The position numbers and the translations under genes are program-made. Source: a phage. Taken from it: a DNA stretch of 44,735 nt. This document shows, piece by piece, positions 1 through 44,735 of this stretch. The notes under the pieces were generated by a model. The model worked only from the letters and a program-made list of their open reading frames with translations, had not been told where the DNA came from and ran no database searches. The stretch is from the sequence record PZ166175.1. One strand, given 5' to 3'. Within the stretch, counting starts at the first letter, position 1. Each line of letters begins with the position of its first letter.

Positions 1-1343
1 GTCAGCTTGTCGTTATCCGGCACGTATGGCTCTATCGGTGTTCGCATAACCCTACCTGCCGATTGAATCAGGCCGATACCAGACGCTTTCTTCTCGATGA
101 TGATCTTTCGGAGGATGCCATCTGACTGACTGGTTGCCCTTGATTTCTTCTCGAAGTCCAGCAGTTCTGATTCCAACTCTGGTGCCTCCCACTTACCTCT
201 GCGCTGGTCTATCAGGTAAATCTTAGCATCCTTATAGCCCCACAACTGAAGTACAGAGAAGTCACTATAACTCTTTGTAGTCATCGCAGTATCGCAAGTT
301 ATGAATCTGTAATCGTACTTGGCTGGGGGTCTGAATGTGTCGCTAATTCGCTGGAACCAATCCACGTTAATCAGATTTCCACCGAGCGCTACTGGTTCCT
401 GCTGATATTGACTAAGGAAAGTATATGGGTCACTATCCCACATTGCGACCAGGTCATGCACAGATTCCTTTCCTGGGAAGTAGCTGTAATACCTCACACC
501 ATCGCGCTCAACATATTCGCTTGATAGCACGTCATCAATGAATTGCTTTTTAATCCAGTCAGGTAGTGTGTCGATGTAATCTTCAGTAACCAGCGCTGGT
601 ATCTTCACCAAATCAAAATCAATACCCATACCTCCGCTAAGCATGAACCATGTTGAGTCATTGACGTGAAGTCGCTGCTGAATCTGTATAATTGGAGTTG
701 CCTTACCCTTTACAGAGCTTGCGCGGCGCGAACGAATGGTATTGCCAAGCAGTGTGTGACTCTTAGCTCTGTATACAGATGAAAACATCTCGTCTGGCTT
801 GTCGAAGTCATCCAGCATTACCGCGCCACTGTATGTGTCGGTAATATATCCACCACGCGTACCGGTAATTCTACCTCCTTTTGATGCTGATATGGACTCG
901 AATCTAACCTTTCCGTTGTCGTCAACTATCTGAATCTCGTCATCCTTATTTGTCCCGAACTTGCAAGGCCAAAGCTCCTGAAACTCCCTTGATGATATCA
1001 AATCACGAACTCTCTTAGAGTTGCGTTTCACGTTTGAGTCGGCGAAAGAGATATTAAGGTTGCGAACCTTCTTCAGCTTCAGCATCGAGTAGACGGGGAA
1101 GTGGATTGATGTGATTTCTGTTTTTCCGCTGCCCGGCGCTATGTTAATTATGGTATCTTTGCGCTCTCCGGCGATAATCTCGTCAATGATTCTGCACAAG
1201 TACTTGTGATGCCAGTTGGGGATGTATCGCTCGCCCTGGGTGATTTGGAACCAGCACCGAAGAAAACCCTCGAAGCTGTGCTCCGATATAGCCTTAACCG
1301 CCATCTTTTCCTGAATGGTCATTTCTTCCCATACTAAAGACAT
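1..1343 (-). CDS. terminase large subunit, N-terminal about 447 codons; ORF runs off the window start and continues in frame at 44513..44735
   Basis: ATG at 1341-1343 preceded by AAGAGGG RBS; Walker A-like IAPGSGKT; no stop codon before position 1; frame matches the ORF at the window end. Confidence 0.85.
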   Translation of the reverse strand, partial: MSLVWEEMTIQEKMAVKAISEHSFEGFLRCWFQITQGERYIPNWHHKYLCRIIDEIIAGERKDTIINIAPGSGKTEITSIHFPVYSMLKLKKVRNLNISFADSNVKRNSKRVRDLISSREFQELWPCKFGTNKDDEIQIVDDNGKVRFESISASKGGRITGTRGGYITDTYSGAVMLDDFDKPDEMFSSVYRAKSHTLLGNTIRSRRASSVKGKATPIIQIQQRLHVNDSTWFMLSGGMGIDFDLVKIPALVTEDYIDTLPDWIKKQFIDDVLSSEYVERDGVRYYSYFPGKESVHDLVAMWDSDPYTFLSQYQQEPVALGGNLINVDWFQRISDTFRPPAKYDYRFITCDTAMTTKSYSDFSVLQLWGYKDAKIYLIDQRRGKWEAPELESELLDFEKKSRATSQSDGILRKIIIEKKASGIGLIQSAGRVMRTPIEPYVPDNDKL

Positions 1344-1360
1344 GTTATACCCTCTTATTG

Positions 1361-1867
1361 TTATAGCTTACTAATTACGGACTCCAGCGCTTCCTTCATG
1401 CTATCAACGTCGTTAGCTGTGGAGTTATTGCTAATCTTAATCTCCTGCGGCTTATCAATCCCTAGCTCTTTACCAACAATCGTAGAGTTGATGATGCCTG
1501 CAACGCCAAGCTGGTATTTCTGCTCGTAGATTACGTTATCGATAAACTCCATCACGTCAGAGTATCCAGCCTCAGTACGCCAGCGAGCGAATCTATTTAT
1601 ATTAACTCCCATGAATAGCGCCAGGCCAGTTAAGGTGAACACTCGAGGCTTGTGCACTAAACTCTCGCTAACCACGCCCTGGAATGCCGCCGTCTCAATG
1701 GCTTTGATTGCCTCATTCTCAGCCCATGAAAAGTATCTCACTGCAAAGTCAAATACCTCCTCGGGAGTGTACTTGCGGTTGATTGCCACCATGGCAATAT
1801 CGCCATACTTCTTGTTGTATAGCGCCTTGAAATTTCCCTCACCCATCTTTAATGCTGCTTTGCTCAT
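1361..1867 (-). CDS. terminase small subunit (putative)
   Basis: 168-aa ORF immediately upstream of TerL on the same strand; RBS AAGGAGG before the ATG; assignment by position. Confidence 0.5.
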   Translation of the reverse strand: MSKAALKMGEGNFKALYNKKYGDIAMVAINRKYTPEEVFDFAVRYFSWAENEAIKAIETAAFQGVVSESLVHKPRVFTLTGLALFMGVNINRFARWRTEAGYSDVMEFIDNVIYEQKYQLGVAGIINSTIVGKELGIDKPQEIKISNNSTANDVDSMKEALESVISKL

Positions 1868-1884
1868 AAATCCTCCTTTGTTGA

Positions 1885-1905
1885 GGTCAGATTATACCAT
1901 ATTGC
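1885..1905 (-). promoter_or_regulatory. extended -10 promoter candidate (TGGTATAAT) for the terminase operon
   Basis: minus-strand sense reads TGCAATATGGTATAATCTGACC about 30 nt upstream of the TerS start, just downstream of a terminator hairpin. Confidence 0.4.
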
Positions 1906-1910
1906 AGACG

Positions 1911-1933
1911 AAAAAAAGCCCTCAAGCGAGGGC
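1911..1933 (-). terminator. rho-independent terminator (minus strand)
   Basis: GCCCTC-aagc-GAGGGC hairpin followed by a T7 run in minus-strand sense. Confidence 0.55.
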
Positions 1934-1979
1934 TAAAAAACAACGAGAGAAACCAAACTTAACGAGGGTATAACACTTT

Positions 1980-2177
1980 TTACTTTCGCTCACGAACGTA
2001 AGCTACCAGGAATTTGTGAGTATCAGGGTCAGCTCCTGACATCTCCTTTACTTTCGCTACCGCATCCTCAGCGCTGATTGCGGCAACTGACGCGATGTAA
2101 TCTTGAGTGCAGCTCTTACAACTGCGGCCCATTAAGCGAATGGACAACTTCACATCCCACAGGCTACTCATGGTCAT
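1980..2177 (-). CDS. hypothetical protein
   Basis: ORF track 1980..2243 with a likely internal ATG start; overlaps the upstream ORF end. Confidence 0.35.
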   Translation of the reverse strand: MTMSSLWDVKLSIRLMGRSCKSCTQDYIASVAAISAEDAVAKVKEMSGADPDTHKFLVAYVRERK

Positions 2178-2349
2178 TTGCTGATTCTTTTCCGAATAAG
2201 TGATCAAAACCATGCGGAAGATGCGCGGATACAGAAACTCCATTAAGTGAGCCTTTGACCACTCGGGTTTCCGTGAAGTCCATCTTTGCGTTAAACTTCT
2301 GAACGGAACCTGTTTCTGAATCTTTTACGATGAATGTTACAGTTTTCAT
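2164..2349 (-). CDS. hypothetical protein (61 aa)
   Basis: ORF track; same strand as flanking genes. Confidence 0.4.
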   Translation of the reverse strand: MKTVTFIVKDSETGSVQKFNAKMDFTETRVVKGSLNGVSVSAHLPHGFDHLFGKESANDHE

Positions 2350-2380
2350 AATTGAACTCCCTAGAGTTATTGGTTAAATT

Positions 2381-2458
2381 TGGCGCTCCGCACTGGATTC
2401 GAACCAGTAACCTACGACTTAGAAGGTCGTTGCTGCTATCCGATTGAGCTAGCGGAGC
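2381..2458 (-). tRNA. tRNA-Arg (anticodon UCU), with encoded CCA
   Basis: hand-folded cloverleaf: 7-bp acceptor stem GCTCCGC/GCGGAGC, anticodon stem ACGAC/GTCGT with loop CTTCTAA, T-arm ACTGG-TTCGAAT-CCAGT, discriminator G, CCA. Confidence 0.85.
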
Positions 2459-2462
2459 TTTG

Positions 2463-2495
2463 AATGAGTCCCGGTTATGATTCCGGGGTCGCCTT
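2463..2495. repeat. hairpin-containing direct repeat, copy 1 (TCCCGGTTA..TCCGGGG..GCCT)
   Basis: near-identical to 2545..2578; internal CCCGG/CCGGG inverted repeat; immediately 5' of the tRNA in tRNA sense. Confidence 0.4.
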
Positions 2496-2544
2496 TACGA
2501 CCAATTTACAAGATGACATAAATGCCACCCATATAAATCCCGGT

Positions 2545-2578
2545 TACGGCTCCGGGGCTGCCTGATACAGCCGATTAA
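2545..2578. repeat. hairpin-containing direct repeat, copy 2
   Basis: AAATCCCGGTTACGGCTCCGGGGCTGCCT matches copy 1 at most positions. Confidence 0.4.
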
Positions 2579-2818
2579 TATGCCTATTTGCGCTAGGTCT
2601 TGCAAGTCCCATAAGGGGGTGAGGTTTACGCCTTATCCTCTTGGTCCAACATTTCATCCAGTTTTAGGTCGGAATCACCTGCCGCATACGCTACTTAATG
2701 AGCTACGGACTTTTATTCTGCGCTCCGTGCGCCGTTGTGGCTTAGCCACCTCGTTTGTGCATGGCTTTATAGTAGTTAATGCCGCTCAGTGATGCAAGCT
2801 CTTTTTAAACAATCCAAT

Positions 2819-3058
2819 CTATTCGTACAACGATTGACCATTCTCATCATGACCAACACGACCCTTAAGATAACCGCTAGTCCAAACAAATCTGTCCCGA
2901 CTAATGATTGTGAACACTGGCTTCCACATCTTAGAAATCAATGCCGCAACCTGCTTATCGTCCTTGCGCTGCCTTGTCGATAGCTTGCTATACTCCTCGT
3001 TTAACTTTGCCGCTTGGCGTTTAACTGCGTTAAAGTGCGCTTCTGATAATCCGAACAT
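2819..3058 (-). CDS. hypothetical protein (79 aa)
   Basis: ORF track; start overlaps the stop of the upstream small gene (TAATG). Confidence 0.45.
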   Translation of the reverse strand: MFGLSEAHFNAVKRQAAKLNEEYSKLSTRQRKDDKQVAALISKMWKPVFTIISRDRFVWTSGYLKGRVGHDENGQSLYE

Positions 3059-3198
3059 TAATTCAACCCCCTGTTAAAGCTTGCAGTCACTTCCATCATA
3101 TCCCCATCGCAAACGAACTCGTCGCCATATTTCTCATTGAAGTAAATTAAATCATCCACAAACTCTTCTTCATAATAAAATTTACATGTGTTCTTCAT
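3058..3198 (-). CDS. hypothetical small protein (46 aa, MKNTCKFYYEEEF...)
   Basis: hand translation; RBS GAGATTGAGAA before ATG; promoter cassette immediately upstream; below the ORF-track size cutoff. Confidence 0.4.
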   Translation of the reverse strand: MKNTCKFYYEEEFVDDLIYFNEKYGDEFVCDGDMMEVTASFNRGLN

Positions 3199-3214
3199 TT
3201 CTCAATCTCTCGTT

Positions 3215-3276
3215 TTGTTGGTAATGTCATTATATGCCATTCGTGTCAGATGCTTTTAGCTATTCGTGCTATTTTT
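3215..3276 (-). promoter_or_regulatory. early promoter cassette (palindrome + 22 bp + TATAAT)
   Basis: minus sense: AAATAGCACGAATAGCTAAA, 22-nt spacer, TATAAT. Confidence 0.5.
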
Positions 3277-3392
3277 ATCTTCTCTCTCCTTCCATAGATT
3301 CATCAGTTAAAAGTACTGCATAGCCTCTTAGCCAGTCTTAGCCTCATCCATTATTCTTTTAGCCCACTGGCTTGGTAATTCGTAGTTGTCCA

Positions 3393-3554
3393 TTAGTAAA
3401 TTATTACCTCGTCTTTTGAGAGGTAGATATCTTCGCCATTCTTGTTCTTTACGATGTAGCAACTACCATCATCACTCATCTCTGCGAAGAACACATCGCC
3501 GCGCTGAATTAGCGCCACATAATCACTCTCGCCAACATAAACAACCTTAATCAT
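3393..3554 (-). CDS. hypothetical small protein (53 aa)
   Basis: hand translation MIKVVYVGESDY...; RBS AAGGTG; stop overlaps next ATG. Confidence 0.35.
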   Translation of the reverse strand: MIKVVYVGESDYVALIQRGDVFFAEMSDDGSCYIVKNKNGEDIYLSKDEVIIY

Positions 3555-3572
3555 AGAATCACCTTACTTAAA

Positions 3573-3692
3573 TTATAGTTCGTTAGAATGCGTTTTAGCT
3601 TCATCTACTGATGCCGAAATTATGTAAATAATGGCGAAGCCTATAGACCAAAGTAACCACGGTAGAGCCTCAGCAAAAAGCTCGTCTATCAT
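3573..3692 (-). CDS. hypothetical small membrane peptide (39 aa)
   Basis: hand translation MIDELFAEALPWLLWSIGFAIIYIIS...; one hydrophobic helix; weak RBS. Confidence 0.3.
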   Translation of the reverse strand: MIDELFAEALPWLLWSIGFAIIYIISASVDEAKTHSNEL

Positions 3693-3717
3693 TAACCCTG
3701 TGTGCGTATCGCCACCC

Positions 3718-3915
3718 TCAGATTTTGTTAAGTTGCTCAAGAATTTCGTATGCTAGCTCTCGGGCCTGCTCTTCGGTTAAGTGAATGGTGTGAACCTGAG
3801 GTTCATCTCTCATCCCACACGCCTGGGCAATAATGAATGTTGCGTAGCCATCGAAGTGGTTGGCCTGGAGCTTTGGTTCTGATTGTTGAAATCTCATTTC
3901 TTCTTCCTCGTTCAT
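3718..3915 (-). CDS. hypothetical protein (65 aa)
   Basis: ORF track; promoter cassette directly upstream. Confidence 0.5.
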   Translation of the reverse strand: MNEEEEMRFQQSEPKLQANHFDGYATFIIAQACGMRDEPQVHTIHLTEEQARELAYEILEQLNKI

Positions 3916-3980
3916 TTCGATGGGGTAACTATAGCAAGTTACCCCAATACTGTTTTAGCAATTAGTGCTATTTAGCATTC
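3905..3980 (-). promoter_or_regulatory. early promoter cassette
   Basis: minus sense: AAATAGCACTAATTGCTAAA, 22 nt, TATAGT, TACCCCATCGAAATG; box lies in a GGGGTAACT/AGTTACCCC inverted repeat. Confidence 0.5.
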
Positions 3981-4111
3981 TTTGACAACTTCACACCACT
4001 TAATAGTTCCCCCAAGAACCCTCTGCTGATCAAATGCTTCTTTAAAATCCTCATAAACCCGAACATGCTTCACGCTGTTAAATTTACCAGTGTTGTACGT
4101 ATGGATGTAAA

Positions 4112-4336
4112 TCATTTCTTTGTCACCTCATCCCAGTTAGTCAGGTATGCCGCATTAACGCTAAGCGCCTCGTATTTGCGTGATGACTCGAAGTCACTGA
4201 CGTCGAACTGCTGATTGTTGATCTGCTTAACTACCTCTTTTGCAACCGCGATATGCTCTGATGGCGTATGGTAGCTGAATTGAACAAAGCTCTTCAGGAT
4301 TACTGCGTCTTTCTCTGACAGGTTAATTGTAATCAT
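4112..4336 (-). CDS. hypothetical protein
   Basis: ORF track 4112..4375; start moved to the ATG with AAGGAAAA RBS (MITINLSEK...). Confidence 0.45.
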   Translation of the reverse strand: MITINLSEKDAVILKSFVQFSYHTPSEHIAVAKEVVKQINNQQFDVSDFESSRKYEALSVNAAYLTNWDEVTKK

Positions 4337-4346
4337 ATTGTTTTCC

Positions 4347-4451
4347 TTAGTTGTTGAAATACGCGTAAAACTCAAAATAACTCATGTATGATAAGAATCC
4401 AAAAATCAAAATAACCGTCAATACAACTAAAGCTTCAAATGACTTTGGCAT
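4347..4451 (-). CDS. hypothetical small membrane peptide (34 aa)
   Basis: hand translation MPKSFEALVVLTVILIFGFLSYMSYFEFYAYFNN; RBS GAGAGGAAG; cassette upstream. Confidence 0.4.
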   Translation of the reverse strand: MPKSFEALVVLTVILIFGFLSYMSYFEFYAYFNN

Positions 4452-4454
4452 TTT

Positions 4455-4528
4455 TTCTTCCTCTCGCTTGGTGTGGGCTAACTATAACAAAACCCGCCGG
4501 ACCGGGTTTAGCAATTCGCGCTATTACC
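4455..4528 (-). promoter_or_regulatory. early promoter cassette with terminator-like hairpin in the spacer
   Basis: minus sense: AATAGCGCGAATTGCTAAA, 22 nt containing a CCCGG..CCGGG hairpin, TATAGT. Confidence 0.45.
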
Positions 4529-4780
4529 ACCACTAATTGATTTAGACGATTCATGAATCATCTTCTGCCCGTAAAGCTCCTTAGATTTCTGTAATGAATC
4601 AATCGAGTCATTGAGGTCGGTAAGGTAACCCTTATGGCCTCGTAGCCCAAGGCACAATAGCTTCTTGATTGCGTGCTGAGTTGCCGGGTCTGCCACGTGG
4701 AATGCATCTAGAACGCGATATACATCCACCGTAGTTACTGTTCCATCCAGGCTAATAATTTTACGTTCGTACTTGCTCAT
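4508..4780 (-). CDS. hypothetical protein (90 aa)
   Basis: ORF track; ATGA start/stop overlap with the upstream small gene. Confidence 0.5.
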   Translation of the reverse strand: MSKYERKIISLDGTVTTVDVYRVLDAFHVADPATQHAIKKLLCLGLRGHKGYLTDLNDSIDSLQKSKELYGQKMIHESSKSISGGNSANC

Positions 4781-4860
4781 ATCTCAATCCTCGTTATTGT
4801 GCCGCCATGCGTATTAAGCATGAGTTTTGCGTATTTTTCGTCTACATAGTGCAGGAGCAT
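4777..4860 (-). CDS. hypothetical small protein (27 aa)
   Basis: hand translation MLLHYVDEKYAKLMLNTHGGTITRIEI; RBS AGGGGTG; ATGA overlap with downstream gene. Confidence 0.3.
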   Translation of the reverse strand: MLLHYVDEKYAKLMLNTHGGTITRIEI

Positions 4861-4972
4861 ATCAGCACCCCTGATGCTGAACTTATGTTCGTATATGGTC
4901 AATAAAATTCCTTTCGTGTGGTTGATATGGGGATTATACCAGTCAGGATGAATCCCCTTTTAACGAAAGGTT

Positions 4973-5077
4973 CTATTTGATAAACACCAGAAAAATAATC
5001 ACCAGGAGCAGGGTCGCCAATGATAATCCAAGCATCAACAGTTGCATCAACAGTTGCATCACATCAGATGACTTCAT
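4973..5077 (-). CDS. hypothetical small membrane peptide (34 aa)
   Basis: hand translation MKSSDVMQLLMQLLMLGLSLATLLLVIIFLVFIK; ATGA overlap with upstream gene; contains a 12-bp tandem duplication. Confidence 0.35.
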   Translation of the reverse strand: MKSSDVMQLLMQLLMLGLSLATLLLVIIFLVFIK

Positions 5078-5283
5078 ATCGCCTCCGCCTCGTACGCCGC
5101 CAGGATTAATGCCGCCGCCAGTTTGCGGGCTTGATCAGGGCTGTATCGCATAACCGTCTGGCCGTCTCCATTGTCGTAAGGATCGAAATCCAGATACACA
5201 ACCGCTCCTTGATCGGCGCTACCTATACTTACCTCAGCCCGATCAAAGCACTGATCTTCTACTAGAACAGCTTCCATAATCAT
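5074..5283 (-). CDS. hypothetical protein
   Basis: ORF track 5074..5331; start moved to MIMEAV... after RBS AAAGAGGAAA because the cassette box lies inside the longer ORF. Confidence 0.45.
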   Translation of the reverse strand: MIMEAVLVEDQCFDRAEVSIGSADQGAVVYLDFDPYDNGDGQTVMRYSPDQARKLAAALILAAYEAEAI

Positions 5284-5284
5284 T

Positions 5285-5356
5285 TCCTCTTTGTTTTCGA
5301 TGGGGTAATCATAGCTGACTACCCGATCCATTGTTTAGCAATTCGTGCTATTTACC
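5285..5356 (-). promoter_or_regulatory. early promoter cassette
   Basis: minus sense: AAATAGCACGAATTGCTAAA, 22 nt, TATGAT, TACCCCATCGAAAAC. Confidence 0.5.
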
Positions 5357-5441
5357 ACTCAGGAGTGATTTAGCTTTCCGGTAGAACTCAATGGCCGCTT
5401 CCACCTCTTCCTCGCTGTACCGCAAGTGGTATGGTAGTCTA

Positions 5442-5990
5442 CTACTTTGTTTTCTTAATCATTTCCTGATAAGCGTTAATCATTGTAACGGCGCCCTTAA
5501 GCTCTTCACCTTCCAAGCCCGCAACGCTTGGTGACAGCTTGAGTAGTCTAGACTTAAACTTTTCAATGATGGCCGCCTCTTTCTCTGCTTCCTGCTTCTT
5601 CTTCTCACGATTGCCGGTCCAGTGAGCGCCGTCCTCAATATAGATTACCAGGTATTTATCAGCACCATCGCCATCGAAATTACCCGGCCTGGTTTGCTCG
5701 CCTTCATCGTCAATCCAGATGAACTTGTAGCGCGCTCGCTTGTCGGCGTCTCGTAGTTCATTCATTCGCGACACGGTATTGTAGATGTACGAGTTCTTTA
5801 GTTCAGGCATCGCCCTGTCTGCCAGGTTTAGTATCTCGTCAGTCTCTTCGTCATACTCCATTTCGGGATATGGCTTGCCGCGAACAAGTTTGAATATCTG
5901 GCTTACCGGAACTTTGAACTCGCCGTTCTCAGACGCCATTGCGTTACGCACCATCTCACGGATAACTTCGCCAAGTGTTACTTTCTGCAT
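5442..5990 (-). CDS. hypothetical protein (182 aa), first gene of the leftward early operon
   Basis: ORF track; RBS GAAACGAGG. Confidence 0.55.
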   Translation of the reverse strand: MQKVTLGEVIREMVRNAMASENGEFKVPVSQIFKLVRGKPYPEMEYDEETDEILNLADRAMPELKNSYIYNTVSRMNELRDADKRARYKFIWIDDEGEQTRPGNFDGDGADKYLVIYIEDGAHWTGNREKKKQEAEKEAAIIEKFKSRLLKLSPSVAGLEGEELKGAVTMINAYQEMIKKTK

Positions 5991-6287
5991 GTTGATACCT
6001 CGTTTCGTTTACTTCGTTTCAGTGATTGCCATCTTGCCACTTGTTTACGTGTCGGTCAACGTATTTTTATGTCTATTCCATCGCGTATACGTTTTTTCGG
6101 CCTTCAAGGTAGCGTCAGCACTGGTTGTAAACGCGCCGTATCCCCTGTATACCGTTTTTGAGGGTACTTTCCTATATATGTGCCTTTTTATTCCTACAAT
6201 GTCATCCCTTTCCTACAAGTGTCAGAATATCTGCGCGGAACATATCAATTATCTCACCAATGATCGGTATACACAGTATACATATAT

Positions 6288-6308
6288 ATAATAATAATAA
6301 TAATAATA
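6288..6308. repeat. (ATA)7 microsatellite inside a block shared with 24125..24187
   Basis: ataataataataataataata read directly; paralogous block has (ATA)5. Confidence 0.8.
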
Positions 6309-6519
6309 AAGTAAAATGTTGATATATATAGATATTATATTGTATATCGTGTGTATATCTCGCGTAAAAACGTAGGTTAGTGTTCGCTAACTTTTGTGAC
6401 GACACTGAGTATACATGGGTTACGCGTATGCGAAAAATGGCCCGGCAAGAATAAAAATCAACTTGTATGGTAGTCCTTCAATCCTTCATTCACTCACCCA
6501 CCACTTCATTTCACTTTTC

Positions 6520-6605
6520 GCAACAATCAAAAACATCATTGCATCTGAAGCAATATTGCTATATGTGCAATAATCACGTGAATCATTGCAATATCTGCAA
6601 CAATA
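6520..6605. repeat. iteron-like array, five GCAAYAAT copies plus GCAATATTGC and CACGTG palindromes
   Basis: gcaacaatc, gcaatattg, gcaataatc, gcaatatct, gcaacaata within about 85 bp of non-coding DNA. Confidence 0.5.
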
Positions 6606-6616
6606 CATAAATCTTA

Positions 6617-6691
6617 CGAATAGCACTTTTTGCTAAAGACATTAGGGTCTGGTGGGGCTATAGTTAACTCACCAACAGCGAGGGTGTAGAT
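6617..6691 (+). promoter_or_regulatory. early promoter cassette (plus orientation)
   Basis: AATAGCACTTTTTGCTAAAG, 23 nt, TATAGT, then RBS and ATG at 6692. Confidence 0.5.
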
Positions 6692-6889
6692 ATGAAAGTA
6701 AAGGTTATTGAGCTTGATTTCTGTGGTGATATTTATGATGACGAGTATGAGTACTATGGCATCAATCAAGGAGGTGTGCATGAAGTGGTAACTACTTATC
6801 CGGACTTTGAGGCAATTGTAGTGGTTAACAAGTATGGCCGTAATGTTATGCTCTACAATAGAGAGGTTGAAATCTATGAAGAAAAATAA
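6692..6889 (+). CDS. hypothetical protein (65 aa)
   Basis: ORF track; cassette upstream. Confidence 0.5.
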   Translation: MKVKVIELDFCGDIYDDEYEYYGINQGGVHEVVTTYPDFEAIVVVNKYGRNVMLYNREVEIYEEK

Positions 6890-7055
6890 AGATGGATTAC
6901 GTCACGAGTGCGCACTGATTGGGCTTAACGAAGATTACACAGACCTTGTGGTGCGCGGAAAGTTGGACATAGATTTGGCTAAGCAATTCCAGTCAGAGGA
7001 TGAATTCCTGTGCTGTGATGGACTTGGCTGCGTAGAATGTTTGCCATTTATTTGA
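6876..7055 (+). CDS. hypothetical protein (59 aa, MKKNKDG...)
   Basis: ORF track 6834..7055; start moved to the ATG after GAGAGG. Confidence 0.4.
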   Translation: MKKNKDGLRHECALIGLNEDYTDLVVRGKLDIDLAKQFQSEDEFLCCDGLGCVECLPFI

Positions 7056-7065
7056 GGATTGAGAT

Positions 7066-7305
7066 GTGAAAATTCGCTGCACTAACTGTATCACCAGCAC
7101 CGAAAATAAAGTATTAACTCCATTCGTAAAAGGATCTGTATACGACGCTGAGCCGCTAATGATTAGCGGCAAGGTAATACAGAACGAGTGGTTGATTAAT
7201 GGCGCTGAGCGACCGCACAAGAACGATTCTGGCTGGATTGCCATTGCAGGATGGAATGTTGTGATGTTTATCCCTGGAATTGCAACTTTTGACGAGGTGA
7301 AATGA
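7066..7305 (+). CDS. hypothetical protein (79 aa), GTG start
   Basis: ORF track; Cys-x2-Cys at N-terminus. Confidence 0.4.
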   Translation: MKIRCTNCITSTENKVLTPFVKGSVYDAEPLMISGKVIQNEWLINGAERPHKNDSGWIAIAGWNVVMFIPGIATFDEVK

Positions 7306-7466
7306 TGCTATTACCATCTGAGATAAATTATTTCGATCTTGAGGTTATAAGCGCCTATAGCGGAAAGGGCTGGCCTTGCGGAGACTGGTTCCGCGAAGAC
7401 CTGCTTGAGAGCCATGAAATTATGATCAAGGCGATAGAGAAGGCACGAAATAGCACTAATTGCTAA
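7302..7466 (+). CDS. hypothetical small protein (54 aa)
   Basis: hand translation MMLLPSEINYFDLEV...; ATGA overlap with upstream gene; 3' end runs into the next cassette palindrome. Confidence 0.35.
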   Translation: MMLLPSEINYFDLEVISAYSGKGWPCGDWFREDLLESHEIMIKAIEKARNSTNC

Positions 7467-7519
7467 AGCCCTTCGGGGATTTTCCTGTATATTCATCTCA
7501 TCGAAACGGAGGATTTGAA
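7445..7519 (+). promoter_or_regulatory. early promoter cassette
   Basis: AAATAGCACTAATTGCTAAAG, 22 nt, TATATT, CATCTCATCGAAAC, GGAGG, ATG. Confidence 0.5.
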
Positions 7520-7624
7520 ATGAAAGTTTACTTGCTTAATGCTTATACTTATTATGAAGGCTTTGAAATTTGTGGTGTTTTTGATACAGAGGAACTAGCT
7601 GAACTTGAAATGAATAGGCTCTAA
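7520..7624 (+). CDS. hypothetical small protein (34 aa)
   Basis: hand translation MKVYLLNAYTYYEGFEICGVFDTEELAELEMNRL; strong RBS GGAGG. Confidence 0.35.
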   Translation: MKVYLLNAYTYYEGFEICGVFDTEELAELEMNRL

Positions 7625-7858
7625 GTTATAGATATAGAACTTGGCTATGGTCCTGATTATTATCTTATTGAAGAATTTGACGTTAAGGTAGAGATTTAAT
7701 GTTCGATAACTTTAATGACGCAATGGATGAGGCTTTTTACCGAGCCTCACTTGATGAAAGATTTACGGTTTAGTTCAGAAGGTTGACAAGATTGTTGTGC
7801 GAATCGTGCGCAAATCAGTACCTAACAAATTCATGTGGACAACGAAGAGAGTAAAAAA

Positions 7859-8278
7859 ATGACCATTAATTACTGCAAGATAACTGCCGGATGGAACAAA
7901 ACCACAAATAACTGGGTTAGCAACGAAAACGTACTCTACAAAGCTCGCGTTAAAAAGGTTCACCAATGGGTTGATGGTGTAGTTAAGGAGGTGGAATTTA
8001 AGCAAATCAAGAAAGATGGAAAATGGATTAACCTTGAAGAGCGCGGAAGATACATTAAGACTAAAACTCTTTACGTTACCCGAGTTAACCATAACTCGTC
8101 AGTTAAGAAGTCATTTAAGCTCGGAAAGAGATACCAGGTATCTATGCATGCTGGGATTGGACAAAATGCTGGGTATATTTATGACGAAGATGGTAATGCC
8201 TGGCAGCTTTACCGAAGTGAGGATGTTGGGTTCTTTACTCTCTGTGGCACGTACTATTTTGAGGCTCAATATCTGTAA
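7859..8278 (+). CDS. hypothetical protein
   Basis: ORF track 7835..8278; start moved to the ATG after GAGAGTAAAAAA. Confidence 0.5.
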   Translation: MTINYCKITAGWNKTTNNWVSNENVLYKARVKKVHQWVDGVVKEVEFKQIKKDGKWINLEERGRYIKTKTLYVTRVNHNSSVKKSFKLGKRYQVSMHAGIGQNAGYIYDEDGNAWQLYRSEDVGFFTLCGTYYFEAQYL

Positions 8279-8352
8279 ATAGCACAAATTGTTAATGAAT
8301 TATAAGCGGTCGTTGTTATAATGGCCGCTCAGAAACAACACGGAGAGAAGTA
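8277..8352 (+). promoter_or_regulatory. early promoter cassette with consensus TATAAT
   Basis: AAATAGCACAAATTGTTAA, 22 nt, TGTTATAAT (extended -10), then RBS GGAGAG and ATG at 8353. Confidence 0.5.
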
Positions 8353-9936
8353 ATGTTTGATTTCAACGAAGATAAACTATCTGTTGAACAGGTTATGGCA
8401 ATTGCTGCCGCAGAAAACCTTCCACCTTTGCGCGTCGCCATTAATGCTAATGGATATCGCCAGTCTCAATCATTCTGGAAGGCTCCGGTCGAGATTGATG
8501 CAGCTAATGACAAGTATCCAGTAATCTCACTCGGCAATGATGTTGATGTTGTTGGTAAATTGTCAGCTAACATTGCTCGGAGCGTGCAATTCCCCGAGTC
8601 TTCAGCTTACATGCACTTCCTGGGGTGTATTTCCGCTGCGATGCTAGGCCGCTTTACCGTTGAGTATCACGGAACTCAGCAACCGACCTCGCTTTATGTT
8701 GTGACGAGCCAGCCTCCATCTACAGGTAAATCAGCAATAAACTCACTTTCTATTGCTCCAATGATTGCTGAGACTGAGAGACTGAATGAAGTGCGAAAGC
8801 GCGAGCGCAAAAAGATTATGGCTAAACTATCTGCGTTATCCAAAGAGATGAAGCAGGAAAAATCCCCGTCAGAGATGGCTTCTCTTTTCGAGGAGAAAGA
8901 GGAGTTGGAGGAAAAACTCGAGAAACTATGCGATATCGTTTTCCCGGTTTCAGATACCACACCGGAAGGTCTTGCGCGAATAAACAACCGTCAGGGCAAC
9001 TTTGCAGTAATCTCGGATGAGGCAACGAGTGTAAACTCACTACTTGGCATGACCTATGGTGACGGATCAAAGAAAACGAACAGTGAGCTTGTGCTTAAAG
9101 CATGGGATGCGGGTAACGTATCTATCGCGCGTGCGAACGCAGAAAGCAACATGAGTTTCGTTGCTATGGGTTGTATCTCTGTAATTGCGCAGGATGAGAC
9201 TATTAACGCCATCATGAATGCTGGTGCGCGTGGTATCGGTGTGTCGGAACGTTTTCTTCTTGTACGTGAAAAATCACTCCTGGGAGAACGTGTATTCGTT
9301 GATGAAAATGGTGAATCAACTTACGAGCCAATTGACGGTGGGCTGAAGTCTGACTACTTCCGATTGGTTCACGAAATAATGAATGAGCAAGATGTAAAGT
9401 TGACGGTAAGTAACTCAGCGATGAAATACCTCAACCTAGCGCGTCAGGAAATGGAACCTCACCTTGCTGACGGCGGGAAGTATTCACACACAATGTTGCG
9501 AGGCGCGTTGGGTAAGTTCGATAAGCAGGCAATCAGGATTGCGGCTGTTCTTCACACTGTGCGTAACTGGTTCAACCCAAATGGCGGTAGCCCGCAGAAG
9601 TCCAGGGAGATTGATCTTGACACAATGCAAGAAGCTGTGATTATGTTCCAGGAGTTGAGCAAAACTTATCTGTCATCTGCTAACGCCGCTGGTCACGCTG
9701 GCGACAATGCCGAGATGAATAAGCTGATTGATATTCTGATTAAGCAAGGCAAGAACGGTAAAGGCGTAGTTGGTATTCGTTCATTATATGAAGCGGCTCG
9801 TAAAGTTAAGCCGTTCGAGGCTCAGGCTGGAGTAATGACGAAGATTAAAGATCACCTACTGCCAATGCTTGACGAGAAAAACTACACGTGCCTGATTGGT
9901 GATAAAGTTTACATTAATCCGCGATTGCTGGGGTAA
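8353..9936 (+). CDS. hypothetical 527-aa protein with P-loop-like and DE-box-like motifs
   Basis: ORF track; motifs PPSTGKS and VISDEAT read from the translation; own cassette promoter; no family confidently recognised. Confidence 0.6.
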   Translation: MFDFNEDKLSVEQVMAIAAAENLPPLRVAINANGYRQSQSFWKAPVEIDAANDKYPVISLGNDVDVVGKLSANIARSVQFPESSAYMHFLGCISAAMLGRFTVEYHGTQQPTSLYVVTSQPPSTGKSAINSLSIAPMIAETERLNEVRKRERKKIMAKLSALSKEMKQEKSPSEMASLFEEKEELEEKLEKLCDIVFPVSDTTPEGLARINNRQGNFAVISDEATSVNSLLGMTYGDGSKKTNSELVLKAWDAGNVSIARANAESNMSFVAMGCISVIAQDETINAIMNAGARGIGVSERFLLVREKSLLGERVFVDENGESTYEPIDGGLKSDYFRLVHEIMNEQDVKLTVSNSAMKYLNLARQEMEPHLADGGKYSHTMLRGALGKFDKQAIRIAAVLHTVRNWFNPNGGSPQKSREIDLDTMQEAVIMFQELSKTYLSSANAAGHAGDNAEMNKLIDILIKQGKNGKGVVGIRSLYEAARKVKPFEAQAGVMTKIKDHLLPMLDEKNYTCLIGDKVYINPRLLG

Positions 9937-10275
9937 GTGATGTTTCTGCTCGATATATTTAAGTTCTGCGAGTCGTATTCATACTTTACTCGTCAGCATT
10001 TGGCGCGATTCATATACCAACACAAGGACTCTGAGAGGTTTAGCAAGGCATCTGGTTTATCACATAGAGAGTTTTGCAGCGCTGCTTCAAAGGAGTTTTG
10101 CGCGAAGATGCTTAGTGCGGGTTACATTGATGGTAGGTGCGGTGAGTTTGTTAGCAAGGGGAGTTTAAAGAGGCCATTTGGCTTCAACTTTGAGGCACTT
10201 AGCGGGTATGAGAGCAAGTACATAAAAGAGATGATGAGCATAGGAAAAATGACTGACGACGAGTTATTTAGCTAA
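9937..10275 (+). CDS. hypothetical protein (112 aa)
   Basis: ORF track; start abuts the stop of the 527-aa gene; followed by a terminator. Confidence 0.45.
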   Translation: MMFLLDIFKFCESYSYFTRQHLARFIYQHKDSERFSKASGLSHREFCSAASKEFCAKMLSAGYIDGRCGEFVSKGSLKRPFGFNFEALSGYESKYIKEMMSIGKMTDDELFS

Positions 10276-10281
10276 AAATAT

Positions 10282-10305
10282 AGCCTCCATTAGGAGGCTT
10301 TTTTA
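10282..10305 (+). terminator. rho-independent terminator closing the plus-strand early operon
   Basis: AGCCTCC-atta-GGAGGCT followed by TTTTTT. Confidence 0.6.
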
Positions 10306-10679
10306 CGTCTTAAGATTAATGCCATGAGAGCTAAAACCAGCAGACCCATGGATCCTGTTCCAGCCCACGGAAGTGCTGATGATTCGTTATTGGTAATTTC
10401 AATCTTTTCGGCAGTGATTGTGGATGCCTTAATCGAGTTGTCAGCAGTCTTTTTTCCGCTCGAGCTATCCAGGGAACCTACGCTAGAATCCTTAACGGAA
10501 GCATCGCTGGAGTTGCTGGAGTCTACCTTGTTCGTTAACCCGACACCAACCTTATTGTTCTCTGCGCCAGCTTGAGCGCTAATCTCTGGCTTACTGCCAA
10601 TTAAACCAGTCAGCGCAGATGTTGCCGAACACCCAGATAAAGCTGCGCACATTACTAACGCTGCAATCCACTTAAGCAT
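10290..10679 (-). CDS. unimolecular spanin (putative)
   Basis: N-terminal lipoprotein signal with lipobox LSGC plus C-terminal transmembrane helix LLVLALMALIL; last gene of the lysis cassette. Confidence 0.6.
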   Translation of the reverse strand: MLKWIAALVMCAALSGCSATSALTGLIGSKPEISAQAGAENNKVGVGLTNKVDSSNSSDASVKDSSVGSLDSSSGKKTADNSIKASTITAEKIEITNNESSALPWAGTGSMGLLVLALMALILRRKKAS

Positions 10680-11140
10680 AGCTTAATCTCCTCATTCCGG
10701 CGATTTACCAAACCCTTAACAATAACCTTTTTGCCGTTAACGGTAGCTTTATTCCACATCCCCAAAGCCTTACAACCCTGCTCCACTTTACCCTGGTTAA
10801 TTAATTTAACAGCCGTAGACTTCCTCATCGAAGATCCGCCAACGTTGTAGCTAAAGCTAATTAACGCTGCCCTTGTCTGCTGTGCAATTGGGTAGGTAAC
10901 TGCATCCTGAACATGCTTGGCATGAATCTGGATGTGCTTTTCCAGCAGATTTCTGCACTCCCTGTTGCTGTATGTTTTACCCCAGACCACATCTGGACCG
11001 GTAATACCGGAACACACCGTAGGGATTCCGGCAATGTCCATGTAAGGCTTGTTCTCCACACCCTCAACGAGCTCAATAAGCGGCGCTGCGATGTATATTG
11101 CCGCAGCCGTAGCCGCGCTAATTAGCATCTTTTGCTTCAT
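10655..11140 (-). CDS. endolysin, GH24 lysozyme with N-terminal signal-anchor-release-like segment
   Basis: hydrophobic N-terminus ISAATAAAIYIAAPLI followed by lysozyme-like domain; sits between holin and spanin. Confidence 0.7.
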   Translation of the reverse strand: MKQKMLISAATAAAIYIAAPLIELVEGVENKPYMDIAGIPTVCSGITGPDVVWGKTYSNRECRNLLEKHIQIHAKHVQDAVTYPIAQQTRAALISFSYNVGGSSMRKSTAVKLINQGKVEQGCKALGMWNKATVNGKKVIVKGLVNRRNEEIKLCLSGLQR

Positions 11141-11356
11141 TTACTTGCTCCTTATCTTTATTGCTGTTTTTAAGTCTCCTGATTCAAGAGCGCGCCTAAT
11201 CGCCTGGCTGTCTTTGAACTTCCAGTAAGCTCCCCAGGCCCCAAAAATGATTAGAGCGATAAGGCTGATTATTGCTATAGTCATTTGACCAGTTGCCGCG
11301 CCAGTTACCGCAGCCCCGCCGGTTGATGCCGTAGCGGCGTTGATTACTTCCCTCAT
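11141..11356 (-). CDS. holin (putative, single TMD)
   Basis: ORF track 11141..11434; start moved to MREVIN... after RBS AAGGTGG; TMD MTIAIISLIALIIFGAWGAYW; directly upstream of endolysin. Confidence 0.5.
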   Translation of the reverse strand: MREVINAATASTGGAAVTGAATGQMTIAIISLIALIIFGAWGAYWKFKDSQAIRRALESGDLKTAIKIRSK

Positions 11357-11482
11357 GTGATCCACCTTTATGTATTTGTCAATGTTTAAGTTAGTAAAAG
11401 AATGATACATTAGCCCTGCTAGTAAAAGAAGCATAAAAAAGGGGAGCCAAAAGGCCCCCCGCTTGTAAAGCTATGTTTTAGA

Positions 11483-11662
11483 TGCGCTAGTCTTCGATAA
11501 TAAATTCAACTAACGAACCATCAATCGGCGCTAAAATGTGAGTCATGTCATCGCCGTAAATCTTCCAATATCCATCACCCTGGTACTCTGCATTGTACGG
11601 CTGGTTAACTGTAAATGGCAGTGTCTTGGAGTTGTTCTTGGTGCAATAAATCATTTTAGTCA
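11483..11662 (-). CDS. hypothetical small protein (59 aa)
   Basis: hand translation MTKMIYCTKNNSKTLPF...; RBS AACGAGGAAA. Confidence 0.35.
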
Positions 11663-11689
11663 TTTTGTGTTTCCTCGTTTAGTTAATCT

Positions 11690-11765
11690 CGTTTCGATGT
11701 GGTAATTATGCCGCATTTCTGCGGCATTGGTTAGGCAAAAAGTGCTATTAGCTAAACATTTTAGG
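11690..11765 (-). promoter_or_regulatory. variant early promoter cassette with hairpin TGCCGCAGAAATGCGGCA
   Basis: minus sense: TTTAGCTAATAGCAC, hairpin, CATAATTACCACATCGAAAC. Confidence 0.35.
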
Positions 11766-12884
11766 GCGACAAATGAAGCGGCCAACTTCACCGAATTCTT
11801 TATGGTAGACAATAACTGCCGCTTGACGTTGAGAGCGCCAGCCGCCATTTGCGGAGTACGCGTCAGGACTCCCCAGCTGTCCATGCACCTCATCAATTCC
11901 CAAGTTTGTTTCTGTAATCTTCTGAGAATGCCAGTGGCCACTATGTGTGTAAACATACTCACTTTGACCAAATAACTTACGAAAATCAGTTGCCATAACA
12001 GTTAGTCGAGTATCGGCTTTCCGCATTTGGTGCCCGTGAGTGTATCCAATAAGCGTCTTTCCAAAGCTGGTCATCATCATTGCAGCAGGGCTAACATCAA
12101 CATTTACGCGAGGCTCATCTTCATAAAATGCAGCAAGCGCAGCGCGGAGCCAAACCATTCCAGCCTCGTCGTGATTCCCACTTATTACTTTAATATCAAT
12201 AACTTGATGCTTTTCCATCATTCGAGAAATTGCACGTCGCACTGACCGGATTGCCACATAAACAATTTTTGCGTAACGACTGTCAGAATCTAAGATATGA
12301 CCCGAGGCCGGGGTTTTAGCCTCCAGGGAATCGTAATGTAGGAAATCGCCACCCAATACCAATACAGCATTCTTAGAGTTTGGTGCCTTATCTACAGCGT
12401 AGTCAAAGAACCCATTCATAACCTTCTCTGCTGTTGCTGTGTCGTAGTTTTCGCCACACTCGTGTTTGTGTGCCATTGCTCCAATGTGTAAATCAAAAAC
12501 TGGATACATCGCAAGCGTGTTATCATCAAAGTTAACATTCGGTGATTCGGATGGAATGGCCTTTGGCAAATCAGAGCAGAATGCCTCACGTGCTTGCTGC
12601 ATTAAAACCTCAAGTCGCTCATTGTCTATTGAGGTTTTAACCCAGCGAATCTTCTCGTTGCCTCTCGCGTCAATCAATGTTGAAGTCCCTTTGACCAAAT
12701 AGCCGTCAGGAACCAGCTTCTTAATCCCTGGGTTTCCATGAAGCTCGCCGGATTTTGCCAGCTTACTACGACGCAATTCAACGTTGCGAATGTTCATTCC
12801 GTACTTCTCTGCGATTGCTTTGTTCGTCATGCCATTTGCCAGTTCTTCGCGCAATTGTTCGTTGGTGATTTTTGCAGTTGCCAT
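11748..12884 (-). CDS. calcineurin-like metallophosphoesterase with N-terminal HTH-like segment
   Basis: motifs DLHIG, GGDFLHYD, GNHDE, GHQ, GHWH in canonical order; N-terminal MTNKAIAEKYGMNIRNVELRRSKL resembles an HTH. Confidence 0.65.
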   Translation of the reverse strand: MATAKITNEQLREELANGMTNKAIAEKYGMNIRNVELRRSKLAKSGELHGNPGIKKLVPDGYLVKGTSTLIDARGNEKIRWVKTSIDNERLEVLMQQAREAFCSDLPKAIPSESPNVNFDDNTLAMYPVFDLHIGAMAHKHECGENYDTATAEKVMNGFFDYAVDKAPNSKNAVLVLGGDFLHYDSLEAKTPASGHILDSDSRYAKIVYVAIRSVRRAISRMMEKHQVIDIKVISGNHDEAGMVWLRAALAAFYEDEPRVNVDVSPAAMMMTSFGKTLIGYTHGHQMRKADTRLTVMATDFRKLFGQSEYVYTHSGHWHSQKITETNLGIDEVHGQLGSPDAYSANGGWRSQRQAAVIVYHKEFGEVGRFICRPKMFS

Positions 12885-12967
12885 TATATAAGTTCCTTAA
12901 TTCATTACGATAAAGTATAAGATAGTAAAGCTAAACAGTGGGGCTAATGCCACTAGTATTAGGCTTT

Positions 12968-13219
12968 TCATTCAACTTCTTTTAACCAGTAGTCGATAAC
13001 TTCCGCACTAATTGATAATTTTTCATCAAGGTCAGTCATGCACAGATTTCCGCATGCTGGAGAGTAGTAAATCTGTACCCACTTTCCTTCTTTAGTTTTT
13101 GCGTTCACATCCACATAGTCAGGAGGGAACCAGTCAGCAATAGGTATCGCCCTAAACTTAGCTCCACTTTGACCATATACTAAATCGTAATGCTCTGGCT
13201 GAAAATCTAAACCCAACAT
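12968..13219 (-). CDS. hypothetical protein
   Basis: ORF track 12968..13225 (TTG); start moved to ATG after RBS AAGGATTGAG. Confidence 0.45.
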   Translation of the reverse strand: MLGLDFQPEHYDLVYGQSGAKFRAIPIADWFPPDYVDVNAKTKEGKWVQIYYSPACGNLCMTDLDEKLSISAEVIDYWLKEVE

Positions 13220-13221
13220 AC

Positions 13222-13368
13222 TCAATCCTTTTTCATTTTATGTCTCGGCCTAATGCCATGCCTTGAGAGTTCTCGTGATAGCTGCTCCCTTAACTGCTGC
13301 GTGTCCTTGAATTTTATAGAAACCTCAAGTAACCCGTTAACCAATGCTGAATATTCGTGTGGCTTCAT
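13222..13368 (-). CDS. hypothetical small protein (48 aa)
   Basis: hand translation MKPHEYSALVNGLLEV...; RBS TAAGGG; stop overlaps downstream RBS. Confidence 0.3.
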   Translation of the reverse strand: MKPHEYSALVNGLLEVSIKFKDTQQLREQLSRELSRHGIRPRHKMKKD

Positions 13369-13370
13369 AC

Positions 13371-13619
13371 TTAACCCTTAGGCTTCGTTATCTTAAACTT
13401 GAATCCCTCAGATTTCAGGAACTCATTAACATCAATTCTAACACCTGGCTTAACTCTTACATATTTTCTTGGTCTCTCATCCATGTAAGAGAATTTACCA
13501 TTGAAAACAACGCTGATATCTTTTATGTCAAAGAAGCGAGAGATATGCTTAATGTCATCTTGCAAGCCAGCCTCTCCATAGTGCGCCCATACTGCGGCGC
13601 GCCCAGTTTCAACTATCAT
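13371..13619 (-). CDS. hypothetical protein (82 aa)
   Basis: ORF track; ATGA overlap with upstream small gene. Confidence 0.5.
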   Translation of the reverse strand: MIVETGRAAVWAHYGEAGLQDDIKHISRFFDIKDISVVFNGKFSYMDERPRKYVRVKPGVRIDVNEFLKSEGFKFKITKPKG

Positions 13620-13741
13620 AATCCGTAAGCCATTTTCAGGTACTCTTTAGCACACATCCAGCAATATTCTGAACCAGTGTTAACTGCATCATTTGCGTAA
13701 GCCTGTGCAATTTCAAACATCTCTTTGTCTACAATTTTCAT
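13616..13741 (-). CDS. hypothetical small protein (41 aa, Cys-x2-Cys)
   Basis: hand translation MKIVDKEMFEIAQAYANDAVNTGSEYCWMCAKEYLKMAYGL; translationally coupled. Confidence 0.3.
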   Translation of the reverse strand: MKIVDKEMFEIAQAYANDAVNTGSEYCWMCAKEYLKMAYGL

Positions 13742-13938
13742 CTCACAATCTCCACATCCAATTTTGAAACACTAACAACAATACCCGCATCGTTTTTAAC
13801 GATGTATCTATCTGAGTCTGCGGAAATTTCAAGAACAAAATAGCTACTCCCGCGCTTCAGAAGGTACTCATCAATATCCATCCGTGTGGTGTTGTTTCTT
13901 GGCTTAAACGTAACAACGAACGGTCTATTATTAATCAT
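13738..13938 (-). CDS. hypothetical protein (66 aa)
   Basis: ORF track; overlapping start/stop with neighbours. Confidence 0.45.
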   Translation of the reverse strand: MINNRPFVVTFKPRNNTTRMDIDEYLLKRGSSYFVLEISADSDRYIVKNDAGIVVSVSKLDVEIVR

Positions 13939-14255
13939 TCAAAATCCTCCGGGCAATCTTTCTTCATTTCTTCGACAGGAGGAAATACCTCCCATTTTCC
14001 GACACCCTCCCATACACCGTAATGGCATCGCTCAGCTATGAATGTTCGTCCAAAAAATTCATAGTTAGCCCAGAATAGACGAAACCAGTTTTGCATTTTA
14101 ATGCCGTGAACTTTTCCCAACACTTGGTAATACCTCGCCATACTTGCCGCCTCTACGGCAGGGAATATTAACCAGAGCCAAATCAACAAAAGCATAGCGA
14201 CCGCAATTATTGAGTTAAAAAATACCCCGCTCCAATAGATATATGTGTCAATCAT
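13935..14255 (-). CDS. hypothetical membrane protein
   Basis: ORF track 13935..14273; hydrophobic segment IIAVAMLLLIWLWLIFPAV; C-terminus EEMKKDCPEDFE duplicated in the next gene. Confidence 0.45.
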   Translation of the reverse strand: MIDTYIYWSGVFFNSIIAVAMLLLIWLWLIFPAVEAASMARYYQVLGKVHGIKMQNWFRLFWANYEFFGRTFIAERCHYGVWEGVGKWEVFPPVEEMKKDCPEDFE

Positions 14256-14470
14256 AAAAAATCCTTCGGGCAATCTTTCTTCATTTCTTCAATGTCAGCA
14301 ACCATGCGGTCGCGCCATGTTTCAATATCAGTGTTCAAGTAGTCTTCCTCAAAACTCATATCTAGGCAAAATGCTAAGTCCCAAGGGTTTTTGTTATATC
14401 CAGATTTCTTTAGCTCCTGAACCGCCATTAGCTTAAAAACTTCCCATTGCTTGTCAAAGGTTAATTTCAT
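14252..14470 (-). CDS. hypothetical protein (72 aa) sharing its C-terminal 12 residues with 13935..14255
   Basis: ORF track; C-terminus EEMKKDCPKDFL. Confidence 0.45.
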   Translation of the reverse strand: MKLTFDKQWEVFKLMAVQELKKSGYNKNPWDLAFCLDMSFEEDYLNTDIETWRDRMVADIEEMKKDCPKDFL

Positions 14471-14673
14471 TATTCTAATACCTCATCAAATTTTTCGCCA
14501 AATTCGTTTTTAACAGTTTCTAAATCATCTTTGTAGGTTGGGCTGACTTCGAATGCGTAAGACTTATCATCAACATCAATCAGTATATATCCAACGCTTG
14601 TTGTTATTGCTAGTTCATACATATAACCAGTTTTGCGTGATTCGTAGATTTTACCAGTGTAGATAGTAGCCAT
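14470..14673 (-). CDS. hypothetical protein
   Basis: ORF track 14470..14721; start moved to MATIYTGK... after RBS AAAGAGAGAAAG. Confidence 0.45.
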   Translation of the reverse strand: MATIYTGKIYESRKTGYMYELAITTSVGYILIDVDDKSYAFEVSPTYKDDLETVKNEFGEKFDEVLE

Positions 14674-14689
14674 TTTCTTTCTCTCTTTG

Positions 14690-14757
14690 TGTTTCGTTTC
14701 GATGGAGTAACTATATCGCATCCATGCGAAATCCCTTTAGCAATTCGTGCTATTTTG
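14690..14757 (-). promoter_or_regulatory. early promoter cassette
   Basis: minus sense: AAATAGCACGAATTGCTAAAG, 22 nt, TATAGT, TACTCCATCGAAAC. Confidence 0.5.
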
Positions 14758-15168
14758 AAATCATTTCTTTGAATGCCGCAAGAAAACCTTCGCGCCCGTA
14801 GGCCACAGCAGAGAAACCTCCTGATTCTCTGACGCTTTTAAGGAATGACTTCTGTTCTGAACTGACTGGACTTGCCTGCGCCTTCCCAGCCCTCTTTAGC
14901 TCTATTGCGCCAAATGGATACCTCCCTCGCAAAGATTCTGGTATTAGGAATAAGCAGTCTGACACCCCCTTAAGCAAACCCTTAGCTGCATCCTTCCTTG
15001 CTGACCCAATTGATTTCATACCTTCATTAACTGTGTGCCAGTAAACAATCTGCGGATAATGATACTTAACCCAATCAGAGCAAAATATCTGTTCGTCGTC
15101 TTCCTTTGGGCATGACTTTACAGCGCCCGGGTAAAACTCAATGTAATCCTCTTTATCTGTAATCTTCA
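14750..15168 (-). CDS. VRR-NUC-like PD-(D/E)XK nuclease (putative)
   Basis: ORF track 14750..15202; start moved to MKITDK... after GGAGG; D...ELK motif; adjacent to helicase. Confidence 0.45.
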
Positions 15169-15170
15169 TT

Positions 15171-17165
15171 TCAATCCTCCATAGTAAAAGATTTGTTTGC
15201 AATGATATCCTGACCTTTCTGGTTTTTTCTATGGGTCACCCGCAAAGGCTCACGAAATTGACTTGCATTAGTCATAATCATTCTTGCATTACGCAGCCTA
15301 CCTATTCTAAACGCCTCTGCTTTGCTCTGTATGTGAGTCTGACAAAATGCTTTCCACTTAACAGAGCAAACACGATGGTCACTTTCTGGAAAAAATGTTT
15401 CATATGCAATGAACTTCTGACCACTGTGAGCCATGATTTCATAACGGGCGACTATGCCAGTTTGGTTTTTAGTTAATCCAATGCTGAATCCGTAAACCCT
15501 CAACCAATCACCTTGTCGATACATCTTTCCAGACAATTTTGCGTTAGGGTCAATAAGCATTTCTCCGCAGCAGCGGCAGTTTTTAGCGGCGATATCATTC
15601 TTTTCACCGCAACCTTTCTTAATAGTAACTTTTGTCTGCGGGTCCTCTATATCTTCACATAAGCGAAATGTAAAAAAATGCTCACAACGCTTCCCGTCAA
15701 TTACGTTATTGCAACGACGAGCAAAAGGAGAGTTCTCGTAACTACAGGCCGGACATATTCTTGGCTTATCTCCGCCTTTGCGTGAAGACTTAAATTTCTG
15801 GTCCTGCACTTCCTCTATGATTGGGTCAAAGTACAATTCCGCCATGTCATCAAGAGTACCAGCGAAGTCTAGCACCACGTGATCATCCTTAACCATTCCC
15901 ATTTCCTTATGCTTATTCTTAAGAATTCGCATACCTCGCCCCAAAAGCTGAATCAGTAACGTGATGCTACCAACCTTGCGAAGAATTATTGACGTGTCCC
16001 ACGGCGGGACATTGACGCCAGTTGTGAGGCAACCAATCTGAAAGATGAATTTATACTTACCCTCAGATGCATCAGCTAGAATCTCACGACGCTTTTTCTC
16101 ACCTGTAGAGTCAGTTACTATTGCCCAGGTTACACCCTCAGGAAGCGCCTCGGCTGCCTCCTCGCAATGCCGCTTGCCTGAACAAGTTACTAGTGCTGCG
16201 TTACGAGTTTCCATAAACTTGGCTGCGAACTGCATAATCTTTTGCGTCATGGACTGGTTTTGATGAATTTTTTCCTGCATCGCATCCATTTCTTTCTTAC
16301 TAAAGTCTTTCACGCCATCACTACCGTCTGGAACAAACTCGCTAAGGTCGTAACCCAAATCACCAACCTCTCCGTAAACAGTTGGAACCACGAATCCCAA
16401 ATCAACAAGGTAATTTGTTGGAACCTGAATCACAGTTTTTCGCCAGAACCCACGAATGTTTGGATTACTAACGACGATATGATCATTGTTTCGATAAGGG
16501 CTACCAGTGAGGCCGAATATACGAAGCTCCCGCCCGTATTTTTCACGGCAGCGACGCTTCATCTCAGTGATTATTAGCGTGTACTGCGCACGACCAGTAC
16601 CAAGCAATCCAGTATTAACGCCATCCTTAAAAACCATCTCGCCTTTCTTTGTGCTCATTTGTTCAAATGTTTCTTCATTCTCTTCTGCTTCCACGATATC
16701 CATGTGATCGACCATGTGACACTCATCTATAGCTATAACGGCAGGAACATAGTCACCAAGCCCCTTAAATAAGCCATTAGCGGCCGTGCCCTCACTGGCA
16801 ACTATAGTTGGGTAGTAAACTGATTTAACGTTAAGGCCAGCGCAATATACGCTATTACGGATACCAAAATTACGAAGCTCTTCTGAGTTCTGGCTGATTA
16901 TCTCTGACTGGCGAGAAAGAACCATGTAAGGCAAGCCCAATTGCTCCATGCGCTTACCAATCATGGCGAGAATGATTGTCTTACCAGCCGATACGGAAAG
17001 ATCTGCGATAAATGGGGCCTCGTACTTGCCAATAGCCTTTCCGATTGCATCAAATGTAACGCACTGGAACTCGTAAGGGGTTATCTCGCCAAACTGGTAA
17101 TCTTTCTGAATCTGTTTAATTCTTTCTTTATCAAAGTTGGCAACCAGCTTATCGATAGGCAACAT
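15171..17165 (-). CDS. SF2 (DEAD/DExH-type) helicase with C-terminal Cys-rich zinc-ribbon-like region
   Basis: Walker A SVSAGKT, DExH box AIDECHM, Cys cluster CPACSY...RRCNN...CRCCGE. Confidence 0.7.
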   Translation of the reverse strand: MLPIDKLVANFDKERIKQIQKDYQFGEITPYEFQCVTFDAIGKAIGKYEAPFIADLSVSAGKTIILAMIGKRMEQLGLPYMVLSRQSEIISQNSEELRNFGIRNSVYCAGLNVKSVYYPTIVASEGTAANGLFKGLGDYVPAVIAIDECHMVDHMDIVEAEENEETFEQMSTKKGEMVFKDGVNTGLLGTGRAQYTLIITEMKRRCREKYGRELRIFGLTGSPYRNNDHIVVSNPNIRGFWRKTVIQVPTNYLVDLGFVVPTVYGEVGDLGYDLSEFVPDGSDGVKDFSKKEMDAMQEKIHQNQSMTQKIMQFAAKFMETRNAALVTCSGKRHCEEAAEALPEGVTWAIVTDSTGEKKRREILADASEGKYKFIFQIGCLTTGVNVPPWDTSIILRKVGSITLLIQLLGRGMRILKNKHKEMGMVKDDHVVLDFAGTLDDMAELYFDPIIEEVQDQKFKSSRKGGDKPRICPACSYENSPFARRCNNVIDGKRCEHFFTFRLCEDIEDPQTKVTIKKGCGEKNDIAAKNCRCCGEMLIDPNAKLSGKMYRQGDWLRVYGFSIGLTKNQTGIVARYEIMAHSGQKFIAYETFFPESDHRVCSVKWKAFCQTHIQSKAEAFRIGRLRNARMIMTNASQFREPLRVTHRKNQKGQDIIANKSFTMED

Positions 17166-17187
17166 ATCTAAATTCCTGTAAAAATTG

Positions 17188-17218
17188 TCTTGTAGCGTTT
17201 AATTGAGTACAATAATAC
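17188..17218 (+). promoter_or_regulatory. sigma70-like promoter candidate (TTGTCT, 17 bp, TACAAT)
   Basis: read directly upstream of the 17267 gene in the divergent helicase/regulator intergenic region. Confidence 0.35.
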
Positions 17219-17266
17219 CATCAAATAAGGATGACTTTTAACAAAAAATGCTATTGAGGTAATGAA

Positions 17267-17749
17267 ATGAATGCAGTAGACAAGCGAACCATTAACGGCA
17301 ATAACGGAACCATCCGCACCGAAGACAAAAAGAAACGTAAACGACCTTCAGGCTACTACGTTTTAAAAGATGAAGTAAGGGCCGGGCTACGCGCGCGGCT
17401 AGAGATTGTTCTTGATTTCTTCGGCACAAAGGCGAATATCGCAAAGCAGTTAAAGGTAACACCACAGGCCGTAGAAGAATGGTTTAAGCGCGGCATGATT
17501 TCTGCGCGTGGCGCCCAGCTATCGCACAACTACTATAAGCGAAATGGAGAAGGCTTTCGCGCTACATTCTGCCGCCCAGACCTGCAATTCGACGGTAACG
17601 GCAAGCCGCTAACCCTGCGGTGCAAAAAACGTCATATGCTGCGTGTTGTTACTGAGGCCGAATTAGCCACCAAGCCAGAGTGTCGATCATGGCGCAAGAT
17701 TAAGGCCGCTAACGAGGCAGCACGAAAAGCTAAAGAGCAAGGGAAATAG
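17267..17749 (+). CDS. putative DNA-binding protein (HTH)
   Basis: ORF track; segment TKANIAKQLKVTPQAVEEWFKRG resembles an HTH; basic N-terminus. Confidence 0.45.
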   Translation: MNAVDKRTINGNNGTIRTEDKKKRKRPSGYYVLKDEVRAGLRARLEIVLDFFGTKANIAKQLKVTPQAVEEWFKRGMISARGAQLSHNYYKRNGEGFRATFCRPDLQFDGNGKPLTLRCKKRHMLRVVTEAELATKPECRSWRKIKAANEAARKAKEQGK

Positions 17750-17802
17750 CACGAATTGATAAACAGTGGCGCTATACATTGTGTATAGTGCCTTTATTGT
17801 TT
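17745..17802 (+). promoter_or_regulatory. early promoter cassette
   Basis: AAATAGCACGAATTGATAAAC, 22 nt, TATAGT, then RBS GGGGGTAA and ATG at 17803. Confidence 0.5.
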
Positions 17803-18741
17803 ATGGGGGTAACTATGAGTCACCATGATAAGAACGAAGTGATAGCAAAAATGAAGGGAATGTGGAGTGAATTCTACTTGTCTCATTTAGGATGGAACAG
17901 AGAAAATCTTAGCAAGAAGCATGGACCATGCCCGAATTGCGGAGGTCGTGATAGGTTTCGATTCACTGATGAGCTAGGACAAGAAAAAGGAAACGGAGCA
18001 GCAATATGCAACCAGTGCGGAAATGATTCCGGTGTTGGCTGGGTTATGAAATGCTCGGGAATGAGTTATAGCGAAACAATAGATACGCTTGGTGATTGGC
18101 TGAATCTAGTTCCGGTGGAGGTTATATCAAAAGCAAACAAAAGAGCATCAAGAACTTCACCGTATAAGATGGGTGCTCAAATGGATCATGAAAAATGCTG
18201 GGAGATAATGAGGAGAACTGAGGTTGTTGAGTCAAGCCCGCTGACACAGTATGAAGGTATCTACAGCGAGTTTGGTTTTGATGTTGGCAGGACAAAATCA
18301 GGAGAACTAATACACGCACTGCCGTGCTTTATGGCTTATAGTGACGGTATATCAGAAGAAATGTGCAATGTAATGTTTATCAATGAAGAGGGGGATGTTA
18401 GTTATGCTGCAAAAGATTACACTCGCCAGTCTGTTTCTGTTATTGGTTCCTTTAAGGATGATGAGTACGCTTATCTGGTCGATAATTTCATTGACGGCTA
18501 TCGCGTTCATCTTGCTACTGGAAACCGCTGCGTGCTTGTTTGCTACTCCAGTTACAACATGGAAATGGTTGCTTACGCGCTCAAAGATTTCAAGTTAAGA
18601 GTCGCTTGCACTCGCCACGATTTTGATTTACTTGCCGTTGCTGACGATCGCAATCTTGATGTTGTAATGCCAAATGACGATAACCACTTCAAATCAGGAA
18701 TAAGAAAGCGAATATACAAAGCAAGCGAATTACTAGACTAA
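17803..18741 (+). CDS. DNA primase-like protein with N-terminal zinc-binding domain
   Basis: ORF track 17779..18741, start moved to ATG after RBS; motif HGPCPNCGGRDRFRF...CNQCG typical of primase zinc-binding domains. Confidence 0.6.
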   Translation: MGVTMSHHDKNEVIAKMKGMWSEFYLSHLGWNRENLSKKHGPCPNCGGRDRFRFTDELGQEKGNGAAICNQCGNDSGVGWVMKCSGMSYSETIDTLGDWLNLVPVEVISKANKRASRTSPYKMGAQMDHEKCWEIMRRTEVVESSPLTQYEGIYSEFGFDVGRTKSGELIHALPCFMAYSDGISEEMCNVMFINEEGDVSYAAKDYTRQSVSVIGSFKDDEYAYLVDNFIDGYRVHLATGNRCVLVCYSSYNMEMVAYALKDFKLRVACTRHDFDLLAVADDRNLDVVMPNDDNHFKSGIRKRIYKASELLD

Positions 18742-18759
18742 CCTCCTCGGGATGTTTTT

Positions 18760-18825
18760 ATGCCTGAAAGATGATACAATCCAATTTAGCAATTCTTGCT
18801 GTTTTACAAATGGAGACTTTACACA
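18760..18825 (+). promoter_or_regulatory. tail fiber promoter candidate (TGATACAAT) with palindrome TTTAGCAATTCTTGCTGTTTT downstream of the -10
   Basis: extended -10-like TGATACAAT then the cassette-type palindrome between -10 and start codon. Confidence 0.4.
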
Positions 18826-21231
18826 ATGGCAATTTATGACTTAGGAACAGCATCACTAGCTGCAAATGGCGAGGTGACTGGAGTCGGTACGACATGGAAA
18901 GCACCACTCACTCTAATTCGAGTTGGTGCAACTATTGTATTTAAAACTGAGCCAGTTAAGATTTATACTATCTCTGAAATTATCAGCGACACTCAGATTA
19001 ATGTTTATAACCCTAATTCTGAAACTGTTCCTGCTGGGACTGGTTACGCGATTCTTGCTCACGATGGAATTACAGTTCAGGGGTTGGCTCAGGATGTTGC
19101 AGAAACCCTTCGTTACTATCAGTCGCGTGAAACAGAAGTTGCAGATGCTGTTGATGCATTTAACAATTTTGACTCTGCTGATTTTAAATCAAAGGTAACG
19201 CAGGTAAACACGCAGTACGGTGATGTTGTTACGATTGCAGAACAGGTAAACACGAAGTACGGTGATATTGTTACGATTGCAGAACAGGTTTCAAGTGATG
19301 CATCATCATCACAAATTAACGCCACCAATGCATCATCTTCCGCCGATAGAGCACAAGCAGCGGCAAACTCCGTGTCTGGATCATTAACTTTAAACTTCTC
19401 AGATGGAGGAACGGTAGAGTCTAAAAATCAGCAGGTTTTATACATCAATGGAAGTGATGTTAAGTCTTATGTCTGGACTGGGTCATTCCCGAAGACGATT
19501 CCAGCTGGCTCAACCCCAGATAGCGCAGGTGGTGTTGGTGCTTACTCATGGGTCAAGATTTATGACTCAAACCTGTTTGATTACGATGGTTTAAGTTCAA
19601 TCGGTAAGGTTAAATCAGTTTCAGAGTTATCTTGTTTGTCAGGTGAGATTGGTATTACTACGATTGAGCTAGAGTCTTATGTGGCTGGATTCAACCTAGG
19701 CGGTGGTACTCTTATCGCGTCAGATGCATCACTTCAGGTTAATAATGTAACTGTTTTTTCAGGGGACGGCGTCACATGGAGCCGTAAACTTAACGGTAGA
19801 AGAGCAACAGTATATGATGCTGGTTACACTGGTGATGGTGATATAGCTGCGGCAATAAACTCAGTAAACATGGCTGGCCTTGACTGCGTTGTTCCTGTAG
19901 ATGGCCTTGTGCAATCACAGATAAACATCGACGTATCAAGAGGTTCATTGATAGGCGAGAACAAGTGCAATATTAAAGAGTCCCCTGGTGCTGTTGGTGA
20001 ATATTTCGTAAACATATTCAACTCAAATACTGATTATGTTGATAGAGACTCGATATCATCAACATCATTGATATCTGGGATTTCATTTACTGGCCTTGGA
20101 GCACGCAAGTTCTGTGTAGGTGGATCAACATCAGGTGAGACTGGCGAATTAAGAATCGAGAACTGCGGAATCATATCAACTGGTGGAATTGAGTTCTTAG
20201 ACAACTCATATAGGATTCTTTTTGATAAGTGCGCAATAAGCAGGAGTTTTAATGAGACAATAACTTTTAGGTCGAGAGCTAACTCTGGTGAAGTTATGAA
20301 GTTTAATCACTGCTGGATTGTAGATAACGGAGGCCCAATCACCTTTGAGAATGGTCAGTTTATTTTTGATTCATGCTCGTTACCGGCAGGTAAAAAGAGT
20401 GGCTATTTTGACCCCACAGTAAGTCTGCACGATAACGCGACGGTAGTTTTCTCAAATGGAAATATAGAGTATCAGCCAGGTCAGAACTTCGTATCATTCC
20501 TGGTCACGGGAAGTTCGAGATTAAGCATAAAAGACACCACCATTCTTGTTCCGGATGGTTTTACGTCTGTTCCAATCGTAAGTAATGATGATGGCGTTGT
20601 AATCTTGAATAATTGTTCGCTTCCTCTATACGGAAGTACCACAATTGCTTCTGGTTTCCAAGCAAGGCAAGTTGTCGGCGGGTCTAGTAAAAAGGTTATC
20701 GCGAGAGGGTGCTTTCCGAGGGCTGGATTCCCTGTTAGTGATTGGAGCAAGGGATCAATTGTTAGCCCTTACATTAACAGCTTAAGCAATGGCAGCGGAC
20801 AGTTTCAGAATACTTCCAACTGGTCACTGTCGCAAACTTCTTCTGGATCGGTTACTGCCTCTATTGTCTCGCAGGTGCCCACAGGTATAACTGCTCAGTT
20901 TGATAGGTCATTCCTTTTGAATGTACCTGACTTAAACTCATCAGCGAACTTTACCACTAATGCTTATGATTGCGAGCCGGGTAGATACTTCCAGTTCGGA
21001 TTTTGGGCCATGAACACAACAAAAACATTAGCAAGTATTAGATTTTTAGATATTTCTGGTAATGCTGTTGAGGAATCTGTAGGTTACTACATACCGAAAG
21101 GTGGTATCTTCTCTTTTTACGCTCTTATATCAACGGTTCCCCAGGGTGCATATAGAGCCGAGATAAACTTTAACGTAGGACCATCCACTGGCTACCTTAT
21201 GTTACACAATGTTATTTATGGATTGATTTAA
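18826..21231 (+). CDS. tail fiber protein (putative)
   Basis: ORF track 18796..21231, start moved to MAIYDLGTASLA...; long Ser/Thr/Gly/Asn-rich protein; internal tandem duplication. Confidence 0.6.
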   Translation: MAIYDLGTASLAANGEVTGVGTTWKAPLTLIRVGATIVFKTEPVKIYTISEIISDTQINVYNPNSETVPAGTGYAILAHDGITVQGLAQDVAETLRYYQSRETEVADAVDAFNNFDSADFKSKVTQVNTQYGDVVTIAEQVNTKYGDIVTIAEQVSSDASSSQINATNASSSADRAQAAANSVSGSLTLNFSDGGTVESKNQQVLYINGSDVKSYVWTGSFPKTIPAGSTPDSAGGVGAYSWVKIYDSNLFDYDGLSSIGKVKSVSELSCLSGEIGITTIELESYVAGFNLGGGTLIASDASLQVNNVTVFSGDGVTWSRKLNGRRATVYDAGYTGDGDIAAAINSVNMAGLDCVVPVDGLVQSQINIDVSRGSLIGENKCNIKESPGAVGEYFVNIFNSNTDYVDRDSISSTSLISGISFTGLGARKFCVGGSTSGETGELRIENCGIISTGGIEFLDNSYRILFDKCAISRSFNETITFRSRANSGEVMKFNHCWIVDNGGPITFENGQFIFDSCSLPAGKKSGYFDPTVSLHDNATVVFSNGNIEYQPGQNFVSFLVTGSSRLSIKDTTILVPDGFTSVPIVSNDDGVVILNNCSLPLYGSTTIASGFQARQVVGGSSKKVIARGCFPRAGFPVSDWSKGSIVSPYINSLSNGSGQFQNTSNWSLSQTSSGSVTASIVSQVPTGITAQFDRSFLLNVPDLNSSANFTTNAYDCEPGRYFQFGFWAMNTTKTLASIRFLDISGNAVEESVGYYIPKGGIFSFYALISTVPQGAYRAEINFNVGPSTGYLMLHNVIYGLI
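19201..19284 (+). repeat. 42-bp tandem duplication (x2) inside the tail fiber gene
   Basis: caggtaaacacgcagtacggtgatgttgttacgattgcagaa repeated with 2 mismatches; encodes QVNTQYGDVVTIAE / QVNTKYGDIVTIAE. Confidence 0.85.
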
Positions 21232-21235
21232 CCAA

Positions 21236-21266
21236 ACAAAAAAGGCCCCGAAAGGGGCCTTATCTT
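21236..21266. terminator. bidirectional rho-independent terminator between tail fiber and SSB
   Basis: AGGCCCC-gaaa-GGGGCCT hairpin flanked by A-run and T-rich tract. Confidence 0.6.
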
Positions 21267-21679
21267 TAGAACGGTATATCGTCTTCGAATTGTTTTTGTT
21301 GTTGTGGATTTTGCTGTTGTTGCTGTTGCTGTTGCTGTGTCTGCTGCTGCCCCGCAGTGTCACCACGCTGACTGAATTCAAGTCTCGGGTTGTTCATGTT
21401 GATTGTTACATAAGTCTTACCATCTTTATCTCGAACATCTACAGCCAGGCTTTCAGCGCTAACGCTAACAACCTTACCCTCTTGAAATGCCTCGTTGTAC
21501 CAATCTAACATTGACTCTTTCGCGAAAAAGACGGCGCGATAGTTACTATACTGAGTCTGACCATCTTTATCCTTGTATCGCTCACTCAAATCAACCGCAA
21601 ACATTTTCCAGCTACCATTTGCGTTCTGACCTTCTTTGGTGAATGGGGCGCGGCGAATCTGACCAGTAATTACGTGCAT
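21266..21679 (-). CDS. ssb: single-stranded DNA-binding protein with polyQ linker
   Basis: acidic C-terminal tail FEDDIPF; Gln-rich linker QQQTQQQQQQQQQNPQQQ; sits next to ERF-like gene. Confidence 0.65.
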   Translation of the reverse strand: MHVITGQIRRAPFTKEGQNANGSWKMFAVDLSERYKDKDGQTQYSNYRAVFFAKESMLDWYNEAFQEGKVVSVSAESLAVDVRDKDGKTYVTINMNNPRLEFSQRGDTAGQQQTQQQQQQQQQNPQQQKQFEDDIPF

Positions 21680-21699
21680 ATTTTATCTCTCTGTTGCTT

Positions 21700-21718
21700 G
21701 GGGCCTAAGCCCCGTTAA
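21700..21718 (-). repeat. conserved 19-nt hairpin element GGGGCCTAAGCCCCGTTAA, copy 1
   Basis: identical 19-mer at 31966..31984; both sit between a stop codon and the next RBS. Confidence 0.7.
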
Positions 21719-21720
21719 AT

Positions 21721-22371
21721 TTAAAATGTGTCGATTTGTTGTGATTCTACTTCAATCCTTTCTTCAGGATTACTTTTTTCTGCGACTTTCTTTGGTGTTG
21801 CTGGGTTGAAGCCAGTTGCTGCGTTTGCTTCGATTTCTGCCTTTCGCGCGATAATGTGTGGTTCAAAAACCTTCCATCCTGCCGCATCGAGAGATTGCTT
21901 TGCCTCCTTCCATACGTTACGAAGCTCATCAAGAGTGTTGCACTTCTCAAGTTCTCGTTTGAAGTCTTTAACACCTTTGGCTGCAAGATTGCCATCGTCA
22001 TCTGCCTGGCTAAGCCCTAATGCTGCCGTGATGCCGTAACGTCTTGCGTATGTTAAAGCCGAGCCGTAACCTTGTGCATCATTCTTGCTGATTGGGACAA
22101 TCATTAAGAAGCTAACCCATTCTCCAGATTCTGCATGAAACAGCTTTGTCTCAACCTTCATGCGGTTTGTTTGATCATCATCCAGGACGCTCTGGAACAT
22201 AACCAAACCGCACTCATCAAGTCCTGGCTCAACGGCCGCCAATACGTCTTCTAGGGTGGCGTATTTGTTCTTGAGGTGCGAGTTCTGCTTTGACTTTTCA
22301 GCCTTCGCAAATAGCGATTTAGCAGTGTGCAGCGCGTTTAAAATTGATTTGCATGACTCTGAAATTTGCAT
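21721..22371 (-). CDS. ERF-family single-strand annealing protein (putative)
   Basis: motif GSALTYARRYG; flanked by SSB and exonuclease genes. Confidence 0.55.
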   Translation of the reverse strand: MQISESCKSILNALHTAKSLFAKAEKSKQNSHLKNKYATLEDVLAAVEPGLDECGLVMFQSVLDDDQTNRMKVETKLFHAESGEWVSFLMIVPISKNDAQGYGSALTYARRYGITAALGLSQADDDGNLAAKGVKDFKRELEKCNTLDELRNVWKEAKQSLDAAGWKVFEPHIIARKAEIEANAATGFNPATPKKVAEKSNPEERIEVESQQIDTF

Positions 22372-22384
22372 CTTTCATCCTATT

Positions 22385-22584
22385 TTAAATGTATGGTAAT
22401 TCCGCAAAATGAGTGACATCTTCGTTATTTATATTACTATCTCTCTCTGACCAACTACACCAATCGTCGCCATCAAACCACTTTATTTCAACATTATCCC
22501 CGTCAGTTACAAGGTAATCTTTGAACAAATCAATTTCTTTTTCATTAACATTAAACCACTCAACCGTATTAATTACACTCATTT
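22385..22584 (-). CDS. hypothetical protein
   Basis: ORF track 22385..22618; start moved to MSVINTVEWF... after GAGG because the cassette box lies in the longer ORF. Confidence 0.45.
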
Positions 22585-22665
22585 TGCTAACCTCGCTCGT
22601 TGTTGATTGGGTAATCATACCACAACTTTTAATTTCGTCTTTAGCAATTCGTGCTATTTATATTT
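22585..22665 (-). promoter_or_regulatory. early promoter cassette
   Basis: minus sense: AAATAGCACGAATTGCTAAAG, 22 nt, TATGAT, TACCCAATC. Confidence 0.5.
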
Positions 22666-23623
22666 CTTTATATTGTTTTAATGCCCACTCAGGAACAAAT
22701 AGCTCTTGCTCTGTAATGCCATTAGAGTACCCTGGCCAGATATCTAGCTCCTTACACTTCTTGTAAGTAGCCAGCGCCTCAAGATACTGAAGACGGCCGA
22801 TTCTTAGCTGTTCGTCAGTTAGGGTGTACAGCATTGGTAAGTATGGCTCCACCTTCTCCTGTGCCAGCAACCCTACAGCAACCTTGCGCTTCTCGTTGAA
22901 TGCTTTCACAAACAGATCTCTCTGAAGAGCCATTTTTGCAAGGTATCCGTGCGAGAATGCCGATTTACCGAATCCTTCCGGGCTTGCGTCTGCGGTCGTT
23001 TTGTAATCTGTCAGCTTGACTATGCCATCAACAACGTCAACGTGGTCAATTCGAATCTTCACGCCGACACCAAGAATCTCACCGAATATTGATAGCTCTT
23101 TTTGTGCTGTCTCACTATTCACGATTGCATTATATGCAGGTATATTGCAAAGAACCTCACGCATAGCCACAACTTTATCGTAGTCAGCGGCACTAACTAG
23201 CTCCTTACCCTCCACAAGCGCTTGAGCGCTCTCCTGCTGCTCAATTAGCCATTTAACAGGCCAATCCTCACCAGAACGGTACATCATCTCCACGAGCTCG
23301 CTATAGCCCTTCCCGGACGTGCCGGCTACGCCAACTTTTTTAAGTGCTGACGATAATCCGGCCTGGCTTGTAATTAATCCTTCAATCGTGTCAAGGTCTG
23401 TTGCTCGCAAATATTCCCTATCAAATACGTCTTGCTCAAGAATCATGCAGTGGCTAAGGGTTCCAAACTTAAGCGCCTTGCTATCATTGTTTCGCTGCTT
23501 AAACTTCCACTTAGCTGGGGATCCCTGGATAATCTCGACAAGTGAGGAGCCAGAGATGTGATCAGTTTCAGCGTGATAAGCCTCGTTACTTAGCTCCTCT
23601 CGCGTAAAAACTTTAAAGCTCAT
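22658..23623 (-). CDS. PD-(D/E)XK recombination exonuclease (putative)
   Basis: 321-aa ORF; motif IDHVDVVDGIVKLTDYKT; paired with ERF and SSB. Confidence 0.5.
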   Translation of the reverse strand: MSFKVFTREELSNEAYHAETDHISGSSLVEIIQGSPAKWKFKQRNNDSKALKFGTLSHCMILEQDVFDREYLRATDLDTIEGLITSQAGLSSALKKVGVAGTSGKGYSELVEMMYRSGEDWPVKWLIEQQESAQALVEGKELVSAADYDKVVAMREVLCNIPAYNAIVNSETAQKELSIFGEILGVGVKIRIDHVDVVDGIVKLTDYKTTADASPEGFGKSAFSHGYLAKMALQRDLFVKAFNEKRKVAVGLLAQEKVEPYLPMLYTLTDEQLRIGRLQYLEALATYKKCKELDIWPGYSNGITEQELFVPEWALKQYKEI

Positions 23624-23626
23624 ATC

Positions 23627-23822
23627 CTATTCCTTAACCTTAACTACTTTAACAGATTTCATATCTTCCTCAGTAAAGTACCCGGTCAGCACATCGAGGG
23701 CTTCCTCTTTAGTATCGAATCTATCAGCTTCATTCTTATCTGTTGTGTAACCGGCCGGGCCACCAAAATAGCAATCGCCGAACAGTGCGTTGTTTTTCTC
23801 TTTGATAATGTAGTAGGTCATT
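23627..23822 (-). CDS. hypothetical protein
   Basis: ORF track 23627..23956; start moved to MTYYIIKEK... downstream of TATATAGTTAACCCATCGAAAT. Confidence 0.4.
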
Positions 23823-23824
23823 TC

Positions 23825-23900
23825 CGTGTCTCTCTGGTTGTTTGATTTCGATGGGTTAACTATATATTCGGCGAAGTAGCCAGTCCAATTGGTTTTGCCA
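23825..23900 (-). promoter_or_regulatory. degenerate early promoter cassette
   Basis: minus sense: TTGGCAAAACCAATTGG, spacer, TATATAGTTAACCCATCGAAA; upstream palindrome differs from consensus. Confidence 0.35.
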
Positions 23901-24143
23901 ATCGTTGACTTAAGTTTACGTGTTAATACCTTGTAATTCCGCGTAGGCATTGCCACTAGTTACGTTTCTTGGCATCTCAGCCCAGCTATAGCTCAATGTA
24001 ACCATCGTGTATATCGTGTATACCGTTTCTTGCAGAGGTGCATTGGTATAGCTGTCACGCAATACTGTATAAATCAACATGATATTGAAATTATAACCGG
24101 AACACTCTATAGAAGTAGTTACATGATATACACAGTAATATAT

Positions 24144-24158
24144 ATAATAATAATAATA
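24144..24158. repeat. (ATA)5 microsatellite inside the block paralogous to 6267..6337
   Basis: ataataataataata read directly. Confidence 0.8.
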
Positions 24159-24283
24159 AGAGTAAAAGGTTGATATATATAGATATTTTAATGTAACCAA
24201 TGCGTAACTAGGCGTAACAGGGCGTATATCATTTTTCGCGGATTAGATTGCATACATCGAGTTACATCGGTTACGTGTATGCA

Positions 24284-24367
24284 ATAGCACGAATAGCTAA
24301 AGACATTCCGCAGAGACAGCTGTATTATTACCACGTCGAAACTAAGCAACTTAACAAGGAATGCAAG
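24284..24367 (+). promoter_or_regulatory. early promoter cassette
   Basis: AATAGCACGAATAGCTAAAG, 23 nt, TATTAT, TACCACGTCGAAAC, AAGGAA, ATG. Confidence 0.45.
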
Positions 24368-24598
24368 ATGACTAACTTAATTAAATCAGCAATCATTGCC
24401 GCGGCAACAATCATGATGGTAGGTTGTTCTTCTGGCCCTCGCCCTGATGGTTGGTGCGCAACGTCCTCAAACGGCGTGTGCGTAGCTAAATGGAAAGGTG
24501 GCGTAGTTGTTCCGGCTGGTGAAATTGACATTCGCTACGATGGAATTAAAGGCTCCGGTGGCTCCGTTCGTGATTATGGCTCTAAGGAGTGGAATTAA
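24368..24598 (+). CDS. outer-membrane lipoprotein, Cor-like superinfection exclusion candidate
   Basis: ORF track 24248..24598 with start moved to ATG after RBS; signal peptide with lipobox MVGC; 76 aa. Confidence 0.5.
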
Positions 24599-25533
24599 TG
24601 GCTCAAGGTATATACATAGATCTTAATGATGGAAGGAATCCAATGACAATTACCGCAGGGATGCGAGCCTTGAATTTCGCTGGCAACTTCAACGTTTCTA
24701 GTGGTGGGTTTAGTAAGACTTTCTCAATTCAGGGTAATGAAGGAGCCTCAAGGTTCCTTATCCCTAACAATGGAGCTTACTCATTCGAACTTGATAGAGG
24801 TGTTGAGATTTACTACATAAATGGATTCTCATCAACAGCATCAAGCGGAACGATATCGATTGGCTATGAGAATGGATATCCCGACCGTATAACTCAATTT
24901 TCTGGTACTGTTGTTGAGGTACTAAGAGCATCGACTGGACAAGGTATTTATGTTGCGAATAGTACTGATTTTACCTCGATAACCACCACTGACAGGTTGT
25001 TGGTGTGCAAGTTTGCCCAGAGGATATCTTTCACCAACACATACACACTTCCAATTTATGGGATACCATTTGGAAAGTGGAGCAACCCAGGCGTTTCAGT
25101 TGAATACAACGGTAGCAACCAACTGATATGTACAAACATAAATACTGAAGATACTGGTGATACACCAGGAAGTGTCACTATGGATTTGATTATCTTCCAG
25201 ATGGTCGCTCCAACCCCTGGTCCGGGACTTAACATATTTAATTCAAATGGTGTTTGTACGCTATCGACCGTAACTAGGCCATTGGTTGTTTCTGGATTCA
25301 TAAACCTATCAGGTAGCAATCAGTACATTGGCGAATCTTACTTCCCAATACTCAGATGTGGATTTAACACAAGAGCAATACGAGCATATAAGGAGTTGAG
25401 AAACAAAGGAATCGTAATGAGCAATGGATATGTTAGATCTGGTACGGGCTCAAGGATTGTCAGATACGAGATAGGAAATAGGCCTGACGTAACAATATCA
25501 ACGCCACTTCCTTACCTTCCTGATATGTATTAA
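24598..25533 (+). CDS. hypothetical beta-rich protein (311 aa)
   Basis: ORF track 24589..25533; TAATG overlap with lipoprotein gene; Ser/Thr/Gly/Asn-rich; no signal peptide. Confidence 0.5.
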   Translation: MAQGIYIDLNDGRNPMTITAGMRALNFAGNFNVSSGGFSKTFSIQGNEGASRFLIPNNGAYSFELDRGVEIYYINGFSSTASSGTISIGYENGYPDRITQFSGTVVEVLRASTGQGIYVANSTDFTSITTTDRLLVCKFAQRISFTNTYTLPIYGIPFGKWSNPGVSVEYNGSNQLICTNINTEDTGDTPGSVTMDLIIFQMVAPTPGPGLNIFNSNGVCTLSTVTRPLVVSGFINLSGSNQYIGESYFPILRCGFNTRAIRAYKELRNKGIVMSNGYVRSGTGSRIVRYEIGNRPDVTISTPLPYLPDMY

Positions 25534-25537
25534 ATAT

Positions 25538-25563
25538 AAAGCCCCTTTCGGGGCTTTTGTTTT
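25538..25563. terminator. rho-independent terminator (convergent junction with gpJ-like gene)
   Basis: AGCCCC-tttc-GGGGCT followed by TTTTGTTTT. Confidence 0.6.
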
Positions 25564-28500
25564 AGAAAGTACCTACCACAACTCTTCCTCCTCCAGGCAA
25601 GTTAACCGTTATTCCGTTTCCGTTAATCTGTACCGTATTGTTTATTCCGTTGAAAGCGAATTCACCACTGTTGGCGTACAGTTTACCGCGAATCTCAGCG
25701 TTACCAGACTTATCAATCCTCCAGCCTGTGCTTCCTGCTACGTAGTTGCTGGACTGAATAAAGTTACCAATCTTCGCGTTGCTGATTGAGCCATCACCGA
25801 TTACTGCGCTCTGGATGATTACGTTTCCGTTCTCGACAACGAAGGGGAGTTGCCATTGACCGGAGCCAGAACCAATACCATTACTGATTGCGAATCTGTT
25901 TGCGTCAAAGATGAACTGACTGCGAACATTACCACCAGTGCCAACTAGCTCCATGCTCATGCCGGACGAATAAGTCTGTCCATTGTATTTCAGGCCAAGA
26001 CTAATTCCGTACTGTACGCCAGTTGACGTGGCATTAGAGAAAGCATCCAGTTTCTGGTTTAGTGCCGCCTCGTTATCACCCAATCTTGCTGATAGAGCCG
26101 TGTCTGCAGTAGCCCTTGCTTCTGTCTCGGTGGCTAGCGCCGTCTGAACTTCTGTAATCGATGCTACAACTTCATCATCTATCTGTGCTTTAAGGGCTGT
26201 GAGAGCCTCTACGCGCGCCTGAGTTTCATCGGCTATGAGATTAACAGCCTGAACATATTCAGCCTTACGCTTGCCGTTCTCCTTAGTCATGCGACGAACA
26301 TCAGTGTCATTAGCTAATGCGTTCTCAAGAATTGATTCTGCCTGGTTCTGGATGTCCTGATTCTTTTGAATCGCATTCTGTTCGAGGTATTTGAATCCTT
26401 CTGAGCCTTCAATATCAACCTTGATGTAGTCATTGATAATGTTTTCGTCGTCAGTACTCATGCCTCTTGCGAAACTAGACCAATCAGACGTATTACCTAT
26501 TCTGTCAATCAATCTTGCGCGATACCAGATAACCTTACCTGGCTGAATAGGAGTATGCCAGTATTCATAGGCTGGATAAGGCAGCAACGTCAGCAAGCTT
26601 GCGTTATCAGGATTGTAAGTACCATCGCCATTATCAGGAACCTGCTGAAGCTCAGTGTAAGCAGTATCACCAGAGCCATCAGGGAATCCCCATTTAACAC
26701 GGATGCCAAATACCTCATCTGTTGATGCCGTGATAACAGTAGGCGCTGATGGGCGACCAATCTTGCCAGTTAGTGATACCGTTACAATGTCAGACCAGGC
26801 AGACACGTTTTCAGTATCTGATACGCTGCGAACCCTAACGTCATATATTCCTGCGTAAATACCTTCGATATCAACTTCTGTACTAGCTGTTCTTGGTACG
26901 TTAATCCAGTTACCATTTTCCTTCCTCCACTGAACATTGTAGGTTTTGGCGTATGGTGCCTTATCCCATCCGATAACCATCGTCTCAACCGATAAGCCCT
27001 GAACAACCTTACTGTAGCTTGATACAGTCAAGTTTTCTGGTGGCGATAATCTGTCAGGCTCAACAATTGAAGTTGGTCGGTCGACAATATTTACGCCGTA
27101 GTCAATCTCGTCATACTTGTTAGGGTCATACTCTACTGCGGTAATTGTATACTGGAATGAGTCCGAGCCGTCAGAATCTGCTTTTTGAATCCCGGTCACA
27201 ACGTATTGCTGAAGCGCGAGGTTATCCTTGTCGATTGCGAACACAGTATCAGGTTGAGCTACAAAGCTAAAAGCAGTATTCAGGTTGATGGTTCTACCGT
27301 CTTCCGAAATGCTGGCAATAGTTCTCGCTTCAGGGCTTCCGTCTGGTTTGTTCAGAAGAATTCTGTCACCTGGCGCTGCGTCAACTTTAAACGGGGTAAA
27401 AACCTGCAATCCCTGAACTGATTCAATACGACCGGAAAGGTTTAACTGATAGTTGCTGGACCATGCCGCGTCATTGACCGCAATGACCTCTCCAATCATC
27501 GGAATCATGCCCTCCAACCCAGTGGTGAAGCTGATAGTTTCGCTTCTCAGATTGGTTTTTAGGAGCCATCTGCCGCGTCTGTTTGCTTCACTTCTTCTCG
27601 TACATCCGATTGCCGTGAGATCTACTGGGTTGAATCCGAATCGACGAGTGGCTTCCAGTTCAAATACTGGTTCAACATCCTGCTGATAGTTGTTCTCCAC
27701 ATCATCAAACTGAACGTTTGCCGTAGTGTAAAGGCTCTTATCGCTGGCAAATGTGCGGCTGAATAATCCATTAACGACGTTATCATTCGTGAAGATGTAA
27801 GATGGATTACGAGGTTTGTCGACAACAATACCAATCTTTTCGCCATCGTAGAAAGTTAAGCCACGGAAGATTGAGCAGATATCACGAATTAGTGTGTAGG
27901 CCTCAACTTTATTCTGAACAACCATATCGCACAGGTAGCGCGGCTCCATGCCGCCTTTTCCATCTGGAACCATTTGGTCGCAGAATTGCGCAGCCTCGTA
28001 AAGACCCCACTTATCAATCTCTACACCTAGTTCTCGCTGGTCAAGACCGTAGCGGCGGTTTGTCACTAAGTCATACAGAACCCACGCTGGGTTGTTTGAC
28101 CATGCCATTTTGAATAGGCCATTCCATGTCCCGCTGTAAGTTCTGGTTTCAGGGTCGTAGTTAGTTGGGACCTGAATCAGCTTCCATCTCTTCTTGATTG
28201 AGATTGTCGGGATACCGTTAGGGAATAAGTCAGAGCCAAACTCAACGTAAACCAGAGCCGTAAGCGGATAGCGGAATTTAGCATCTATTACTTCCTGATA
28301 GGTTGTAATTTGCATTCCGTTAACCAGGGTGCTACTTGTTGAATCTGGTGTAATCTTGCGGATGCGAACCAGTGCGCTATCAAATTCAGCCGGAAGGTTC
28401 ACGCGAATGCTTCTGTCGTAACCTGTAGTGGTTTTCCCGTTAGCAACTCCGCGAGTGTATTCCTGGTAAGCCCCGCCATTAACAGACAGGTCAATCGCAT

Positions 28501-28972
28501 ACTCGCAAGTAGTTCCGTTCAGATCGCCATTACTTTCTTGCTTAACCAGCCTGGGCCAATATAGCTTTACACGAATCGCTGATAGCTGAGTATTGTTAAC
28601 CGCAATGATGTAAGGGGTATCGTTCGTGATTTCTCTGGAAGCCTGAATCTCTGAGTTAGCACCATCAAGACCAGCGATATAGTCCTGATACTGCGTGCCA
28701 GCACGGAACTCAGCGCGAACACCCTCGTAGTTGTAGCTACCATCCTGGTTTTGCACTGGAACATCAGCAAGGTATAAATCCTTCATTGAGAAGTTTGAAT
28801 CCACCTCTCCGTCAGCAACAGCAAGCAACACCTTAACCTTGTTAAGTGAAATAAGGTTATCTTCCTGTTCAACTGGTTGATGCTGCTTCTGGCTACCGCC
28901 TTTAGCACCATAAATCTTAATCTCTTCAGCCATATCACAAAGCCTCATGTTTGTTTTGATCATTTGTGCCAT
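25562..28972 (-). CDS. central tail fiber / host specificity protein (lambda gpJ-like)
   Basis: 1136-aa ORF at the distal end of the tail module after gpI/K/L/M-like genes. Confidence 0.7.
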   Translation of the reverse strand: MAQMIKTNMRLCDMAEEIKIYGAKGGSQKQHQPVEQEDNLISLNKVKVLLAVADGEVDSNFSMKDLYLADVPVQNQDGSYNYEGVRAEFRAGTQYQDYIAGLDGANSEIQASREITNDTPYIIAVNNTQLSAIRVKLYWPRLVKQESNGDLNGTTCEYAIDLSVNGGAYQEYTRGVANGKTTTGYDRSIRVNLPAEFDSALVRIRKITPDSTSSTLVNGMQITTYQEVIDAKFRYPLTALVYVEFGSDLFPNGIPTISIKKRWKLIQVPTNYDPETRTYSGTWNGLFKMAWSNNPAWVLYDLVTNRRYGLDQRELGVEIDKWGLYEAAQFCDQMVPDGKGGMEPRYLCDMVVQNKVEAYTLIRDICSIFRGLTFYDGEKIGIVVDKPRNPSYIFTNDNVVNGLFSRTFASDKSLYTTANVQFDDVENNYQQDVEPVFELEATRRFGFNPVDLTAIGCTRRSEANRRGRWLLKTNLRSETISFTTGLEGMIPMIGEVIAVNDAAWSSNYQLNLSGRIESVQGLQVFTPFKVDAAPGDRILLNKPDGSPEARTIASISEDGRTINLNTAFSFVAQPDTVFAIDKDNLALQQYVVTGIQKADSDGSDSFQYTITAVEYDPNKYDEIDYGVNIVDRPTSIVEPDRLSPPENLTVSSYSKVVQGLSVETMVIGWDKAPYAKTYNVQWRKENGNWINVPRTASTEVDIEGIYAGIYDVRVRSVSDTENVSAWSDIVTVSLTGKIGRPSAPTVITASTDEVFGIRVKWGFPDGSGDTAYTELQQVPDNGDGTYNPDNASLLTLLPYPAYEYWHTPIQPGKVIWYRARLIDRIGNTSDWSSFARGMSTDDENIINDYIKVDIEGSEGFKYLEQNAIQKNQDIQNQAESILENALANDTDVRRMTKENGKRKAEYVQAVNLIADETQARVEALTALKAQIDDEVVASITEVQTALATETEARATADTALSARLGDNEAALNQKLDAFSNATSTGVQYGISLGLKYNGQTYSSGMSMELVGTGGNVRSQFIFDANRFAISNGIGSGSGQWQLPFVVENGNVIIQSAVIGDGSISNAKIGNFIQSSNYVAGSTGWRIDKSGNAEIRGKLYANSGEFAFNGINNTVQINGNGITVNLPGGGRVVVGTF

Positions 28973-28980
28973 TCTACACT

Positions 28981-29006
28981 AAATAAAAAACCCGCACTAG
29001 GCGGGT
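28981..29006 (-). terminator. terminator-like hairpin between gpI-like and gpJ-like genes
   Basis: CCCGC-actag-GCGGG followed by T-run in minus sense. Confidence 0.45.
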
Positions 29007-29013
29007 ATGATGT

Positions 29014-29586
29014 TTAAGCAATATCTTCACTATAAGATCCGGCACTAAATACCGAACCGCCAACCGTTCGATAGCCATAAGGTAGGCAAACAGGATAACC
29101 AGCTGCTACAGTGTTTACAGCTGAGCCAAATGCGTAAGAGGCGCGGTTGCTTGTTTGGTTGTCCTGCGTCTTTAATCCAGTTGCTTGAGGTGAAAGTATC
29201 TGGGCAATACCACCTGCTGCCAAAGATACGCCAGCGCCGACAAGATAAATCTGCCCAGAAATGATACCAACCGTGATAAGTGCGGCACCTAAAATTGTCT
29301 GAAACAACCCACCAGACTTTCGGCCTTGAGGGATTGGTAAGATGCGTATCTCCTGAACGGCACTAAAATCAGAGATTCGATGCTCGTTCACATTTTTGCC
29401 ATCAACGAACACGGCGTACCTTGTGTTCTGACCGACATGGCTATTCATGAACTCCTTGAAGGCGGGAATCTGAGAGCAGAGCGCTCGCATTGCTTCGGGA
29501 ACGCTATTCACTGCCATTTGGTGAATCTTTCCAAACTTACGGCCTAGTGATAGGCCCAACTTAATGTCAATCAGTTTCTGGGTCAT
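29014..29586 (-). CDS. tail assembly protein (lambda gpI-like)
   Basis: 190-aa ORF with Gly/Ala-rich hydrophobic C-terminal half; position between gpK-like and gpJ-like. Confidence 0.55.
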   Translation of the reverse strand: MTQKLIDIKLGLSLGRKFGKIHQMAVNSVPEAMRALCSQIPAFKEFMNSHVGQNTRYAVFVDGKNVNEHRISDFSAVQEIRILPIPQGRKSGGLFQTILGAALITVGIISGQIYLVGAGVSLAAGGIAQILSPQATGLKTQDNQTSNRASYAFGSAVNTVAAGYPVCLPYGYRTVGGSVFSAGSYSEDIA

Positions 29587-30325
29587 AAATTACATCCTCT
29601 GGTAAATCCTTGTGGCGAACGATTCGCACAGTGCGCTCGCGCCAGTAATCGGAGTAGACATCAACGGAGCTCATTTTACCATAAAGATGATGAATGAATC
29701 TGTTGTTGCCAATGTAGATTCCGGCGTGGTTTGTCACCTCGCTTTGCACCTGCATCATAATCATTGAGCCAATTGGAATATCTGAAGTTTTTACCAGCTC
29801 AAATCCTTCCTTAATCCAGTTGTCGTCATAGATATTTTCATTGTACCGCCTCTCCCACCACGGGTAATTAACGCGATAGTCATTCAGTTTTACGCCGTAT
29901 TTCTTGTGAAATTCCATGACTAAGCCCCAGCAATCAAAGCTACCAAGACCCCACGGGCGACCAATAAGAGGCATCGTTGATGGTTCAAGTATTCTCATAT
30001 CTCCCTCTGGTATGCTTACGATAACATATGGAATCTCGCACTCATTGCAGCTACAGATATCCGCAGGGCTGGGTCTTGTCGTGGCTCCATCACCTGTGTG
30101 GGAGTGAACCACGTAAACAATAGATTCACTGTGAGCCAAATTAAAGAGAACATCTGCATACTCATTTGAATCAAGAATAAATTCATGCTCTGGGTCCTTG
30201 CTGGCATTGGTGATTCTGTGATATTTCTGGGCTCGTCCCTTCTGCGTGACAACGCCACAGCATTCTTGCGGGTAAACTTCTTTTGCGTGGTGGAAGATTT
30301 GCAGCTTAACTTTTGGTGTTAACAT
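29567..30325 (-). CDS. tail assembly protein (lambda gpK-like, JAB/MPN + NlpC/P60)
   Basis: ORF track 29567..30349, start moved to MLTPKV...; motifs HSH and DCWGLV...H. Confidence 0.65.
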   Translation of the reverse strand: MLTPKVKLQIFHHAKEVYPQECCGVVTQKGRAQKYHRITNASKDPEHEFILDSNEYADVLFNLAHSESIVYVVHSHTGDGATTRPSPADICSCNECEIPYVIVSIPEGDMRILEPSTMPLIGRPWGLGSFDCWGLVMEFHKKYGVKLNDYRVNYPWWERRYNENIYDDNWIKEGFELVKTSDIPIGSMIMMQVQSEVTNHAGIYIGNNRFIHHLYGKMSSVDVYSDYWRERTVRIVRHKDLPEDVIYDPETD

Positions 30326-30383
30326 TTTATCTCCAATAAAAAAGGCCAATCTCTCGATTGACCCAGTTTAACACTAATTTCGT

Positions 30384-30743
30384 TTATTCAAAATAAACCT
30401 CGAAATCTATAAATACTGAAACACCCTTTGATTTAAGCTCCTCAACCTCTATCAAACTATCATCAAAGAATTTCTTAGTAACATCAATCCCATTCATTCG
30501 ATACTTCATCTTGCCATCGTGAGCATCCTTGCGAGGAGTCACTCCCTCTACTCGTGAGAAGTCGTAACAATCATCACAAGTCATGCTGTTAAATTTTACA
30601 ATATTGCCATTCTCATCTTGAGTCTGATAGTGCCTGTTTGAGTCAACAACATTGCAGGTGTAAATGCAGCCAGCAAAAAACAAACCAGCGCACTTTTCTT
30701 TTTCTTTTTTGTATCCGTTAAATTTAATGTAGAACATTTTCAT
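30384..30743 (-). CDS. hypothetical Cys-rich protein, inserted gene inside the tail operon
   Basis: ORF track; own early-type promoter cassette upstream; multiple Cys pairs. Confidence 0.5.
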   Translation of the reverse strand: MKMFYIKFNGYKKEKEKCAGLFFAGCIYTCNVVDSNRHYQTQDENGNIVKFNSMTCDDCYDFSRVEGVTPRKDAHDGKMKYRMNGIDVTKKFFDDSLIEVEELKSKGVSVFIDFEVYFE

Positions 30744-30744
30744 C

Positions 30745-30815
30745 TCCTCTTGTTTCGATATGGTAACTATAACCCATCTTTCAAAATCGCCTTTAGCAAT
30801 TTGTGCTATTTAGCT
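30745..30815 (-). promoter_or_regulatory. early promoter cassette inside the late tail operon
   Basis: minus sense: AAATAGCACAAATTGCTAAAG, 22 nt, TATAGT, TACCATATCGAAAC, AGAGGAG, ATG. Confidence 0.5.
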
Positions 30816-31565
30816 CTGGTTTGCTTTAGCCTGAAGGCTTGCTGCTGCGCATCCACCAAATGAAATCTGATTATTCTCACCAAATCTAAGCTTGCAGCTA
30901 TTTACCGTTCCGGCGCAGAAGTCTAATGAAGGGTCTGATACTGGGTTATCATCCTTGTCAAAGTAACGATTACCAGCGTAGTCGCAACCATTCCCGCTAC
31001 GATACCAGCCACGTGAAGCCCAATAGCAAACAGACTGAACAAGTCTCGCCGGGATATAAATGCCATCCATATCCATCGGGCTACTAAGCTCAAATGATGC
31101 CGTCTTGTAATCAACCTGCCTAGGTCGCTCAATGAAGTAAACAAATCGGCGATAGTCCCCATCAGCAATACTTCCGTCTTCATTAATATTATCGCGCGTA
31201 GTAATCCAGATTGTAACCTTAGCCTTAACCAATCCATTGTAAGTACGTATAAGTGCGCTAATGCGCTGGTCTACGTTTGATACTGTTAGCGTTACTTTGT
31301 TGGCCTTCCCGTCAGAAGTCATATTGATGCCCGATATACCGAAAGGTCTAGGACCATACTCTTCACCGCGAAATGTAATAGTCTTCTCTGGTAGTGGCTC
31401 CCCATTCATTTGAGCCATCATAATCTCTTCTGGCGTGTATGAAATGTTCTCATTGTGGAAGTTGTAAACGAGACTTCCGAAGGAGGTTCCGTCAACCTGG
31501 ATTAGTGTCACAATCTCGCCAGGGAAAAGGCTTTGCAACTGATTTTCAAACTTTGAACTTAACAT
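30810..31565 (-). CDS. minor tail protein (lambda gpL-like)
   Basis: ORF track 30810..31577, start moved to MLSSKF... after TTGGAGAAA; C-terminal Cys cluster. Confidence 0.6.
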   Translation of the reverse strand: MLSSKFENQLQSLFPGEIVTLIQVDGTSFGSLVYNFHNENISYTPEEIMMAQMNGEPLPEKTITFRGEEYGPRPFGISGINMTSDGKANKVTLTVSNVDQRISALIRTYNGLVKAKVTIWITTRDNINEDGSIADGDYRRFVYFIERPRQVDYKTASFELSSPMDMDGIYIPARLVQSVCYWASRGWYRSGNGCDYAGNRYFDKDDNPVSDPSLDFCAGTVNSCKLRFGENNQISFGGCAAASLQAKANQS

Positions 31566-31577
31566 ATATTTCTCCAA

Positions 31578-31599
31578 TAAAAAAGCCCCTAATGGGGCT
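31578..31599 (-). terminator. terminator-like hairpin between gpM-like and gpL-like genes
   Basis: AGCCCC-atta-GGGGCT followed by TTTTTTATT in minus sense. Confidence 0.5.
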
Positions 31600-31603
31600 T
31601 AGT

Positions 31604-31954
31604 TTAACGCATTGAGCTAAAAACTTCTACGAATTGCATGCTCACAGTCTGAACTTCCTTGCTGAGCGGAGTGACGCTAATGCTATCCTGCTGAATCACG
31701 AACATGGATGTATCACCCTGCGGAGTTGTCCAGAAGAATGGAGTAATGATGTGGTTGAAGCAAAAAACCATCACATCTCTCCAGTCCTTGTTAGTGTATG
31801 TCATCTGGTAGCTTCTAGTGTTACTACGATATCCACCCGTACCCCTTTGGGTGTAACCATTGCCGAAGCTAACAATTCGCACGTTGTTCGTATTACTGAA
31901 TGAAGCTGAGCCACCCTGTATTTGAGTACACCAGTTGAAAGTATCAATAGCCAT
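31604..31954 (-). CDS. minor tail protein (lambda gpM-like)
   Basis: 116-aa ORF directly downstream of tape measure gene. Confidence 0.55.
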   Translation of the reverse strand: MAIDTFNWCTQIQGGSASFSNTNNVRIVSFGNGYTQRGTGGYRSNTRSYQMTYTNKDWRDVMVFCFNHIITPFFWTTPQGDTSMFVIQQDSISVTPLSKEVQTVSMQFVEVFSSMR

Positions 31955-31965
31955 AAAAATCCTTA

Positions 31966-31984
31966 GGGGCCTAAGCCCCGTTAA
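31966..31984 (-). repeat. conserved 19-nt hairpin element GGGGCCTAAGCCCCGTTAA, copy 2
   Basis: identical to 21700..21718; between tape measure stop and gpM-like RBS. Confidence 0.7.
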
Positions 31985-34963
31985 TTAGTTAAATCCGCGA
32001 AGGTACTGATAAGCTTTCCCACCCTGCTGGAAGGACTGAGCAATCTCTTCCGCTACGATGGCCTTGACGCCATTCTGCAATGCCTTGGCTTGCTCTGGGT
32101 CGCTACCGACACCTGAGTTTACGTTAACAGTGATGCCGCTAACATTAACATCCGAACCAACAGAAACCAAGCCGCCATTTGCATAACCAGATGGACCACC
32201 TACAGCGCCGCCGTTTGCATACCCCTTCATTAGCGCGTAAAGGTTTTTCACACCGATTCGGCTTGTAGCTTCTTTTGTGAATACAAACTCACCACGGTGC
32301 ACAGTGCCTGCTGGCTGGTACTTACCGCCGTCACCAGTGTAACCGCCACCGGCGAAACCTATAGCAGACGCAAAAGAGCCAAACGCATTACCTCCACCAC
32401 CACCAAAGCTAGTCAATGTTGACTCGATGGCCTTAACCAAAAGTAACTGAGTTGCAATCTTCGCAATCATTTTGAGGATGCTTGCTGTGAACTCCCTAAA
32501 ATTGGTCTCACCAGTGGTTACAAGGTTTGTAATTTGCTCTGTAATCCCTTCGAATGCCGCAACTGTCAAGTCCTTAGCAATCTTGTTGTAGTCTGTATAT
32601 TTATCAGTCAAGTCTGCAAGCGTTGATGTTACGCCAGCTTGCCAATCAGACCTAAGATTATCTTCCTGCTTGTAGTATTCCTTTCTTGCATCTAGTAACT
32701 GCTGAAAATCAACATCATCGACAGAACCACCAGCATTAACCTGATTGGATTGAAGTGCCTGAATTTCCTTAGCTCTTTGCTGCTCGCGAGATGATAATCC
32801 AGCCCCCAAATTAATATTGCTTGCTTCATTGTTAATCTGAATAATCTTCTTGCGGTTATCTTCAGCTAGCTTATTGGCTCTCTCCTGCAAAACAATCTGA
32901 TCACCTAGCTCAGCCTTCTGCCTGGATAACTCAAGAACCTTATCCTTTTCAATGAGAAGTCTTGCTTGCTCTTTTTTTATTGAGCCATCACGCTGTCTTT
33001 GCTCAAGAATCTGGAATTTTGCAACCTCCTGAAGATACTGCTTGCGCTCATTGCTTATTACTGAGCCAATATCCCTGTTTTCCTGAAGCACCTTGAGTTG
33101 TGCCTGTAGTGCAAGCACGCCAGATTCGTAACCAATTGTAAGGTCTCTTTGCTCTTTAACCCTACCATTTTCTTCTTTCCTGTTCTTCTTGATCGCATCA
33201 AGTTCATCCTGAAGCGCTTTCTTCCTTTTTGAAAACTCCTCATCCGTGCCTGACTGCTCATTGGTATTCTGATTTTCTCTGCGAGTAACGTAACCAAGTT
33301 CTCCTTCTCTGATTCTGGCATCGCGCTCCTTGATGGACTTCTCTAGCTCAAGGTTTTGCTTCTTAGCGGCATCGATAATCTTCTGCTGTCCCTTTATAAC
33401 ATCATCACCAACACCATCAAGGCCGGGGATGTTCTGCAATGCCTGTGTTGCGCTAATTACGAATTCACCAATCAGCACATCACCCTGGTTAATGAAGACC
33501 CTGATTTGCTCAATTGTTCCGGCAATTACGTCAACAAACAGGTTCAGCGCCCCAACCGTTCTACGACTAATTGCATCCCAGATATCAGAGATGTACTTCT
33601 TAAAGTCATTCCATGCCAATTCAAGTGGTGTCAATTGAGCTGCTATGTCGTTAAGGTTGGCTTCCTGCGACTTGCTGAAAATATCAATCGCGGCGGTAAC
33701 AGCCTCAACCTCTCCCTTTGTCTTTCTCAGGTTTTCGATTGTCGTCAACTGCCCCTGCGTGAGGAAGTTAAAGCGCTTATCCAAATCAACTAAACCCTGG
33801 ATTGGGTCGCTTGCAATCTGGTTATAGTAACCAGTAATCTCCTTCGCATCCTTACCTGTCAACTGCGCCCATCTGGCGGTTGATTTGGTAATCTTGTCAA
33901 TCTGCGTCAGCGTAAGGTTCCCTTGCTCAATAAGGCTTGTTGCGATGCTAGTCACAAGTCCTCTGGTGGCACCAGTAGCATCAGAAACAGAGCTAACCAA
34001 CTCTCTAACCTGCGAGATTGATGCGATTGTGGAGTTGTTTGAGAACACAATGGCAGAATTTAATGCTCTGAATTCACTCTCTGCCTGAGCGGCACCGATA
34101 CCGAGAGCAACAAGTGCCCCACCCAAAACGCCAACAGCAACATTGAATGGATTTAAGGCTTCGAGCGCGAATCTAAAGGTGTTACCAATACCTCCAAATG
34201 CATCCTTAATTTGTCCGCCTTGCTGAATTGCAATAAGCCAAATCGGAATGCCGCCAGCAAGTGATGTCCCAATATCTGTAATCTGCGCTGGCAATTGAGA
34301 GATTGCAGCCTTGTATTGACCCGCGCTTAAGCCAGAGCGTCGAAAGGCCTTGCTCTGAGCAATTAGCTGGGTGTTTGCCTTCTGTGATGCATCGGCGATT
34401 CTGTCAATAATAGGCGCTGCCTGAGAACTTACGCCAAGCTGAGCAGCCTGTAATTTTAAGTACTCCTCACGCGTCAATGTTGCCGCTTGAGCCTGTCGCT
34501 CAAGTGACTCAATGAACCTGTCAGCTTCAGCCTTCGCTTTTGCCTTATCCTTTGCGGCTTGAGCTGCTGCCCTACCCTCCTCAGTTAGCGCCGCACGTGA
34601 GCGAGCAAGCTTTGCGTTCTGCGTTTCAAGCGCCTCACCTAATCGGAAAAACTCCTCATCAGGAACCACGCCAGCCGCGAAAGCCTTATCCAGACCTACA
34701 GCAGCCTCCTGGAGTTTACGGAACTTTGCCGCAGTTGGATCAATAGCAGTTTGCAATTTAGCTAAAGATGCTTGTTGCTCAGCAAGTGCGCGAGCGGTAT
34801 CTCTAGCCTGGTTTTTAGCAACCTGCTCAGCGTTGACGAACTCACTAATACCGGAAGCGGCTTGCTGGTTTGCCTGCCTGAACTTCTGTAGTGATTGAGT
34901 GCCCCTGTCTACTTGCGCGACGTCTACGGCTAGTGTTATTCCGGCTAATTCATTTGTTGCCAT
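31985..34963 (-). CDS. tail tape measure protein
   Basis: 992-aa ORF, Ala/Gln-rich coiled-coil composition; downstream of G/T-like chaperone pair. Confidence 0.8.
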   Translation of the reverse strand: MATNELAGITLAVDVAQVDRGTQSLQKFRQANQQAASGISEFVNAEQVAKNQARDTARALAEQQASLAKLQTAIDPTAAKFRKLQEAAVGLDKAFAAGVVPDEEFFRLGEALETQNAKLARSRAALTEEGRAAAQAAKDKAKAKAEADRFIESLERQAQAATLTREEYLKLQAAQLGVSSQAAPIIDRIADASQKANTQLIAQSKAFRRSGLSAGQYKAAISQLPAQITDIGTSLAGGIPIWLIAIQQGGQIKDAFGGIGNTFRFALEALNPFNVAVGVLGGALVALGIGAAQAESEFRALNSAIVFSNNSTIASISQVRELVSSVSDATGATRGLVTSIATSLIEQGNLTLTQIDKITKSTARWAQLTGKDAKEITGYYNQIASDPIQGLVDLDKRFNFLTQGQLTTIENLRKTKGEVEAVTAAIDIFSKSQEANLNDIAAQLTPLELAWNDFKKYISDIWDAISRRTVGALNLFVDVIAGTIEQIRVFINQGDVLIGEFVISATQALQNIPGLDGVGDDVIKGQQKIIDAAKKQNLELEKSIKERDARIREGELGYVTRRENQNTNEQSGTDEEFSKRKKALQDELDAIKKNRKEENGRVKEQRDLTIGYESGVLALQAQLKVLQENRDIGSVISNERKQYLQEVAKFQILEQRQRDGSIKKEQARLLIEKDKVLELSRQKAELGDQIVLQERANKLAEDNRKKIIQINNEASNINLGAGLSSREQQRAKEIQALQSNQVNAGGSVDDVDFQQLLDARKEYYKQEDNLRSDWQAGVTSTLADLTDKYTDYNKIAKDLTVAAFEGITEQITNLVTTGETNFREFTASILKMIAKIATQLLLVKAIESTLTSFGGGGGNAFGSFASAIGFAGGGYTGDGGKYQPAGTVHRGEFVFTKEATSRIGVKNLYALMKGYANGGAVGGPSGYANGGLVSVGSDVNVSGITVNVNSGVGSDPEQAKALQNGVKAIVAEEIAQSFQQGGKAYQYLRGFN

Positions 34964-34976
34964 CTAAGCCTCCATA

Positions 34977-35008
34977 ATAGAAAACCCGCCGAAGCGGGTT
35001 ATTTTTTT
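34977..35008. terminator. bidirectional terminator-like hairpin upstream of tape measure gene
   Basis: AACCCGC-cgaa-GCGGGTT with T-runs on both sides. Confidence 0.5.
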
Positions 35009-35310
35009 CTCAGGTTATCCATCATCTCAAGAGCCTTAGCTTCAAGGATGCGTAAATCGCTGAGTACCAATTCTTCTTCAGAAACATTATACACTCTAAA
35101 GAGGAAATTTAGCACGTTGTAATCTAGCCCTGTAGCTCCGTTAGCTCCGACTCTCCACTGCGTAGCCATTGAACAATAAATGTCCCACGCCTTCATCATG
35201 TTGTCGTCGAAGTGCAAAACCTCAGGCTCTTCGTCTTCGTAATCAGAGCGGCGCATCCCAATAGCTTCCAGTTCGGCATCTGTTGGCTCTGACTGGTACT
35301 GTAGATACAC
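34999..35310 (-). CDS. tail assembly chaperone, gpT-like frameshift extension
   Basis: ORF in the -1 frame relative to 35319..35633; slippery heptamer A_AAA_AAC at the junction. Confidence 0.6.
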   Translation of the reverse strand: MYLQYQSEPTDAELEAIGMRRSDYEDEEPEVLHFDDNMMKAWDIYCSMATQWRVGANGATGLDYNVLNFLFRVYNVSEEELVLSDLRILEAKALEMMDNLRKK

Positions 35311-35318
35311 CGCCCTCT

Positions 35319-35633
35319 TTAGTTTTTTACCCGCTGGCCTGCCAGTGCCTGCATATAAGCGGTAGTAAGTGCAACGGTTGAGGCTGGGAACAGGTCGGAG
35401 AACTCATTAACGTTATCCTCGTTGTATTCTTCTTCCAGATCCCAATCAGAAGCAATTGCCATGATAAGTTCTTTGGTGCTCAAATCTTCCTTGCTAAGCA
35501 ATTCCTGCAACTCAGATGTTTTCTTATGCTTGACTGTAAAGATAACCTCTACATCCTGGTCGTTAGCCAGCTTGAATTTTACCGGAAGCTTGAAGTCTGG
35601 CAGCGCCGCCAGTGAAAGTTTGAACTTTGCCAT
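35319..35633 (-). CDS. tail assembly chaperone (gpG-like)
   Basis: 104-aa acidic ORF between major tail and tape measure genes; ends ...GTA AAA AAC TAA. Confidence 0.6.
   Translation of the reverse strand: MAKFKLSLAALPDFKLPVKFKLANDQDVEVIFTVKHKKTSELQELLSKEDLSTKELIMAIASDWDLEEEYNEDNVNEFSDLFPASTVALTTAYMQALAGQRVKN
35322..35328 (-). other. programmed -1 ribosomal frameshift site A_AAA_AAC
   Basis: heptamer in zero-frame codons AAA AAC one codon before the gpG-like stop; -1 frame reads into 34999..35310. Confidence 0.6.
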
Positions 35634-35682
35634 CTTAGTTAATCCTCTTATTGTTTGTGAGTATGTATTCTATTACTTAGTT

Positions 35683-35920
35683 CTTTCTTTTGCAATCTTA
35701 GCGGCTGAGTCCTTACAAACCTCCTTGCCATATTTCATGATTTGGTCAACTTTACCACCCGCAAGTTCCTGGCATGCTCGCTCAGCCTTAGAAAATTCAA
35801 CAGTATATTTGTTTGCCTTGCTATTTGCACCAGCCTCGCCAGTTGGGTTAACAATCTGAACTACTGCATAAAAAGCAACCAGAACTGCAGCAAGCTTGAT
35901 AATTTTTTAACGTTATTCAT
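35683..35920 (-). pseudogene. small secreted-protein gene interrupted by a frameshift at an A6 run
   Basis: ATG after RBS AAGGAA gives MNNVKK then stops after 19 codons; the -1 frame continues for about 70 aa; one extra A restores an 85-aa signal-peptide ORF. Confidence 0.4.
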
Positions 35921-35924
35921 TTCT

Positions 35925-36000
35925 TAATTCCTTCATTTCGTTTCGATGAGTTAACTATACAGGAAGATTGCATTAACGCTTTAGCAAAAAGTGCCATGCA
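35925..36000 (-). promoter_or_regulatory. early promoter cassette inside the late operon
   Basis: minus sense: CACTTTTTGCTAAAG, 22 nt, TATAGT, TAACTCATCGAAAC. Confidence 0.45.
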
Positions 36001-36001
36001 A

Positions 36002-36024
36002 TAAAAAACCCTCCGAAGAGGGTT
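36002..36024 (-). terminator. rho-independent terminator downstream of major tail protein gene
   Basis: AACCCTC-cgaa-GAGGGTT followed by TTTTTTAT in minus sense. Confidence 0.6.
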
Positions 36025-36030
36025 TGTGCT

Positions 36031-36687
36031 TTAAACTTCAGCTGCCACAGAGGACAGACGACCACGAATGGATACAGCTATGGATACCGTTTCGATTTCG
36101 TTAACACCAATGGTAGGGGTGTCGTTGAAAGCGATAGTGCCGGACTGCAGACGCATTTCCTGAGCGCGAGGTACAAACAGACGAATAGCAACAACCTGGC
36201 CAGACTCATCGTAGTTACGCAGGACAGGATAAACCGGGTTAGTGTACTCATGAGCGAAGGTGAAGGTGTTCGTTACCGCAGATTTATAAGTAGGAATCTG
36301 CTGCTCACGGTCATCAGAAAGACACTGGAAGTTAACGAACTGCTGTTCGCCGCCATCAGTGGAAACGTCCTGAACGCACGGAACTTCGAACCATGAAGTA
36401 ATCTTAACAACCTCACCAGTTAAGCCAGCAGGGAACTTAGTGGTGTTGGAGGTATCAATACCTTCAACTGTTACCGAAGTGCCAGAAACTTCAGTTACTC
36501 TCACCTGCTTGTCGCTAAGTAGGGTTGAGCTGGAGGCGGTAAACAGAAGGTAGTCACCCTTAGCCAGGCCGGATCCGTCAGATACAGTTAAAACAGGGGT
36601 AGCTGCGTTAGAGATTGCAGTTACGTTAATTGCAGTTCCGCGAGATCCTTCTACGAAGACCTGCGTGCCATTTGATAAATGAGCCAT
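36031..36687 (-). CDS. major tail protein (putative)
   Basis: 218-aa ORF upstream of the chaperone pair with a strong terminator after it. Confidence 0.5.
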   Translation of the reverse strand: MAHLSNGTQVFVEGSRGTAINVTAISNAATPVLTVSDGSGLAKGDYLLFTASSSTLLSDKQVRVTEVSGTSVTVEGIDTSNTTKFPAGLTGEVVKITSWFEVPCVQDVSTDGGEQQFVNFQCLSDDREQQIPTYKSAVTNTFTFAHEYTNPVYPVLRNYDESGQVVAIRLFVPRAQEMRLQSGTIAFNDTPTIGVNEIETVSIAVSIRGRLSSVAAEV

Positions 36688-36702
36688 GTATTTTTCCTTT
36701 TG

Positions 36703-37104
36703 TTAGTCTAGACGAACATAAAAACGAACCGGGATAAACCACCCAGACTTGGATTTGATAACAGGGTTAACAACTCCAGACTCATAAATGGTCCCGCTGT
36801 CAAGCATTGTACCATCAACGATAGATTCTGCCAATTGATTAGCGATTTGCCTGGGTCTATCAATTCCAGTTCCCGGGCTGAAGAACACTGAAATCTGCAC
36901 CATTCCTACATAGTATTTACACTTCCTACTCAGTCCGTAGGTTACAGTGTCAACTTCCGTGTAGTCGTACTTAAGCCAGATTGACCCATCTGCCGGAGGT
37001 GTGAATGCAGCATTCTCCCACGCAACTGGATATCTGACCGGAAACTCACTCACCAGTAAATCATTGACGAATTTCCTTGCCGCTAATGATAATTCATATT
37101 GCAC
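36703..37104 (-). CDS. tail completion / tail terminator protein (putative)
   Basis: 133-aa ORF; assignment by position only. Confidence 0.4.
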   Translation of the reverse strand: MQYELSLAARKFVNDLLVSEFPVRYPVAWENAAFTPPADGSIWLKYDYTEVDTVTYGLSRKCKYYVGMVQISVFFSPGTGIDRPRQIANQLAESIVDGTMLDSGTIYESGVVNPVIKSKSGWFIPVRFYVRLD

Positions 37105-37531
37105 GACGAGCCTCCTCCACTGCTTCTTGGAAATACCTGCCTAACCTTGCCTGAACAACACCTAAAACACCTGCTGGAGCCTGATTTGATGCGCCATACT
37201 CAAGCCTAGCAGCATAATCAAGTCGGTTAGTTATATAAATAACGCTTGTGGCTTTTGAATTAGCAACTGCCATGGCTTGCCTGGCGAGGTATGTTTTCGT
37301 CTGCCCACCAGTCTGATCGTACTCATTGAGTGACTGATTGGCCGGTGAGTTTGCGGTGATTTGCCAGTTAGCCTTGAACCTACCAGTGTCGACAGGAGAT
37401 AGGTCTACAATTGCGTTAGCTGTTTTTGTGACTGTATTAGCCACTACAATCTCAAAACCACTTTCCGCTCTGTCAATCCAGTCAGCAATAGATTTCTCAA
37501 AAGTAACCACGCTTCCAATGTTTCTAGCCAT
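37094..37531 (-). CDS. neck/tail completion protein (putative)
   Basis: ORF track 37094..37708; start moved to MARNIGS... (ATG overlapping upstream stop) to avoid a 185-nt overlap. Confidence 0.4.
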   Translation of the reverse strand: MARNIGSVVTFEKSIADWIDRAESGFEIVVANTVTKTANAIVDLSPVDTGRFKANWQITANSPANQSLNEYDQTGGQTKTYLARQAMAVANSKATSVIYITNRLDYAARLEYGASNQAPAGVLGVVQARLGRYFQEAVEEARRAI

Positions 37532-37907
37532 AAGTAGCCACCCTACGAAGAATCGGTCTATACCCAACAACTGTTCCGGTTGGTTTAACGGGCCGTGGGT
37601 CAATAACAACAAAAGTCTCACCATCGACTTTAATCTGATAACCCTGCCTGATTTCAATCTGAGCCGTGAAGATTCCGCGCTTATCGCCAAACTGGATAAA
37701 CTCGCCATCGATATCTCGAGTCTTAATTTCTCGCACCAAACCTTTTAGTTGAAATGTTTGCGAAGGCACTTCAACCTCAACGCCGTTAACGATTTCAACA
37801 TATCCAGCGCCGGTACTCATTTCATAAACACCATTAGCATCACTAAAGAAGTTAATGCCAGCGCGAGTAATTGATTCGATTTCGTTGTAGTTCATCGGCA
37901 ACCGCAC
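37524..37907 (-). CDS. head-tail joining protein (putative)
   Basis: 127-aa ORF; position only. Confidence 0.4.
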   Translation of the reverse strand: MRLPMNYNEIESITRAGINFFSDANGVYEMSTGAGYVEIVNGVEVEVPSQTFQLKGLVREIKTRDIDGEFIQFGDKRGIFTAQIEIRQGYQIKVDGETFVVIDPRPVKPTGTVVGYRPILRRVATYG

Positions 37908-38308
37908 CCACCGCCACCAGCGGAAGTAATCAATCCAAAGCCGCCACCTTTCTTGCGGATAAGCGCCTTGTACATGCGACCCCAGGAGGAGGATGATAAA
38001 TCACCCTGGATTGCTGATTGGTTATCATAGGTTATAGAGAATTCACCGCTCAGTGCATAACTTGACATTCTACGGCTGTATGTTTCCAGGCCTTCATTCT
38101 CACCCTTAAATGCGCCATCAGCAAGCATCAGGTGTAGCGCATAAAGACCGACAGCCTTGTCTTTGTCTGCACCAAACTTGCTTTCGCATACATATAGACG
38201 TGCCAAATCAATCCATACATTAATTGCTTCGTCATCCACCGCTTTAAGCGCAGGAACAAGAGAGCGCATAAACGCCAAAATTGCATCATTCATATTAGCT
38301 CCATACAA
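37892..38308 (-). CDS. head-tail connector / head completion protein (putative)
   Basis: 138-aa ORF; Gly-rich Cys-containing C-terminus; position only. Confidence 0.4.
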   Translation of the reverse strand: MYGANMNDAILAFMRSLVPALKAVDDEAINVWIDLARLYVCESKFGADKDKAVGLYALHLMLADGAFKGENEGLETYSRRMSSYALSGEFSITYDNQSAIQGDLSSSSWGRMYKALIRKKGGGFGLITSAGGGGCGCR

Positions 38309-38334
38309 TAAAGGACGCCGAAGCGCCCTGTTTG

Positions 38335-38580
38335 TTATTTGTACTCGTTACCAGTCTCAGCTTCGGAGATGGTTTTCGGTTCTTTGCGCTTTTTCTTGCT
38401 AACAATCTCTTGCGCGATTTGCTTGGTTGCTTTAGCGTCACCTTCAATAGTGAGTTTACCCTCTGCGATTAAACGCTTGAGTCCGTCGCAAATTACATCA
38501 ACCTCGAGAGTGTCACCAGGTAAATATTTCTCACCCTTGTAAACGATAAGGCAAGCGCCAGTATGCTCTAAACGAATCAT
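38335..38580 (-). CDS. hypothetical protein (81 aa)
   Basis: ORF track; between capsid gene terminator and connector genes. Confidence 0.4.
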   Translation of the reverse strand: MIRLEHTGACLIVYKGEKYLPGDTLEVDVICDGLKRLIAEGKLTIEGDAKATKQIAQEIVSKKKRKEPKTISEAETGNEYK

Positions 38581-38644
38581 TTTTGTCTCCTTTGTTTATC
38601 TGATTGAGTGATTATAACCCAACAATTCCATTTGGTACAGACGT

Positions 38645-38668
38645 AAAAAAAAGCCCTCCGAAGAGGGC
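38645..38668 (-). terminator. rho-independent terminator downstream of major capsid protein gene
   Basis: GCCCTC-cgaa-GAGGGC followed by T8 in minus sense. Confidence 0.65.
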
Positions 38669-38674
38669 GATTTA

Positions 38675-39616
38675 TTACTCGAAGGTAATACCCTTCATTA
38701 CAGCCATCGTCAGTGGACGATAAACAATCAAACCTGTAGCTTTTGATGTTACAGGGTACTTAAAGTGCAAGTCCTTGGGTTGCCCAGGAAGTACGTTAGT
38801 AGCTTCTGGAATCTCAATAGACATATTGAGTGGATTCTTTTCAAACGCCAGAGCAGCCTTGCCACCTGCGCCATCGTAGTTGTCCAGGAATTGAAGATAA
38901 CGCAGATTGATACCCGAGTTGTTGGTAGCGAACAGCTGCGCGTAACTGATAGAGGTGTTGGGAACCAGCTCTTGCATCATGCGGCGAGCGGAAGCAGGCA
39001 GCAAGATATCAGTTGCGGTGTGAGTGCCATTGGTCGAAGTCTCGATTGCATCAATAAGTGCGGTGATATCATTCATGGCAGCAGCTGCGGAGTTCCACGT
39101 ACCAGCAACAACGTTGTTGATGTTCGGATGGTCAAATACGCTCACGATACCGTGCGGAGAGGAACCAGACCAAACCAGTTTATCAAGCAGGTTGTCGTGA
39201 GCTTCGAAAGCCAATGCCTGTTTGCGAGTCGACAGAGACTGACCAGTTGCGGCGCCAGCTTTAATTTCATCAGTAGAAATCAGGAATGCGTTACCGAAAC
39301 GGAAAACTTTACCCTGTTTCTCAGTCATGAAGGCATCAACCAGCGGCAAGTCGTCAGAGTAATCAGCGATAATCTGAGCAATGCCAGCACCATCAAATTC
39401 TGGGTATTCGAAATACTTCGCGTGACCAGGAATTTCATTTGTTACAGGGAAGATATTAACAACTGAGTTTTCTGCGTATTCTTTTTCGTAAGCGCGATTC
39501 AGAGCAGCGGTAAGCTGGCTAACAGTCCAGACACCAGCGGCATCTGCTTTATCTACGCCCATTTGCTCGAGGTGAGCGGTGATTTTTGCTTGCTCTGCAT
39601 CAAATTTAATGGCCAT
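38675..39616 (-). CDS. major capsid protein (putative)
   Basis: 313-aa ORF in the head module, followed by a strong terminator; assignment by size and position. Confidence 0.6.
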   Translation of the reverse strand: MAIKFDAEQAKITAHLEQMGVDKADAAGVWTVSQLTAALNRAYEKEYAENSVVNIFPVTNEIPGHAKYFEYPEFDGAGIAQIIADYSDDLPLVDAFMTEKQGKVFRFGNAFLISTDEIKAGAATGQSLSTRKQALAFEAHDNLLDKLVWSGSSPHGIVSVFDHPNINNVVAGTWNSAAAAMNDITALIDAIETSTNGTHTATDILLPASARRMMQELVPNTSISYAQLFATNNSGINLRYLQFLDNYDGAGGKAALAFEKNPLNMSIEIPEATNVLPGQPKDLHFKYPVTSKATGLIVYRPLTMAVMKGITFE

Positions 39617-39708
39617 TCTTTATTGTTCCTTTTCAGTTATGTGTATACGGATTCATTATACAGTAGGGCGACCGCAAATCAACAGATAAGTTAGTCGCCC
39701 ATAATTCG

Positions 39709-40281
39709 TTAGCTCGCGATGATCTTAGCTACGCGAAGCTGAGCGAGAAGGTCGTTTAGCTTAGCGCCTACTGCGTTAACTGCCGTGGTAGCTGAGGTGG
39801 CTACCTCTGAGGCTTCAGCGCCAGTCACGCCCTGGATCCCAACGTCATCGACAGCCGAACCTGCAACAAACTTATTGCCAGGCATAGCTTGGTTTTCACC
39901 AGTGCCAACAATCGGGGCAAAAGTGGCTGGTTTTCCGGTTACGTCAGCCCAAGATACTGAAACAGCACCGCCTGAACTTCCTTTATATGCGTAAGCAAAG
40001 AATTGACCCGCCGACAGGCTCAGGCTTGATGTGTCAATGGTAAATCCGTCATTAGACGCGGCCTCAATGGCTTCGAACAGCTTGCGCATATTTGTGGAGG
40101 TGATCACCTTGGCTTCAGTGATTGAACTATCAGCTCCCTTGGCAACAACGATGGAATATGACTGAGAGCCATTTACCGTGATTTTGCTTACTGGCTGAAA
40201 GCCTGCCGTTATAGCCGCTTTCAATAGTGCATTGAATCGTCCGCTATCTGCGTTGATAGCCTTAACTTCGGTGTAAGCCAT
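39709..40281 (-). CDS. hypothetical head-associated protein (190 aa)
   Basis: ORF track; Ala/Ser/Gly-rich. Confidence 0.4.
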   Translation of the reverse strand: MAYTEVKAINADSGRFNALLKAAITAGFQPVSKITVNGSQSYSIVVAKGADSSITEAKVITSTNMRKLFEAIEAASNDGFTIDTSSLSLSAGQFFAYAYKGSSGGAVSVSWADVTGKPATFAPIVGTGENQAMPGNKFVAGSAVDDVGIQGVTGAEASEVATSATTAVNAVGAKLNDLLAQLRVAKIIAS

Positions 40282-40336
40282 GATTTATCTCCTTTTCTAA
40301 GTGACAATTGAATATAACATAGGCGTAATTTGATTA

Positions 40337-40359
40337 CAAAAAAACCTCCCGAAGGAGGC
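40337..40359 (-). terminator. rho-independent terminator downstream of the 169-aa head gene
   Basis: CCTCC-cgaa-GGAGG followed by T7 in minus sense. Confidence 0.6.
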
Positions 40360-40376
40360 TTTATATATCTTAATTA

Positions 40377-40886
40377 TTAAGCTGCAACAGTTGAGTCTGC
40401 GGATTGAATAAGCTGAACTTCAACTAGTGCGCCATCAACGCTTAGATCTTGCGGGTCTGTGCCCTTGTTTTTGATGTAACCACCAGCAAATGTAAAACCA
40501 GTCTCCCAAGTAGTGGTGGCAGCCTTAGCAGCAACAACACCACTCGAGTTTACGTAAACCTTGCTACCAAAGTCCGGCGCAGCATCTAGAGTTGTACGAA
40601 CCCAGATTCGACCATGAGTCATTACGTTAACCGCTTCTTTTACGCGAGCTGTGCCATCTGGAGTCTCGTAATGAGATTTAACAACAACACCATAAGGTTT
40701 AACTGCCGTGCCAGTTACGACTGGGAGTCCAACAACCTTGTGACCATCTACAGGCTGAGCGGATGTAACGCCAACAAAAGTGCCAACCTGAATTGGTGCT
40801 GCACCGCCAACCACACAAGCGCCGTCGATGTTATACAGAGAAGTATCGGAAACCATACCAGCCAGTGCTACGGAACGAATTGCCAT
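40377..40886 (-). CDS. hypothetical abundant head protein (decoration-type candidate)
   Basis: 169-aa ORF followed by its own terminator. Confidence 0.4.
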   Translation of the reverse strand: MAIRSVALAGMVSDTSLYNIDGACVVGGAAPIQVGTFVGVTSAQPVDGHKVVGLPVVTGTAVKPYGVVVKSHYETPDGTARVKEAVNVMTHGRIWVRTTLDAAPDFGSKVYVNSSGVVAAKAATTTWETGFTFAGGYIKNKGTDPQDLSVDGALVEVQLIQSADSTVAA

Positions 40887-40898
40887 GTTTATAACTCC

Positions 40899-41984
40899 TT
40901 ATTTCTTAATTTTAGCTAAACGAGCACGCGGGTCTAATTTCTTAGGCTCATTGGCGCTGTCATATTTGTCGGAAGCGGTAGTCGCTTTACGTACTTCAGC
41001 CATTTTATCAGATTCTTTGGCAATGTCGAACGCTGCGTCGATGTACGCGTCAGACTTCTCGGAAACATCAAGGCCGGAGACTTCTTTAACGTAAGCAACT
41101 TTAATGCCTTTAGCATCCAGACCGTCAGCCTTAACACCAGCCTCAGCAGCAACAGCAACCAGGGCGGCAAGGGCATCAGCGTCAGCTTTCGCTTTAGCCA
41201 CGGCAGCTTCGATTTCAGCAGGCATTGCATCAACTTTAGCTTTCAGTGCATCGCGCTCAGCAATTGCGGTGTCAGCCTTTGCGTTCAGCGCTTCGATGTG
41301 AGAAGCGATTTCCGGGGCGACCTCAAATTCCTGTGCGCCGTCGAGTTTAATCTTAATCATTTCCTGTTTATCCTCTTTATTGATATCAACGTCAGTAGTA
41401 TACGGGTTTTCCTGCTCACCGTCCATATTCAATTTGGCAATACCTGCTCGACCTCTATATACCATTGCGAGATGGTTCACTTTAATGTCACGCTGAATTG
41501 CGTCGAACTCCTGCCAACCATCTGGCACATCGAATTGCTCACCATCAGACTTAAGTACGTACTCGCCAGTAATAGGATCACCCCAGCCAGGGGTTTCGTC
41601 AAGAATTGCAGAGTAACCAACGGATAACTCCTTGGCGTTACCTGCCATAGCTTCCTGAATGGCTGTGTTATCGTAAACAACAATCGGAGCAACCACTGAG
41701 CTACCTAATGGCTCAGCTTTGCCAGTAACGGAACCTACCACCACCTCTTTAGCGTTCTCTGAGTTAACGAAAACATGGTCAAGAGTCATTGGCTTACCCT
41801 GGTAACTTTCCAGAGATTCATCCTTGAAAACCTCCTCGGCTGGGCGAAACTCTCGAACCGTGCGACCGTCATCCATGTAGTAGACTTGCACGCCGAGACG
41901 TGCGACCACTGGTGTATCGACTAAGAAACCGTTCTCGTCAATTGTTGCTTTAAACTTTACACTGTCATAGCGGGTTTTACACAT
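40899..41984 (-). CDS. scaffolding-like protein with Ala/Lys-rich coiled-coil C-terminus
   Basis: ORF track 40899..41999 (GTG); start moved to MCKTRYD... after RBS GAGGAGG. Confidence 0.45.
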   Translation of the reverse strand: MCKTRYDSVKFKATIDENGFLVDTPVVARLGVQVYYMDDGRTVREFRPAEEVFKDESLESYQGKPMTLDHVFVNSENAKEVVVGSVTGKAEPLGSSVVAPIVVYDNTAIQEAMAGNAKELSVGYSAILDETPGWGDPITGEYVLKSDGEQFDVPDGWQEFDAIQRDIKVNHLAMVYRGRAGIAKLNMDGEQENPYTTDVDINKEDKQEMIKIKLDGAQEFEVAPEIASHIEALNAKADTAIAERDALKAKVDAMPAEIEAAVAKAKADADALAALVAVAAEAGVKADGLDAKGIKVAYVKEVSGLDVSEKSDAYIDAAFDIAKESDKMAEVRKATTASDKYDSANEPKKLDPRARLAKIKK

Positions 41985-42032
41985 CCCAATCCTCCTCACT
42001 AAAAGCCATCAAATTCATCATTTATCCTCACA

Positions 42033-42761
42033 TTATGATTCCCAATCAGGAACTGACCAGCAACGACAACCGTATTCTTGACCTGGAAATATATCAGCGC
42101 CACCAAGTTTAAAGCTAAGACCTTCTCTCGCTATATGCGATTGTCGCTCTCTTTCATCTAGCATTCCATGCCAGACGTATCGGCTAACACCAGCATCCTC
42201 AAGCCTGCGTCTCATAAGTGTTGAGTTCAGACTTGAGACAATTCCAGATGCAATATTTGCCGTTCGCTTCCTGTATGTTTTGTACCTATCGGATAACTTA
42301 ACGTAGTCCCCACTCTGGATTGTTGACGCCGTCTGCAAAAAGTCATCTTTAATGTTATTCAGCAATTTAATCACTGACTTGTTTGTGGTGTAAACCCACT
42401 GATTAAGGTCATCATTATACCAAGGCTCATCGCCATTGATGCCATTAACTTCAAGGTCTAGAACGCTAGGGTTTGACCTTCCACCGGTCTTAATTGCAAG
42501 CACAAGAAATTGAGAGCTATTGTATCTGTATATAGCTGCACCTATGGCTGGGATGGTTGATATAAATGAAGACACCAGTGCCGCAATTACCCCGTCAAGA
42601 TATCCTTCCTCTTCCTCCAGCTCCTCTGCAGTATCAATTTTAAGTCTTGTTGCTGATTCCCTCATTGCTGAAATTAGCTCAGTTACCGCAATGCTAAGAT
42701 TGCGGTTTACCTGGCTCTCAATTGTCTGTGGGTACTTCCAGCGGGTCATTACTGGTTTCAC
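42033..42761 (-). CDS. head morphogenesis protein (Mu F / SPP1 gp7-like)
   Basis: 242-aa ORF directly downstream of portal; C-terminal motif RQSHIAREG...FPGQEYGCRCW; start may be internal because it overlaps the portal gene. Confidence 0.55.
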   Translation of the reverse strand: MKPVMTRWKYPQTIESQVNRNLSIAVTELISAMRESATRLKIDTAEELEEEEGYLDGVIAALVSSFISTIPAIGAAIYRYNSSQFLVLAIKTGGRSNPSVLDLEVNGINGDEPWYNDDLNQWVYTTNKSVIKLLNNIKDDFLQTASTIQSGDYVKLSDRYKTYRKRTANIASGIVSSLNSTLMRRRLEDAGVSRYVWHGMLDERERQSHIAREGLSFKLGGADIFPGQEYGCRCWSVPDWES

Positions 42762-43986
42762 TAATTGTCACCTCTGTTTCTACTGAACCGTCACTAATCT
42801 TAACCTCTGGAGCGATTGTGCGCAATGTGTCTCTTGCCTCATCAATATCCATAGCGCCAGCTGCAATTAGTGTCGCAATGCTGTTTACGTTCTTCTCAAG
42901 AATCTCGGCCTTATCCTTACTTGATTCCTGCGCTAGGGGATAAAACTCAACTGACCATTCGTCAACGTTAACAATGAACGGGATTAGGAACTCAAGAATA
43001 GGAAGCAGTTCAGAGTTACGCTTGCGGTCAATTAGCTTGTGGAATGTCTCCAGCGCTGTATTCTGGCTTGAGGATACGCCGCCAACGTTCTTATTCTTCA
43101 GGATAATCTCATGAATACCGCTCAGCGCAACAATTCTGTCAAACTTCTTATCCAGGAACGCATCAATCCCGCCAATATCAGAGTTTAGAATGCTATACTC
43201 TTCAGATTCCGCGTCAATGCCAATCGCCTGACCAACGCCGCTATTGTTGTCAACCTGCGCAAGTCGTAATCTTGCAGCGCCAAACCCTTCGCTATCATCA
43301 CACAACTCAGCCAAGCCTTTCGCTTTCCACACTGCTTGCTGCTTTCGTCTCAGTAGTTGGGTAGCGAGTCTTTCGCAGTTGGTGTAATCCTTGATTGAGT
43401 CAAGAATATCACTGGATAGAACGCTTCGGCCCCAGCCATCATTCTGCCGACGCATTGCGTTAGGAATTCGCTCTCCGCCAATGATGTGAATTCTGCTGTA
43501 GTGTACATCATAGAACATATCGCTCTCATCAGTGGTGATTCGATAGGTTAGTGGCTTGCCAAAACGTGCGTTGCGGGGATTCTCTTCGCGAGTTTGTACT
43601 TTTACTTGAGTACGGTCGTAAACGCGAACGGTTTCAAGCTCAGCACCTTCTCTGACCGGACTTGTTAGCGCCCTATTGTCCTTAACGATAGCTACAATTG
43701 CAGCCCCACCGAATAATCTAGCCCACGACCATGCGTCGTTAATATTCTGCGTCATTTCTAGGTCATCCCAGCGAGACCAGAATGCAGGCTCATCATCAAT
43801 ACCATCAATGTGGAATCCTGCCGCTAATGCTGTCTCAGGGATTGTGTCGATAATTCTACGCACTATGGCATTATTTGCATAAAGCGAACCCAGAATTGTA
43901 GGTTCCTGATTCTGTAAGCTCCCGTAAATCTCACTACCATCACTGTCGCCGAGAAATATATTGGCGTAGCTGTCTGTCTTGACCAT
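42718..43986 (-). CDS. portal protein
   Basis: ORF track 42718..43998 (TTG); start moved to MVKTDSY... after GGAGAAAAAC; size and position after TerL. Confidence 0.65.
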   Translation of the reverse strand: MVKTDSYANIFLGDSDGSEIYGSLQNQEPTILGSLYANNAIVRRIIDTIPETALAAGFHIDGIDDEPAFWSRWDDLEMTQNINDAWSWARLFGGAAIVAIVKDNRALTSPVREGAELETVRVYDRTQVKVQTREENPRNARFGKPLTYRITTDESDMFYDVHYSRIHIIGGERIPNAMRRQNDGWGRSVLSSDILDSIKDYTNCERLATQLLRRKQQAVWKAKGLAELCDDSEGFGAARLRLAQVDNNSGVGQAIGIDAESEEYSILNSDIGGIDAFLDKKFDRIVALSGIHEIILKNKNVGGVSSSQNTALETFHKLIDRKRNSELLPILEFLIPFIVNVDEWSVEFYPLAQESSKDKAEILEKNVNSIATLIAAGAMDIDEARDTLRTIAPEVKISDGSVETEVTISETSNDPLEVPTDN

Positions 43987-43997
43987 GTTTTTCTCCA

Positions 43998-44021
43998 ATA
44001 AAAAAGCCCCATGTAGGGGCT
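43998..44021 (-). terminator. rho-independent terminator between the inserted gene and portal
   Basis: AGCCCC-atgta-GGGGCT followed by TTTTTTATT in minus sense. Confidence 0.55.
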
Positions 44022-44042
44022 AGTTTATCACACGGCTTTTAA

Positions 44043-44441
44043 TTACTCGAATTTTACTTCGAACTTGATTGTGTCGCACTTTACACCATCCTCACTAAGC
44101 TCATCTACAGTATAGCGAACACTCCCGAACTCAATCATGTCAACCTCATGCCCGTTTATGTAATATCTAAGTTTTGGTTTTTCATCATTGAGAGTTGGTT
44201 TTTCATTATTGAGAGTTGGCGTGACTACACATTCGGTCTCAGTCACAAAGTTGTCATCTACACCAAGCAGATTGAAATTATGGAGCGATCCGTTTTTAAC
44301 GCAACGGTGACTATTATTATCATCGCAAAGTTCAATAAATCCACCGTGAAAATCGCAAACATCATATTCCTTACCTACGGTGAAGCCCCAATAATCTCCA
44401 TCCGTGCTGCCAAGATATACGGCTTTTAATTTGGTTGTCAT
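44043..44441 (-). CDS. hypothetical Cys-containing protein, inserted gene between TerL and portal
   Basis: ORF track; own early-type promoter cassette and own terminator; internal 21-bp tandem repeat. Confidence 0.55.
   Translation of the reverse strand: MTTKLKAVYLGSTDGDYWGFTVGKEYDVCDFHGGFIELCDDNNSHRCVKNGSLHNFNLLGVDDNFVTETECVVTPTLNNEKPTLNDEKPKLRYYINGHEVDMIEFGSVRYTVDELSEDGVKCDTIKFEVKFE
44175..44216 (-). repeat. 21-bp tandem repeat (x2) inside the inserted gene
   Basis: ttggtttttcatcattgagag / ttggtttttcattattgagag; encodes PTLNNEKPTLNDEKP. Confidence 0.8.
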
Positions 44442-44444
44442 TTG

Positions 44445-44520
44445 TTTTTTCTCCTCTCGTTTGTGTAAGTTAACTATAAGCCATCCGTGTCTTTGGTGTT
44501 TAGCAATTCGTGCTATTTAA
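44445..44520 (-). promoter_or_regulatory. early promoter cassette overlapping the TerL stop codon
   Basis: minus sense: AAATAGCACGAATTGCTAAAC, 22 nt, TATAGT, TAACTTACACAAACGAGAGGAG, ATG. Confidence 0.5.
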
Positions 44521-44735
44521 TTCCAGCTATGCGCATTAATCGCGCTTTGGGATCATCCGCGATGTTAAGCACCAGGTTGATTGCCATTGTCATGGTATCA
44601 ATTTGGTCGTCGTGCTTATGCGAGTCATCCGCCGTAAAAGCTGCAATCTCAGTAAGCAATCCGTTTAACCACGGTGCGGACTCAGGAAGAACTACGTTGC
44701 CAGCTTTAATCTGTGGCAATGCGCTCATTACGCGA
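44513..44735 (-). CDS. terminase large subunit, C-terminal continuation of the ORF that starts at 1343
   Basis: reading frame from position 1 joins across the window junction (codon uses positions 2, 1 and 44735); ends ...HKHDDQIDTMTMAINL... Confidence 0.75.
   Translation of the reverse strand, partial: RVMSALPQIKAGNVVLPESAPWLNGLLTEIAAFTADDSHKHDDQIDTMTMAINLVLNIADDPKARLMRIAGIK

Follow-up and report, generated by a model that had tools for sequence, protein, structure and literature searches.

A terminase large subunit gene opened by the record ends of a complete, unit-length genome of an Rtp-like E. coli phage

T1-like phages have been described as having genomes with terminal redundancy and circular permutation (PMC4070988), and packaging in Rtp and T1 is reported to start at pac and to proceed by headfuls, with terminally redundant and partly permuted DNA (PMC8421802, PMC4070988). 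For TLS, a submolar pac fragment and a redundancy of ~1 kb have been reported (PMC11447400), and PhageTerm assigned MSK to the headful/pac class, with a start at 36,862 and a forward direction (PMC8421802). SU57 has no cos site and a circular restriction map; PhageTerm returned several candidate ends for this phage and the submolar fragment was absent (PMC7718038). The PhageTerm analysis of KanT1 gave no obvious termini (PMC13164509). The TerL proteins of T1 and of the Rtp type are ~54% identical (PMC7718038).

The phage analysed here (sequence record PZ166175.1) is represented by 44,735 bp of DNA, referred to below as the window. Its nearest deposited relative is BEK6 (MN158208; TerL QGH76848; Drexlerviridae, Braunvirinae), with ~88–90% nucleotide identity over ~84% of the genome, and because of this level of identity the two phages do not belong to the same species. 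BEK6 and the window have the TerS-TerL-portal order and circular collinearity in common, but the BEK6 genome (46,736 bp) carries a 150-nt ORF between terS and terL and is missing the small structural gene that separates terL from portal here; the opening of the BEK6 record, a short way upstream of terS, leaves the terminase genes whole. Rtp (NC_007603; type of Rtpvirus) and T1 share family and genome plan with the window. Both Rtp and the window contain a tRNA-Arg gene, an rtp22-like gene after terL, and a divergent AT-rich intergenic region; however, terS and terL of Rtp are separated by an HNH endonuclease gene that the window does not have, and the Rtp record opens in the intergenic region (window 6560/6561), whereas the window opens inside a gene. 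vB_EcoS-2005IV (MK907244) and sibling records of 44,219 bp, also Braunvirinae, resemble the window in being opened arbitrarily in a terminase gene (terS); MK907244 retains an untrimmed overlap of 127 bp, identical at both ends, whereas the window has been cut back to exactly one unit length and opens in terL.

The terminase gene across the record ends

In the window, terL is opened by the record start and end and wraps from one to the other. The minus-strand ORF begins with an ATG at 1343–1341 and continues through 447 complete codons to base 3; bases 2 and 1 together with base 44735 form codon 448 (ACT, Thr), which is followed by Arg-Val-Met and, finally, by a TAA stop at 44515–44513, giving a joined ORF of 1566 nt (521 aa). 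The 5′ part of the gene (1..1343, minus strand) runs from codon 1 through codon 447 and into the second base of codon 448, and its product covers the ATPase domain as well as the initial two-thirds of the nuclease domain, while the 3′ part (44513..44735, minus strand) holds the third base of codon 448, codons 449–521, and the stop, and carries the invariant acidic motif HKHDDQID of the nuclease domain. A first-pass annotation of this DNA had described an ORF from 1343 without a stop before position 1, continued in frame by an ORF at 44513..44735; both sets of coordinates proved exact on translation, codon 448 reads across the join, and translation of the minus strand after joining the ends yielded an uninterrupted ORF of 521 aa with no stop or frame break. 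Only one of the three minus-strand frames is open over the last 240 nt, and it is the frame that continues the TerL ORF; the open frame over the window ends is not due to chance, as the full-length alignment to annotated TerL genes shows.

Neighbouring ends, on which the first-pass annotation had made its reading depend, were found in five independent sequences, in which the two window ends fall on adjacent bases: phage MSK (42932/42933), phage BEK6 (2019/2020), two ENA contigs (11874/11875 and 11346/11347), and OEQN01000088 (11157/11156). In addition, the exact 40-mer over the join is internal to three metagenome contigs, with an alignment that crosses the join gap-free; this 40-mer was not found among IMG/VR viral contigs. 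An exact protein look-up retrieved the TerS sequence as already on record, and retrieved no identical protein for the joined TerL, its fragments (447, 73, and 71 aa), or the portal. As no deposited protein matches the joined TerL exactly, continuity in this particular genome rests on relatives that are at most 98% identical in protein and ~91% identical in DNA. Apart from this lack of an exact record, no support was found for the view that the join is an artefact, with ends that are not neighbours and a frame left open by coincidence or mis-assembly; given the adjacent ends in five sequences, the three contigs with an internal junction 40-mer, and the full-length, gap-free alignment of the joined TerL to hundreds of TerL genes, an artefact is exceedingly improbable. 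The two window ends are, by comparison with these relatives, adjacent in the genome, and the record is circular.

Once the ends are joined, and only then, a minus-strand packaging module becomes visible, with the gene order TerS-TerL-(small structural gene)-portal. The terS gene (1361..1867, minus strand; 168 aa; PF16677 GP3_package, E = 4.3e-13; phrog_606, E = 2.8e-57) stands 17 nt upstream of terL and encodes a protein 95–98% identical to the TerS of Rtp, BEK6, and vB_EcoS-2005IV. Between terL and the portal gene (42718..43998, minus strand; phrog_146, E = 2.6e-126) lies an rtp22 homologue encoding a small virion structural protein (44043..44441, minus strand; phrog_14592, E = 1.2e-33); this gene is optional, as BEK6 and three metagenome relatives (OE* contigs) lack it.

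The window corresponds to one full turn of the BEK6 circular map, to which 84% of its length aligns, for the most part at 80–92% identity; the BEK6 record ends map to window 1867/1868 and the Rtp record ends to the adjacent bases 6561/6560. Its length falls within the 43–50 kb range of complete-genome relatives, and all expected modules were found, as in Rtp and BEK6 throughout. The module order is T1-like, and a size of ~43–50 kb and a single tRNA-Arg, here tRNA-Arg(tct) at 2381–2458, agree with the description of such genomes (PMC4070988). Veterinaerplatzvirus and Rtpvirus records cover 73–90% of the window at 85–90% identity; no deposited record was found that reaches the 95% species level across the genome. 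From its gene content and alignments, the window is the complete genome of an Rtp-like E. coli phage (Drexlerviridae, Braunvirinae), and the full-circle collinearity with BEK6 and the complete set of modules bear out the initial view of a whole genome cut inside terminase. A covalently closed circular replicon at rest (i.e., a plasmid, a phage-plasmid, or an excised prophage) would also close perfectly and show no terminal repeat. However, searches of 5,426 complete E. coli genomes and 72,556 plasmid records returned no match to the terS-terL region, on which ground prophage and plasmid readings were rejected. In addition, the near relatives are all virulent Drexlerviridae isolated as lytic phages, and the gene content of the window is that of Rtp and BEK6 throughout; such a replicon is thus very improbable.

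Domains and predicted fold of the joined TerL

The joined TerL matched PHROG 38 over aa 9–508 (E = 1.5e-107) and, in tblastn, the BEK6 TerL in one ungapped piece (97.1% identity, 521/521 aa); both matches uphold the earlier identification of the joined ORF as a terminase, and comparison with T1-family TerL proteins placed its nearest relatives in the Drexlerviridae, Braunvirinae (Rtp-like). In tblastn, 1304 phage records matched 80% or more of the joined query in one place. The top 120 homologues in a search of 5.8 billion proteins were all 514–541 aa long and covered 94–100% of the query (99–100% in all but seven). Pfam Terminase_6C (PF17289) matched aa 349–501 above the gathering score (E = 4.6e-8), spanning the join at aa 448, and HKHDDQID sits at the end of this match; residues 487–502 of the joined protein are HKHDDQIDTMTMAINL. 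The N-terminal part gave a match to phrog_4758 (aa 9–257), and none of the N-terminal terminase models of Pfam reached threshold on the joined protein.

Nine residues (K74, T75, D178, D179, D351, E417, D490, D491, and D494) are invariant in 37 TerL sequences down to 49% identity, and invariant catalytic residues occur on both sides of the join. K74 and T75 lie in PGSGKT (Walker A Lys/Thr) and D178 and D179 in AVMLDD (Walker B); the P-loop PGSGKT does not have the canonical [AG]xxxxGK[ST] spacing. At the sequence level, no terminase was found in the PDB by phmmer with the full protein, by phmmer with the C-terminal 205 aa, or by hmmsearch with a profile of the 37 sequences, and for this reason a fold search was used. 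The fold was modelled on P0016, a homologue 98% identical to the joined TerL (pLDDT 86.2). The top PDB fold matches of this model were large terminases only, namely 8dgc_E (4e-20), D6E, T4 gp17, T7, Sf6 gp2, and the G20c, RB49, and P74-26 nuclease domains; the fold matches also include nuclease domains of the HCMV and HSV terminases and ATPase domains of T4 gp17 and P74-26. Solved TerL structures (PhiV-1 8DGC, D6E 5OE8, T4 gp17 3CPE, and Sf6 gp2 4IFE) have a two-domain fold (P-loop ATPase and RNase H-like nuclease) in common with the P0016 model but share just 10–15% sequence identity with the window TerL. In the model, D351 is located on the first strand and E417 on the fourth strand, and D490, D491, and D494 start the last long helix of the RNase H-like domain. 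The terminase-nuclease-like character initially read from the end segment of the ORF agrees with the Terminase_6C match, the invariant D490/D491/D494, and the modelled RNase H-like fold. The joined ORF is, on sequence and model, a full-length T1-family TerL, with a predicted P-loop ATPase and a predicted RNase H-like nuclease. In the cell, terL would be uninterrupted, and the 521-aa product would combine an N-terminal packaging ATPase with a C-terminal RNase H-like nuclease and would work with the P22-gp3-type TerS.

Record opening and its consequences for annotation

The cut point of the window is arbitrary and holds no biological information. Sibling records of one study open at many unrelated points, from which it follows that assemblers pick arbitrary openings, and pointers to the first packaging cut (the Rtp record ends and the MSK PhageTerm start) lie ~6.5 kb from the window cut. 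A genuine physical DNA end at the window start, left by a headful cut or by a pac site in terL, is conceivable insofar as headful packaging with 1–3 kb of T1-like redundancy per headful that proceeds from ~6.5 kb downward could bring later ends into terL (inference from PMC11447400). This reading is highly unlikely, as headful ends are imprecise and an unlikely source of one defined assembly end, the first-cut pointers and the scattered sibling openings speak against it, and the window ends show no repeat or overlap; a search for a direct repeat of at least 5 nt common to both ends found none. By the preferred reading, that of an arbitrary opening, reads would have been assembled to a circle, any overlap trimmed, and the linear record written from an arbitrary point in codon 448 of terL.

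The first-pass annotation had warned of a truncated terminase annotation, and this risk is real: the linear ORF list of the window contains just a 71-aa fragment from the 3′ part of terL, and in MK907244.1 the TerS is annotated with 143 aa instead of 168, i.e., 25 aa short, because that record was cut inside terS. A cut in terL in MK907244.1 was considered and rejected, as the alignment places the cut in terS. A linear gene call on the window would yield a 447-aa TerL lacking its 3′ end and stop codon as well as an orphan ORF of 71–73 aa, and such a split TerL could distort phylogenies based on TerL, predictions of packaging type, and completeness scores. More suitable openings would be the start of terS (window 1867, reverse-complemented; as in BEK6 and in PMC4070988) or the Rtp-equivalent position 6560. 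The wrap-around ORF is, on the other hand, a cheap positive sign of a complete contig trimmed exactly to unit length. The opening inside terL is real but ordinary and of a known kind; it bears on annotation only and brings no new biology.

Packaging mode and a candidate pac region

By itself, the wrap-around ORF establishes a circular record and not the mode of packaging; closure of the circle without fixed ends is necessary for headful packaging, yet not specific to it. A genome with fixed physical termini (direct terminal repeats, whether short or long, or cohesive ends), a collapsed repeat, an arbitrary cut, and neither headful packaging nor permutation would be compatible with the closed ORF, which cannot separate genomes with direct terminal repeats, cos genomes, and headful genomes, and PhageTerm was inconclusive for several Drexlerviridae (PMC7718038, PMC13164509). 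Against fixed ends, the window TerS and TerL are 95% and 83% (82.9%) identical to their Rtp counterparts, and pac/headful packaging is documented for the family (PMC11447400, PMC8421802, PMC4070988); the SU57 data, with no cos site and a circular restriction map, point the same way (PMC7718038), as does the TerS, which belongs to the P22 gp3 family (PF16677). We consider fixed ends unlikely. By analogy with T1, Rtp, TLS, MSK, and SU57, we infer that packaging in this phage would be headful, with terminally redundant and permuted DNA. Overall, the window very probably represents the complete unit-length genome of a virulent Rtp-like siphophage that would use pac-headful packaging, its circular assembly having been opened arbitrarily in terL.

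Two indirect pointers from relatives converge on the AT-rich divergent intergenic region at 5991..6691 (minus strand), which contains a strand switch and TTGCA-type repeats and is a candidate pac region by homology: the Rtp record start and end (window 6560/6561) and the MSK PhageTerm start at 36862 (window 6470) both fall within 5991–6691, the MSK coordinate being a single value from a record marked UNVERIFIED. The real packaging start would most likely lie in this intergenic region, at window ~6470–6560, as judged from these relatives. If it behaves like its homologues in T1, Rtp, TLS, and MSK, the terminase would recognise pac on replicated concatemers and make the first cut there, most likely in the AT-rich intergenic region; head filling would then run from terS to terL, i.e., towards lower window coordinates, with each cut made a little beyond one genome length, for a few successive headfuls. 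The virion DNA would be a linear molecule with terminal redundancy and partial circular permutation, and because of these two features its reads would assemble into a circle without fixed ends.

In P22 and Sf6, a gp3-type TerS recognises pac inside its own gene, whereas the candidate pac of the window lies ~4.6–4.7 kb upstream of terS. We tentatively suggest, with somewhat less than even confidence, that the window represents a previously undeposited Braunvirinae species with a packaging start in the AT-rich region at 6470–6560, at this distance from terS. At this spot, a 42-nt block is identical between the window phage and Rtp; if a pac start there were confirmed, this block would be a candidate pac element of the T1 family.

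The large terminase gene across the record ends

In the minus-strand frame opened by the ATG at 1343, 447 full codons are open as far as base 3; codon 448 is formed by bases 2, 1, and 44735 (ACT, Thr), and translation continues with Arg-Val-Met-Ser-Ala to a TAA stop at 44515–44513 (minus strand). The joined ORF for the large terminase subunit (TerL) thus comprises 1566 nt (521 aa), with HKHDDQIDTMTMAINL representing residues 487–502. The joined translation contains no stop or frame break, confirming the terminase ORF that the first-pass annotation had described as wrapping across the window ends; its coordinates and frame statements for the split gene were all correct. Among the three minus-strand frames, only that of TerL is open over the final 240 nt of the window.

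DNA-level mapping placed bases 1 and 44735 at adjacent positions in five independent sequences, i.e., phages MSK (42932/42933) and BEK6 (2019/2020), the ENA contigs NODE_585 (11874/11875) and k141_1427240 (11346/11347), and the metagenome contig OEQN01000088 (11157/11156). An exact 40-mer spanning the join was found in three metagenome contigs, well away from the contig ends, and a four-way alignment is gap-free through the join (CGCGA/GTCAG, join at the slash). No direct repeat of at least 5 nt is common to both window ends, which, together with their adjacency, indicates that the record was trimmed to exactly one unit length, with nothing lost or duplicated at the join. An exact protein look-up returned no database entry for the 521-aa joined TerL, so the evidence for continuity in this genome comes from very close relatives and not from a duplicate record of it.

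Comparison of the joined protein with T1-family large terminases, as proposed in the first-pass annotation, yielded a full-length match to those of Rtp-like coliphages; 521 of 521 residues aligned with the annotated TerLs in one ungapped piece (97.1, 96.9, and 82.9% identity for BEK6, JeanPiccard, and Rtp, respectively). At least 80% of the joined TerL is covered at one place in 1304 phage records. The top match among 5.8 billion proteins was 98% identical, and the best 120 matches were all 514–541 aa long with a query coverage of 94–100% (99–100% in all but seven). PHROG 38 (terminase large subunit) matches aa 9–508 (E = 1.5e-107), and the N-terminal and C-terminal halves each match separate PHROGs. 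The Pfam domain Terminase_6C, an RNase H-like nuclease domain, was found at aa 349–501 (E = 4.6e-8); the join, at aa 448, therefore lies inside the nuclease domain.

In a 37-sequence TerL alignment with identity down to 49%, invariant residues include K74 and T75 (P-loop, PGSGKT), D178 and D179 (Walker B, AVMLDD), Q222, Q223, and R224, D351 and E417, and the three Asp in HKHDDQID (D490, D491, and D494). Sequence searches detected no solved structure matching TerL; a 98%-identical homologue (P0016) was modelled in place of the joined protein (mean pLDDT 86.2). The top PDB fold matches of this model were all large terminases (PhiV-1 TerL, E = 4e-20; D6E; T4 gp17; T7; Sf6 gp2), with isolated ATPase domains of terminases and the G20c, RB49, P74-26, HCMV, and HSV nuclease domains ranking below them. 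As read from the secondary-structure map of the model rather than from a superposition, D351 would close strand one and E417 strand four in the nuclease domain, and D490–D494 would start the last long helix, suggesting the usual RNase H-like arrangement. The segment initially read as nuclease-like fits this description, its three Asp residues being invariant and placed at that helix. Because the join lies between E417 and D490, D351 and E417 fall on one TerL fragment and the third acidic motif (D490–D494) on the other, and neither fragment could work as a nuclease.

TerL (window 1–1343 plus 44513–44735) also looks mosaic when compared with NODE_585 (10526–12097). Only about five differences were found in the C-terminal 217 aa (nuclease domain), and identity over the N-terminal 300 aa (ATPase) is just ~72%, pointing to a possible recombination breakpoint around residue 305.

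Truncated annotations and sibling records

The concern that the cut could cause a truncated terminase annotation was justified, both here and in MK907244.1 (vB_EcoS-2005IV). When ORFs are called on the linear window, the 5′ part of TerL is left out, as it runs off the window end, and only a 71-aa ORF (44513–44728) is listed; rotating and re-annotating the record would be the practical remedy. The record MK907244.1, deposited as a complete genome (44,219 bp), has its opening point within terS, and the same 127-bp sequence, part of terS, stands at both ends (1–127 and 44093–44219). This is probably overlap that the assembler left untrimmed; without it, the genome unit would measure 44,092 bp. 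The small terminase subunit (TerS) of this record is annotated from an internal Met with 143 aa, whereas the full protein has 168 aa. Dozens of records from one study (MK907226–MK907276), all 44,219 bp long, have unrelated opening points in both orientations; they probably represent circular assemblies that were likewise opened at arbitrary points, and all may share the 127-bp overlap.

Two close relatives carry other host names in their deposits: MG065688.1 is entered as "Campylobacter phage A110b" and PP134917.1 as "Pseudomonas phage PsgS01F". PsgS01F does not differ from E. coli phage vB_EcoS_UALMA_PCEc3 in length (44,679 bp) or match statistics. T1-like phages are known as contaminants of laboratories (PMC13164509), which makes both host assignments look doubtful.

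Genome organization and relatives

The nearest relatives of the window belong to the Braunvirinae (Drexlerviridae). BEK6 was the best whole-genome match in the phage collection (~84% of the window, mostly at 80–92% identity); no record in this collection reached species-level identity across the genome. Mapped on BEK6, the window makes one full turn of the same circle. The BEK6 record ends correspond to window 1867/1868, directly upstream of terS, and the Rtp record ends to the adjacent bases 6561/6560, so the three records are permutations of one circular map. This collinearity, the presence of the expected modules, and a length (44,735 bp) within the 43–50 kb range of complete-genome relatives bear out the earlier reading of a whole genome cut inside terminase.

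The gene order across the join, all on the minus strand, is TerS (1361–1867), TerL, a small virion structural gene homologous to rtp22 (44043–44441), and portal (42718–43998). The rtp22 homologue is optional, being present in the window and Rtp but absent from BEK6 and the three OE* metagenome contigs; an HNH endonuclease gene separates terS and terL in Rtp but not in the window. Further genes encode a head protease, the major head protein, a tape measure protein, a J-like and a second tail fibre, a primase, two helicases, and both exonuclease VIII and a repair exonuclease. A minus-strand tRNA-Arg (anticodon tct; 2381–2458) is present, a feature found also in related Braunvirinae and reported from T1-like phages.

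Two in-frame tandem repeats were observed, one of 21 nt (44174–44219; 2.2 copies, 96% match) encoding a 7-aa repeat in the small structural gene, and one of 42 nt (19201–19289; 2.1 copies, 95% match) encoding a 14-aa repeat in an 811-aa tail fibre gene (18796–21231). Neither 5,426 complete E. coli genomes nor 72,556 plasmids contained a match to the terS–terL region, arguing against a prophage or plasmid.

Probable headful packaging and a candidate pac region

Circular closure alone does not prove headful packaging, as genomes with fixed ends (direct terminal repeats or cos) also assemble into circles; the family evidence speaks against such ends here, and a fixed-end genome is disfavoured. 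Pac-initiated headful packaging from concatemers has been reported for T1-like phages, whose virion DNA is linear, terminally redundant, and partly permuted. For the family as a whole, terminal redundancy and circular permutation have been described (PMC4070988); in TLS, measurements gave a submolar pac fragment and ~1 kb of redundancy per headful (PMC11447400), PhageTerm classified MSK as headful/pac with a forward start at 36,862 (PMC8421802), and SU57 showed circular restriction maps and no cos site (PMC7718038). TerS and TerL of the window are 95% and 83% identical to those of Rtp, and TerS belongs to the P22 gp3 family; from these similarities we infer the same pac-initiated headful mechanism for this phage. 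The interpretation offered with the first-pass annotation is supported, with headful packaging itself the likely mode by homology.

Transferred to the window, the MSK start falls at 6470 and the first base of Rtp at 6560, both within a 700-bp AT-rich divergent intergenic region (5991–6691) where GC skew switches. This region contains an (ATA)7 run (6288–6309), several TTGCA-containing direct and inverted repeats (6506–6604), and a 42-nt block shared without mismatch with the start of the Rtp record. Our best available guess is that it represents the putative site of the first packaging cut (~6470–6560), 4.6–4.7 kb upstream of terS, from which packaging would move toward lower window coordinates. 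The window's own cut lies ~6.5 kb from this candidate region, shows no terminus feature, and reflects a circular assembly being opened at an arbitrary point.

The phage is therefore an ordinary member of the Braunvirinae with a T1/Rtp-type TerL, its record opened at an arbitrary point; mildly new are a phage without a species-level match in the collections searched and, from comparison with its relatives, a pointer to where the pac region may lie.

Follow-up and report, generated by a model that had tools for sequence, protein, structure and literature searches.

A tandemly duplicated two-hairpin module upstream of tRNA-Arg in a T1-like phage and the putative structured leader RNA to which it belongs

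What are the two hairpin repeats that stand directly upstream of the single tRNA gene of a T1-like phage, and do they belong to that tRNA? The stretch analysed here, referred to below as the window, is the 44,735-nt phage sequence PZ166175.1, in which an initial annotation had pointed to a tRNA-Arg(UCU) on the minus strand, preceded in its own sense by two copies of a roughly 30-bp element. Our comparative reading is that these 'hairpin repeats' represent a two-hairpin module, duplicated in tandem, from the 3' end of a conserved, structured, non-coding leader. Judged by its sequence, the phage is an Rtp/T1-like siphophage of the Drexlerviridae, subfamily Braunvirinae, and a coliphage. The 1.4 kb around the tRNA and the hairpins is 84-95% identical to PCEc3, CEB_EC3a, SU57, ACG-M12, Rtp and ~80 other records. 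The best relatives of a 24-kb piece reach 87% identity over only 77% of its length, and the genome therefore represents a new species rather than a known isolate. For comparison, the homologous region was gathered from another 21 Braunvirinae records and viral contigs, and more distant lineages were reached by a tblastn search with the 79-aa gene conserved upstream (824 records), two pattern scans and BLAST with the Sf12 leader. One record, A110b, is labelled 'unverified Campylobacter phage' and is plainly a Braunvirinae genome.

That the locus holds a full tRNA-Arg with an encoded CCA is borne out by both tRNA searches.

2381..2458, minus strand: tRNA-Arg(UCU), 78 nt, CCA encoded at 2383-2381; found by ARAGORN and Rfam RF00005, ~80% identical to a tRNA-Arg of the host E. 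coli

Over the whole window ARAGORN calls this tRNA alone (anticodon tct at position 36; 2381-2458, minus strand), and the Rfam tRNA model RF00005 matches its cloverleaf over the full length (1-71) with 59.6 bits, the gathering score being 29. The 3' end reads GCGGAGCG-CCA, and the anticodon UCU lies in a 7-nt loop. This is an ordinary gene, already known and annotated in many T1-like relatives, and papers on relatives mention '1 arginyl-tRNA' (PMC4070988; PMC7718038). A contribution to AGA/AGG decoding in this phage, as had been proposed, is plausible from codon composition: in a crude set of 59 ORFs of the window, AGA (10.9 per 1000 codons) and AGG (6.6 per 1000) together account for 37% of Arg codons. 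In E. coli the values are roughly 2 AGA and 1 AGG per 1000 codons, and the phage lies several-fold above them. Within the window, AGA/AGG codons cluster in the long tail genes and are missing from several head genes that are presumably highly expressed.

The two hairpin repeats are real as well, but their limits had to be redrawn. The element at 2463..2495 had been matched with 2545..2578, an interval that holds Ha and the 5' half of Hb of copy A (described below); its counterpart lies ~12 nt away, the repeat finder pairing 2464-2494 with 2533-2563 (31 nt, 77% identity, spacing 69). The unit is also longer than the ~30 bp first assigned to it. It measures ~45-48 nt, with a 1-nt indel between the copies, and each copy consists of two abutting hairpins, Ha and Hb.

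2539..2572, minus strand: module copy A, the consensus copy (covariance-model match 2533-2580, 71 bits; two-hairpin fold; covariation)
2572-2556, minus strand: hairpin Ha of copy A, GGCUG-UAUCAGG-CAGCC
2556-2539, minus strand: hairpin Hb of copy A, CCCGG-AGCCGUAA-CCGGG
2503..2538, minus strand: spacer between the copies, with its own 16-bp G-U-rich hairpin (fold z = -4.2)
2470..2502, minus strand: module copy B (covariance-model match 2464-2510, 57.8 bits; two abutting hairpins, -14.9 kcal/mol)
2502-2487, minus strand: hairpin Ha of copy B, GGUCG-UAAAGG-CGACC, with the 'Rtp type' stem
2487-2470, minus strand: hairpin Hb of copy B, CCCGG-AAUCAUAA-CCGGG, with CAUAA in the loop instead of the conserved CGUAA
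2459..2469, minus strand: 11-nt A/U-rich linker ACUCAUUCAAA from Hb of copy B to the tRNA 5' end (read from the sequence)

A covariance model built from relatives returns just these two matches in 44.7 kb (E 1e-18 for copy A, E 1e-14 for copy B), and a regular expression for the Hb motif, run on both strands of the window, finds nothing comparable outside the two copies. Folded as single sequences, the modules do not stand out in energy (z = -1.2 and -2.0). The linker has a conserved counterpart in relatives (ACUCAUUCAAR or AAUCAUYAAAA), and we infer that it is single-stranded and that RNase P cleaves at its 3' end.

What is peculiar to the window, as far as the compared genomes go, is the duplication alone, and this is common to A110b. 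Exactly one Ha-Hb unit occurs in each of 21 further Braunvirinae records and contigs, and two occur only in the window phage and A110b. The copy B sequences are identical between the two phages (copy 2 in A110b). The spacer, present once in the window, is likewise restricted to them; no other relative's alignment covers it, and matches to the upstream part of the leader end at ~2538. The extra 69 nt consist of the spacer hairpin and the second module unit. The Ha stem of copy A is the PCEc3/SU57 allele (GCUG/CAGC) and that of copy B the Rtp/AugustePiccard allele (GUCG/CGAC). As the copies carry different Ha alleles, unequal recombination between two alleles of the leader is the probable origin of the duplication. 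Given its altered loop, copy B may be a decaying duplicate or a drifting recombination by-product; the second copy may also add a second binding or blocking unit. The locus seems prone to duplication, with events in the window phage and A110b and a separate tandem repeat in Rogue1. A lenient scan flagged copy A, followed by AUUUAUAU, as an intrinsic terminator; we rejected this candidate, its T-rich tail being part of the inserted spacer. Single-copy relatives have no U-tract after Hb, the 3' flanks being ACTCAT, AATCAT or AATCTT.

The repeats had been expected to stand or fall with their conservation in related genomes, and the hairpins are in fact conserved. Across 16 distinct Braunvirinae units every stem cell pairs (144/144), with four pairs changed on both sides, whereas sliding the 3' partners by 1-3 columns leaves 19-48% paired; RNAalifold gives the same two hairpins for these units. 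The module is also found in Rogunavirinae (Sf12, Rogue1, Phagiculus, L041-43), in Nouzillyvirus-like phages (P818, L044) and in the Pantoea phage AAS23 (Sauletekiovirus). Together with the Braunvirinae these give 21 distinct sequences from at least four lineages, in which 189/189 stem cells are paired and seven of the nine pairs show compensatory changes, the sequences being related and the independent compensatory events numbering perhaps 6-8, not 50. None of 500 shuffles reaches the observed values, and slid partners pair at 16-43%. For these 21 sequences the alignment was fitted to the structure manually, as MAFFT alone misplaced the distant ones; a covariance model from Braunvirinae only (R1) gave Sf12 just 14.5 bits and missed P818. 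Ha has 4-5 bp, and Hb has 5 bp and an 8-9-nt loop. The stems vary: six were found for Ha (GCUG/CAGC, GUCG/CGAC, GAGC/GCUC, AGGC/GCCU, GAGG/CCUC and GGGC/GCCC) and five for Hb (CCCGG/CCGGG, GCUGG paired with CCAGC or CCAGU, GCCGG/CCGGC, UCCGG/CCGGA and CCCGC/GCGGG). The Hb loop starts with A and ends in (C/G)GUAA throughout, copy B of the window being the sole exception. On this comparative evidence, Ha-Hb is a conserved structured RNA motif, its helices kept by compensatory change beyond the controls.

The same alignments bear on which strand the element works from. The 15 wobble pairs counted are G-U without exception when read in the tRNA sense (for example the outer pair of the IME542 Hb and 12/20 Px pairs), A-C mismatches were seen in no helix, and the fold is somewhat better in the sense (z = -2.4) than in the antisense direction (z = -1.6). 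Since the wobbles are G-U only in the tRNA sense and the sense fold is the better one, the evidence speaks for RNA, or for a single strand at any rate, in the tRNA sense and against an operator in duplex DNA. A hairpin of single-stranded DNA formed by that strand would give the same covariation, with G-T wobbles.

The module does not stand alone. It ends a 150-310-nt non-coding leader common to ~130 or more Drexlerviridae records, which in the window runs S1, S2, Px/Py, variable inserts, M and Ha+Hb, and it is flanked by the signals and genes of what looks like a short operon.

2769..2797, minus strand: sigma-70-type promoter, -35 TTGCAT (2797-2792), 17-nt spacer, -10 TACTAT (2774-2769), A-rich tract upstream (from conservation)
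2737..2749, minus strand: hairpin S1, GUGGC-UAA-GCCAC, ~15 nt downstream of the predicted start (4/5 pairs covary, 20 sequences)
2720..2732, minus strand: hairpin S2, GCGC-ACGGA-GCGC (stem nearly invariant and loop almost so in the Braunvirinae examined; no covariation)
2681..2710, minus strand: Px/Py stem-loop domain, CCGU/GCGG enclosing GCU...AGC (RNAalifold consensus)
2598..2680, minus strand: variable insert, missing from PCEc3/SU57-type leaders (leader comparison)
2640-2621, minus strand: hairpin V1, GAGG-AUAAGGCGUAAA-CCUC, inside the variable insert; thermodynamically weak
2583..2597, minus strand: hairpin M, CCUA-GCGCAAA-UAGG, in the block agacctagcgcaaatagg (MFE fold; block kept in Braunvirinae relatives)
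1980..2349, minus strand: two overlapping small ORFs of 61 aa (2349-2164) and 87 aa (2243-1980) (ORF list; PHROG 16862 and 2919, no function)
1917..1934, minus strand: intrinsic terminator AGCCCUCGCUUGAGGGCU followed by U7 (terminator scan; annotated in EC3a and MM01)
1899-1891, minus strand: extended -10 promoter TGGTATAAT for terS, the small terminase gene, directly after the terminator (read from the sequence)

The promoter recurs in 20/20 distinct Braunvirinae as TTGCAT (TTGACA in ES), exactly 17 variable nucleotides and TAAYAT, TACTAT or TAGTAT, with an A-tract before it. Distant lineages carry TTGACA, TTGACT or TTGACG at this position, and the KpV522 record annotates a promoter at the homologous site. 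A simple consensus scan missed it, the -35 hexamer matching at 3/6 positions. From this promoter we infer a transcription start near 2762. At the other end, the terminator at 1934-1917 probably closes the leader-tRNA-orf61-orf87 unit, and the block has the look of a short operon complete in itself. The idea that the leader serves antitermination of the terminase operon, a reading that we tried, is weakened by the extended -10 promoter right behind the terminator.

Between these limits, conserved blocks alternate with inserts, and whole hairpins are gained or lost as inserts between the conserved blocks across relatives. Hairpin S1 has further stem variants in distant lineages. S2 contains CGGAGCGC, identical to the 3' strand of the tRNA acceptor stem (repeat D4, inverted repeat I3). 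Px/Py covaries at two pairs (64/86, GC to AU in 2 sequences; 65/85, UG, CG or UA). The loop of V1 carries the GCGUAA motif seen in Hb, and the 30 nt at 2680-2651 occur in the window only. After their promoter, PHB17, KpV522 and damhaus have the 'box + S1 + AAC + second hairpin' arrangement, yet they lack both Ha-Hb and a tRNA. Two further readings of the leader were rejected. A CTACU/AGUAG pseudoknot in its core is broken, by eye, in the window, TR2 and Rtp, and for a CsrA-type GGA sponge the GGA is lost in the Rogue1 Hb (CCCGC-A) and in S2 of other lineages; the latter idea had been prompted by the S2 loop ACGGA, the GGA at the Hb stem-loop junction and nine GGA in ~305 nt.

The leader is also non-coding by the evidence available. 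The 360-bp stretch 2459..2818 had been described as free of any convincing ORF, and this description holds: the ORFs there are short, and the one that we pursued, closed by the TAA within the Hb loop, is without a start codon in 10/23 relatives, spans 6-65 codons and yields no conserved peptide. Leader indels among relatives are not multiples of three. CDSs annotated in Rogue1 and Phagiculus, and the window ORF 2657-2544, had suggested this frame. Rfam 15 (4227 models, including ROOL, GOLLD and CRISPR repeats), searched at E<=10 on the window, matched only the tRNA; other matches in 1800-3400 lay far below threshold and outside the hairpins, and at gathering score the relatives gave the tRNA only. 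Full-text literature searches on the leader returned only mentions of the tRNA. In 5,426 complete E. coli genomes the leader was not found. The tRNA part alone matches there, at ~80% identity to a host tRNA-Arg, and we therefore reject a host origin of the leader. Taken together, the leader is best described as a new, previously undescribed candidate family of structured RNA in Drexlerviridae, of which the window carries a variant with a duplicated 3' module.

How closely is this leader tied to the tRNA behind it? In P818 and AAS23 the module is followed by 12-20 nt and then by a Shine-Dalgarno sequence and start codon, with no tRNA in between. L044, with a P818-like leader, has a tRNA-Arg(UCU) after the module, and L041 has two tRNAs. 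tRNA-Arg(CCU) occupies the same site in TR2, ES, Sf12, Rogue1 and Phagiculus, and in PCEc3, EC3a, BEK6 and L044 a second, odd tRNA follows the tRNA-Arg. At this one site tRNAs have thus been gained, lost and swapped (UCU, CCU, a Trp-like tRNA and a long-arm UAU tRNA). Because zero, one or two tRNAs follow it, the module is independent of the tRNA, and comparison of the loci identifies the site directly 3' of Hb as a landing pad for a variable tRNA cassette. The initial annotation was right about a structured non-coding element and too narrow about its setting: it is the 3' module of a leader, with or without a tRNA.

The explanation that fits best, and that we put forward tentatively, is that the leader is freed by processing, with Ha-Hb as its 3' cap and recognition platform and the tRNA as cargo. 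The host-type promoter at 2797-2769 would drive a minus-strand transcript made up of a ~300-nt leader hairpin chain, tRNA-Arg(UCU), the two small ORFs and the terminator. RNase P would cut this primary transcript at the tRNA 5' end; in tRNA-less phages RNase E would cut in the A/U-rich linker instead. Cleavage would free the leader as a separate RNA, in which the G+C-rich, coaxially stacked Ha-Hb pair would block 3' exonucleases and display its conserved loops to a putative protein or RNA partner. The tRNA would be cargo inserted behind the module, supplying AGA/AGG decoding. We favour a role without continuity to the downstream message because one or two tRNAs are kept between module and ORFs and their excision would detach the leader. 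A more specific version, that the leader is a trans-acting RNA, strikes us as improbable: its (C/G)GUAA loops, which recur in Hb, V1 and the S2 hairpin of P818-type leaders, would titrate a host or phage RNA-binding protein or serve as decoys for a tRNA-arm nuclease, duplication would raise valency, and tRNAs would hitch-hike through the clean release of both RNAs by RNase P. Were Ha-Hb instead a co-transcriptional signal in cis, acting on the emerging RNA polymerase as a pause, an attenuator or a put/nut-like element that tunes downstream expression, its promoter-proximal, sense-strand position would be explained, as would the linear box and hairpin S1 conserved family-wide near the start. 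The two abutting hairpins recall HK022 put, and the Braunvirinae Hb, with its 5-bp stem, 8-nt loop and ~11 nt to the next element, may resemble in geometry the class I pause signal of the his leader. We nevertheless consider a cis signal unlikely: the distance from Hb to the next element varies, with an extra hairpin in IME542, SCS31, MM01, TR2 and ES; the missing U-tract after Hb in relatives means that it is not a terminator; a strong terminator ends the unit and terS has its own extended -10 promoter, so that a read-through role is not required; and tRNA excision would break the tether between leader and polymerase. The tRNAs weigh similarly against a 5' UTR element in which the hairpins stabilise the small-ORF message or gate its translation and the tRNA is a later insertion. 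The short distance from Hb to the Shine-Dalgarno sequence in the tRNA-less P818 and AAS23 suits such an element, but in most phages one or two tRNAs intervene, and processing would detach a module that is still conserved; this reading, too, has little probability in our estimate.

Two further explanations fare worse still. The idea that the repeats are degenerate tRNA remnants, raised in the initial annotation, would make Ha and Hb functionless leftovers of an old tRNA copy, one of its anticodon arm and the other of its T arm, and some resemblances are there: Ha has a 5-bp stem and 7-nt loop like an anticodon arm, Hb a T-arm-like 5-bp stem closed by GG/CC, the TR2-type Hb GCUGGAGGCGUAACCAGC resembles by eye nt 5-19 of the adjoining tRNA-Arg(CCU), GCUGGCGUAACAGG, and tRNAs come and go at the locus. 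Yet at E<=10 the stretch 2459-2818 gives no signal with the tRNA model, nor does ARAGORN call anything there; neither an acceptor arm nor a D arm lies in register; and neutral relics would not hold 100% pairing through compensatory change across several lineages, nor persist in the tRNA-less P818 and AAS23. We regard decay from a tRNA as very unlikely. A DNA-level element, be it the operator of a dimeric protein or a single-stranded DNA hairpin for recombination, replication or cassette exchange, has in its favour that the inverted repeats lie exactly where tRNA cassettes come and go, in the duplication-prone region described above. Against it, the stems vary freely with complementarity alone being kept, unlike an operator, the asymmetric loops are conserved, the wobble pairs are strand-specific and no integrase-like gene is found among the neighbours. 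A packaging role can be set aside too: the tRNA lies at ~5.5 kb in the SU57 record, and the authors who described that phage put pac at the start of the record (PMC7718038). We thus give a DNA-level role hardly any weight.

T1-like phages rank with the commonest coliphages and find wide use in therapy and in defence-system screens, yet their genomes are annotated as 'hypothetical proteins plus one tRNA'. At this locus we find a predicted, covariation-supported RNA of 150-310 nt behind a conserved promoter, for which no description was found in the databases and papers searched. At the least, recognising it does away with CDSs wrongly annotated across the leader, for instance in Rogue1, Phagiculus and BEK6. 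Should it turn out to be a stable RNA that has a partner, the leader would count as a new regulatory or counter-defence RNA of phages and would explain the tRNA landing site. The motif is open to experiment, as natural one-copy, two-copy and tRNA-less variants exist. With the tRNA ordinary and the duplication a minor variant, it is the conserved, covarying and unannotated leader that is the worthwhile lead.

Set beside known systems, the parts of this locus differ in how familiar they are. The tRNA-Arg(UCU) is the same gene at the same locus as in Rtp, ACG-M12, EC3a, SU57 and other T1-like phages, with no difference. Hb resembles intrinsic terminators in its G+C-rich 5-bp hairpin and, after copy A, in a T-rich tail, but its loop has 8 nt, its stem only 5 bp, and the tail is missing in all single-copy relatives. 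HK022 put consists of two adjacent stem-loops and lambda nut of a linear box and a hairpin, both being promoter-proximal RNA elements. The 5' end of the leader, a conserved box followed by S1, is like lambda nut in layout, and no sequence similarity to put or nut is known; unlike put and nut, the leader belongs to a unit closed by a terminator, after which a new promoter follows, and removal of the tRNA would part the RNA from the polymerase. The large RNAs ROOL and GOLLD often adjoin phage tRNA genes. The leader differs from them in having no Rfam match and in being modular and 150-310 nt long, as against an ornate fold of 600-800 nt, and shares with them the character of a structured non-coding RNA beside phage tRNA genes with no assigned function. 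The tRNA cluster of T4 yields stable small RNAs (species 1 and 2, rnaC/rnaD), and E. coli 3'ETS-leuZ is a functional tRNA spacer. Although the leader has no known similarity to species 1 and 2 or 3'ETS-leuZ in sequence or structure, is located ahead of the tRNA and occurs in tRNA-less phages too, and although its release and stability are only predicted, it would by analogy resemble them as a structured non-coding RNA co-transcribed with a tRNA and set free by tRNA-processing nucleases.

On comparison of the sequences, the site behind the module formed by hairpins Ha and Hb behaves as a tRNA cassette slot. Among the relatives compared, Braunvirinae mostly carry tRNA-Arg(UCU) behind the module; the Arg(UCU) of IME542, SCS31 and MM01 is of a second, quite unlike sequence. 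Arg(CCU) stands there in TR2 (L008; L-numbers denote records of related phages or contigs), in ES (L009) and in Rogunavirinae, the records compared on that side being Sf12 (L037), Rogue1 (L045), Phagiculus (L047) and L041, the last of which has an extra Trp(CCA)-like tRNA upstream of Arg(CCU). P818 and AAS23 have no tRNA at this slot. Some relatives (PCEc3, EC3a [L002], BEK6 [L035] and L044) also possess a second tRNA-like gene, which the window lacks:

L001 (PCEc3) 1278-1379, second tRNA-like gene, immediately 3' of tRNA-Arg

This gene is about 100 nt long. Its acceptor stem has 7 bp, its T arm is normal and its extra arm measures 26 nt; the anticodon loop is CUUAUAC, whose UAU anticodon would read AUA. 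It scores 39.4 bits with the Rfam tRNA model, above threshold, and is labelled tRNA-Ile in the PCEc3 record; ARAGORN gave no call for it.

In the leader, CGGAGCGC of hairpin S2 matches without a difference the 3' strand of the tRNA acceptor stem (CGGAGCGC-CA), an identity by which S2 could pair with the tRNA 5' strand and its 5' flank:

Window 2720-2732 versus 2381-2392 and 2453-2465, S2/tRNA matches, direct repeat D4 and inverted repeat I3

Co-evolution of S2 with the acceptor was not seen in the comparison with TR2 and ES, because S2 is unchanged in both despite their different tRNA acceptor.

The CGUAA loop motif of Hb recurs in other leader hairpins, which suggests a shared recognition element:

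Window 2621-2640, minus strand, hairpin V1, GAGG-AUAAGGCGUAAA-CCUC; also in A110b, FP, OzMSK and AugustePiccard
L036/L044, S2 of P818-type leaders, GCGG-UUCGUAAG-CCGC
L037, 5' domain of Sf12-type leaders, GACCGUAACGC

TR2 and Rao1 have GCGCAAA in place of the V1 motif.

The tendency of the leader region to duplicate locally extends beyond a single lineage. Rogue1 carries its own tandem duplication directly upstream of Ha (L045, ~595-640; CCGGACCUU(U)CCGAGGAUUG twice), and the closing pairs of its Hb are switched to CCCGC/GCGGG. The closest leader relative of the window, 'Campylobacter phage A110b' (L004, MG065688.1, UNVERIFIED), has the window's duplication of the module in common with it, copy B being identical. 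The A110b genome is clearly of Braunvirinae coliphage type, and the Campylobacter host of the record label looks doubtful. Within the variable leader region, 30 nt at window 2651-2680 (AGGUGAUUCCGACCUAAAACUGGAUGAAAU) occur in none of the relatives examined; since they supply the sole ATG of the 37-codon ORF 2657-2544, this ORF is not conserved. Public records place 'hypothetical protein' CDSs over the tRNA or the leader, which is non-coding:

L045 (Rogue1) 539-661, Rogue1_0013
L047 (Phagiculus) 310-483, CDS0021
L035 (BEK6) 709-822

All are probably annotation artefacts; two of the three end at a TAA within the Hb loop.

On the minus strand, a strong intrinsic terminator stands no more than 20 nt upstream of an extended -10 promoter (TGGTATAAT), behind which comes a perfect AGGAGG ribosome-binding site for the small terminase gene; an octamer recurs elsewhere on that strand:

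Window 1891-1934, minus strand, interval with the terminator (AGCCCUCGCUUGAGGGCU plus U7) and the extended -10 promoter
4939-4946, 5355-5362 and 8325-8332, minus strand, CTGAYYGG

At several window sites the octamer lies directly upstream of -10-like hexamers (for example CTGACTGGTATAAT at 4946-4933), and the leader promoter spacer holds it in all lineages, at varying distance from the hexamers; promoters listed with it in relatives are those of L009, L036 and L038-L040. CTGAYYGG may be a regulator site or a T1-like promoter feature, its TGG contributing to an extended -10.

Follow-up and report, generated by a model that had tools for sequence, protein, structure and literature searches.

Upstream of start codons between positions 3215 and 5356 of sequence record PZ166175.1 one promoter-like cassette recurs, and the question is what kind of promoter it represents and which protein would read it. 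The window, i.e. the whole stretch of 44,735 nucleotides that was analysed, is the complete genome of an Rtp-like phage (Drexlerviridae, Braunvirinae). The original prediction had described at least 16 copies of a palindrome, a fixed spacer and a TATAGT-like box, and had read them as activator-dependent early promoters that use one dimeric, possibly phage-encoded protein. The observation is confirmed here and the interpretation is partly supported: judged by their sequence, the cassettes look like promoters with class II geometry, and the "palindrome" is more aptly called a consensus marbox, asymmetric in build, to which the host activators MarA, SoxS, Rob and RamA bind.

Each cassette opens with the 20-mer AAATAGCACGAATTGCTAAA, followed by a variable spacer of 20-21 nt and a -10 box resembling TATAGT; next come the conserved start region TACCCC-A-TCGAAAC, a ribosome binding site and a start codon. 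The window holds 17 copies, with fewer than one expected by chance, and every copy points towards its downstream gene. All of them lie at gene boundaries and overlap at most a stop codon. Where the start codon is clear, it follows the start of the 20-mer by ~68-92 nt. AAATAGCACGAATTGCTAAA with up to three mismatches was found 13 times (0.01 expected), and the exact dyad TAGCA-N5-TGCTA eight times (0.06 expected).

A position weight matrix (PWM) trained on relatives only, with the window excluded, finds all 16 of the places listed before. With a strong upstream box defined as at least 24 bits and the -10/start module placed at offset 36/37, strong box and strong core coincide at 12 sites (20-mer start and strand: 3274-, 3973-, 4526-, 5353-, 6618+, 7448+, 8277+, 14755-, 22659-, 24282+, 30811- and 44518-). 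The site 17744+ has a strong box with a weaker core, 11750- and 35999- have a degenerate box with a strong core, and two copies, 17256- and about 4977-, come in addition to the earlier list. At the place predicted near 23825 the PWM recovers the -10/start box (at about 23868-) and no upstream palindrome box. The distance from 20-mer to hexamer is 20 nt, except for 21 nt at 6618 and 24282 and 19 nt at 17256-; the 22-23 nt given originally is the same distance counted from TGCTA. This is not a chance spacing: a marbox-like site followed after 20 or 21 nt by TAnnnT occurs 14 times in the window, whereas 300 shuffles that preserve dinucleotides contain 0.77 such pairs on average and never more than 6. 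The profile of box-to-hexamer gaps has one sharp peak, with 12 sites at 20 nt and 2 at 21 nt.

Along the window, cassette 1 (3215..3274, minus strand) has the box AAATAGCACGAATAGCTAAA with one mismatch in the marbox core, a 20-nt spacer, TATAAT and a predicted +1 at about 3222; it precedes a 46-aa ORF (3058-3198). Cassette 2 (3914..3973, minus), upstream of an rtp11 homologue, combines a perfect marbox with the extended -10 TGcTATAGT and the start region TACCCC ATCGAAA. Cassette 3 (4467..4526, minus) carries the box TAATAGCGCGAATTGCTAAA; a hairpin resembling a terminator, AAACCCGGTCCGGCGGGTTT, occupies its spacer, and the T-run of this hairpin supplies the TGtTATAGT. The box of cassette 4 (4918..4977, minus) is very degenerate (ATAGAACCTTTCGTTAAAA) and its core is TGgTATAAT; this copy is an orthologue of Rtp 1365. 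Cassette 5 (5294..5353, minus) has the consensus 20-mer, a 20-nt spacer, TATGAT and TACCCC followed by ATCGAAAAC. In the copies at 3973 and 5353 the -10 box lies within a 9-bp hairpin with apparent compensatory changes, and several spacer hairpins are nested terminators of the upstream gene.

The first promoter of the rightward small-gene block is cassette 6 (6618..6678, plus; GAATAGCACTTTTTGCTAAA, 21-nt spacer, TATAGT). It is followed by cassette 7 (7448..7507, plus; AAATAGCACTAATTGCTAAA, TATATT), with the hairpin GCCCTTCGGGGATTTT within its spacer, and by cassette 8 (8277..8336, plus; AAATAGCACAAATTGTTAAT, TGtTATAAT) upstream of a DUF3987 protein (8353-9936). Cassette 9 (11691..11750, minus) joins a degenerate box, TAATAGCACTTTTTGCCTAA, to a strong core, CATAAT TACCAC followed by ATCGAAAC, and precedes an rtp62 homologue, holin, endolysin and spanin. 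Homologues of rtp55-60 lie downstream of cassette 10 (14696..14755, minus), which has the consensus 20-mer, TATAGT and TACTCC before ATCGAAAC. The helicase promoter, cassette 11 (17198..17256, minus), has a box, CAATAGCATTTTTTGTTAAA, that matches GCAnnWWnTGnnAAA perfectly, a 19-nt spacer and TATTAT; this box (17237-17256) lies within the leader of a divergent regulator gene. Cassette 12 (17744..17803, plus; AAATAGCACGAATTGATAAA, TATAGT) is upstream of the primase gene, and its spacer and -10 are nested in the terminator hairpin of the regulator gene; a weak extra box, AGGCAGCACGAAAAGCTAAA (17715..17734, plus), is found 29 bp further upstream, inside the 3' end of that gene.

Cassette 13 (22600..22659, minus), with the consensus 20-mer and TGgTATGAT, is upstream of a 77-aa ORF, Erf and SSB. 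The -10/start box without an upstream box (23840..23868, minus; TATAGT TAACCC, then ATCGAAAT) precedes an rtp46 homologue and RecE; together with 38620 it is one of two cores entirely without a box. Cassette 14 (24282..24342, plus; CAATAGCACGAATAGCTAAA, 21-nt spacer, TATTAT) is upstream of a cor-like lipoprotein gene, and cassette 15 (30752..30811, minus; AAATAGCACAAATTGCTAAA, TATAGT, TACCAT before ATCGAAAC) is upstream of a 119-aa ORF and tail genes K, I and J. Directly after the terminator of the major tail gene stands cassette 16 (35940..35999, minus), in which the left half of the box is degenerate (GCATGGCACTTTTTGCTAAA) and the marbox core perfect, with TATAGT TAACTC before ATCGAAAC. Cassette 17 (44459..44518, minus), again with the consensus 20-mer and TATAGT, separates the large terminase gene from an rtp22 homologue and the portal and head genes. 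The restriction to early promoters thus did not hold, as cassettes also stand upstream of lysis genes, the portal/head block and tail genes.

One further box, AAACAGCAAGAATTGCTAAA (18785..18804, minus), lies in the tail-fibre leader in the backward orientation, with no -10 at 20 nt; it adjoins TGaTACAAT (18772-18780) on the downstream side, just as had been noticed before, and is kept in Rtp and T1. It is a candidate repression or roadblock site.

The motif search in related T1-like genomes that had been suggested found the cassette family-wide, in T1, Rtp, TLS and more than 40 IMG/VR contigs. In the family, 179 distinct cassettes were collected, anchored on the -10/start box only. A marbox with 0-1 mismatch starts at exactly -47 in 154 of the 179 and at -48 in 15, and 83% of this set have G at -14. 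G at -14 is present in 73-83% of the family copies and A at the predicted +1 in 76%; with a -10 box at fixed distance and leaders of mostly 16-40 nt, this agrees with the promoter reading, and the conserved A is the predicted transcription start site. The conserved upstream element is 20-22 bp long (-52 to -31) and centred at about -40.5 to -42, the class II position that had been proposed. Even between phages that share only about 50-60% identity in the DNA around it, the box is identical, and this shows that the box itself is under selection.

As predicted, no -35 hexamer was found at the normal distance in the cassettes: TTGCTA is 22-23 bp off, and -35 to -30 reads AAAnnn. A window promoter scan flagged three cassettes as canonical sigma-70 promoters, through TAAACA or AAGACA, and canonical promoters were not enriched in the window (44 found vs 39.8 expected). 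In TLS, only three sigma-70 promoters were found (PMC11447400). With so few canonical sigma-70 promoters, the early genes must be served by promoters that can be used with factors already present in the host.

The marbox is defined as GCAnnWWnTGnnAAA (PMC12052159), and the phage sequence GCA-CG-AA-T-TG-CT-AAA fits it with zero mismatches in the forward direction. Of 13 perfect matches in the window, 12 are in the boxes described above. The phage CACG-AATTGCT-AAA is likewise the MarA contact pattern "TTT-7X-CGTG" (PMC8811837), and AYnGCACnnWnnRYYAAAY is matched with 0-2 mismatches in every cassette. Among the 179 family cassettes -37 is C (.60) or T (.35), the marbox Y, -41 and -42 are A/T, the marbox W, and C at -44 is 87% conserved. 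The variable positions follow the degeneracy of the marbox and break the dyad: T at -37 does so in 35% of the copies, and no symmetric counterpart exists for C at -44, for AAA(A)C at -35..-31 or for AA at -52/-51. Only 5 of 10 mirrored pairs are complementary, symmetry being confined to the 5-bp arms. Moreover, all 17 cassettes are oriented forward, AAA facing the -10 box and GCAC lying at the far end. The two-fold palindrome of the original prediction is thereby replaced by an asymmetric, oriented element. Three features count against a marbox: position 19 of its 20-bp consensus is A, not Y, in most copies; conservation is slightly wider than the core (A at -52/-51, TT at -40/-39); and the real 5+5 bp dyad TAGCA-N5-TGCTA would suit a Cro-like dimer.

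The geometry agrees as well. The box spans -50 to -31, overlapping the -35 position; class II marboxes are forward, overlap the -35 and are centred between -36 and -55 (PMC12052159), and that of micF lies at about -41 (PMC8811837). In MG1655, micF reads AGCACTGAATGTCAAA, 20 nt, TAGAAT and then 7 nt to the annotated 5' end, and fumC reads ATGGCACGAAAGACCAAACA and 21 nt to TAATAA, if TAATAA is its -10. As orientation controls, the micF marbox came out forward and the mar marbox backward; CACG and TTGCTAAA are common to the phage box and the marbox of the mar promoter. A third geometry control, nfo, was dropped because its -10 box could not be placed with confidence. The marbox was picked out after many host regulators had been considered, which carries a multiple-comparison cost; the independent match in geometry offsets it.

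The E. coli class II promoters micF and fumC thus have the same box (GCAnnWWnTGnnAAA; CACG-7-AAA), forward and over the -35, the same 20-21 nt to the -10 hexamer, the same centre at about -41 and a weak -35 of the AAAAC(A) type. Unlike them, the phage cassettes belong to a virulent phage, number about 17 in a genome of 45 kb, serve nearly all of its transcription units and have the additional conserved start region TACCCC-A-TCGAAAC. The phage box is also far nearer the consensus than chromosomal marbox sites, and its binding by a host protein is putative.

We infer the binding protein and the direction of regulation from these sequence features. With slightly better than even confidence, we read the cassettes as class II promoters activated via the marbox by the host MarA/SoxS/Rob family; the asymmetric oriented element, the zero-mismatch marbox and the micF spacing make a host protein more likely than a phage dimer. 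Each cassette would be a sigma-70-type, activator-dependent promoter with a good -10 (often G/TG at -14/-15) and no usable -35, starting transcription at the conserved A seven bases downstream of the -10 hexamer. A monomeric two-HTH activator of this family (RamA in Klebsiella) would bind the marbox (-52 to -31, forward, over the -35) and, as happens at micF in E. coli, touch both sigma region 4 and alpha-CTD. Rob is constitutive, whereas MarA and SoxS rise under stress; on this reading the phage promoters could fire straight after infection, without a phage-made activator. A box inside a leader would hinder transcription there, i.e. of the tail-fibre gene and the regulator gene, and the regulator-leader box would double as the box of the divergent helicase promoter. 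Most Rob, however, is sequestered and inactive unless an inducer is present, and unstressed cells contain little MarA and SoxS, yet plain broth supports vigorous growth of T1-like phages. Classical selections for T1 resistance yield fhuA/tonB mutants and are not known to yield rob/marA/soxS mutants. It is therefore unlikely that the phage depends absolutely on these activators.

The main competitor is a cascade started by the regulator gene beside cassette 11 (17267..17749, plus), which encodes a 160-aa homologue of Rtp52 and T1 gp23. Two HTH proteins had been named as candidates. This one does have a P22-Cro-like HTH, with a Pfam hit (E 4e-6) that stays under the curated cut-off; the other (11748-12884) is a Metallophos/SbcD-like, nuclease-like protein and not an HTH protein. 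The AF2 model of the regulator (pLDDT 86.6) has the all-alpha Cro proteins Xfaso-1 Cro and N15 Cro as best structural matches, weak by E-value (0.03-0.2) with a TM-score of about 0.7 on target. Made first from its own sigma-70-type promoter (17185-17213, TTGTCT-17-TACAAT), the protein would bind TAGCA-N5-TGCTA as a dimer at -42, activate all cassettes in the manner of lambda CI at PRM, and repress itself and the tail-fibre gene via the leader boxes. This is the reading of the original prediction, and the 2006 Rtp genome paper (Wietzorrek et al.) reportedly made such a proposal, with Rtp52 as the protein for ten "conserved inverted repeats", the same element as the 20-mer of the window. The enrichment of the box as a dyad and the 10 bp half-site spacing suit an HTH dimer, and in every subfamily the regulator gene has a canonical promoter (T1: TTGAAT-17-TATAAT) and a box just upstream of its ribosome binding site. 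The protein is found in 825 phage records, co-extensive with the family; phylogenetic profiling is uninformative, because regulator and motif are both universal in it. Yet the recognition helix (helix 3) differs strongly among subfamilies (TPQAVEEWFKRG, SNQTVQGWKERN, TLKVVWGWKERG, CCVRLTNAYRLRG) while the box is unchanged; the N-terminal basic arm and the RGMIS motif are invariant and are possible DNA readers. Thus, of what marks a two-fold Cro/CI operator, a cognate HTH protein with a nearby site is present, whereas symmetry, independence of orientation and a conserved helix are not. The cascade would in addition make the perfect marbox match in sequence, direction and spacing a coincidence and leave early host-takeover genes waiting for activator synthesis, and we regard it as unlikely.

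Distinctly less probable is a shared site, activated early by host MarA/SoxS/Rob and later contested by the Cro-like regulator via the dyad, which would end transcription or change its timing. Such a site would account for a box that combines a perfect marbox with a dyad, for the separate promoter of the regulator and for the boxes at non-promoter positions, but it meets the same variable recognition helix and adds a second putative interaction. We consider it very improbable that the promoters are factor-independent, with an extended -10 core that suffices and a 20-mer that acts as an enhancer of the UP type, acts as a roadblock in the manner of a stoperator, or is left over from the duplication of a promoter module. 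G at -14 is indeed common, TGn stands directly before the hexamer in 4/15 window copies, two cores have no box (23868, 38620), and the authors of the TLS report proposed stoperators, enhancer sites or UP elements (PMC11447400). However, UP elements are A/T-only while the box has invariant G and C (GCAC, TTGC), a roadblock needs no exact 20-nt distance to the -10 box, and the box stays identical between diverged flanks.

Several specific identities were rejected. A UP element proper (A/T-only tract, -57 to -38, in contact with alpha-CTD) does not agree with the invariant G/C at -47, -46, -44 and -38; an L5-type stoperator, an oriented repressor site that stops elongation within transcription units and keeps no set distance to a promoter core, would fit in orientation, but 14 sites are exactly 20-21 nt upstream of a -10 hexamer. 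No integrase is listed in the annotations of the relatives Rtp and T1. A canonical sigma-70 promoter lacks its TTGACA-like hexamer 16-18 bp upstream of the -10, TTGCTA as a -35 has no alternative -10 17 bp downstream, and a sigma-32 reading of CCCCAT finds no CTTGAA 13-15 bp upstream. A conserved RNA or DNA hairpin was dropped: beyond the copies at 3973 and 5353, the others have different hairpins or none, and no Rfam family matches any cassette copy. A phage-encoded MarA-like activator was not found in the window (best E 0.17, with approximate query sequences). "Vibrio phage Vc1" carries the cassette and was set aside as a non-enterobacterial test case, as its host label is doubtful.

Among other known systems, lambda CI at PRM and the C-protein controllers of restriction-modification also have an activator site near -42 beside a weak -35; there too one protein serves as activator and, bound elsewhere, as repressor, and the phage likewise encodes a Cro/CI-like protein. 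Their sites, however, are two-fold symmetric and co-vary with the protein, whereas the phage pattern is asymmetric and does not track the recognition helix. T4 middle promoters (MotA box plus AsiA) similarly combine a sigma-70 -10 with an element that replaces the -35 and contains TGCT. The MotA box, however, has its centre at -30 and leaves 11-13 bp to the -10 box, whereas the phage element ends 20 nt from the -10.

The repeat itself is already published: a 21-nt intergenic repeat, aaATAGCACnnnTTGnTAAAA, was described for TLS in 2024, with its function left open in the available part of the report, which also gives it for T1 and Rogue1 (PMC11447400). This repeat and the 20-mer are one element, alike in their orientation to genes and in their distance to start codons (about 76 nt), and the window copies show the features of the TLS "DR" element, namely the aaATAGCACnnnTTGnTAAAA consensus, intergenic position and transcription direction. 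That part of the report mentions neither a fixed -10 partner nor a marbox identity, and our full-text literature search returned no publication in which the marbox is connected with T1-like phages. What is new here is the proposed marbox identity.

T1 is a classic coliphage, and annotators find almost no sigma-70 promoters in its family; the class II marbox reading gives the repeated 20-mer a concrete mechanism. Should it fail, the Cro-like regulator cascade is the next candidate. More tentatively, at a little under an even chance, the whole of the Drexlerviridae may have wired nearly all transcription to host MarA/SoxS/Rob(/RamA) through near-perfect class II marboxes, so that expression would start without a phage factor and would respond to those bile salts, oxidants, salicylate or antibiotics that switch these regulators on. 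If the marbox reading holds, the 60-bp cassettes would be ready-made compact marbox promoters, and the fast start of T1-like phages would be explained. A large and ubiquitous family of enterobacterial phages would then depend on, or be boosted by, the regulators of intrinsic antibiotic resistance, a point of consequence for combining phages with antibiotics and for how phages behave in the bile-rich gut.

The inverted repeat TAGCA-N5-TGCTA is present in eight exact copies in the window (0.06 expected), and the 20-mer AAATAGCACGAATTGCTAAA that contains this type of box is found in 13 copies at no more than three mismatches (0.01 expected). The motif is real and lies far above chance. A position-weight scan trained on 302 cassettes from other phages recovered all sites listed in the original prediction, although at 23825 the core, i.e. 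the -10/start module, is present but the upstream box is absent. It also picked up two more, the promoter of the helicase gene at 17256 and, near 4977, a copy that is very degenerate. The 20-mer is followed by a spacer of variable sequence (20 nt; 21 nt in two copies and 19 nt in one), a TATAGT-like hexamer, TAhCnC-A-TCGAAAC, a ribosome binding site and a start codon, which mostly lies 16-40 nt past the predicted transcription start. To address a chance origin of this spacing, 300 dinucleotide-preserving shuffles of the window were searched for a site resembling a marbox (the binding site of the host activators MarA, SoxS and Rob) followed by 20-21 nt and TAnnnT. The window contains 14 such arrangements against a shuffle mean of 0.77, and the profile of gaps between the two elements has a sharp maximum at 20 nt.

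The proposed motif search of the genome and its T1-like relatives yielded copies in the window, Rtp, T1 and IMG/VR. Rtp has 13 copies at no more than four mismatches, with the same layout as in the window, and T1 has nine at no more than three, despite only distant DNA similarity. An exact-pattern scan of IMG/VR returned at least 120 stretches; among the matches listed, the contigs measure 39-52 kb, with one of 346 kb. Orthologous boxes are kept across the window, Rtp and T1 in intergenic DNA that has otherwise diverged. The repeat itself is already known: the re-annotation of TLS describes it, and the 2006 Rtp genome paper reportedly lists ten such repeats, inverted and conserved, in front of genes, with Rtp52 proposed as binder. 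The TLS re-annotation gives a 21-nt repeat, aaATAGCACnnnTTGnTAAAA, which its authors also see in T1, Rtp and Rogue1; they detected just three sigma-70-like promoters and kept a stoperator, an enhancer site and an UP element as candidate functions of the repeat (PMC11447400).

The window is the complete genome of an Rtp-like phage (Drexlerviridae, Braunvirinae) in the orientation opposite to the Rtp record, and tblastn placed 59 Rtp proteins in it, collinear with the Rtp genome. Among public records, E. coli Veterinaerplatzvirus phages come closest, with 86-89% DNA identity; none is identical to the window. The sole tRNA, as in other T1-like phages, is a tRNA-Arg (anticodon TCT) at 2381-2458 (minus strand). 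An A/T-rich non-coding region of about 600 bp (5990-6618) separates two divergent small-gene blocks and is the counterpart of the genome-end region in the Rtp record; it contains three degenerate TCATTGCAAnnnnnGCAACAAT copies (6240, 6506, 6583) and several short palindromes. Around 20 "Campylobacter phage" records are T1-like phages, and the T1-like "Vibrio phage Vc1" shares its record length (49,833 bp) with Escherichia phage phi2013; these host labels look doubtful (records noted: MG065688 and related; MT360682).

For an upstream logo, 179 distinct family cassettes were anchored solely on the -10/start box. From -52 to -31 it reads A-A-A-T-A-G-C-A-C-(T/G)-(A/T)-(A/T)-T-T-G-(C/T)-T-A-A-A-A-C, and G is found at -14 in 83% of these cassettes; in 316 cassettes anchored on the 20-mer, A occupies the predicted +1 in 76%. 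No cassette has a TTGACA-like hexamer 16-18 bp from its -10 hexamer, and across the window matches to the sigma-70 consensus number 44 where 39.8 are expected, which is no enrichment. We regard it as very probable that the cassettes are promoters. Their predicted start sites lie at or within 1-2 nt of 3222, 3921, 4474, 5301, 6671, 7500, 8329, 11698, 14703, 17205, 17796, 22607, 24335, 30759, 35947 and 44466; for the regulator gene, the transcript is predicted to begin near 17220. The cassettes were originally taken for early promoters. However, they precede not only early small-gene blocks and replication/recombination genes but also lysis genes, tail genes and the portal/head block, and are therefore general phage promoters rather than an early class.

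The sequence TACCCC-A-TCGAAAC (-6 to +8, e.g. 5294-5307), which covers the discriminator and the first transcribed bases, is shared by all cassettes and family-wide, including T1, and is present even in a core without an upstream box (about 23868, minus strand); promoter escape, leader stability and translation are candidate roles. Cores without any marbox lie at 23840-23868 (minus strand), upstream of the rtp46/RecE homologues, and at 38590-38620 (minus strand), after the terminator of the major-capsid gene. Such cores may represent promoters that work without a factor, or else cassettes that have decayed. The 20-nt spacer holds a terminator-like hairpin of the preceding gene at 4490-4509, 7468-7485 and 17768-17792, where the T-run of the terminator contributes TGn to an extended -10 box, e.g. 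CCCGGTCCGGCGGGTTTTGTTATAGT. This very compact arrangement also occurs in the distant relative L124 (3165, 6426).

The ChIP-derived marbox, GCAnnWWnTGnnAAA, is called non-palindromic and oriented by its authors (PMC12052159). The phage consensus GCA-CG-AA-T-TG-CT-AAA matches it with 0 mismatches, and 12 of the 13 perfect matches in the window are cassette-type boxes. Every cassette also fits the older marbox 19-mer, AYnGCACnnWnnRYYAAAY, with 0-2 mismatches. The MarA contact pattern TTT-7X-CGTG (PMC8811837) corresponds to CACG-AATTGCT-AAA in the phage. Variation within the family obeys the marbox code (C or T at -37, A or T at -41 and -42), and two elements that lack a partner in the dyad, C at -44 and AAA at -35 to -33, hardly vary. 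In class II marbox promoters a forward box overlies -35, with its centre between -36 and -55 (PMC12052159), and in the cryo-EM micF complex RamA is centred at about -41 and contacts sigma region 4 (PMC8811837); the phage box points forward, with its centre at -40.5. In the E. coli MG1655 sequence, micF has AGCACTGAATGTCAAA, 20 nt and TAGAAT, 7 nt from the annotated 5' end, and fumC has ATGGCACGAAAGACCAAACA followed by 21 nt and TAATAA, which compares with phage spacers of 20 or 21 nt. At the mar promoter the marbox runs backward and has CACG and TTGCTAAA in common with the phage box. Judged by sequence, direction and spacing, the upstream element matches a marbox. A MarA/SoxS/Rob-like protein is neither encoded in the window nor listed in the T1 or Rtp annotations, and on these sequence grounds we lean towards activation of the cassettes by the host's MarA/SoxS/Rob family, whose binding is predicted.

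The primase cassette may have a tandem site: a weaker forward box at 17715-17734 (plus strand), 29 bp further upstream and centred near -70, within the 3'-terminal part of the regulator gene. The box previously noted in the tail-fibre leader (18785-18804) is present without a core and is conserved; in T1, the spacing between it and the -10-like box that precedes it deviates by 9 nt.

The two ORFs singled out as HTH proteins fared differently. ORF 11748-12884 (minus strand) is a Metallophos/SbcD-like protein instead: its matches to Metallophos (calcineurin-like phosphoesterase) are only weak, and its homologue T1 gp16 is annotated as an SbcD-like exonuclease. The 160-aa product of 17267-17749, a homologue of Rtp52 and T1 gp23, does contain a Cro-like HTH; its AF2 model (pLDDT 86.6) resembles Xfaso-1 Cro and N15 Cro, weakly by E-value. 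This regulator is universal in the family, and that of MG065688 is 100% identical to it. Its best-conserved part is not the HTH but a disordered basic N-terminus (residues 1-45, 17267-17400) with the stretch DKRTINGNNGTRRGxDKKxRKRP (invariant D5, R7, G11, N12, N13, R17, D20, R24); further conservation is seen in a C-terminal block, FCRPDLxFDxNGKPL..RC.

Binding of the boxes and activation of the cassettes by this regulator would fit the 5+5 bp dyad within the box (half-site spacing 10 bp), the canonical sigma-70 promoter that the regulator gene has in every subfamily, and a leader box that doubles as the class II box of the helicase promoter, which is divergent. However, the conserved box pattern is asymmetric and strictly oriented, and subfamilies with an identical box have very dissimilar recognition helices. 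Early genes would have to wait for activator synthesis, and the full marbox match in sequence, direction and spacing would be a coincidence. We consider such a cascade unlikely. Use of the same boxes by host activators early and by the competing regulator later is rather improbable. A factor-independent or UP-like reading of the cassettes is highly improbable.

As to the host family, Rob shows little activity in the absence of inducers, and the known T1-resistant mutants carry receptor mutations; for these reasons, host activators may boost the cassette promoters rather than be strictly required.

Follow-up and report, generated by a model that had tools for sequence, protein, structure and literature searches.

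Three putative genes for single-helix micro-proteins in the variable small-gene block of a T1-like coliphage

The stretch of DNA analysed here, referred to as the window (PZ166175.1, 44,735 nt in length), belongs to a T1-like coliphage of the family Drexlerviridae (Braunvirinae), ≈87% identical to vB_EcoS-12210I (87% over 82% of 24 kb). Three ORFs of 34–39 aa, here designated p1, p2 and p3, are present at the coordinates proposed in a first-pass annotation, all on the minus strand (Table 1). Each of them is dominated by one hydrophobic helix, in agreement with the same annotation: the best 17-residue Kyte-Doolittle means (KD17) are 2.10 for p1, 2.52 for p2 and 2.95 for p3, and AlphaFold2 modelled as one helix both p1 (residues 2–38, pLDDT 88, from a 15-sequence alignment) and p2 (residues 2–33, pLDDT 96, from the single sequence).

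Table 1. Coordinates of the peptide ORFs, neighbouring genes and promoter cassettes in the window.
Feature	Coordinates	Strand	Details
53-aa gene (phrog_38524), downstream of p1	3393..3554	-	PHROG match
p1	3573..3692	-	39 aa, MIDELFAEALPWLLWSIGFAIIYIISASVDEAKTHSNEL; single-helix peptide
Ancestral p1 start codon site	3705..3707	-	ACG here, ATG in relatives; window GGTGGCGATACGCACACAGGGTTAATG, L010 GGTGGCGATATGCACACAGGGTTAATG
59-aa gene (phrog_7411), upstream of p1	3718..3897	-	profile positions 2-61 (of 61) matched by residues 1-59
Cassette motif	3954..3972	-	heads unit of 59-aa gene, p1 and 53-aa gene
74-aa DUF7180 gene (phrog_16063), downstream of p2	4112..4336	-	Pfam PF23805 E 1e-20; phrog_16063 E 1e-37
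p2	4347..4451	-	34 aa, MPKSFEALVVLTVILIFGFLSYMSYFEFYAYFNN; single-helix ORFan, first ORF after a cassette promoter
p2-driving cassette	4481..4525	-	AATAGCGCGAATTGCTAAA motif (4507-4525), 20-nt GC stem-loop spacer, -10 TATAGT (4481-4486)
Degenerate cassette directly after p3	4933..4978	-	AAATAGaacctttcgTTAAAA, 19 nt, extended -10 (TGgTATAAT); heads unit of 41-aa and 90-aa genes
p3	4973..5077	-	34 aa, MKSSDVMQLLMQLLMLGLSLATLLLVIIFLVFIK; very hydrophobic, Leu-rich, ATGA-coupled to upstream gene
12-nt tandem duplication in p3	5036..5059	-	ATGCAACTGTTG x2, encodes MQLLMQLL
69-aa gene (phrog_13316), upstream of p3	5074..5283	-	PHROG alignment begins at residue 19 of listed 85-aa ORF
Cassette motif AATAGCACGAATTGCTAAA	5334..5352	-	heads unit of 69-aa gene and p3

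A KD17 of at least 2.4 was found in only 4 of the 170 ATG-initiated ORFs of 25–60 aa in the six frames, namely p2, p3 and two antisense ORFs inside genes. Hydrophobicity alone was rejected as evidence for a gene: of 24 such small ORFs, 20 are located within genes in another frame and the other four in gaps with no long gene, which make up 17% of the window, so that no enrichment in gaps is observed. The arguments for peptide genes are instead the strand, the signals, the filling of gaps and the conservation. Among the other small ORFs pointed out in the first-pass annotation, those of 53, 47 and 41 aa already belong to PHROG families, with strong matches to phrog_38524, phrog_3955 and phrog_12148, respectively, and the 46-aa ORF gave a marginal match only (phrog_29823, E 0.026). 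The exact sequence of the 53-aa gene was retrieved on 22 public contigs. The starts of the listed 65-aa and 85-aa ORFs were rejected, as both ATGs fall within promoters; for the 85-aa ORF, this places the true start of the 69-aa gene at 5283 or 5277.

The three ORFs are housed in a hyper-variable small-gene block, extending from a divergent control region (around position 6000) down to the terminase genes and apparently built of short transcription units, each headed by a aaATAGCACnnnTTGnTAAAA repeat with a -10 element. Fourteen copies of the repeat are present against 0.01 expected, each oriented with the local transcription, with stems adjoining or surrounding the -10 (e.g., GGGGTAAC..GTTACCCC and CCCGG..CGGG); the stem-loop of the p2-driving cassette was also picked up as terminator-like. 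The SD of p2 lies approximately 30 nt downstream of such a cassette, which bears out the suggestion that some of the peptides have a cassette promoter of their own, the repeat being one known from TLS, T1, Rtp and Rogue1 (PMC11447400). Drexlerviridae have no RNA polymerase of their own (PMC11447400), and the units of the block are presumably transcribed by that of the host; from the sigma-70-like cassettes, in such a family, we infer an early expression of the peptides. The tightly packed or overlapping small genes of the block would be translated by coupling. Concerning the other translation signals proposed for the three ORFs, RBSs were confirmed for p3 (-9.5 kcal/mol) and p2 (-6.0 kcal/mol), whereas that of p1 is weak (-3.2 kcal/mol); coupling by overlap holds for p3, through an ATGA, but not for p1, which does not overlap any gene.

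Relatives of p1 were identified in 17 phage records (tblastn, E 4e-15 to 8e-4) and in 14 metagenome protein clusters, all of 42–44 aa (phmmer, E 1e-13 to 1e-18), the latter on phage-sized contigs of up to about 48 kb. With the family of ACG-M12_0004, Rao1 gp05 and MM01_00004 (42–44 aa; Braunvirinae and Rogunavirinae within Drexlerviridae), for which no Pfam or PHROG model was found, p1 has 37–92% identity over the full length and has in common a PWLxWSLGF...Y.I.A..DD.K core, the single helix and a place among small genes upstream of the terminase. The conserved core of the family reads P-W-L-L-W-S-x-G...Y-I-I-S-A, with an acidic C-tail (DDAK). The conservation of reading frames among relatives, by which the first-pass annotation proposed that these ORFs be judged, is clear for p1, which is under purifying selection (dN/dS 0.06–0.3, with synonymous sites near saturation), and its codon log-likelihood ratio (LLR, 0.27) is exceeded by 0.5% of the control ORFs.

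Family members other than p1 begin with MHTGLMIDE. In the window the ancestral ATG is replaced by ACG, and the translation of p1 must therefore begin at an internal ATG, five codons downstream and behind a weak SD, in this differing from the rest of the ACG-M12_0004 family; the family-type ATG start with an upstream SD at the MHT position is not found in the window, the homology being unaffected. A Phagiculus member of the family naturally starts near the position of this internal start. The loss of the ancestral ATG, together with the poor SD, suggests that p1 may be weakly expressed or decaying. A TTG at 3740, which would give a 55-aa product, was rejected as start codon, having no SD and lying inside the upstream gene, with the relatives starting at MHT. 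Both tails of p1 are acidic, thus its topology is not predictable by the positive-inside rule.

The p2 ORF is an exact 105-nt (35-codon) insertion that separates a promoter-proximal SD-ATG from the DUF7180 gene. In the junction alignment, EC3a, 12210I and JeanPiccard show the ATG directly followed by ATTACAATT, while in the window 105 nt are interposed between the ATG and ATTACAATT; in SU57, the same slot is occupied by a different gene, of 61 aa. The insert reuses the SD-ATG of the cassette, with GAGAGGAAG as SD, and contributes a stop codon of its own, together with a new SD-ATG that serves the DUF7180 gene, the TAA of p2 falling within the SD of this next gene (TAAGGAAAACAATATG). Such a structure is probably that of a gene module. 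The codon usage of p2 is coding-like (LLR 0.22 bits/codon, exceeded by 1% of the control ORFs). Searches for p2 gave no match by tblastn against 50,697 phages, short chance matches only by DNA blastn against phages, no match by DNA blastn against E. coli genomes and 0 matches by phmmer against 1.84 billion representatives; degenerate back-translated DNA patterns were likewise not retrieved in IMG/VR, in metagenome contigs (two patterns) or in GTDB genomes. A search with the concatenated p2 and p3 against 5.8 billion proteins returned nothing, a weak result since the GenBank homologs of p3 were also missed.

As to p3, five relatives were found by DNA blastn (A110b, P818, XT34, GaoY1-9D and PH1062; 72–92% identity); tblastn against the 50,697 phages gave no match, a false negative due to the low-complexity filter. 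In A110b, a Braunvirinae record, the homolog is unannotated, whereas the other four, from Nouzillyvirus, are listed as CDSs of 32–38 aa coding for a "hypothetical protein" (P818 UOX38513, XT34 WPK42172, GaoY1-9D XCO12170 and PH1062 WKV16885), with MK..DV..LLM.LL.LGLSLATLFLVIIFLVF[VI]K in common with p3. A degenerate back-translated DNA pattern of p3 was not retrieved in IMG/VR, and a locus search with the gene upstream of p3 led to a 12210I-type contig only. The p3 SD is GGAGG. All six members, from two Drexlerviridae lineages, begin with an ATGA overlap although the upstream genes differ, p3 and its A110b homolog following the phrog_13316 gene and the Nouzillyvirus homologs a 72-aa gene. All end with VK/IK-TAG inside the next cassette, the stop codon lying within its AAATAG; this cassette is degenerate in the window and canonical (AAATAGCACGAATTGCTAAA) in the Nouzillyvirus relatives. 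Indels are exclusively in-frame: the copy number of the LLMx repeat varies (MPLLMPLL in XT34, one unit in P818) and the frame is always kept.

The frame of p3 is thus conserved, but the conservation sought by the first-pass annotation is weaker here than for p1, dN/dS being about 0.5 (0.4–0.55) and about 1 in the closest pairs. The codon usage is non-coding-like (LLR -0.22), indistinguishable from that of out-of-frame ORFs, and the 3' half is almost invariant in DNA across lineages, which might be due to an exchange of DNA linked to the cassette and not to peptide-level selection.

Local blastn showed that homology with the relatives breaks off and resumes at the borders of each peptide gene. 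The peptide genes would accordingly be described as discrete modules of 105–120 nt, apparently present, absent or swapped for an unrelated gene in the same slot of close relatives; this variability of the slots points to dispensable, horizontally shuffled "moron-like" genes and not to core functions. Other small TM proteins or lipoproteins are found in the same block of relatives (ACG-M12_0003, EC3a gp14, SU57_0006/bas02_0065 and a 59-aa two-TM protein of P818). At the gene level, p1, p2 and p3 are probably accessory genes for single-pass (bitopic) inner-membrane micro-proteins; taken singly, p1 is almost certainly a genuine gene, it is highly probable that p3 is one, and for p2 the status of gene is favoured with some reserve. 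The first-pass annotation had considered these ORFs unannotated and of a kind often missed. This is correct with respect to the 60-aa cut-off of the ORF track it had used, and the metagenome gene call in L010 indeed skipped p1; on the contrary, GenBank relatives annotate the homologs of both p1 and p3 as CDSs, already listed as hypothetical proteins, and it is p2 that matches nothing else.

The p1, p2 and p3 sequences were compared with Pfam, PHROGs and NCBIfam, including the curated small-protein, toxin and holin families, and nothing was found above cut-off. The best sub-threshold matches were those of p2 to CydH and MgtS (NCBIfam; 13 bits versus cut-offs of 30 and 35), p2 to phrog_38303 (E 0.018) and p3 to PF15339 (11.7 bits versus a cut-off of 27). 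No match was obtained in the PDB for p1 or in Rfam over positions 2500–6500, and in the literature on Drexlerviridae early membrane proteins and small phage TM proteins we found no study of these peptides. Bacterial regulatory membrane micro-proteins include CydH/YnhF, MgtS, AcrZ and CydX, and T4 Imm and HK97 gp15 are known as phage superinfection-exclusion membrane proteins. By analogy, p1, p2 and p3 resemble all of these in size class and single-TM architecture, and the two phage examples also in the status of accessory gene, with no sequence relationship to any of them. The peptides would insert in the host inner membrane and might act there at an early stage of infection, on a host membrane protein that they bind or perturb, with the blocking of DNA entry by superinfecting phages, or the modulation of a transporter, a protease or a membrane-bound defence, as candidate roles. 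Host-membrane modulation or superinfection exclusion is a tentative reading, possible rather than probable. It is quite unlikely, though conceivable, that p1, p2 and p3, together with a 24-aa ORF (12897..12971), form a rapidly exchanged repertoire of single-helix proteins, each binding a specific host inner-membrane complex; the DNA-entry route of competing phages or a membrane-anchored defence system would be its possible targets, at a similarly low probability. Along with such a host-complex "toolbox", and as speculatively, p2 might be an ORFan membrane micro-protein of recent origin, or one not sampled so far, taken up as a precise 105-nt module downstream of a strong phage promoter.

A different explanation is that p2, and possibly p3, are incidental, nonfunctional open frames in spacer or cassette-flanking DNA, the conservation of p3 being that of recombination-prone DNA beside a promoter repeat and p2 being foreign DNA that is open by chance. 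Consistent with this, protein, DNA and pattern searches all failed to retrieve a homolog of p2, gaps show no excess of hydrophobic small ORFs, and, on a rough estimate, a 34-codon frame would be open in T-rich DNA with a chance of ~10%, which counts against p2. For p3, the codon usage matching that of out-of-frame ORFs, the dN/dS of ~0.5 overall and ~1 in the closest pairs, the stop inside the cassette repeat and the nearly unchanging DNA of the 3' half can be read in the same way. However, the p2 insert measures exactly 35 codons, starts at a strong SD-ATG and ends with a stop and a new SD-ATG, which is the structure of a gene module, and its codon LLR is in the top 1% of the control ORFs; the ATGA start of p3 is kept behind two unrelated upstream genes, its indels are in-frame only, its substitutions all leave the helix hydrophobic, and its homolog was called as a CDS in four independent annotations. 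We regard incidental frames as unlikely, although deserving consideration, and retain the reading of the three ORFs as accessory membrane micro-protein genes.

The peptides could instead be toxic effectors, as the first-pass annotation suggested, which would damage the host membrane by depolarisation or permeabilisation during shut-off, in the manner of type I toxins or holins. Type I toxins are typified by toxicity on expression and by tight repression, through an antisense RNA or otherwise. TisB, Hok and Ldr-type toxins are small pore-forming or depolarising peptides, which the size of 34–39 aa and the extreme hydrophobicity of p3 (KD17 2.95) recall, and the peptides are dispensable, sporadically distributed and moron-like. 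Yet an early membrane depolarisation would harm a phage that depends on host energy, the lysis genes lie elsewhere (a SAR endolysin is annotated in the structural/late half of relatives), no similarity to toxin or holin families was found, and neither an antisense regulator nor a dual-start motif is evident; a toxic effector is very doubtful. For p1, a role as spanin, disrupting the outer membrane at lysis, is suggested by the GenBank label "u-spanin" of its homolog in Escherichia phage ES (WNO47648.1). In T1-type u-spanins, encoded behind the SAR endolysin in the lysis cluster, the lipobox is N-terminal, the periplasmic domain beta-rich and the TM C-terminal, at approximately residues 101–123 (PMC11447400). 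A member should thus have the N-terminal lipobox with its Cys, ~100 aa of periplasmic domain, the TM at the C-terminus and a lysis-cluster location (PMC11447400). The members of the p1 family are instead of 39–44 aa, with one helix and no cysteine, hence no lipobox, and their genes are part of the small-gene group that lies upstream of the terminase. In the ES record, the neighbouring 53-aa and 61–79 aa proteins are also labelled "endolysin", "capsid maturation protease" and "head morphogenesis protein", an indication of automated mislabelling. On these defining features p1 as a u-spanin is refuted, and the probability of a spanin function is practically nil.

The finding of small-peptide genes, in the case of p2 a probable one, is real but ordinary, blocks of such tiny accessory genes, some with membrane-bound products, being usual in virulent phages, T1-like ones included. 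Membrane peptides of small size are an under-studied class in phages, of which some characterised members block superinfection or retune host membrane machines. Two conserved uncharacterised families and one ORFan are here pinned to exact coordinates with translation signals, which makes three cheap targets of 34–39 codons available, in a coliphage family that is easy to handle, for tagging, for deletion and for tests of toxicity. If the repertoire proposed above were true, Drexlerviridae would carry a shuffled "toolbox" of micro-protein inhibitors, largely missed by annotation and family databases. A warning also comes from the searches themselves: the p3 family escaped tblastn through low-complexity filtering, to which the miss of the protein search may also be due, metagenome gene callers passed over p1, and automated pipelines put a false "u-spanin" on its homolog.

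The cassettes recall the mobile regulatory cassettes known as PeSL in T4-type phages (Arbiol et al. 2010, PMC2839356; Comeau et al. 2014, PMC4122927), in which recombination between motifs yields excised mini-circles (PMC2839356). As in PeSL and in the TLS/T1/Rtp repeat, a repeated promoter plus stem-loop may flank small ORFans gained, lost or replaced between close relatives, and the cassettes of the window do combine a repeated promoter motif and a neighbouring stem-loop, in the direction of transcription. Unlike PeSL, the repeat of the window is genome-wide, being found also upstream of structural genes and beyond hyperplastic regions, and p1 and p2 are gained or lost at gene-boundary junctions (SD-ATG or gene ends) and not in the repeats. 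The slots are mosaic and, among the three peptide genes, only p3 abuts a repeat. Over 69 nt, one cassette copy shares 81% identity with an intergenic element of the Slopekvirus myovirus phT4A.

p1, p2 and p3 are what the variable small-gene block of T1-like phages ordinarily contains. What the first-pass annotation observed is confirmed, and its interpretation is supported in part. As proposed in the first-pass annotation, the three ORFs are present and each encodes a peptide with one transmembrane-like helix; they are compact ORFs on the coding strand, here the minus strand, and one hydrophobic stretch dominates each product, with a best 17-residue Kyte-Doolittle mean (KD17) of 2.10 (p1), 2.52 (p2) and 2.95 (p3). 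AlphaFold2 returned a single helix for p1, modelled with 14 homologs (pLDDT 88), and for p2, modelled from its sequence alone (pLDDT 96). Among the 170 ATG-ORFs of 25-60 aa in the six frames, just 4 reach a KD17 of 2.4 or more: p2, p3 and two antisense ORFs within genes. Gene-free gaps make up 17% of the window and contain 4 of the 24 hydrophobic small ORFs; as this is no enrichment, hydrophobicity alone is not evidence. Ribosome-binding sites, coupling or a cassette promoter (a cassette being a repeat motif plus -10 element heading a short transcription unit) had also been claimed. This is the case for p3, which has a GGAGG Shine-Dalgarno (SD) site (-9.5 kcal/mol) and overlaps the preceding gene through ATGA, and for p2, with a GAGAGGAAG SD (-6.0) 3' of a cassette promoter and a TAA forming part of the SD of the next gene, but p1 shows only a weak AGGG, 3 bases from its ATG (-3.2).

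Coordinates of the small ORFs, repeat copies and neighbouring features
Feature	Position (nt)	Strand	Remark
p1	3573..3692	-	39 aa
p2	4347..4451	-	34 aa
p3	4973..5077	-	34 aa
DUF7174 gene	5442..5990	-	ahead of the tiny genes
Small terminase subunit	1361..1867	-	phrog_606; after the tiny genes
AATAGCACGAATTGCTAAA sites	3255-3273, 3954-3972, 4507-4525, 5334-5352, 14736-14754, 18785-18803, 22640-22658, 30792-30810, 44499-44517	-	
AATAGCACGAATTGCTAAA sites	6619-6637, 7449-7467, 8278-8296, 17745-17763, 24283-24301	+	
Candidate micro-peptide	12897-12971	-	24 aa
Short ORF	3328-3393	-	21 aa
Protein with partial P-loop NTPase match	4508-4780	-	90 aa
Stretch matching SU57_0002	5345-5444	-	100 nt
TTG ORF	5348..5425	-	25 aa

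The window region 3000-6000, together with a 24-kb stretch, matched Drexlerviridae (subfamily Braunvirinae), the nearest genomes being those of the vB_EcoS-12210I group (Veterinaerplatzvirus), at ~87-90% identity with a coverage of only 58-82%. Every gene from ~6000 to 1 is carried by the minus strand, and the layout of the block, from DUF7174 through the tiny genes to the small terminase subunit, is the same in relatives. The 53-, 47- and 41-aa ORFs strongly matched phrog_38524, phrog_3955 and phrog_12148, respectively, the 74-aa gene is DUF7180, and the 46-aa ORF gave only a marginal PHROG match (E 0.026). Genes are replaced slot by slot among relatives, the peptide-gene borders being the exact points where homology breaks, and the same block in relatives encodes further small TM proteins or lipoproteins. 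For the ORFs listed at 65 aa and 85 aa, the first ATG (3898-3915 and 5284-5331, minus strand) falls within a cassette promoter and was rejected as the start; PHROG alignments and SDs point instead to 3897 (59 aa) and to 5283 or 5277 (69 or 67 aa) as the correct start positions.

Each of p1 and p3 adds a member to a small Drexlerviridae family that is already annotated but uncharacterised. By tblastn, p1 was found in 17 phages (37-85% identity), with homologs annotated as hypothetical proteins of 39-44 aa (Rao1 gp05, ACG-M12_0004, MM01_00004, IME542, Phagiculus), and a collection of 5.8 billion proteins holds 14 p1 clusters, all of 42-44 aa, on contigs of up to ~48 kb. Frame conservation in relatives had been put forward as a check, and the p1 frame is under selection: pairwise dN/dS in the family is 0.06-0.3, with synonymous sites close to saturation, and the hydrophobic core is almost invariant. 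Relatives start with MHTGLMIDE, whose ATG reads ACG in the window, thus leaving only the internal ATG at 3692 usable; the Phagiculus homolog naturally starts near this position. In relatives that lack p1, the last 26 nt of its sequence persist as an intergenic stretch before the 53-aa gene, which makes p1 a discrete indel module of ~110 nt. The 'u-spanin' label on the p1 homolog of Escherichia phage ES (OR466728) is wrong, as the protein lacks every defining spanin feature. In that phage, block proteins of 44-79 aa upstream of the terminase carry labels (u-spanin, endolysin, capsid maturation protease, head morphogenesis protein, phosphoesterase), implausible for their sizes and positions and likely due to automated mis-annotation.

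The low-complexity filter of tblastn kept p3 homologs in phage genomes from being matched, and a word-indexed protein search did not return the family either. DNA blastn retrieved four Nouzillyvirus phages, where the homologs are annotated CDSs of 32-38 aa, and the Braunvirinae record A110b, which is labelled as a Campylobacter phage (88% across the entire ORF). A negative protein search for a very hydrophobic micro-ORF therefore cannot be relied on, and with hydrophobic genes this short, caution is due over search filters and gene callers. The suggestion that such genes are missed by annotation applies to the closest p1 copy (92% identity, metagenome contig L010, 3863-3979), skipped by the gene caller, but not to the p1 and p3 homologs annotated in relatives. 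The p3 frame is conserved in that all six copies keep the ATGA overlap, though upstream genes differ between both lineages, and end in ...V/I-K-TAG, with the TAG within AAATAG of the following cassette, while indels are in-frame only and mostly change how many copies there are of a 12-nt unit encoding LLMx. Selection is less clear, dN/dS being 0.4-0.55 in diverged pairs but about 1 in the closest ones, and codon usage is non-coding-like. Overall, p3 is likely a real gene.

Relatives of p2 were absent from local tblastn of 16 related loci, blastn of phages and of E. coli genomes, degenerate patterns in IMG/VR, JGI metagenomes and GTDB genomes, phmmer of 1.84 billion representatives and, as a weak negative, the word-indexed protein search. 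In the alignment, the cassette SD-ATG of EC3a, 12210I and JeanPiccard opens the DUF7180 gene directly (ATG followed by ATTACAATTAACCTG). p2 is a modular insertion: exactly 105 nt are inserted in the window at this ATG, so that the old SD-ATG now starts p2 and the 3' end of the insert, TAA-GGAAAACAAT-ATG, restarts DUF7180; at the same point SU57 carries a different 61-aa gene. Codon usage (0.22 bits/codon) falls within the real-gene-fragment range and is higher in only 1% of 197 out-of-frame control ORFs. We lean towards p2, an ORFan, being a real gene.

The repeat AATAGCACGAATTGCTAAA occurs in 14 copies versus 0.01 expected; every copy points the way local transcription runs, and some precede structural genes. 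Earlier work describes it as the 21-nt repeat aaATAGCACnnnTTGnTAAAA of TLS, T1, Rtp and Rogue1, with proposed functions as stoperator, enhancer site or UP element (PMC11447400). Its TTGCTA and the TATAGT-like -10 element that follows are 20-22 nt apart, which is not canonical -35 spacing; the repeat holds a palindrome, TAGCA-N5-TGCTA, centred near -42, and is often followed by TACCCCATCGAAA. This geometry would fit a dimeric factor at a class-II-like position. The promoter cassette at window 3904-3972 shows 81% identity over 69 nt, including GGGGTA..TATAGTTACCCCATCGAAA, with the T4-like Slopekvirus phT4A (KX130727, 4817-4885). In these myoviruses (Klebsiella, E. coli) the copy is intergenic, flanked on either side by a small hypothetical gene, thus indicating a PeSL-like regulatory cassette common to unrelated phage families. 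The arrangement is reminiscent of T4-type phages, in which PeSL cassettes shuffle ORFans (PMC2839356).

Since T1-like phages encode no RNA polymerase (PMC11447400), the short units would be transcribed by that of the host. The peptides may become embedded in the inner membrane and there bind or disturb a component of the host membrane; excluding superinfecting phages, or modulating a transporter or defence complex, would be the likeliest roles. Database families, solved structures, RNA families and literature gave no support for a specific function of p1, p2 or p3. The peptides being toxins, following the earlier toxic-effector reading, is possible but without support. The main value lies in p1, p2 and p3 as three well-defined experimental targets, and in the caution over filters and gene callers.

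Other small coding remnants and genes were observed. The 24-aa candidate (MKSLILVALAPLFSFTILYFIVMN, KD17 2.38), a fourth micro-peptide in a gene-free gap, has an ATGA overlap with the upstream phrog_4596 gene and a TAA within the SD (TAAGGAAC) of the downstream exonuclease gene. The 21-aa ORF (MDNYELPSQWAKRIMDEAKTG), in TAATG overlap with the stop of the 53-aa gene, resembles at its start the N-terminus (MDNYEKP) of the 52-aa Rao1 gp06, read from DNA past the p1-homolog stop, and is probably a truncated copy. For the 90-aa protein, matches are confined to the C-terminal third of ATPase/P-loop NTPase PHROGs (phrog_2452, positions 151-228 of 235; also phrog_17613); the equivalent JeanPiccard slot holds a 205-aa P-loop NTPase, and the 86-aa EC3a homolog is labelled 'terminase large subunit', evidently wrongly. 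SU57_0006 (3080-3343) and JeanPiccard bas02_0065 (3256-3519), 87-aa proteins of the same variable block with a lipoprotein signal (…LTGC), are possibly Cor/Llp-like exclusion lipoproteins, and the window is without them. The 3' end of SU57_0002 (4181-4280) matches, at 93% identity, a stretch that separates the DUF7174 gene from the next cassette and looks like the leftover of a deleted gene of ~175 aa, with the TTG ORF as the only one left.

Follow-up and report, generated by a model that had tools for sequence, protein, structure and literature searches.

The 44,735-nucleotide window analysed here, the genome of a T1-like coliphage (Drexlerviridae, Braunvirinae), carries two paralogous copies of an intergenic module of about 290-310 bp, in which opposed arrays of short iterons enclose an A+T-rich core. 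One copy lies in region A (6126-6432) and the other, 17.85 kb away, in region B (23997-24283). Reading from the sequence, we tentatively propose that the two modules are paired phage replication origins; this option, one of three offered in the original prediction, stays the best single reading, as a candidate of slightly less than even likelihood. T1 belongs to the seven classic T phages, and to our knowledge its replication origin has never been mapped. The analysis yields two precise candidate sites, with equivalents in T1, Rtp, TLS and the Rogunaviruses, together with a candidate binding motif and a candidate initiator-helicase whose modelled fold is MCM-like. If the modules are regulatory instead, they would be shared control sites for the early operons of the whole phage family. 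T1-like phages are common components of therapy cocktails and feared contaminants in fermentation, and cloned copies of the module could serve as origin- or operator-titrating resistance elements.

The two intergenic regions had been called paralogous on the basis of several shared blocks, and each of these blocks was found at or near the place first given for it: GTATACCGTTTTTGAGGG (6147-6164) matches GTATACCGTTTCTTGCAGAGG (24018-24038), the ~70-bp block at 6267-6337 matches 24127-24187, GTGTATATC-type repeats occur in both A and B, and GGTTACGCGTATGCG (6418-6432) matches GGTTACGTGTATGCA (24269-24283). In a pairwise alignment, the main blastn HSP (6268-6431 versus 24127-24282; 166 columns, 71.7% identity) scored 91.1 bits, compared with 20.4±2.7 bits and a maximum of 29.7 bits in 194 mononucleotide shuffles. 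Two more co-linear HSPs flank it, at 6088-6181 versus 23961-24055 and at 6619-6643 versus 24283-24307. Masking of the (TA)n(ATA)n tract left a score of 62.5 bits (E=5e-14), so the resemblance is not mere low-complexity AT similarity, and the two regions are true paralogues. The blocks of the predicted shared range stand, but its right limit was drawn too short, because similarity reaches the promoter repeat at 6617-6664 and 24281-24328. The idea that A and B occupy the two strand-switch points of the genome had to be dropped, since we counted six switches (three divergent and three convergent); the third divergent switch (17165/17267) is without any such module. At all six switches, GC skew tracks the coding strand and gives no information on an origin. 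A search of the whole window against Rfam matched a tRNA-Arg only, leaving the core unexplained as an Rfam RNA, and it is likewise unexplained as a conserved ORF. Small ORFs in the "leaders" left of the cores showed no conservation with the small genes that the T1 and AHP42 annotations list at these places. The small proteins adjoining A and B are acidic, with no Pfam match and no evident mutual similarity by eye.

Table 1. Features of regions A and B and of the candidate trans-acting partner, by position in the window.
Feature	Position	Strand	Description
Region A: candidate leftward promoter TTGACC-17-CAAGAT	6031..6059	-	outside module; crude position-weight-matrix scan, score 9.5, weak prediction
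Region A: outer-left iterons incl. GTATACCGTTTTTGAGGG	6126..6164	+	YGTAWM at 6126, 6137, 6146 (motif scan); inverted repeats with 6265-6281 and 6409-6424; homologous to B 23997-24038
Region A: inner-left iteron pair GGTATACAC AGTATACAT	6266..6282	-	reverse orientation, 9-bp spacing; exact GTGTATACC on minus strand at 6266; YGTAWM(-) at 6268, 6277; inverted repeat with 6345-6357
Region A: A+T core	6283..6340	.	(TA)4 6283-6290; (TAA)7 6289-6309; AGTAAAATG; GTTGATATATATAGATATT 6318-6336
Region A: IHF-consensus TATCAACATTTTA, in core	6312-6324	-	pattern match
Region A: right iterons TTGTATATCG TGTGTATATCTC GCGTAAAAAC	6340..6371	+	forward, 11-bp spacing; YGTAWM(+) at 6341, 6352, 6363; exact GTGTATATC at 6351
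Region A: distal inverted iterons GAGTATACATGGGTTACGCGTATGCG	6409..6432	-	YGTAWM(-) at 6410, 6419; common to B 24250-24283
Region A: A-specific insert	6440..6616	.	GCAACAATCA/CATTGCA repeats; palindrome 6535-6574; missing from A/B alignment
Region A: 21-nt direct repeat (ATAGCACTTTTTGCTAAA) + AAGACA-17-TATAGT	6617..6664	+	promoter scan; repeat count
DUF3987 helicase, candidate trans-acting partner	8353..9936	+	modelled MCM-like AAA+, C-terminal winged helix
Region B: candidate leftward promoter TGGACT-17-TATAGT	23859..23887	-	outside module; with conserved leader; repeat family D5
Region B: outer-left iterons GTGTATATC GTGTATACC, incl. GTATACCGTTTCTTGCAGAGG	23997..24038	+	YGTAWM(+) at 23997, 24008, 24017; exact GTGTATAYC at 24007 and 24016
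Region B: inner-left iterons GTTACAT GATATACAC	24118..24134	-	reverse orientation; YGTAWM(-) at 24118, 24127; exact GTGTATATC on minus strand at 24125; left limit of homology with Rogunavirinae
Region B: A+T core	24135..24191	.	(TA)4 24139-24146; (TAA)5 24145-24159; GAGTAAAAGG; invariant 19-mer 24169-24187
Region B: IHF-consensus TATCAACCTTTTA, in core	24163-24175	-	pattern match
Region B: four helically phased right iterons ATGTAACCA ATGCGTAACTA GGCGTAACAG GGCGTATATC	24190..24231	+	spacing 11, 10, 10 bp; YGTAWM(+) at 24192, 24203, 24213, 24223
Region B: distal inverted iterons GCATACATCGAGTTACATCGGTTACGTGTATGCA	24250..24283	-	YGTAWM(-) at 24261, 24270; ~90% conserved in Rogunavirus AHP42
Region B: 21-nt direct repeat (ATAGCACGAATAGCTAAA) + AAGACA-17-TATTAT	24281..24328	+	rightward promoter of cor operon

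The cores (55-60 bp, 84-89% A+T) consist of (TA)4, (TAA)7 or (TAA)5, and the invariant 19-mer GTTGATATATATAGATATT, which does not differ between the two copies. Of all 80-bp windows in the genome, the one starting at 6268 in A has the highest A+T content (88.7%) and the one starting at 24117 in B the second highest (83.8%); by composition, the two cores were the two A+T-richest 80-bp windows in 7 of 7 whole genomes checked. Most TATATAT copies likewise fall inside the two cores: 14 of the 16 in this window, 18 of 20 for T1, and 15 of 17 for Rtp. Across Braunvirinae genera, A and B copies carry an unchanged 19-mer, with the exception of one mismatch in the Rtp A copy, and a search of IMG/VR with the 19-mer returned 14 matches, three of which were unrelated contigs and probably due to chance. 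The A+T core sequence, not the iterons, is the most conserved part of the module.

The microsatellite had been given as (ATA)7 in A and (ATA)5 in B. The numbers 7 and 5 are right in the TAA register, with (TAA)7, or (ATA)6, in A and (TAA)5, or (ATA)4, in B. It had also been suggested that the tract could vary in length. However, comparison over ~14 relatives revealed little change: A copies have six AAT units in seven of eight phages, the Rtp A copy having four, and B copies have four units in nearly all, with DTL, IME542, and A110b off by one unit. In the IME542 and A110b B copies, the AAT change is partly offset by an opposite (TA)n change. The conserved length and these partly offsetting changes point to a spacing constraint. 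A hypervariable or phase-variable (contingency) microsatellite was rejected because the changes are few, of single units, and partly offset.

Each core also contains a match to the IHF consensus WATCAANNNNTTR on the minus strand, preceded by an upstream tract of 90% A+T; the A and B matches have a single difference, on an N position. There are three matches to the pattern in the window compared with 1.4 expected, and two of them are the core sites. The consensus is missing from the cores of T1, TLS, and AHP42 and has one mismatch in Rtp A. As a general part of the module, an IHF site was therefore rejected; it is lineage-specific and not conserved outside Braunvirinae.

The iterons comprise a degenerate YGTAWM family and the GTGTATAYC and GCGTAAC types, at spacings of 9-11 bp. 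All five exact GTGTATAYC copies of the 44.7-kb window fall within A or B. YGTAWM occurs 13 times in A and 14 times in B, compared with 3.1 and 2.4 expected (p=2e-5 and 3e-7), and the densest YGTAWM 300-bp windows genome-wide are B, then A, in this window as well as in A110b, Msk, T145P1, 12469II, and T1. The suggestion that these are protein-binding arrays is thus supported in a statistical sense. An orientation pattern, (+++) ... (--)[A+T core](+++ phased 10-11 bp) ... (--), is common to A and B, so that the innermost arrays point away from the core on both sides. By our reading of the sequence, TLS appears to keep this pattern though its iteron has changed to TGTTCAC/TGTTCCA; if so, the iterons on the two sides of the core have co-varied. 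None of these iterons was found in the third divergent promoter region (17165/17267), which lies next to a Cro-like gene. The GTTACAT repeats at 10-bp phasing may resemble OmpR half-sites.

Recognisable A and B modules are present in Braunvirinae, Rogunavirinae, and Tempevirinae, in phages that include Rtp, AHP42, and TLS, and are more diverged in Tunavirinae. In T1, which is among the more diverged, A and B share composition and short iterons only and align solely via A+T-rich sequence. Neither the PLSDB plasmids nor 5,426 E. coli genomes yielded a match to the module, and an exoVIII-based locus search retrieved close relatives only.

The right-hand shared block (6617-6637 and 24281-24301) represents two copies of the T1-family 21-nt direct repeat. 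Its consensus, aaATAGCACnnnTTGnTAAAA, has been published for TLS (PMC11447400), and it matches 6620-6637 with no mismatch and 24284-24301 with one. Such a repeat is expected to run with transcription ~76 nt before the start codon, and these two copies do so, lying 72-85 nt ahead of it; the window contains 18 copies compared with 0.68 expected. Together with AAGACA-17-TATAGT, the copy in A is the predicted rightward promoter of the operon ending with the helicase gene. The repeat occurs genome-wide and does not define A and B, unlike the A+T core and the YGTAWM iterons. The 2024 re-annotation of TLS found no lambda-type iterons anywhere in that phage and did not report the core/YGTAWM module (PMC11447400).

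A "divergent promoter hub" had been another of the original options, and for the block itself it was not borne out. The best sigma-70-like score per core was 7.6-8.2, no better than the mean of 7.8-8.3 for shuffled cores (95th percentile 11.3). Moreover, the sole positionally consistent promoter candidate in the core is absent from three natural B variants (IME542_B, A110b_B, and Msk_B), which keep the module, and T1 has none. For these reasons, a sigma-70 promoter in the core was rejected. Better promoter candidates sit at the edges of the intergenic regions (6031-6059, 6636-6664, 23859-23887, and 24300-24328) and contain no iterons. By eye, the core has a rightward TTGATA box without a conserved -10 and a perfect TATAAT without a -35 at the (TA)n/(AAT)n junction.

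According to the TLS paper, T1-like phages have no identified origin (PMC11447400), and our literature search found no usable T1 transcriptome or origin mapping. In the origin model that we favour, a phage-encoded DNA-binding protein would occupy the YGTAWM iterons (GTGTATAYC and GCGTAAC types). The prime suspect would be the MCM-like DUF3987 helicase, acting via its C-terminal winged-helix domain at about residues 445-527, and an alternative might be a small helix-turn-helix partner from the same operon. The bound arrays would flank the least stable DNA of the genome, (TA)4(TAA)5-7 and the invariant TATATAGATATT block, with a consensus IHF site mid-core in this lineage; the core would then melt, allowing the helicase and then the phage primase to enter. 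Copy A would work upstream of the operon encoding the helicase, and copy B, beside the recE-erf-ssb operon, would be a second origin or a cis-acting partner. We infer the identity of the binder, the melting of the core, and the start of replication at the module. From A, the helicase gene lies ~1.7 kb downstream and is transcribed in the same direction; copy B is distant from it and unlinked. A sequence search with the helicase had no match in the PDB, and the MCM-like call rests on fold comparison of a model.

As in an iteron-type origin, a short repeat is clustered and phased in each region, at density maxima genome-wide, and by composition it encloses an A+T-rich element. The lack of an explanation of the core as a promoter, Rfam RNA, or conserved ORF was also counted for an origin. 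On the other side, divergent promoters flank both copies and the rightward direct-repeat promoter follows each of them directly, and consequently regulators would be expected at exactly these sites. In addition, the core sequence is better conserved than the iterons, a pattern seen more often at specific protein or promoter sites than at plain unwinding elements. The limited A/B similarity in T1 and the missing IHF consensus in T1, TLS, and AHP42 were also counted against an origin. A more elaborate archaeal-style initiation seems to us rather improbable: the MCM-like helicase would self-load via its winged helix at the opposed iterons, the two modules would act jointly (bipartite or looping), and (TAA)n would be an ssDNA-binding trinucleotide array like DnaA-trios and no passive spacer.

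Helicases 35-43% identical to that of this phage are present in four distant phages (L035, L036, L038, and L039), and in three of the four the homologous helicase operon is immediately preceded by an A+T-rich region flanked by iterons. These operons start at a large intergenic region that has the A+T-richest window of the locus, (TA)n runs, and lineage-specific iterons. The upstream region holds 12 of 14 GGGGG[GT] iterons and 13 of 14 TATATAT copies in L035, 10 of 13 GGGGT[AG] iterons and 6 of 6 TATATAT copies in L039, and three copies each of CTTACCG and TTTTGGGG in L036. In L038, (TAA)9 or more is followed by TATATTTATATAGAGATGG, where the contig ends. The distant upstream regions are divergent promoter regions too, and regulation stays compatible.

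Several known systems resemble the proposed arrangement. The SaPI ori with Rep and SCCmec Cch are iteron-flanked A+T-rich origins opened by self-loading helicases. In contrast, the candidate origin proposed here from sequence has two copies per genome, A does not adjoin the helicase gene but lies ~1.7 kb ahead of it, and the core has a conserved trinucleotide microsatellite and an invariant 19-mer. In archaeal origins, inverted ORB elements around a DUE are bound by Orc1/Cdc6, which loads MCM. The likeness to these is structural and architectural only, as the iterons here are 6-9 bp, much shorter than ORB elements, and no Orc1/Cdc6 homologue was found in this phage. SPP1 oriL/oriR and P4 ori/crr are two-site phage origins for which the binding proteins, G38P and alpha, and function have been demonstrated. 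Like A and B, they are two distant paralogous cis regions that share repeats, those of the initiator in SPP1 and P4; here, binder and function are proposed from sequence, and SPP1 oriL, unlike A or B, lies inside the initiator gene. Finally, lambda OL/OR are paired operators, and the phi29 p4/p6 control region lies between divergent promoters. Both share with A and B paralogous arrays at two divergent early-promoter regions and an A+T-rich bendable centre. However, the iterons here are asymmetric direct repeats rather than dyad operators, the better promoter candidates are free of them, the regulator gene is not adjacent, and the core is at chance level as a promoter.

In the main rival reading, the iterons might instead be operators or upstream sites that co-ordinately switch the divergent early operons beside A and B, a possibility that we consider less likely. 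The regulator could be, for example, the Cro-like protein (17267-17749) or one of the HTH proteins (7835-8278 and 9937-10275), and the core may contain a lac-like leftward promoter with -35 TTTACT, an (ATT)n spacer, and -10 TATATT or TATTAT. The position of the modules, between flanking divergent promoters and directly upstream of the direct-repeat promoter, agrees with such control. A phasing of 10-11 bp between direct repeats, as in the iterons, typifies some regulators (Cox/Apl and OmpR/PhoB types). In the GenBank record of CEB_EC3a, two back-to-back promoters predicted by phiSITE are annotated exactly on the core, TTTACT-16/18-TATTAT/TATATT is positionally consistent in most Braunvirinae copies, and hand alignment revealed similar candidates in AHP42 (TTTAGA-17-TATATT and CTTAGA-17-TATAGT). 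A role as a promoter spacer would account for the conserved (AAT)4 length, and inter-phage homology stops just past the putative start site. However, core promoter scores do not exceed those of shuffled cores, the candidate is dispensed with in T1 and in three B variants that keep the module, and the better flanking candidates do not overlap iterons. Furthermore, the Cro-like gene is not adjacent, and its own control region is without iterons. An A+T content of 84-89% over 80 bp is more than a promoter requires, and like regions with unrelated iterons recur upstream of homologous helicase operons in unrelated phages.

Other explanations fared worse. That the modules have no function, being either A+T-rich low-complexity spacers that are alike by chance or the product of a recent neutral duplication, would fit with a similarity that is partly simple sequence ((TA)n and (ATA)n) and with a T1 pair that aligns through A+T-rich sequence only. 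This reading is effectively refuted by the 62.5 bits (E=5e-14) remaining after microsatellite masking, by co-linear blocks over ~300 bp, by retention of both copies in four subfamilies, and by a 19-mer invariant in Braunvirinae bar the one Rtp A mismatch. A host-driven origin, at which (G/A)TATACACA would be a DnaA box (cf. R2, TTATACACA), (TAA)n a DnaA-trio array, and the core would be opened by DnaA with IHF, is highly improbable in our judgement. GTATACACA (6267), ATATACACA (24126), and TGTGTATAT (6350) do match TTATNCACA at 8 of 9 positions, and both cores have a perfect IHF consensus. The box-like elements are also 7-13 bp from a NAN trinucleotide run, within the published search rule (box <=2 mismatches, spacer <=16 bp, >=3 NAN; PMC8287927). 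However, any A+T-rich repeat, (TAA)n included, passes that rule trivially, the preferred 3'-GAT-5' trio is missing, other copies and subfamilies have a degraded form of the box-like element, TATACA(T/A), the iterons of T1 and TLS are unlike the DnaA box, and the phage has its own helicases and primase. The DnaA-box reading was rejected as lineage-specific, not conserved outside Braunvirinae. We think it very unlikely that the module, or the whole of region A, is a pac site for terminase. In P1 pac, short repeats flank an IHF site, and the combination of short repeats and an IHF consensus here is similar. Against it, classical mapping of T1 reportedly gave a single pac series, and terS is ~4-5 kb from region A. 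In the SU57 paper, the genome ends and pac of T1-like phages are assigned to the untranslated stretch that corresponds to A, and the records of T1, Rtp, Rogue1, IMM-001, and OzMSK open there, at about 6555-6563. However, the points at which these records open lie within the A-specific insert (about 6433-6600), which is missing from B and outside the shared module, and they may just copy the T1 convention. The insert (6440-6616), which is conserved in region A of T1, Rtp, and AHP42, is probably a conventional genome-end or pac neighbourhood.

The window is the essentially complete genome of a T1-like siphovirus (Drexlerviridae, Braunvirinae, near Veterinaerplatzvirus), with gene order as in T1 and Rtp. 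Leftward of region A (6126-6432), on the minus strand, lie small early genes followed by terS, terL and the structural genes, and rightward lie small genes and the gene for a 527-aa DUF3987 'helicase' (8353-9936). Region B (23997-24283) is bordered on the left by a small gene, exonuclease VIII and an Erf-type annealing protein, to which annotations of relatives add a DNA methyltransferase (G8) or ssb (Rtp, T1), and on the right by a cor lipoprotein gene and a membrane-protein gene. The gaps that hold A (5991-6691) and B (~23823-24368) are counterparts of the two largest non-coding gaps of G8 (776 and 596 bp). The original prediction had A and B at the two strand-switch points of the genome; we counted six, three divergent and three convergent. 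The best matches to region A are 'Campylobacter' phage A110b and vB_EcoS-12210I (91-93% identity). The A110b record (MG065688.1), marked UNVERIFIED, belongs to a close relative of the present coliphage (region A 92.6% identical), and its Campylobacter host label looks doubtful.

All of the sequence blocks predicted to be shared are present in both A and B, and pairwise alignment yielded a main blastn HSP (6268-6431 vs 24127-24282; 166 columns, 71.7% identity, 91.1 bits) together with co-linear flanking HSPs (6088-6181 vs 23961-24055; 6619-6643 vs 24283-24307). Shuffled B gave 20.4±2.7 bits (maximum 29.7), and masking of (TA)n(ATA)n still left 62.5 bits (E=5e-14); that the likeness is due to chance has next to no probability.

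A and B hold one common module, centred on a core of 55-60 bp that runs (TA)4, (TAA)n, (A/G)AGTAAAA(T/G)G and a 19-mer, GTTGATATATATAGATATT, identical in the two regions. The predicted seven and five microsatellite units hold in the TAA register, (TAA)7 in A and (TAA)5 in B, but not as ATA units, which number (ATA)6 and (ATA)4. The cores are the A+T-richest 80-bp windows of the genome (88.7% and 83.8%; next best, 76%) and contain 14 of its 16 TATATAT heptamers. A match to the IHF consensus WATCAANNNNTTR lies on the minus strand of both cores, each preceded by a tract that is 90% A+T; within the match A and B differ once, at an N position, and only three matches occur genome-wide. Because the consensus is missing from the T1, TLS and AHP42 cores, an IHF site was rejected as a general part of the module, and IHF is at best a lineage-specific accessory. 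Neither an Rfam match nor a conserved small ORF accounts for the core. In a high-GC 60.7-kb IMG/VR contig (L012, 7900-8100), the identical 19-mer lies in a small A+T island with GTGAAGACC iterons in both orientations around it and a NusG-like gene, terS and terL downstream; the match probably reflects either a control site that arose by convergence or chance.

Short repeats (iterons) flank each core in the same orientation pattern in A and B, and the inverted repeats that they form around the A core were recovered in a repeat search. All five exact copies of the 9-mer GTGTATAYC in the window are in A or B. For YGTAWM, there are 13 copies in A against 3.1 expected (p=2e-5) and 14 in B against 2.4 expected (p=3e-7), making B and A the first and second densest 300-bp windows genome-wide. 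Between the outer-left and inner-left iterons of A (6193-6225), a direct repeat TTCCTACAA(T/G)GTCA, in two copies 19 bp apart, is possibly a second binding motif; the ATTCCAG/TGGAATA repeats of T1 region A are positioned differently.

Coordinates of iterons, repeats, hairpins and helicase-linked regions
Feature	Region A	Region B	Other location	Orientation or content
Outer-left iterons, ~100 bp left of core	6126, 6137, 6146	23997, 24008, 24017		forward
Inner-left iterons, abutting core	6268, 6277	24118, 24127		reverse
Right iterons, abutting core	6341, 6352, 6363	24192, 24203, 24213, 24223		forward; 10-11 bp spacing
Distal-right iterons, ~35-45 bp beyond right iterons	6410, 6419	24261, 24270		reverse
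21-nt repeat, example sites			3954-3971 (-), 5334-5351 (-), 7450-7467 (+), 14736-14753 (-), 22640-22657 (-), 44499-44516 (-)
Terminator-like hairpins			21235, 28982, 34976, 36000, 38645, 40336
L035, distant phage			9060-9680	A+T-richest window of locus (88%); 13/14 TATATAT; 12/14 GGGGG[GT] iterons, left forward, right reverse
L039, distant phage			68-632	L035-like pattern; GGGGT[AG] 10/13; TATATAT 6/6
L036, distant phage			8513-9199	A+T-richest window; CTTACCG x3; TTTTGGGG x3
L038, distant phage			1-610, cut by contig end	begins (TAA)9 or more, then TATATTTATATAGAGATGG

The module is maintained across the family. The B core is almost invariant among Braunvirinae genera (Rtp, ESCO41, IME253, CEB_EC3a, DTL and G8), copies too alike to serve as independent footprints, and Rtp A aligns with Rtp B over 161 nt (75.8% identity, E=1e-31). 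Both modules are recognisable in Rogunavirus AHP42 and Tempevirus TLS, where (TA)n(AAT)3-4, CTAA(A/G), TATATA(T)AG(A/G)TAT and the flanking iterons are retained; the TLS iteron differs (TGTTCAC/TGTTCCA), but its orientation pattern round the core, read by eye, is unchanged. T1 has the same architecture with little A/B sequence identity, its repeats (GTGTTAATC x3, TGTTACAC, GGCGTAAT x2) surrounding 70-90 bp of A+T. In all seven whole genomes compared, the two cores are the A+T-richest windows, and in six of them YGTAWM density peaks there. Plasmids and E. coli genomes gave no match to the module. In IME542, Msk and Rtp, copy A has the B-type right flank (ATGTAACC..GCGTAA) in place of the GTGTATATC iterons, which suggests occasional sequence exchange between A and B copies; in Rtp the (AAT)4 of copy A is likewise of the B type.

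The suggestion that the microsatellite could vary in length was not supported: six AAT units were found in the A copies of seven of eight phages and four in nearly all B copies. IME542 B has one TA fewer and one AAT more, and A110b B the reverse, so that the net change is 1 bp; the one-unit differences in A110b B might stem from a sequencing artefact. The tract has the look of a length-constrained spacer.

The 527-aa protein, encoded ~1.7 kb downstream of A, belongs to DUF3987 (phrog_2373). Its AlphaFold model, built on a 28-sequence alignment, is confident (pLDDT 89.3, pTM 0.87), and the top Foldseek hits are MCM subunits. Residues 451-521 are modelled in the helix-strand-helix-helix-strand-strand order typical of a winged helix, and the winged-helix matches would belong to this segment. 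Other DNA-binding candidates are a Cro-like protein (17267-17749) and homologues of T1 CPTT1_070 and CPTT1_073, termed HTH-like in the T1 record. In all four distant phages with homologous DUF3987 helicases (35-43% identical), the helicase operon starts at a large intergenic region. Because of what these regions contain, an iteron-flanked (TA)n-rich core appears to accompany the helicase family, with iterons that differ in sequence. L038, which also opens with (TAA)9 or more and then TATATTTATATAGAG, has five (G/T)GTAAG sites after that, ~450-600 bp upstream of the helicase.

From the sequences we infer, with slightly less than even confidence, that A and B are paired replication origins. A phage protein would bind the oppositely oriented, phased iterons and open the genome's least stable DNA, letting in the MCM-like helicase and primase, with IHF perhaps assisting in the present lineage; B would act either as a further origin or as a partner in cis. 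Origin precedents include SaPI ori/Rep, archaeal ORB-DUE-ORB with MCM, SPP1 oriL/oriR and P4 ori/crr, and the lactococcal c2 origin lies between divergent promoters. The main rival, which we consider plausible but less likely, is a common operator and upstream-site array governing the divergent early operons. Its location and the 10-11 bp phasing fit, whereas the helicase association, a third divergent region that has no iterons and the promoter test of the cores argue against it. In that test, by a crude sigma-70 matrix, the best site per core scored 7.6-8.2 compared to 7.8-8.3 for shuffled sequence (95th percentile, 11.3); a divergent promoter hub is thus not supported for the core itself. 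The sole positionally consistent core candidate is leftward (TTTACT-16-TATTAT in A, TTTACT-18-TATATT in B) and coincides with a phiSITE prediction in the CEB_EC3a record; it is gone in IME542 B, A110b B and Msk B and has no T1 equivalent. Better promoter candidates lie at the margins of both intergenic regions. Origin and operator-array functions need not exclude each other.

An origin driven by DnaA is extremely improbable. (G/A)TATACACA, an 8/9 match to TTATNCACA, adjoins NAN trinucleotides and formally satisfies the published BUS search rule, but that rule is trivial within (TAA)n, and the box is not conserved. GC skew gave no origin signal, tracking the coding strand only. Region A has an insert of ~175 bp (6440-6616) that B lacks, with GCAACAATCA/CATTGCA repeats and a palindrome (6535-6574). 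T1, Rtp and AHP42 have kept the insert in their region A, and it is where the GenBank entries for T1, Rtp, Rogue1, IMM-001 and OzMSK begin. T1-like genome ends and pac have been assigned to this untranslated region (SU57 paper). The insert may be the pac neighbourhood, packaging-related and distinct from the shared module; that the module itself is pac is very improbable.

The right-hand block shared by A and B is the known promoter-associated 21-nt direct repeat, ATAGCACnnnTTGnTAAA, previously described in TLS, T1, Rtp and Rogue1 (PMC11447400) and present in 18 copies in the window against 0.68 expected. At the head of the rightward operons stand the copies at 6620, leading into AAGACA-17-TATAGT, and at 24284, leading into AAGACA-17-TATTAT. 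About 23 nt after the repeat comes a TATAGT-type -10 and then a conserved leader, TTACCCCATCGAAAC; a dyad within the repeat, TAGCA-N5-TGCTA, has its centre near -42, in a geometry like that of class-II activators. The TLS paper reported the 21-nt repeat alone and found no origin and no lambda-type iterons (PMC11447400), and no earlier description of the A and B modules was found in the literature searched, the older T1 and Rtp papers being outside its scope. This kind of element is well known; the value here is that a T1-family origin becomes directly testable.

Elsewhere in the window, the sole RNA gene found is tRNA-Arg(TCT) at 2381-2458 (-). A near-identical family of intrinsic-terminator-like hairpins, AAAAAA(C/G)CC..GAAG..GGG, lies between late genes. 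A perfectly phased 42-bp tandem duplication (19201-19284, 95% identity) falls within an 811-aa ORF (18796-21231), the counterpart of a tail-fibre gene in related annotation. Finally, a 41-nt repeat (13933-13973 and 14250-14290, 93% identity) in a minus-strand small-ORF region at 13.9-14.3 kb is possibly the mark of a local duplication.

Follow-up and report, generated by a model that had tools for sequence, protein, structure and literature searches.

The window, by which we mean the whole analysed stretch of 44,735 nucleotides from a T1-like coliphage (Drexlerviridae, subfamily Braunvirinae), harbors an array of inverted repeats that is real, confined to a single locus and non-coding, and whose half-sites are under purifying selection across three subfamilies. 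Its repeat unit is the 8-mer half-site GCAAYRAT, which alternates in orientation and is separated by 7-nt spacers, giving a period of 15 bp. Judged from the sequence and from the genome ends of related phages, there is about an even chance that the array forms the recognition and assembly part of the pac (packaging-initiation) region, serving a small terminase of the P22 gp3 type. An earlier note on this DNA had described the cluster as iteron-like and as resembling a replication origin or an operator array. In place of direct iterons we found inverted dyads.

Architecture and genomic setting of the array

The array is located in a gap of ~700 bp without a conserved ORF between the divergent early operons, in agreement with its earlier placement upstream of the rightward early genes. 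The first rightward ORF lies at 6692-6889 (plus strand) and the first leftward gene at 5442-5990 (minus strand). The latter encodes a conserved, acidic DUF7174 protein, which would be the first gene product on the packaged-first side and has homologues in Rtp1, TLS gp01 and Rao1 gp01; its T1 homologue shows a weak AcrF2-like match, and the protein may be an anti-defence DNA mimic. Further to the left a tRNA-Arg(tct) gene (2381-2458, minus strand) separates the small early genes from terS, an arrangement shared with relatives. The small terminase TerS (1361-1867, minus strand) belongs to the P22 gp3 family (PF16677, 4e-13; PDB 3P9A, 2e-15) and is the candidate binder of the array if the latter serves packaging. 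No close relatives of TerS were found outside Drexlerviridae.

For a 3-kb stretch around the array the closest sequences were those of 2725-N35, the 'Campylobacter' phage A110b and Veterinaerplatzvirus isolates (87-93% identity). The records MG065688, PP134917 and PQ433353 include Campylobacter phage A110b and Pseudomonas phage PsgS01F, which are close relatives over the region searched, and in the same set of records the array region is present at 78% identity in a 143-kb Enterococcus phage record. The host labels or the assemblies of these three may be unreliable.

Four 15-bp dyads of the form TTGC-N7-GCAA, with 11 bp between core centres, lie within 6505-6604 and are spaced by 30, 17 and 30 bp, so that the array is mirror-symmetric around 6554/6555. 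The outermost dyad on the left, U1 (16.1 bits), combines the degenerate half-site TTCATTTC (6505-6512, minus strand) with the right arm GCAACAAT (6520-6527, plus strand), in which GCAACA is invariant in 11 relatives. In Rtp, Sd1, phiEB49, MSK and TR1 the outer half-site at 6505-6512 reads (T/A)TCATTGC or ATAATTGC. Dyad U2 (6539-6553) starts from the half-site ATCATTGC (GCAATGAT on the minus strand; 6535-6542, minus strand), which is invariant in relatives. Its right arm overlaps the left arm of U3 (6556-6570) in the palindrome GCAATATTGC (6550-6559; GCAAT|ATTGC), so that the two central dyads share the symmetry centre of the array. The right arm of U3 is GCAATAAT (6567-6574, plus strand). After a 7-nt spacer (6575-6581), U4 (6586-6600; 28.3 bits) follows with the left arm ATCATTGC (6582-6589, minus strand) and the right arm GCAACAAT (6597-6604, plus strand).

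These positions bear out the earlier description in part. The perfect palindrome is present as GCAATATTGC, and GCAA-type octamers cover 6520-6604, which corresponds to the reported cluster within about 85 bp. The five reported copies of GCAAYAAT are reduced to three exact ones (6520, 6567 and 6597), and five forward copies are obtained with the looser GCAAYAWY. Three reverse-strand copies (ATCATTGC at 6535 and 6582, and the second arm of the palindrome) had been missed, as had the strict phasing. The hexamer CACGTG, to which attention had also been drawn, is indeed found in the spacer (6575-6580), but this spacer is variable and relatives read CATGTG, GAGATG, ACAGAG or CATGCT instead; because it is not conserved we regard it as a chance palindrome.

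The exact octamer GCAAYAAT occurs eight times in the window where 5.6 copies are expected, and is thus not enriched genome-wide. Likewise, the density of GCAA/TTGC tetramers (8 per 100 bp) is unexceptional compared with simulated maxima, which have a mean of 6.3 and reach 9. The paired and phased pattern behaves differently. For ATYRTTGC-N7-GCAAYRAT with up to two mismatches, five matches were found in the window vs 0.33 expected, a number reached in none of the shuffles, and four of the five fall in the array; matches to the inverse arrangement of half-sites were confined to the array in a scan of the window. With a weight matrix made from the dyads of ten phages, the dyads of the array scored 26-28 bits and the degenerate one 16 bits, while the best score elsewhere in the window was 12.5 bits. 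The phased pattern and the high-scoring dyads therefore occur once only, at 6505-6604, as is expected of a pac site.

On these grounds it is exceedingly improbable that the cluster has no specific function and arose from base composition or from a recent local duplication. Such a by-product would fit the tetramer density, the lack of enrichment of the exact octamer and the substitutions in the central sites of the C119 group and the UNVERIFIED record A110b, but it fails to account for a phased paired pattern far above chance and for half-sites that are much better kept across subfamilies than spacers and flanks.

The only other spot with two good half-sites is 24392-24414 (ATCATTGC-CGCG-GCAACAAT), where the spacer measures 4 nt and not 7. 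This pair belongs to the beginning of a coding sequence and follows a promoter of the DR type described below at a distance of ~90 nt; it is probably due to chance (estimated probability ~0.1). No match to the array was detected in 5,426 complete E. coli genomes, scanned for satellites and chromosomal copies. Across 185,579 species genomes only single chance matches in unrelated taxa were obtained with the array pattern, which is too permissive for a collection of this size. IMG/VR yielded six loci only, all from known isolates.

Several other explanations were examined and rejected. The short ORFs crossing the array (6415-6573 and 6467-6610 on the plus strand, 6486-6626 on the minus strand) do not correspond to a frame that is open across 11 relatives. 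A structured RNA or cruciform is not indicated either: no Rfam family was hit (best E 0.032, below gathering), folding z-scores were -1.3 (RNA) and -0.35 (DNA), and the arm classes GCAAYAAT and GCAATGAT retain the same mismatches with no compensation, which argues against a hairpin. Tandem promoters were discarded, as no sigma-70-like site is present within 6500-6610. As to host factors, the array is devoid of an exact DnaA box, an IHF consensus and a GATC cluster, and it does not appear to fit the consensus sequences of CRP, Fur, PurR and CytR.

Conservation of the half-sites and genome ends of related phages

Conservation was quantified in an alignment of 11 phages of the Braunvirinae and Rogunavirinae as mean pairwise identity by column class. 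Half-sites reached 0.91, compared with 0.72 for spacers, 0.65 for the left flank and 0.65 for the promoter and leader on the right. The half-sites together with the 30-bp dyad spacing recur in the Tunavirinae (T1, LeonhardEuler, IME167, SH2, Shfl1 and IME347), and looser versions of the half-sites are found in a Klebsiella Webervirus. The subfamilies compared are otherwise 50-60% identical at the protein level. A lack of conservation in relatives, which according to the earlier note would have refuted its reading, was thus not observed. The central sites are the least constrained, with substitutions in the C119 group and the UNVERIFIED record A110b; the palindrome GCAATATTGC is kept in most relatives and is changed in Sd1 as well as in these two.

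TLS, a member of the Tempevirinae, is without GCAA dyads and has other repeats in the equivalent interval. At the junction of the TLS record (49,750-49,902 and 1-70) these comprise AATCA-type short repeats, a TCACG-N9-CGTGA dyad and a tandem pair of TAGACCAATCGGTC. Since the repeats in the dyad interval of TLS differ, recognition sequences may be specific to each subfamily.

A position in the window equivalent to the packaging-initiation ends of relatives was located at 6470-6479 (minus strand), directly left of the array; all end positions used here are those of relatives, and several are only boundaries of GenBank records. In the GenBank record of TR1 (OP087522) the homologous 150 bp (3595-3744) are labelled 'the initial packaging site of the headful packaging mechanism', and the TR1 paper reports a packaging site determined with PhageTerm at 3,615, which aligns to 6478. 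For MSK, the PhageTerm start published in the MSK paper (36,862, forward direction) corresponds to 6470|6471 in the alignment and is directed away from the array. The record of Rao1 starts in the same alignment column as the TR1 site (6478). Altogether, the reported ends of MSK, TR1, Rao1 and others lie 8-75 bp left of the array, with record boundaries at distances from the first dyad of 8 nt (Shfl1), 22 nt (SH2), 43 nt (IME167 and Henu5_2) and 75 nt (CEB_EC3a and ZL19). Between dyads and ends the T1 and Rtp groups have unrelated DNA, yet the distance from dyad to end is similar.

Other records open within the array or to its right. In the T1 record an annotated terminal repeat_region of 2,800 bp begins with base 1, which coincides with the first nucleotide of the dyad GTTGCAtggtgTGCAAC, and the first base of the Rtp record adjoins the central palindrome. 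Both place a reported end at the array, in keeping with a pac there. On the other hand, the records of T1, Rtp, Rogue1 and ESCO41 open within or right of the array and not left of it, which speaks against a role in packaging initiation. The 43 records of a single study (MK9072xx) have scattered starting points.

The restriction-mapped pac of TLS, as described in the TLS paper, falls in the interval equivalent to the array, and the SU57 paper places the pac of T1-like phages in this untranslated region. That a pac lies in this gap is therefore public knowledge, given the annotations of T1 and TR1 and the papers on SU57 and TLS. In the literature searched we did not find the phased dyad array described as a candidate pac recognition element, nor a pac sequence defined at motif level for T1. 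The TLS authors assigned pac by resemblance to P22, and the P22 pac 22-mer that they quote contains one 8-mer of the array region, ATCTGAAG (6543-6550). This likeness was rejected as probably coincidental, because ATCTGAAG lies in a spacer that is variable among relatives.

The inferred cut zone is joined to the array by a G-free tract of 46 nt (6474-6519, plus strand). It is the third-longest run in the window that lacks one of the four bases, and it starts at the position equivalent to the PhageTerm ends of the relatives. Comparable G-poor tracts are present at the same place in TLS and T1.

Packaging, operator and origin as candidate functions

Because the array adjoins the packaging starts of relatives, it is likelier to be a packaging-start signal than a replication origin. 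Late in infection, TerS would assemble on the four phased TTGC-N7-GCAA dyads of concatemeric DNA, to which it might be recruited by an accessory dimeric DNA-binding protein. The large terminase would then be positioned at the array and introduce the first cut a few tens of bp to the left, at ~6435-6480 where the G-free tract starts, and headful packaging would proceed leftward through the small early genes, the tRNA gene and the terminase genes. That the terminase binds the array and that this binding directs the cut is inferred.

Dyad symmetry with 11 bp from centre to centre is the classic geometry for a dimeric HTH or RHH protein, whereas P22 gp3 is a ring-shaped nonamer that recognises an asymmetric 22-bp site. 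The dyads would hence suit a dimeric HTH protein better than a gp3-type ring, and this counts against recognition by TerS. Many pac sites are located in or adjoining terS, so that the distance of 4.6 kb between array and terS also argues against a packaging function, as does the fact that TLS encodes a homologous TerS (47-51% identity) yet is without GCAA dyads. In phage lambda, Drexler's 'esp' site for T1 packaging reportedly lies between P and Q. When the lambda P-Q interval was scanned with the dyad matrix no comparable cluster was detected; the best score there was 9.7 bits and the best in all of lambda was 13.0 bits, elsewhere. This counts against a packaging function but is not decisive.

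The same geometry makes the array a candidate set of operators. The four dyads would then be bound by a dimeric phage regulator, most plausibly a Cro-like HTH protein or else an unrecognised small early protein, that shuts off or times the divergent early operons. We rate this, the main rival to a packaging function, as somewhat unlikely, although the operator idea of the earlier note stays a live competitor. The four adjacent 15-bp dyads, with 11 bp between half-site centres and spacings of 30, 17 and 30 bp, match the layout of an operator cluster, and pac would lie close by as a coincidence, the genome having no other large non-coding gap.

A candidate protein is encoded at 17267-17749 (plus strand). 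This 160-aa Cro-like protein is the only HTH-like protein found in the phage; it is a homologue of T1 ST23, and homologues are called 'transcriptional regulator' in T1 and TLS. Its match to P22_Cro (4e-6, 26.9 bits) is below the Pfam cut-off of 30.2 bits, which weakens the case for an operator. The gene lies between those of an SNF2-type helicase and a primase and has DR promoters on both sides. The protein is a candidate binder of either the DR palindrome or the GCAA dyads. Its putative recognition helix reads (S/T)xQxV in three sequences with dyads (the window, Rao1 and T1) vs NLKTV in TLS, which has none; with one negative case this correlation is anecdotal. Moreover, whichever two subfamilies are compared, identity is ~50% for TerS as well as for the Cro-like regulator, so that covariation of motif and protein does not discriminate between the two as binders.

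Transcription signals next to the array bear on the same question. A DR-type promoter cassette is located at 6620-6664 (plus strand), composed of the element ATAGCACTTTTTGCTAAA (6620-6637), which begins 15 bp past the end of the array, and TATAGT (6659-6664). The TLS paper described a 21-nt 'direct repeat' whose role was left open. ATAGCACTTTTTGCTAAA is a direct repeat of this TLS type, for which the window contains 19 matches (up to three mismatches) vs 6.5 expected, nearly all in the direction of transcription. When aligned, the cassettes consist of the repeat, ~22 nt, a TATAGT-like box, a conserved leader (…ATCGAAAC…), an RBS and ATG. The 18-nt element ATAGCACnnnTTGCTAAA (TAGCA-N5-TGCTA), whose cassette carries the leader TAccccATCGAAAC, starts at 3255, 3954, 4507, 5334, 6620, 7450, 8279, 11731, 14736, 17237, 17746, 22640, 24284, 30792, 35980 and 44499. 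It is too far from the -10 box to act as a normal -35, which suggests a phage-encoded dimeric activator.

That the array is positioned 15 bp upstream of the first rightward promoter of this type would suit an operator, and so would the genome-wide DR element, a palindrome with the same geometry as the dyads, from which a dimeric DNA-binding factor is to be expected in the phage. The dyads, however, overlap no predicted -35 or -10 element: the interval 6500-6610 is free of sigma-70-like promoters and the nearest cassette extends from 6620. Eighteen other DR promoters are without such an array, which is consequently not part of this promoter type. There is also no dyad near the regulator's own gene, and control of transcription leaves the similar distance between ends and dyads in two subfamilies unexplained. 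Should the operator reading prove correct, the array would represent the first regulatory switch to be defined for the early region of T1.

Further repeats are present in the gap. This second set, at 6137-6152, 6265-6281 and 6409-6424 and also at 6420-6432, comprises GTATAC-containing inverted repeats (82-88% complementary) and TTACGCG-type motifs; at the equivalent place T1 has four copies of ATTACGC and Rao1 has copies of GCGTAAC.

A replication origin, with the repeats as binding sites for an initiator or helicase loader and with melting of the AT-rich tract at 6277-6350, is very unlikely. It is consistent with clustered sites at ~170 bp from an AT-rich tract that contains an (AAT)n run and, at 6312 on the minus strand, the sole exact match to the IHF consensus in the gap, with a location between divergent early operons where transcriptional activation is plausible, and with the gene for a replicative-type helicase downstream; judging by the papers on SU57 and TLS, T1-like phages have so far no identified origin. 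On the other hand, the sites are inverted dyads of 8-mers in alternating orientation and not tandem direct iterons of ~17-22 bp, there is no exact DnaA box and a single GATC in the 700-bp gap, no initiator domain (Rep or O type) was found in neighbouring ORFs, and changes in GC skew just follow the direction of transcription. The helicase also fails to track the dyads, since its identity is 73% between the window and TLS, which has no dyads, and 58% between the window and T1, which has them.

The features on which the origin had been based in the earlier note change accordingly. The AT-rich tract exists, although at ~170 bp from the repeats it is not beside them. It comprises TATATA runs and an (AAT)7 microsatellite (6288-6308) whose repeat number varies in Rao1, MSK and Rtp, and it holds leftward and rightward sigma-70-like matches. 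The 527-aa protein, which had been taken for a putative initiator, is a DUF3987/phrog_2373 'DNA helicase' in which nothing marks it as origin-binding, and no solved relative of it was found by sequence. Its gene does not adjoin the array: the two are 1.7 kb apart, and the gene has a DR-type promoter of its own at 8279.

Packaging initiation and early regulation might also be combined in one element. The array could represent a pac of a kind hitherto undescribed for P22-gp3-type terminases, in which four phased dyads nucleate the packaging complex, possibly via a dimeric adaptor such as the Cro-like protein, and in which the same array ties the onset of headful packaging to the silencing of the divergent early operons; the cut would be measured ~30-45 bp from the outermost dyad into the G-free tract. 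We consider this combined function unlikely.

Comparison with known packaging sites and operators

T1 was among the first phages for which pac-initiated headful packaging was shown. A conserved motif of GCAAYRAT half-sites in TTGC-N7-GCAA dyads would allow Drexlerviridae genomes to be opened at a biologically meaningful point and would offer a starting point for understanding DNA recognition by small terminases of the gp3 type. It could also help to predict pseudo-pac sites and generalized transduction by these phages, which are common contaminants of laboratories and fermentations.

The lambdoid operators OR and OL, bound by Cro and CI, resemble the array in having several adjacent dyads of 15-17 bp in a divergent control region of a phage that encodes a Cro-like HTH protein. 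They overlap promoters and lie adjacent to the regulator gene, whereas the array overlaps none and the gene for the Cro-like protein is 10.7 kb off.

The pac site of P1 is, like the array, a single-copy cluster of short palindromic or inverted elements over ~100-160 bp. In P1, PacA-bound TGATCA/G hexamers flank the cleavage zone, Dam methylation is required and IHF assists. If the array is a pac, both would share a first terminase cut adjoining or between the elements, followed by headful packaging. In contrast to P1, the elements of the array are 8-mers without GATC, no IHF consensus lies inside, and the terminase families are unrelated.

In the pac region of the Bacillus phage SPP1 (pacL, pacC and pacR), repeated boxes bound by the small terminase G1P flank the cut on the side that is not encapsidated, at a distance of tens of bp. 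Similarly, the first packaged end of MSK and TR1 does not include the array. The boxes of SPP1 are direct repeats with intrinsic bends, while the array is made of inverted dyads, and a search of its packaged side revealed no clear counterpart of pacR.

With P22 the phage shares a true gp3 homologue as TerS, and both would package by the headful mechanism with imprecise first cuts. In P22, however, the pac is one asymmetric 22-mer that forms part of terS, whereas the four dyads of the array are 4.6 kb from terS, and the sole 8-mer in common is ATCTGAAG. As a pac, the array would be more like the sites of P1 and SPP1, which are built from repeats, than like that of P22.

A homologous counterpart is found in TR1. 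The authors of that genome annotated the region as a protein-coding hypothetical ORF with a PhageTerm peak and left the repeats undescribed; no frame is conserved there in relatives. The 150 bp at 3595-3744 of OP087522 can be aligned directly to the window and carry the same dyads.
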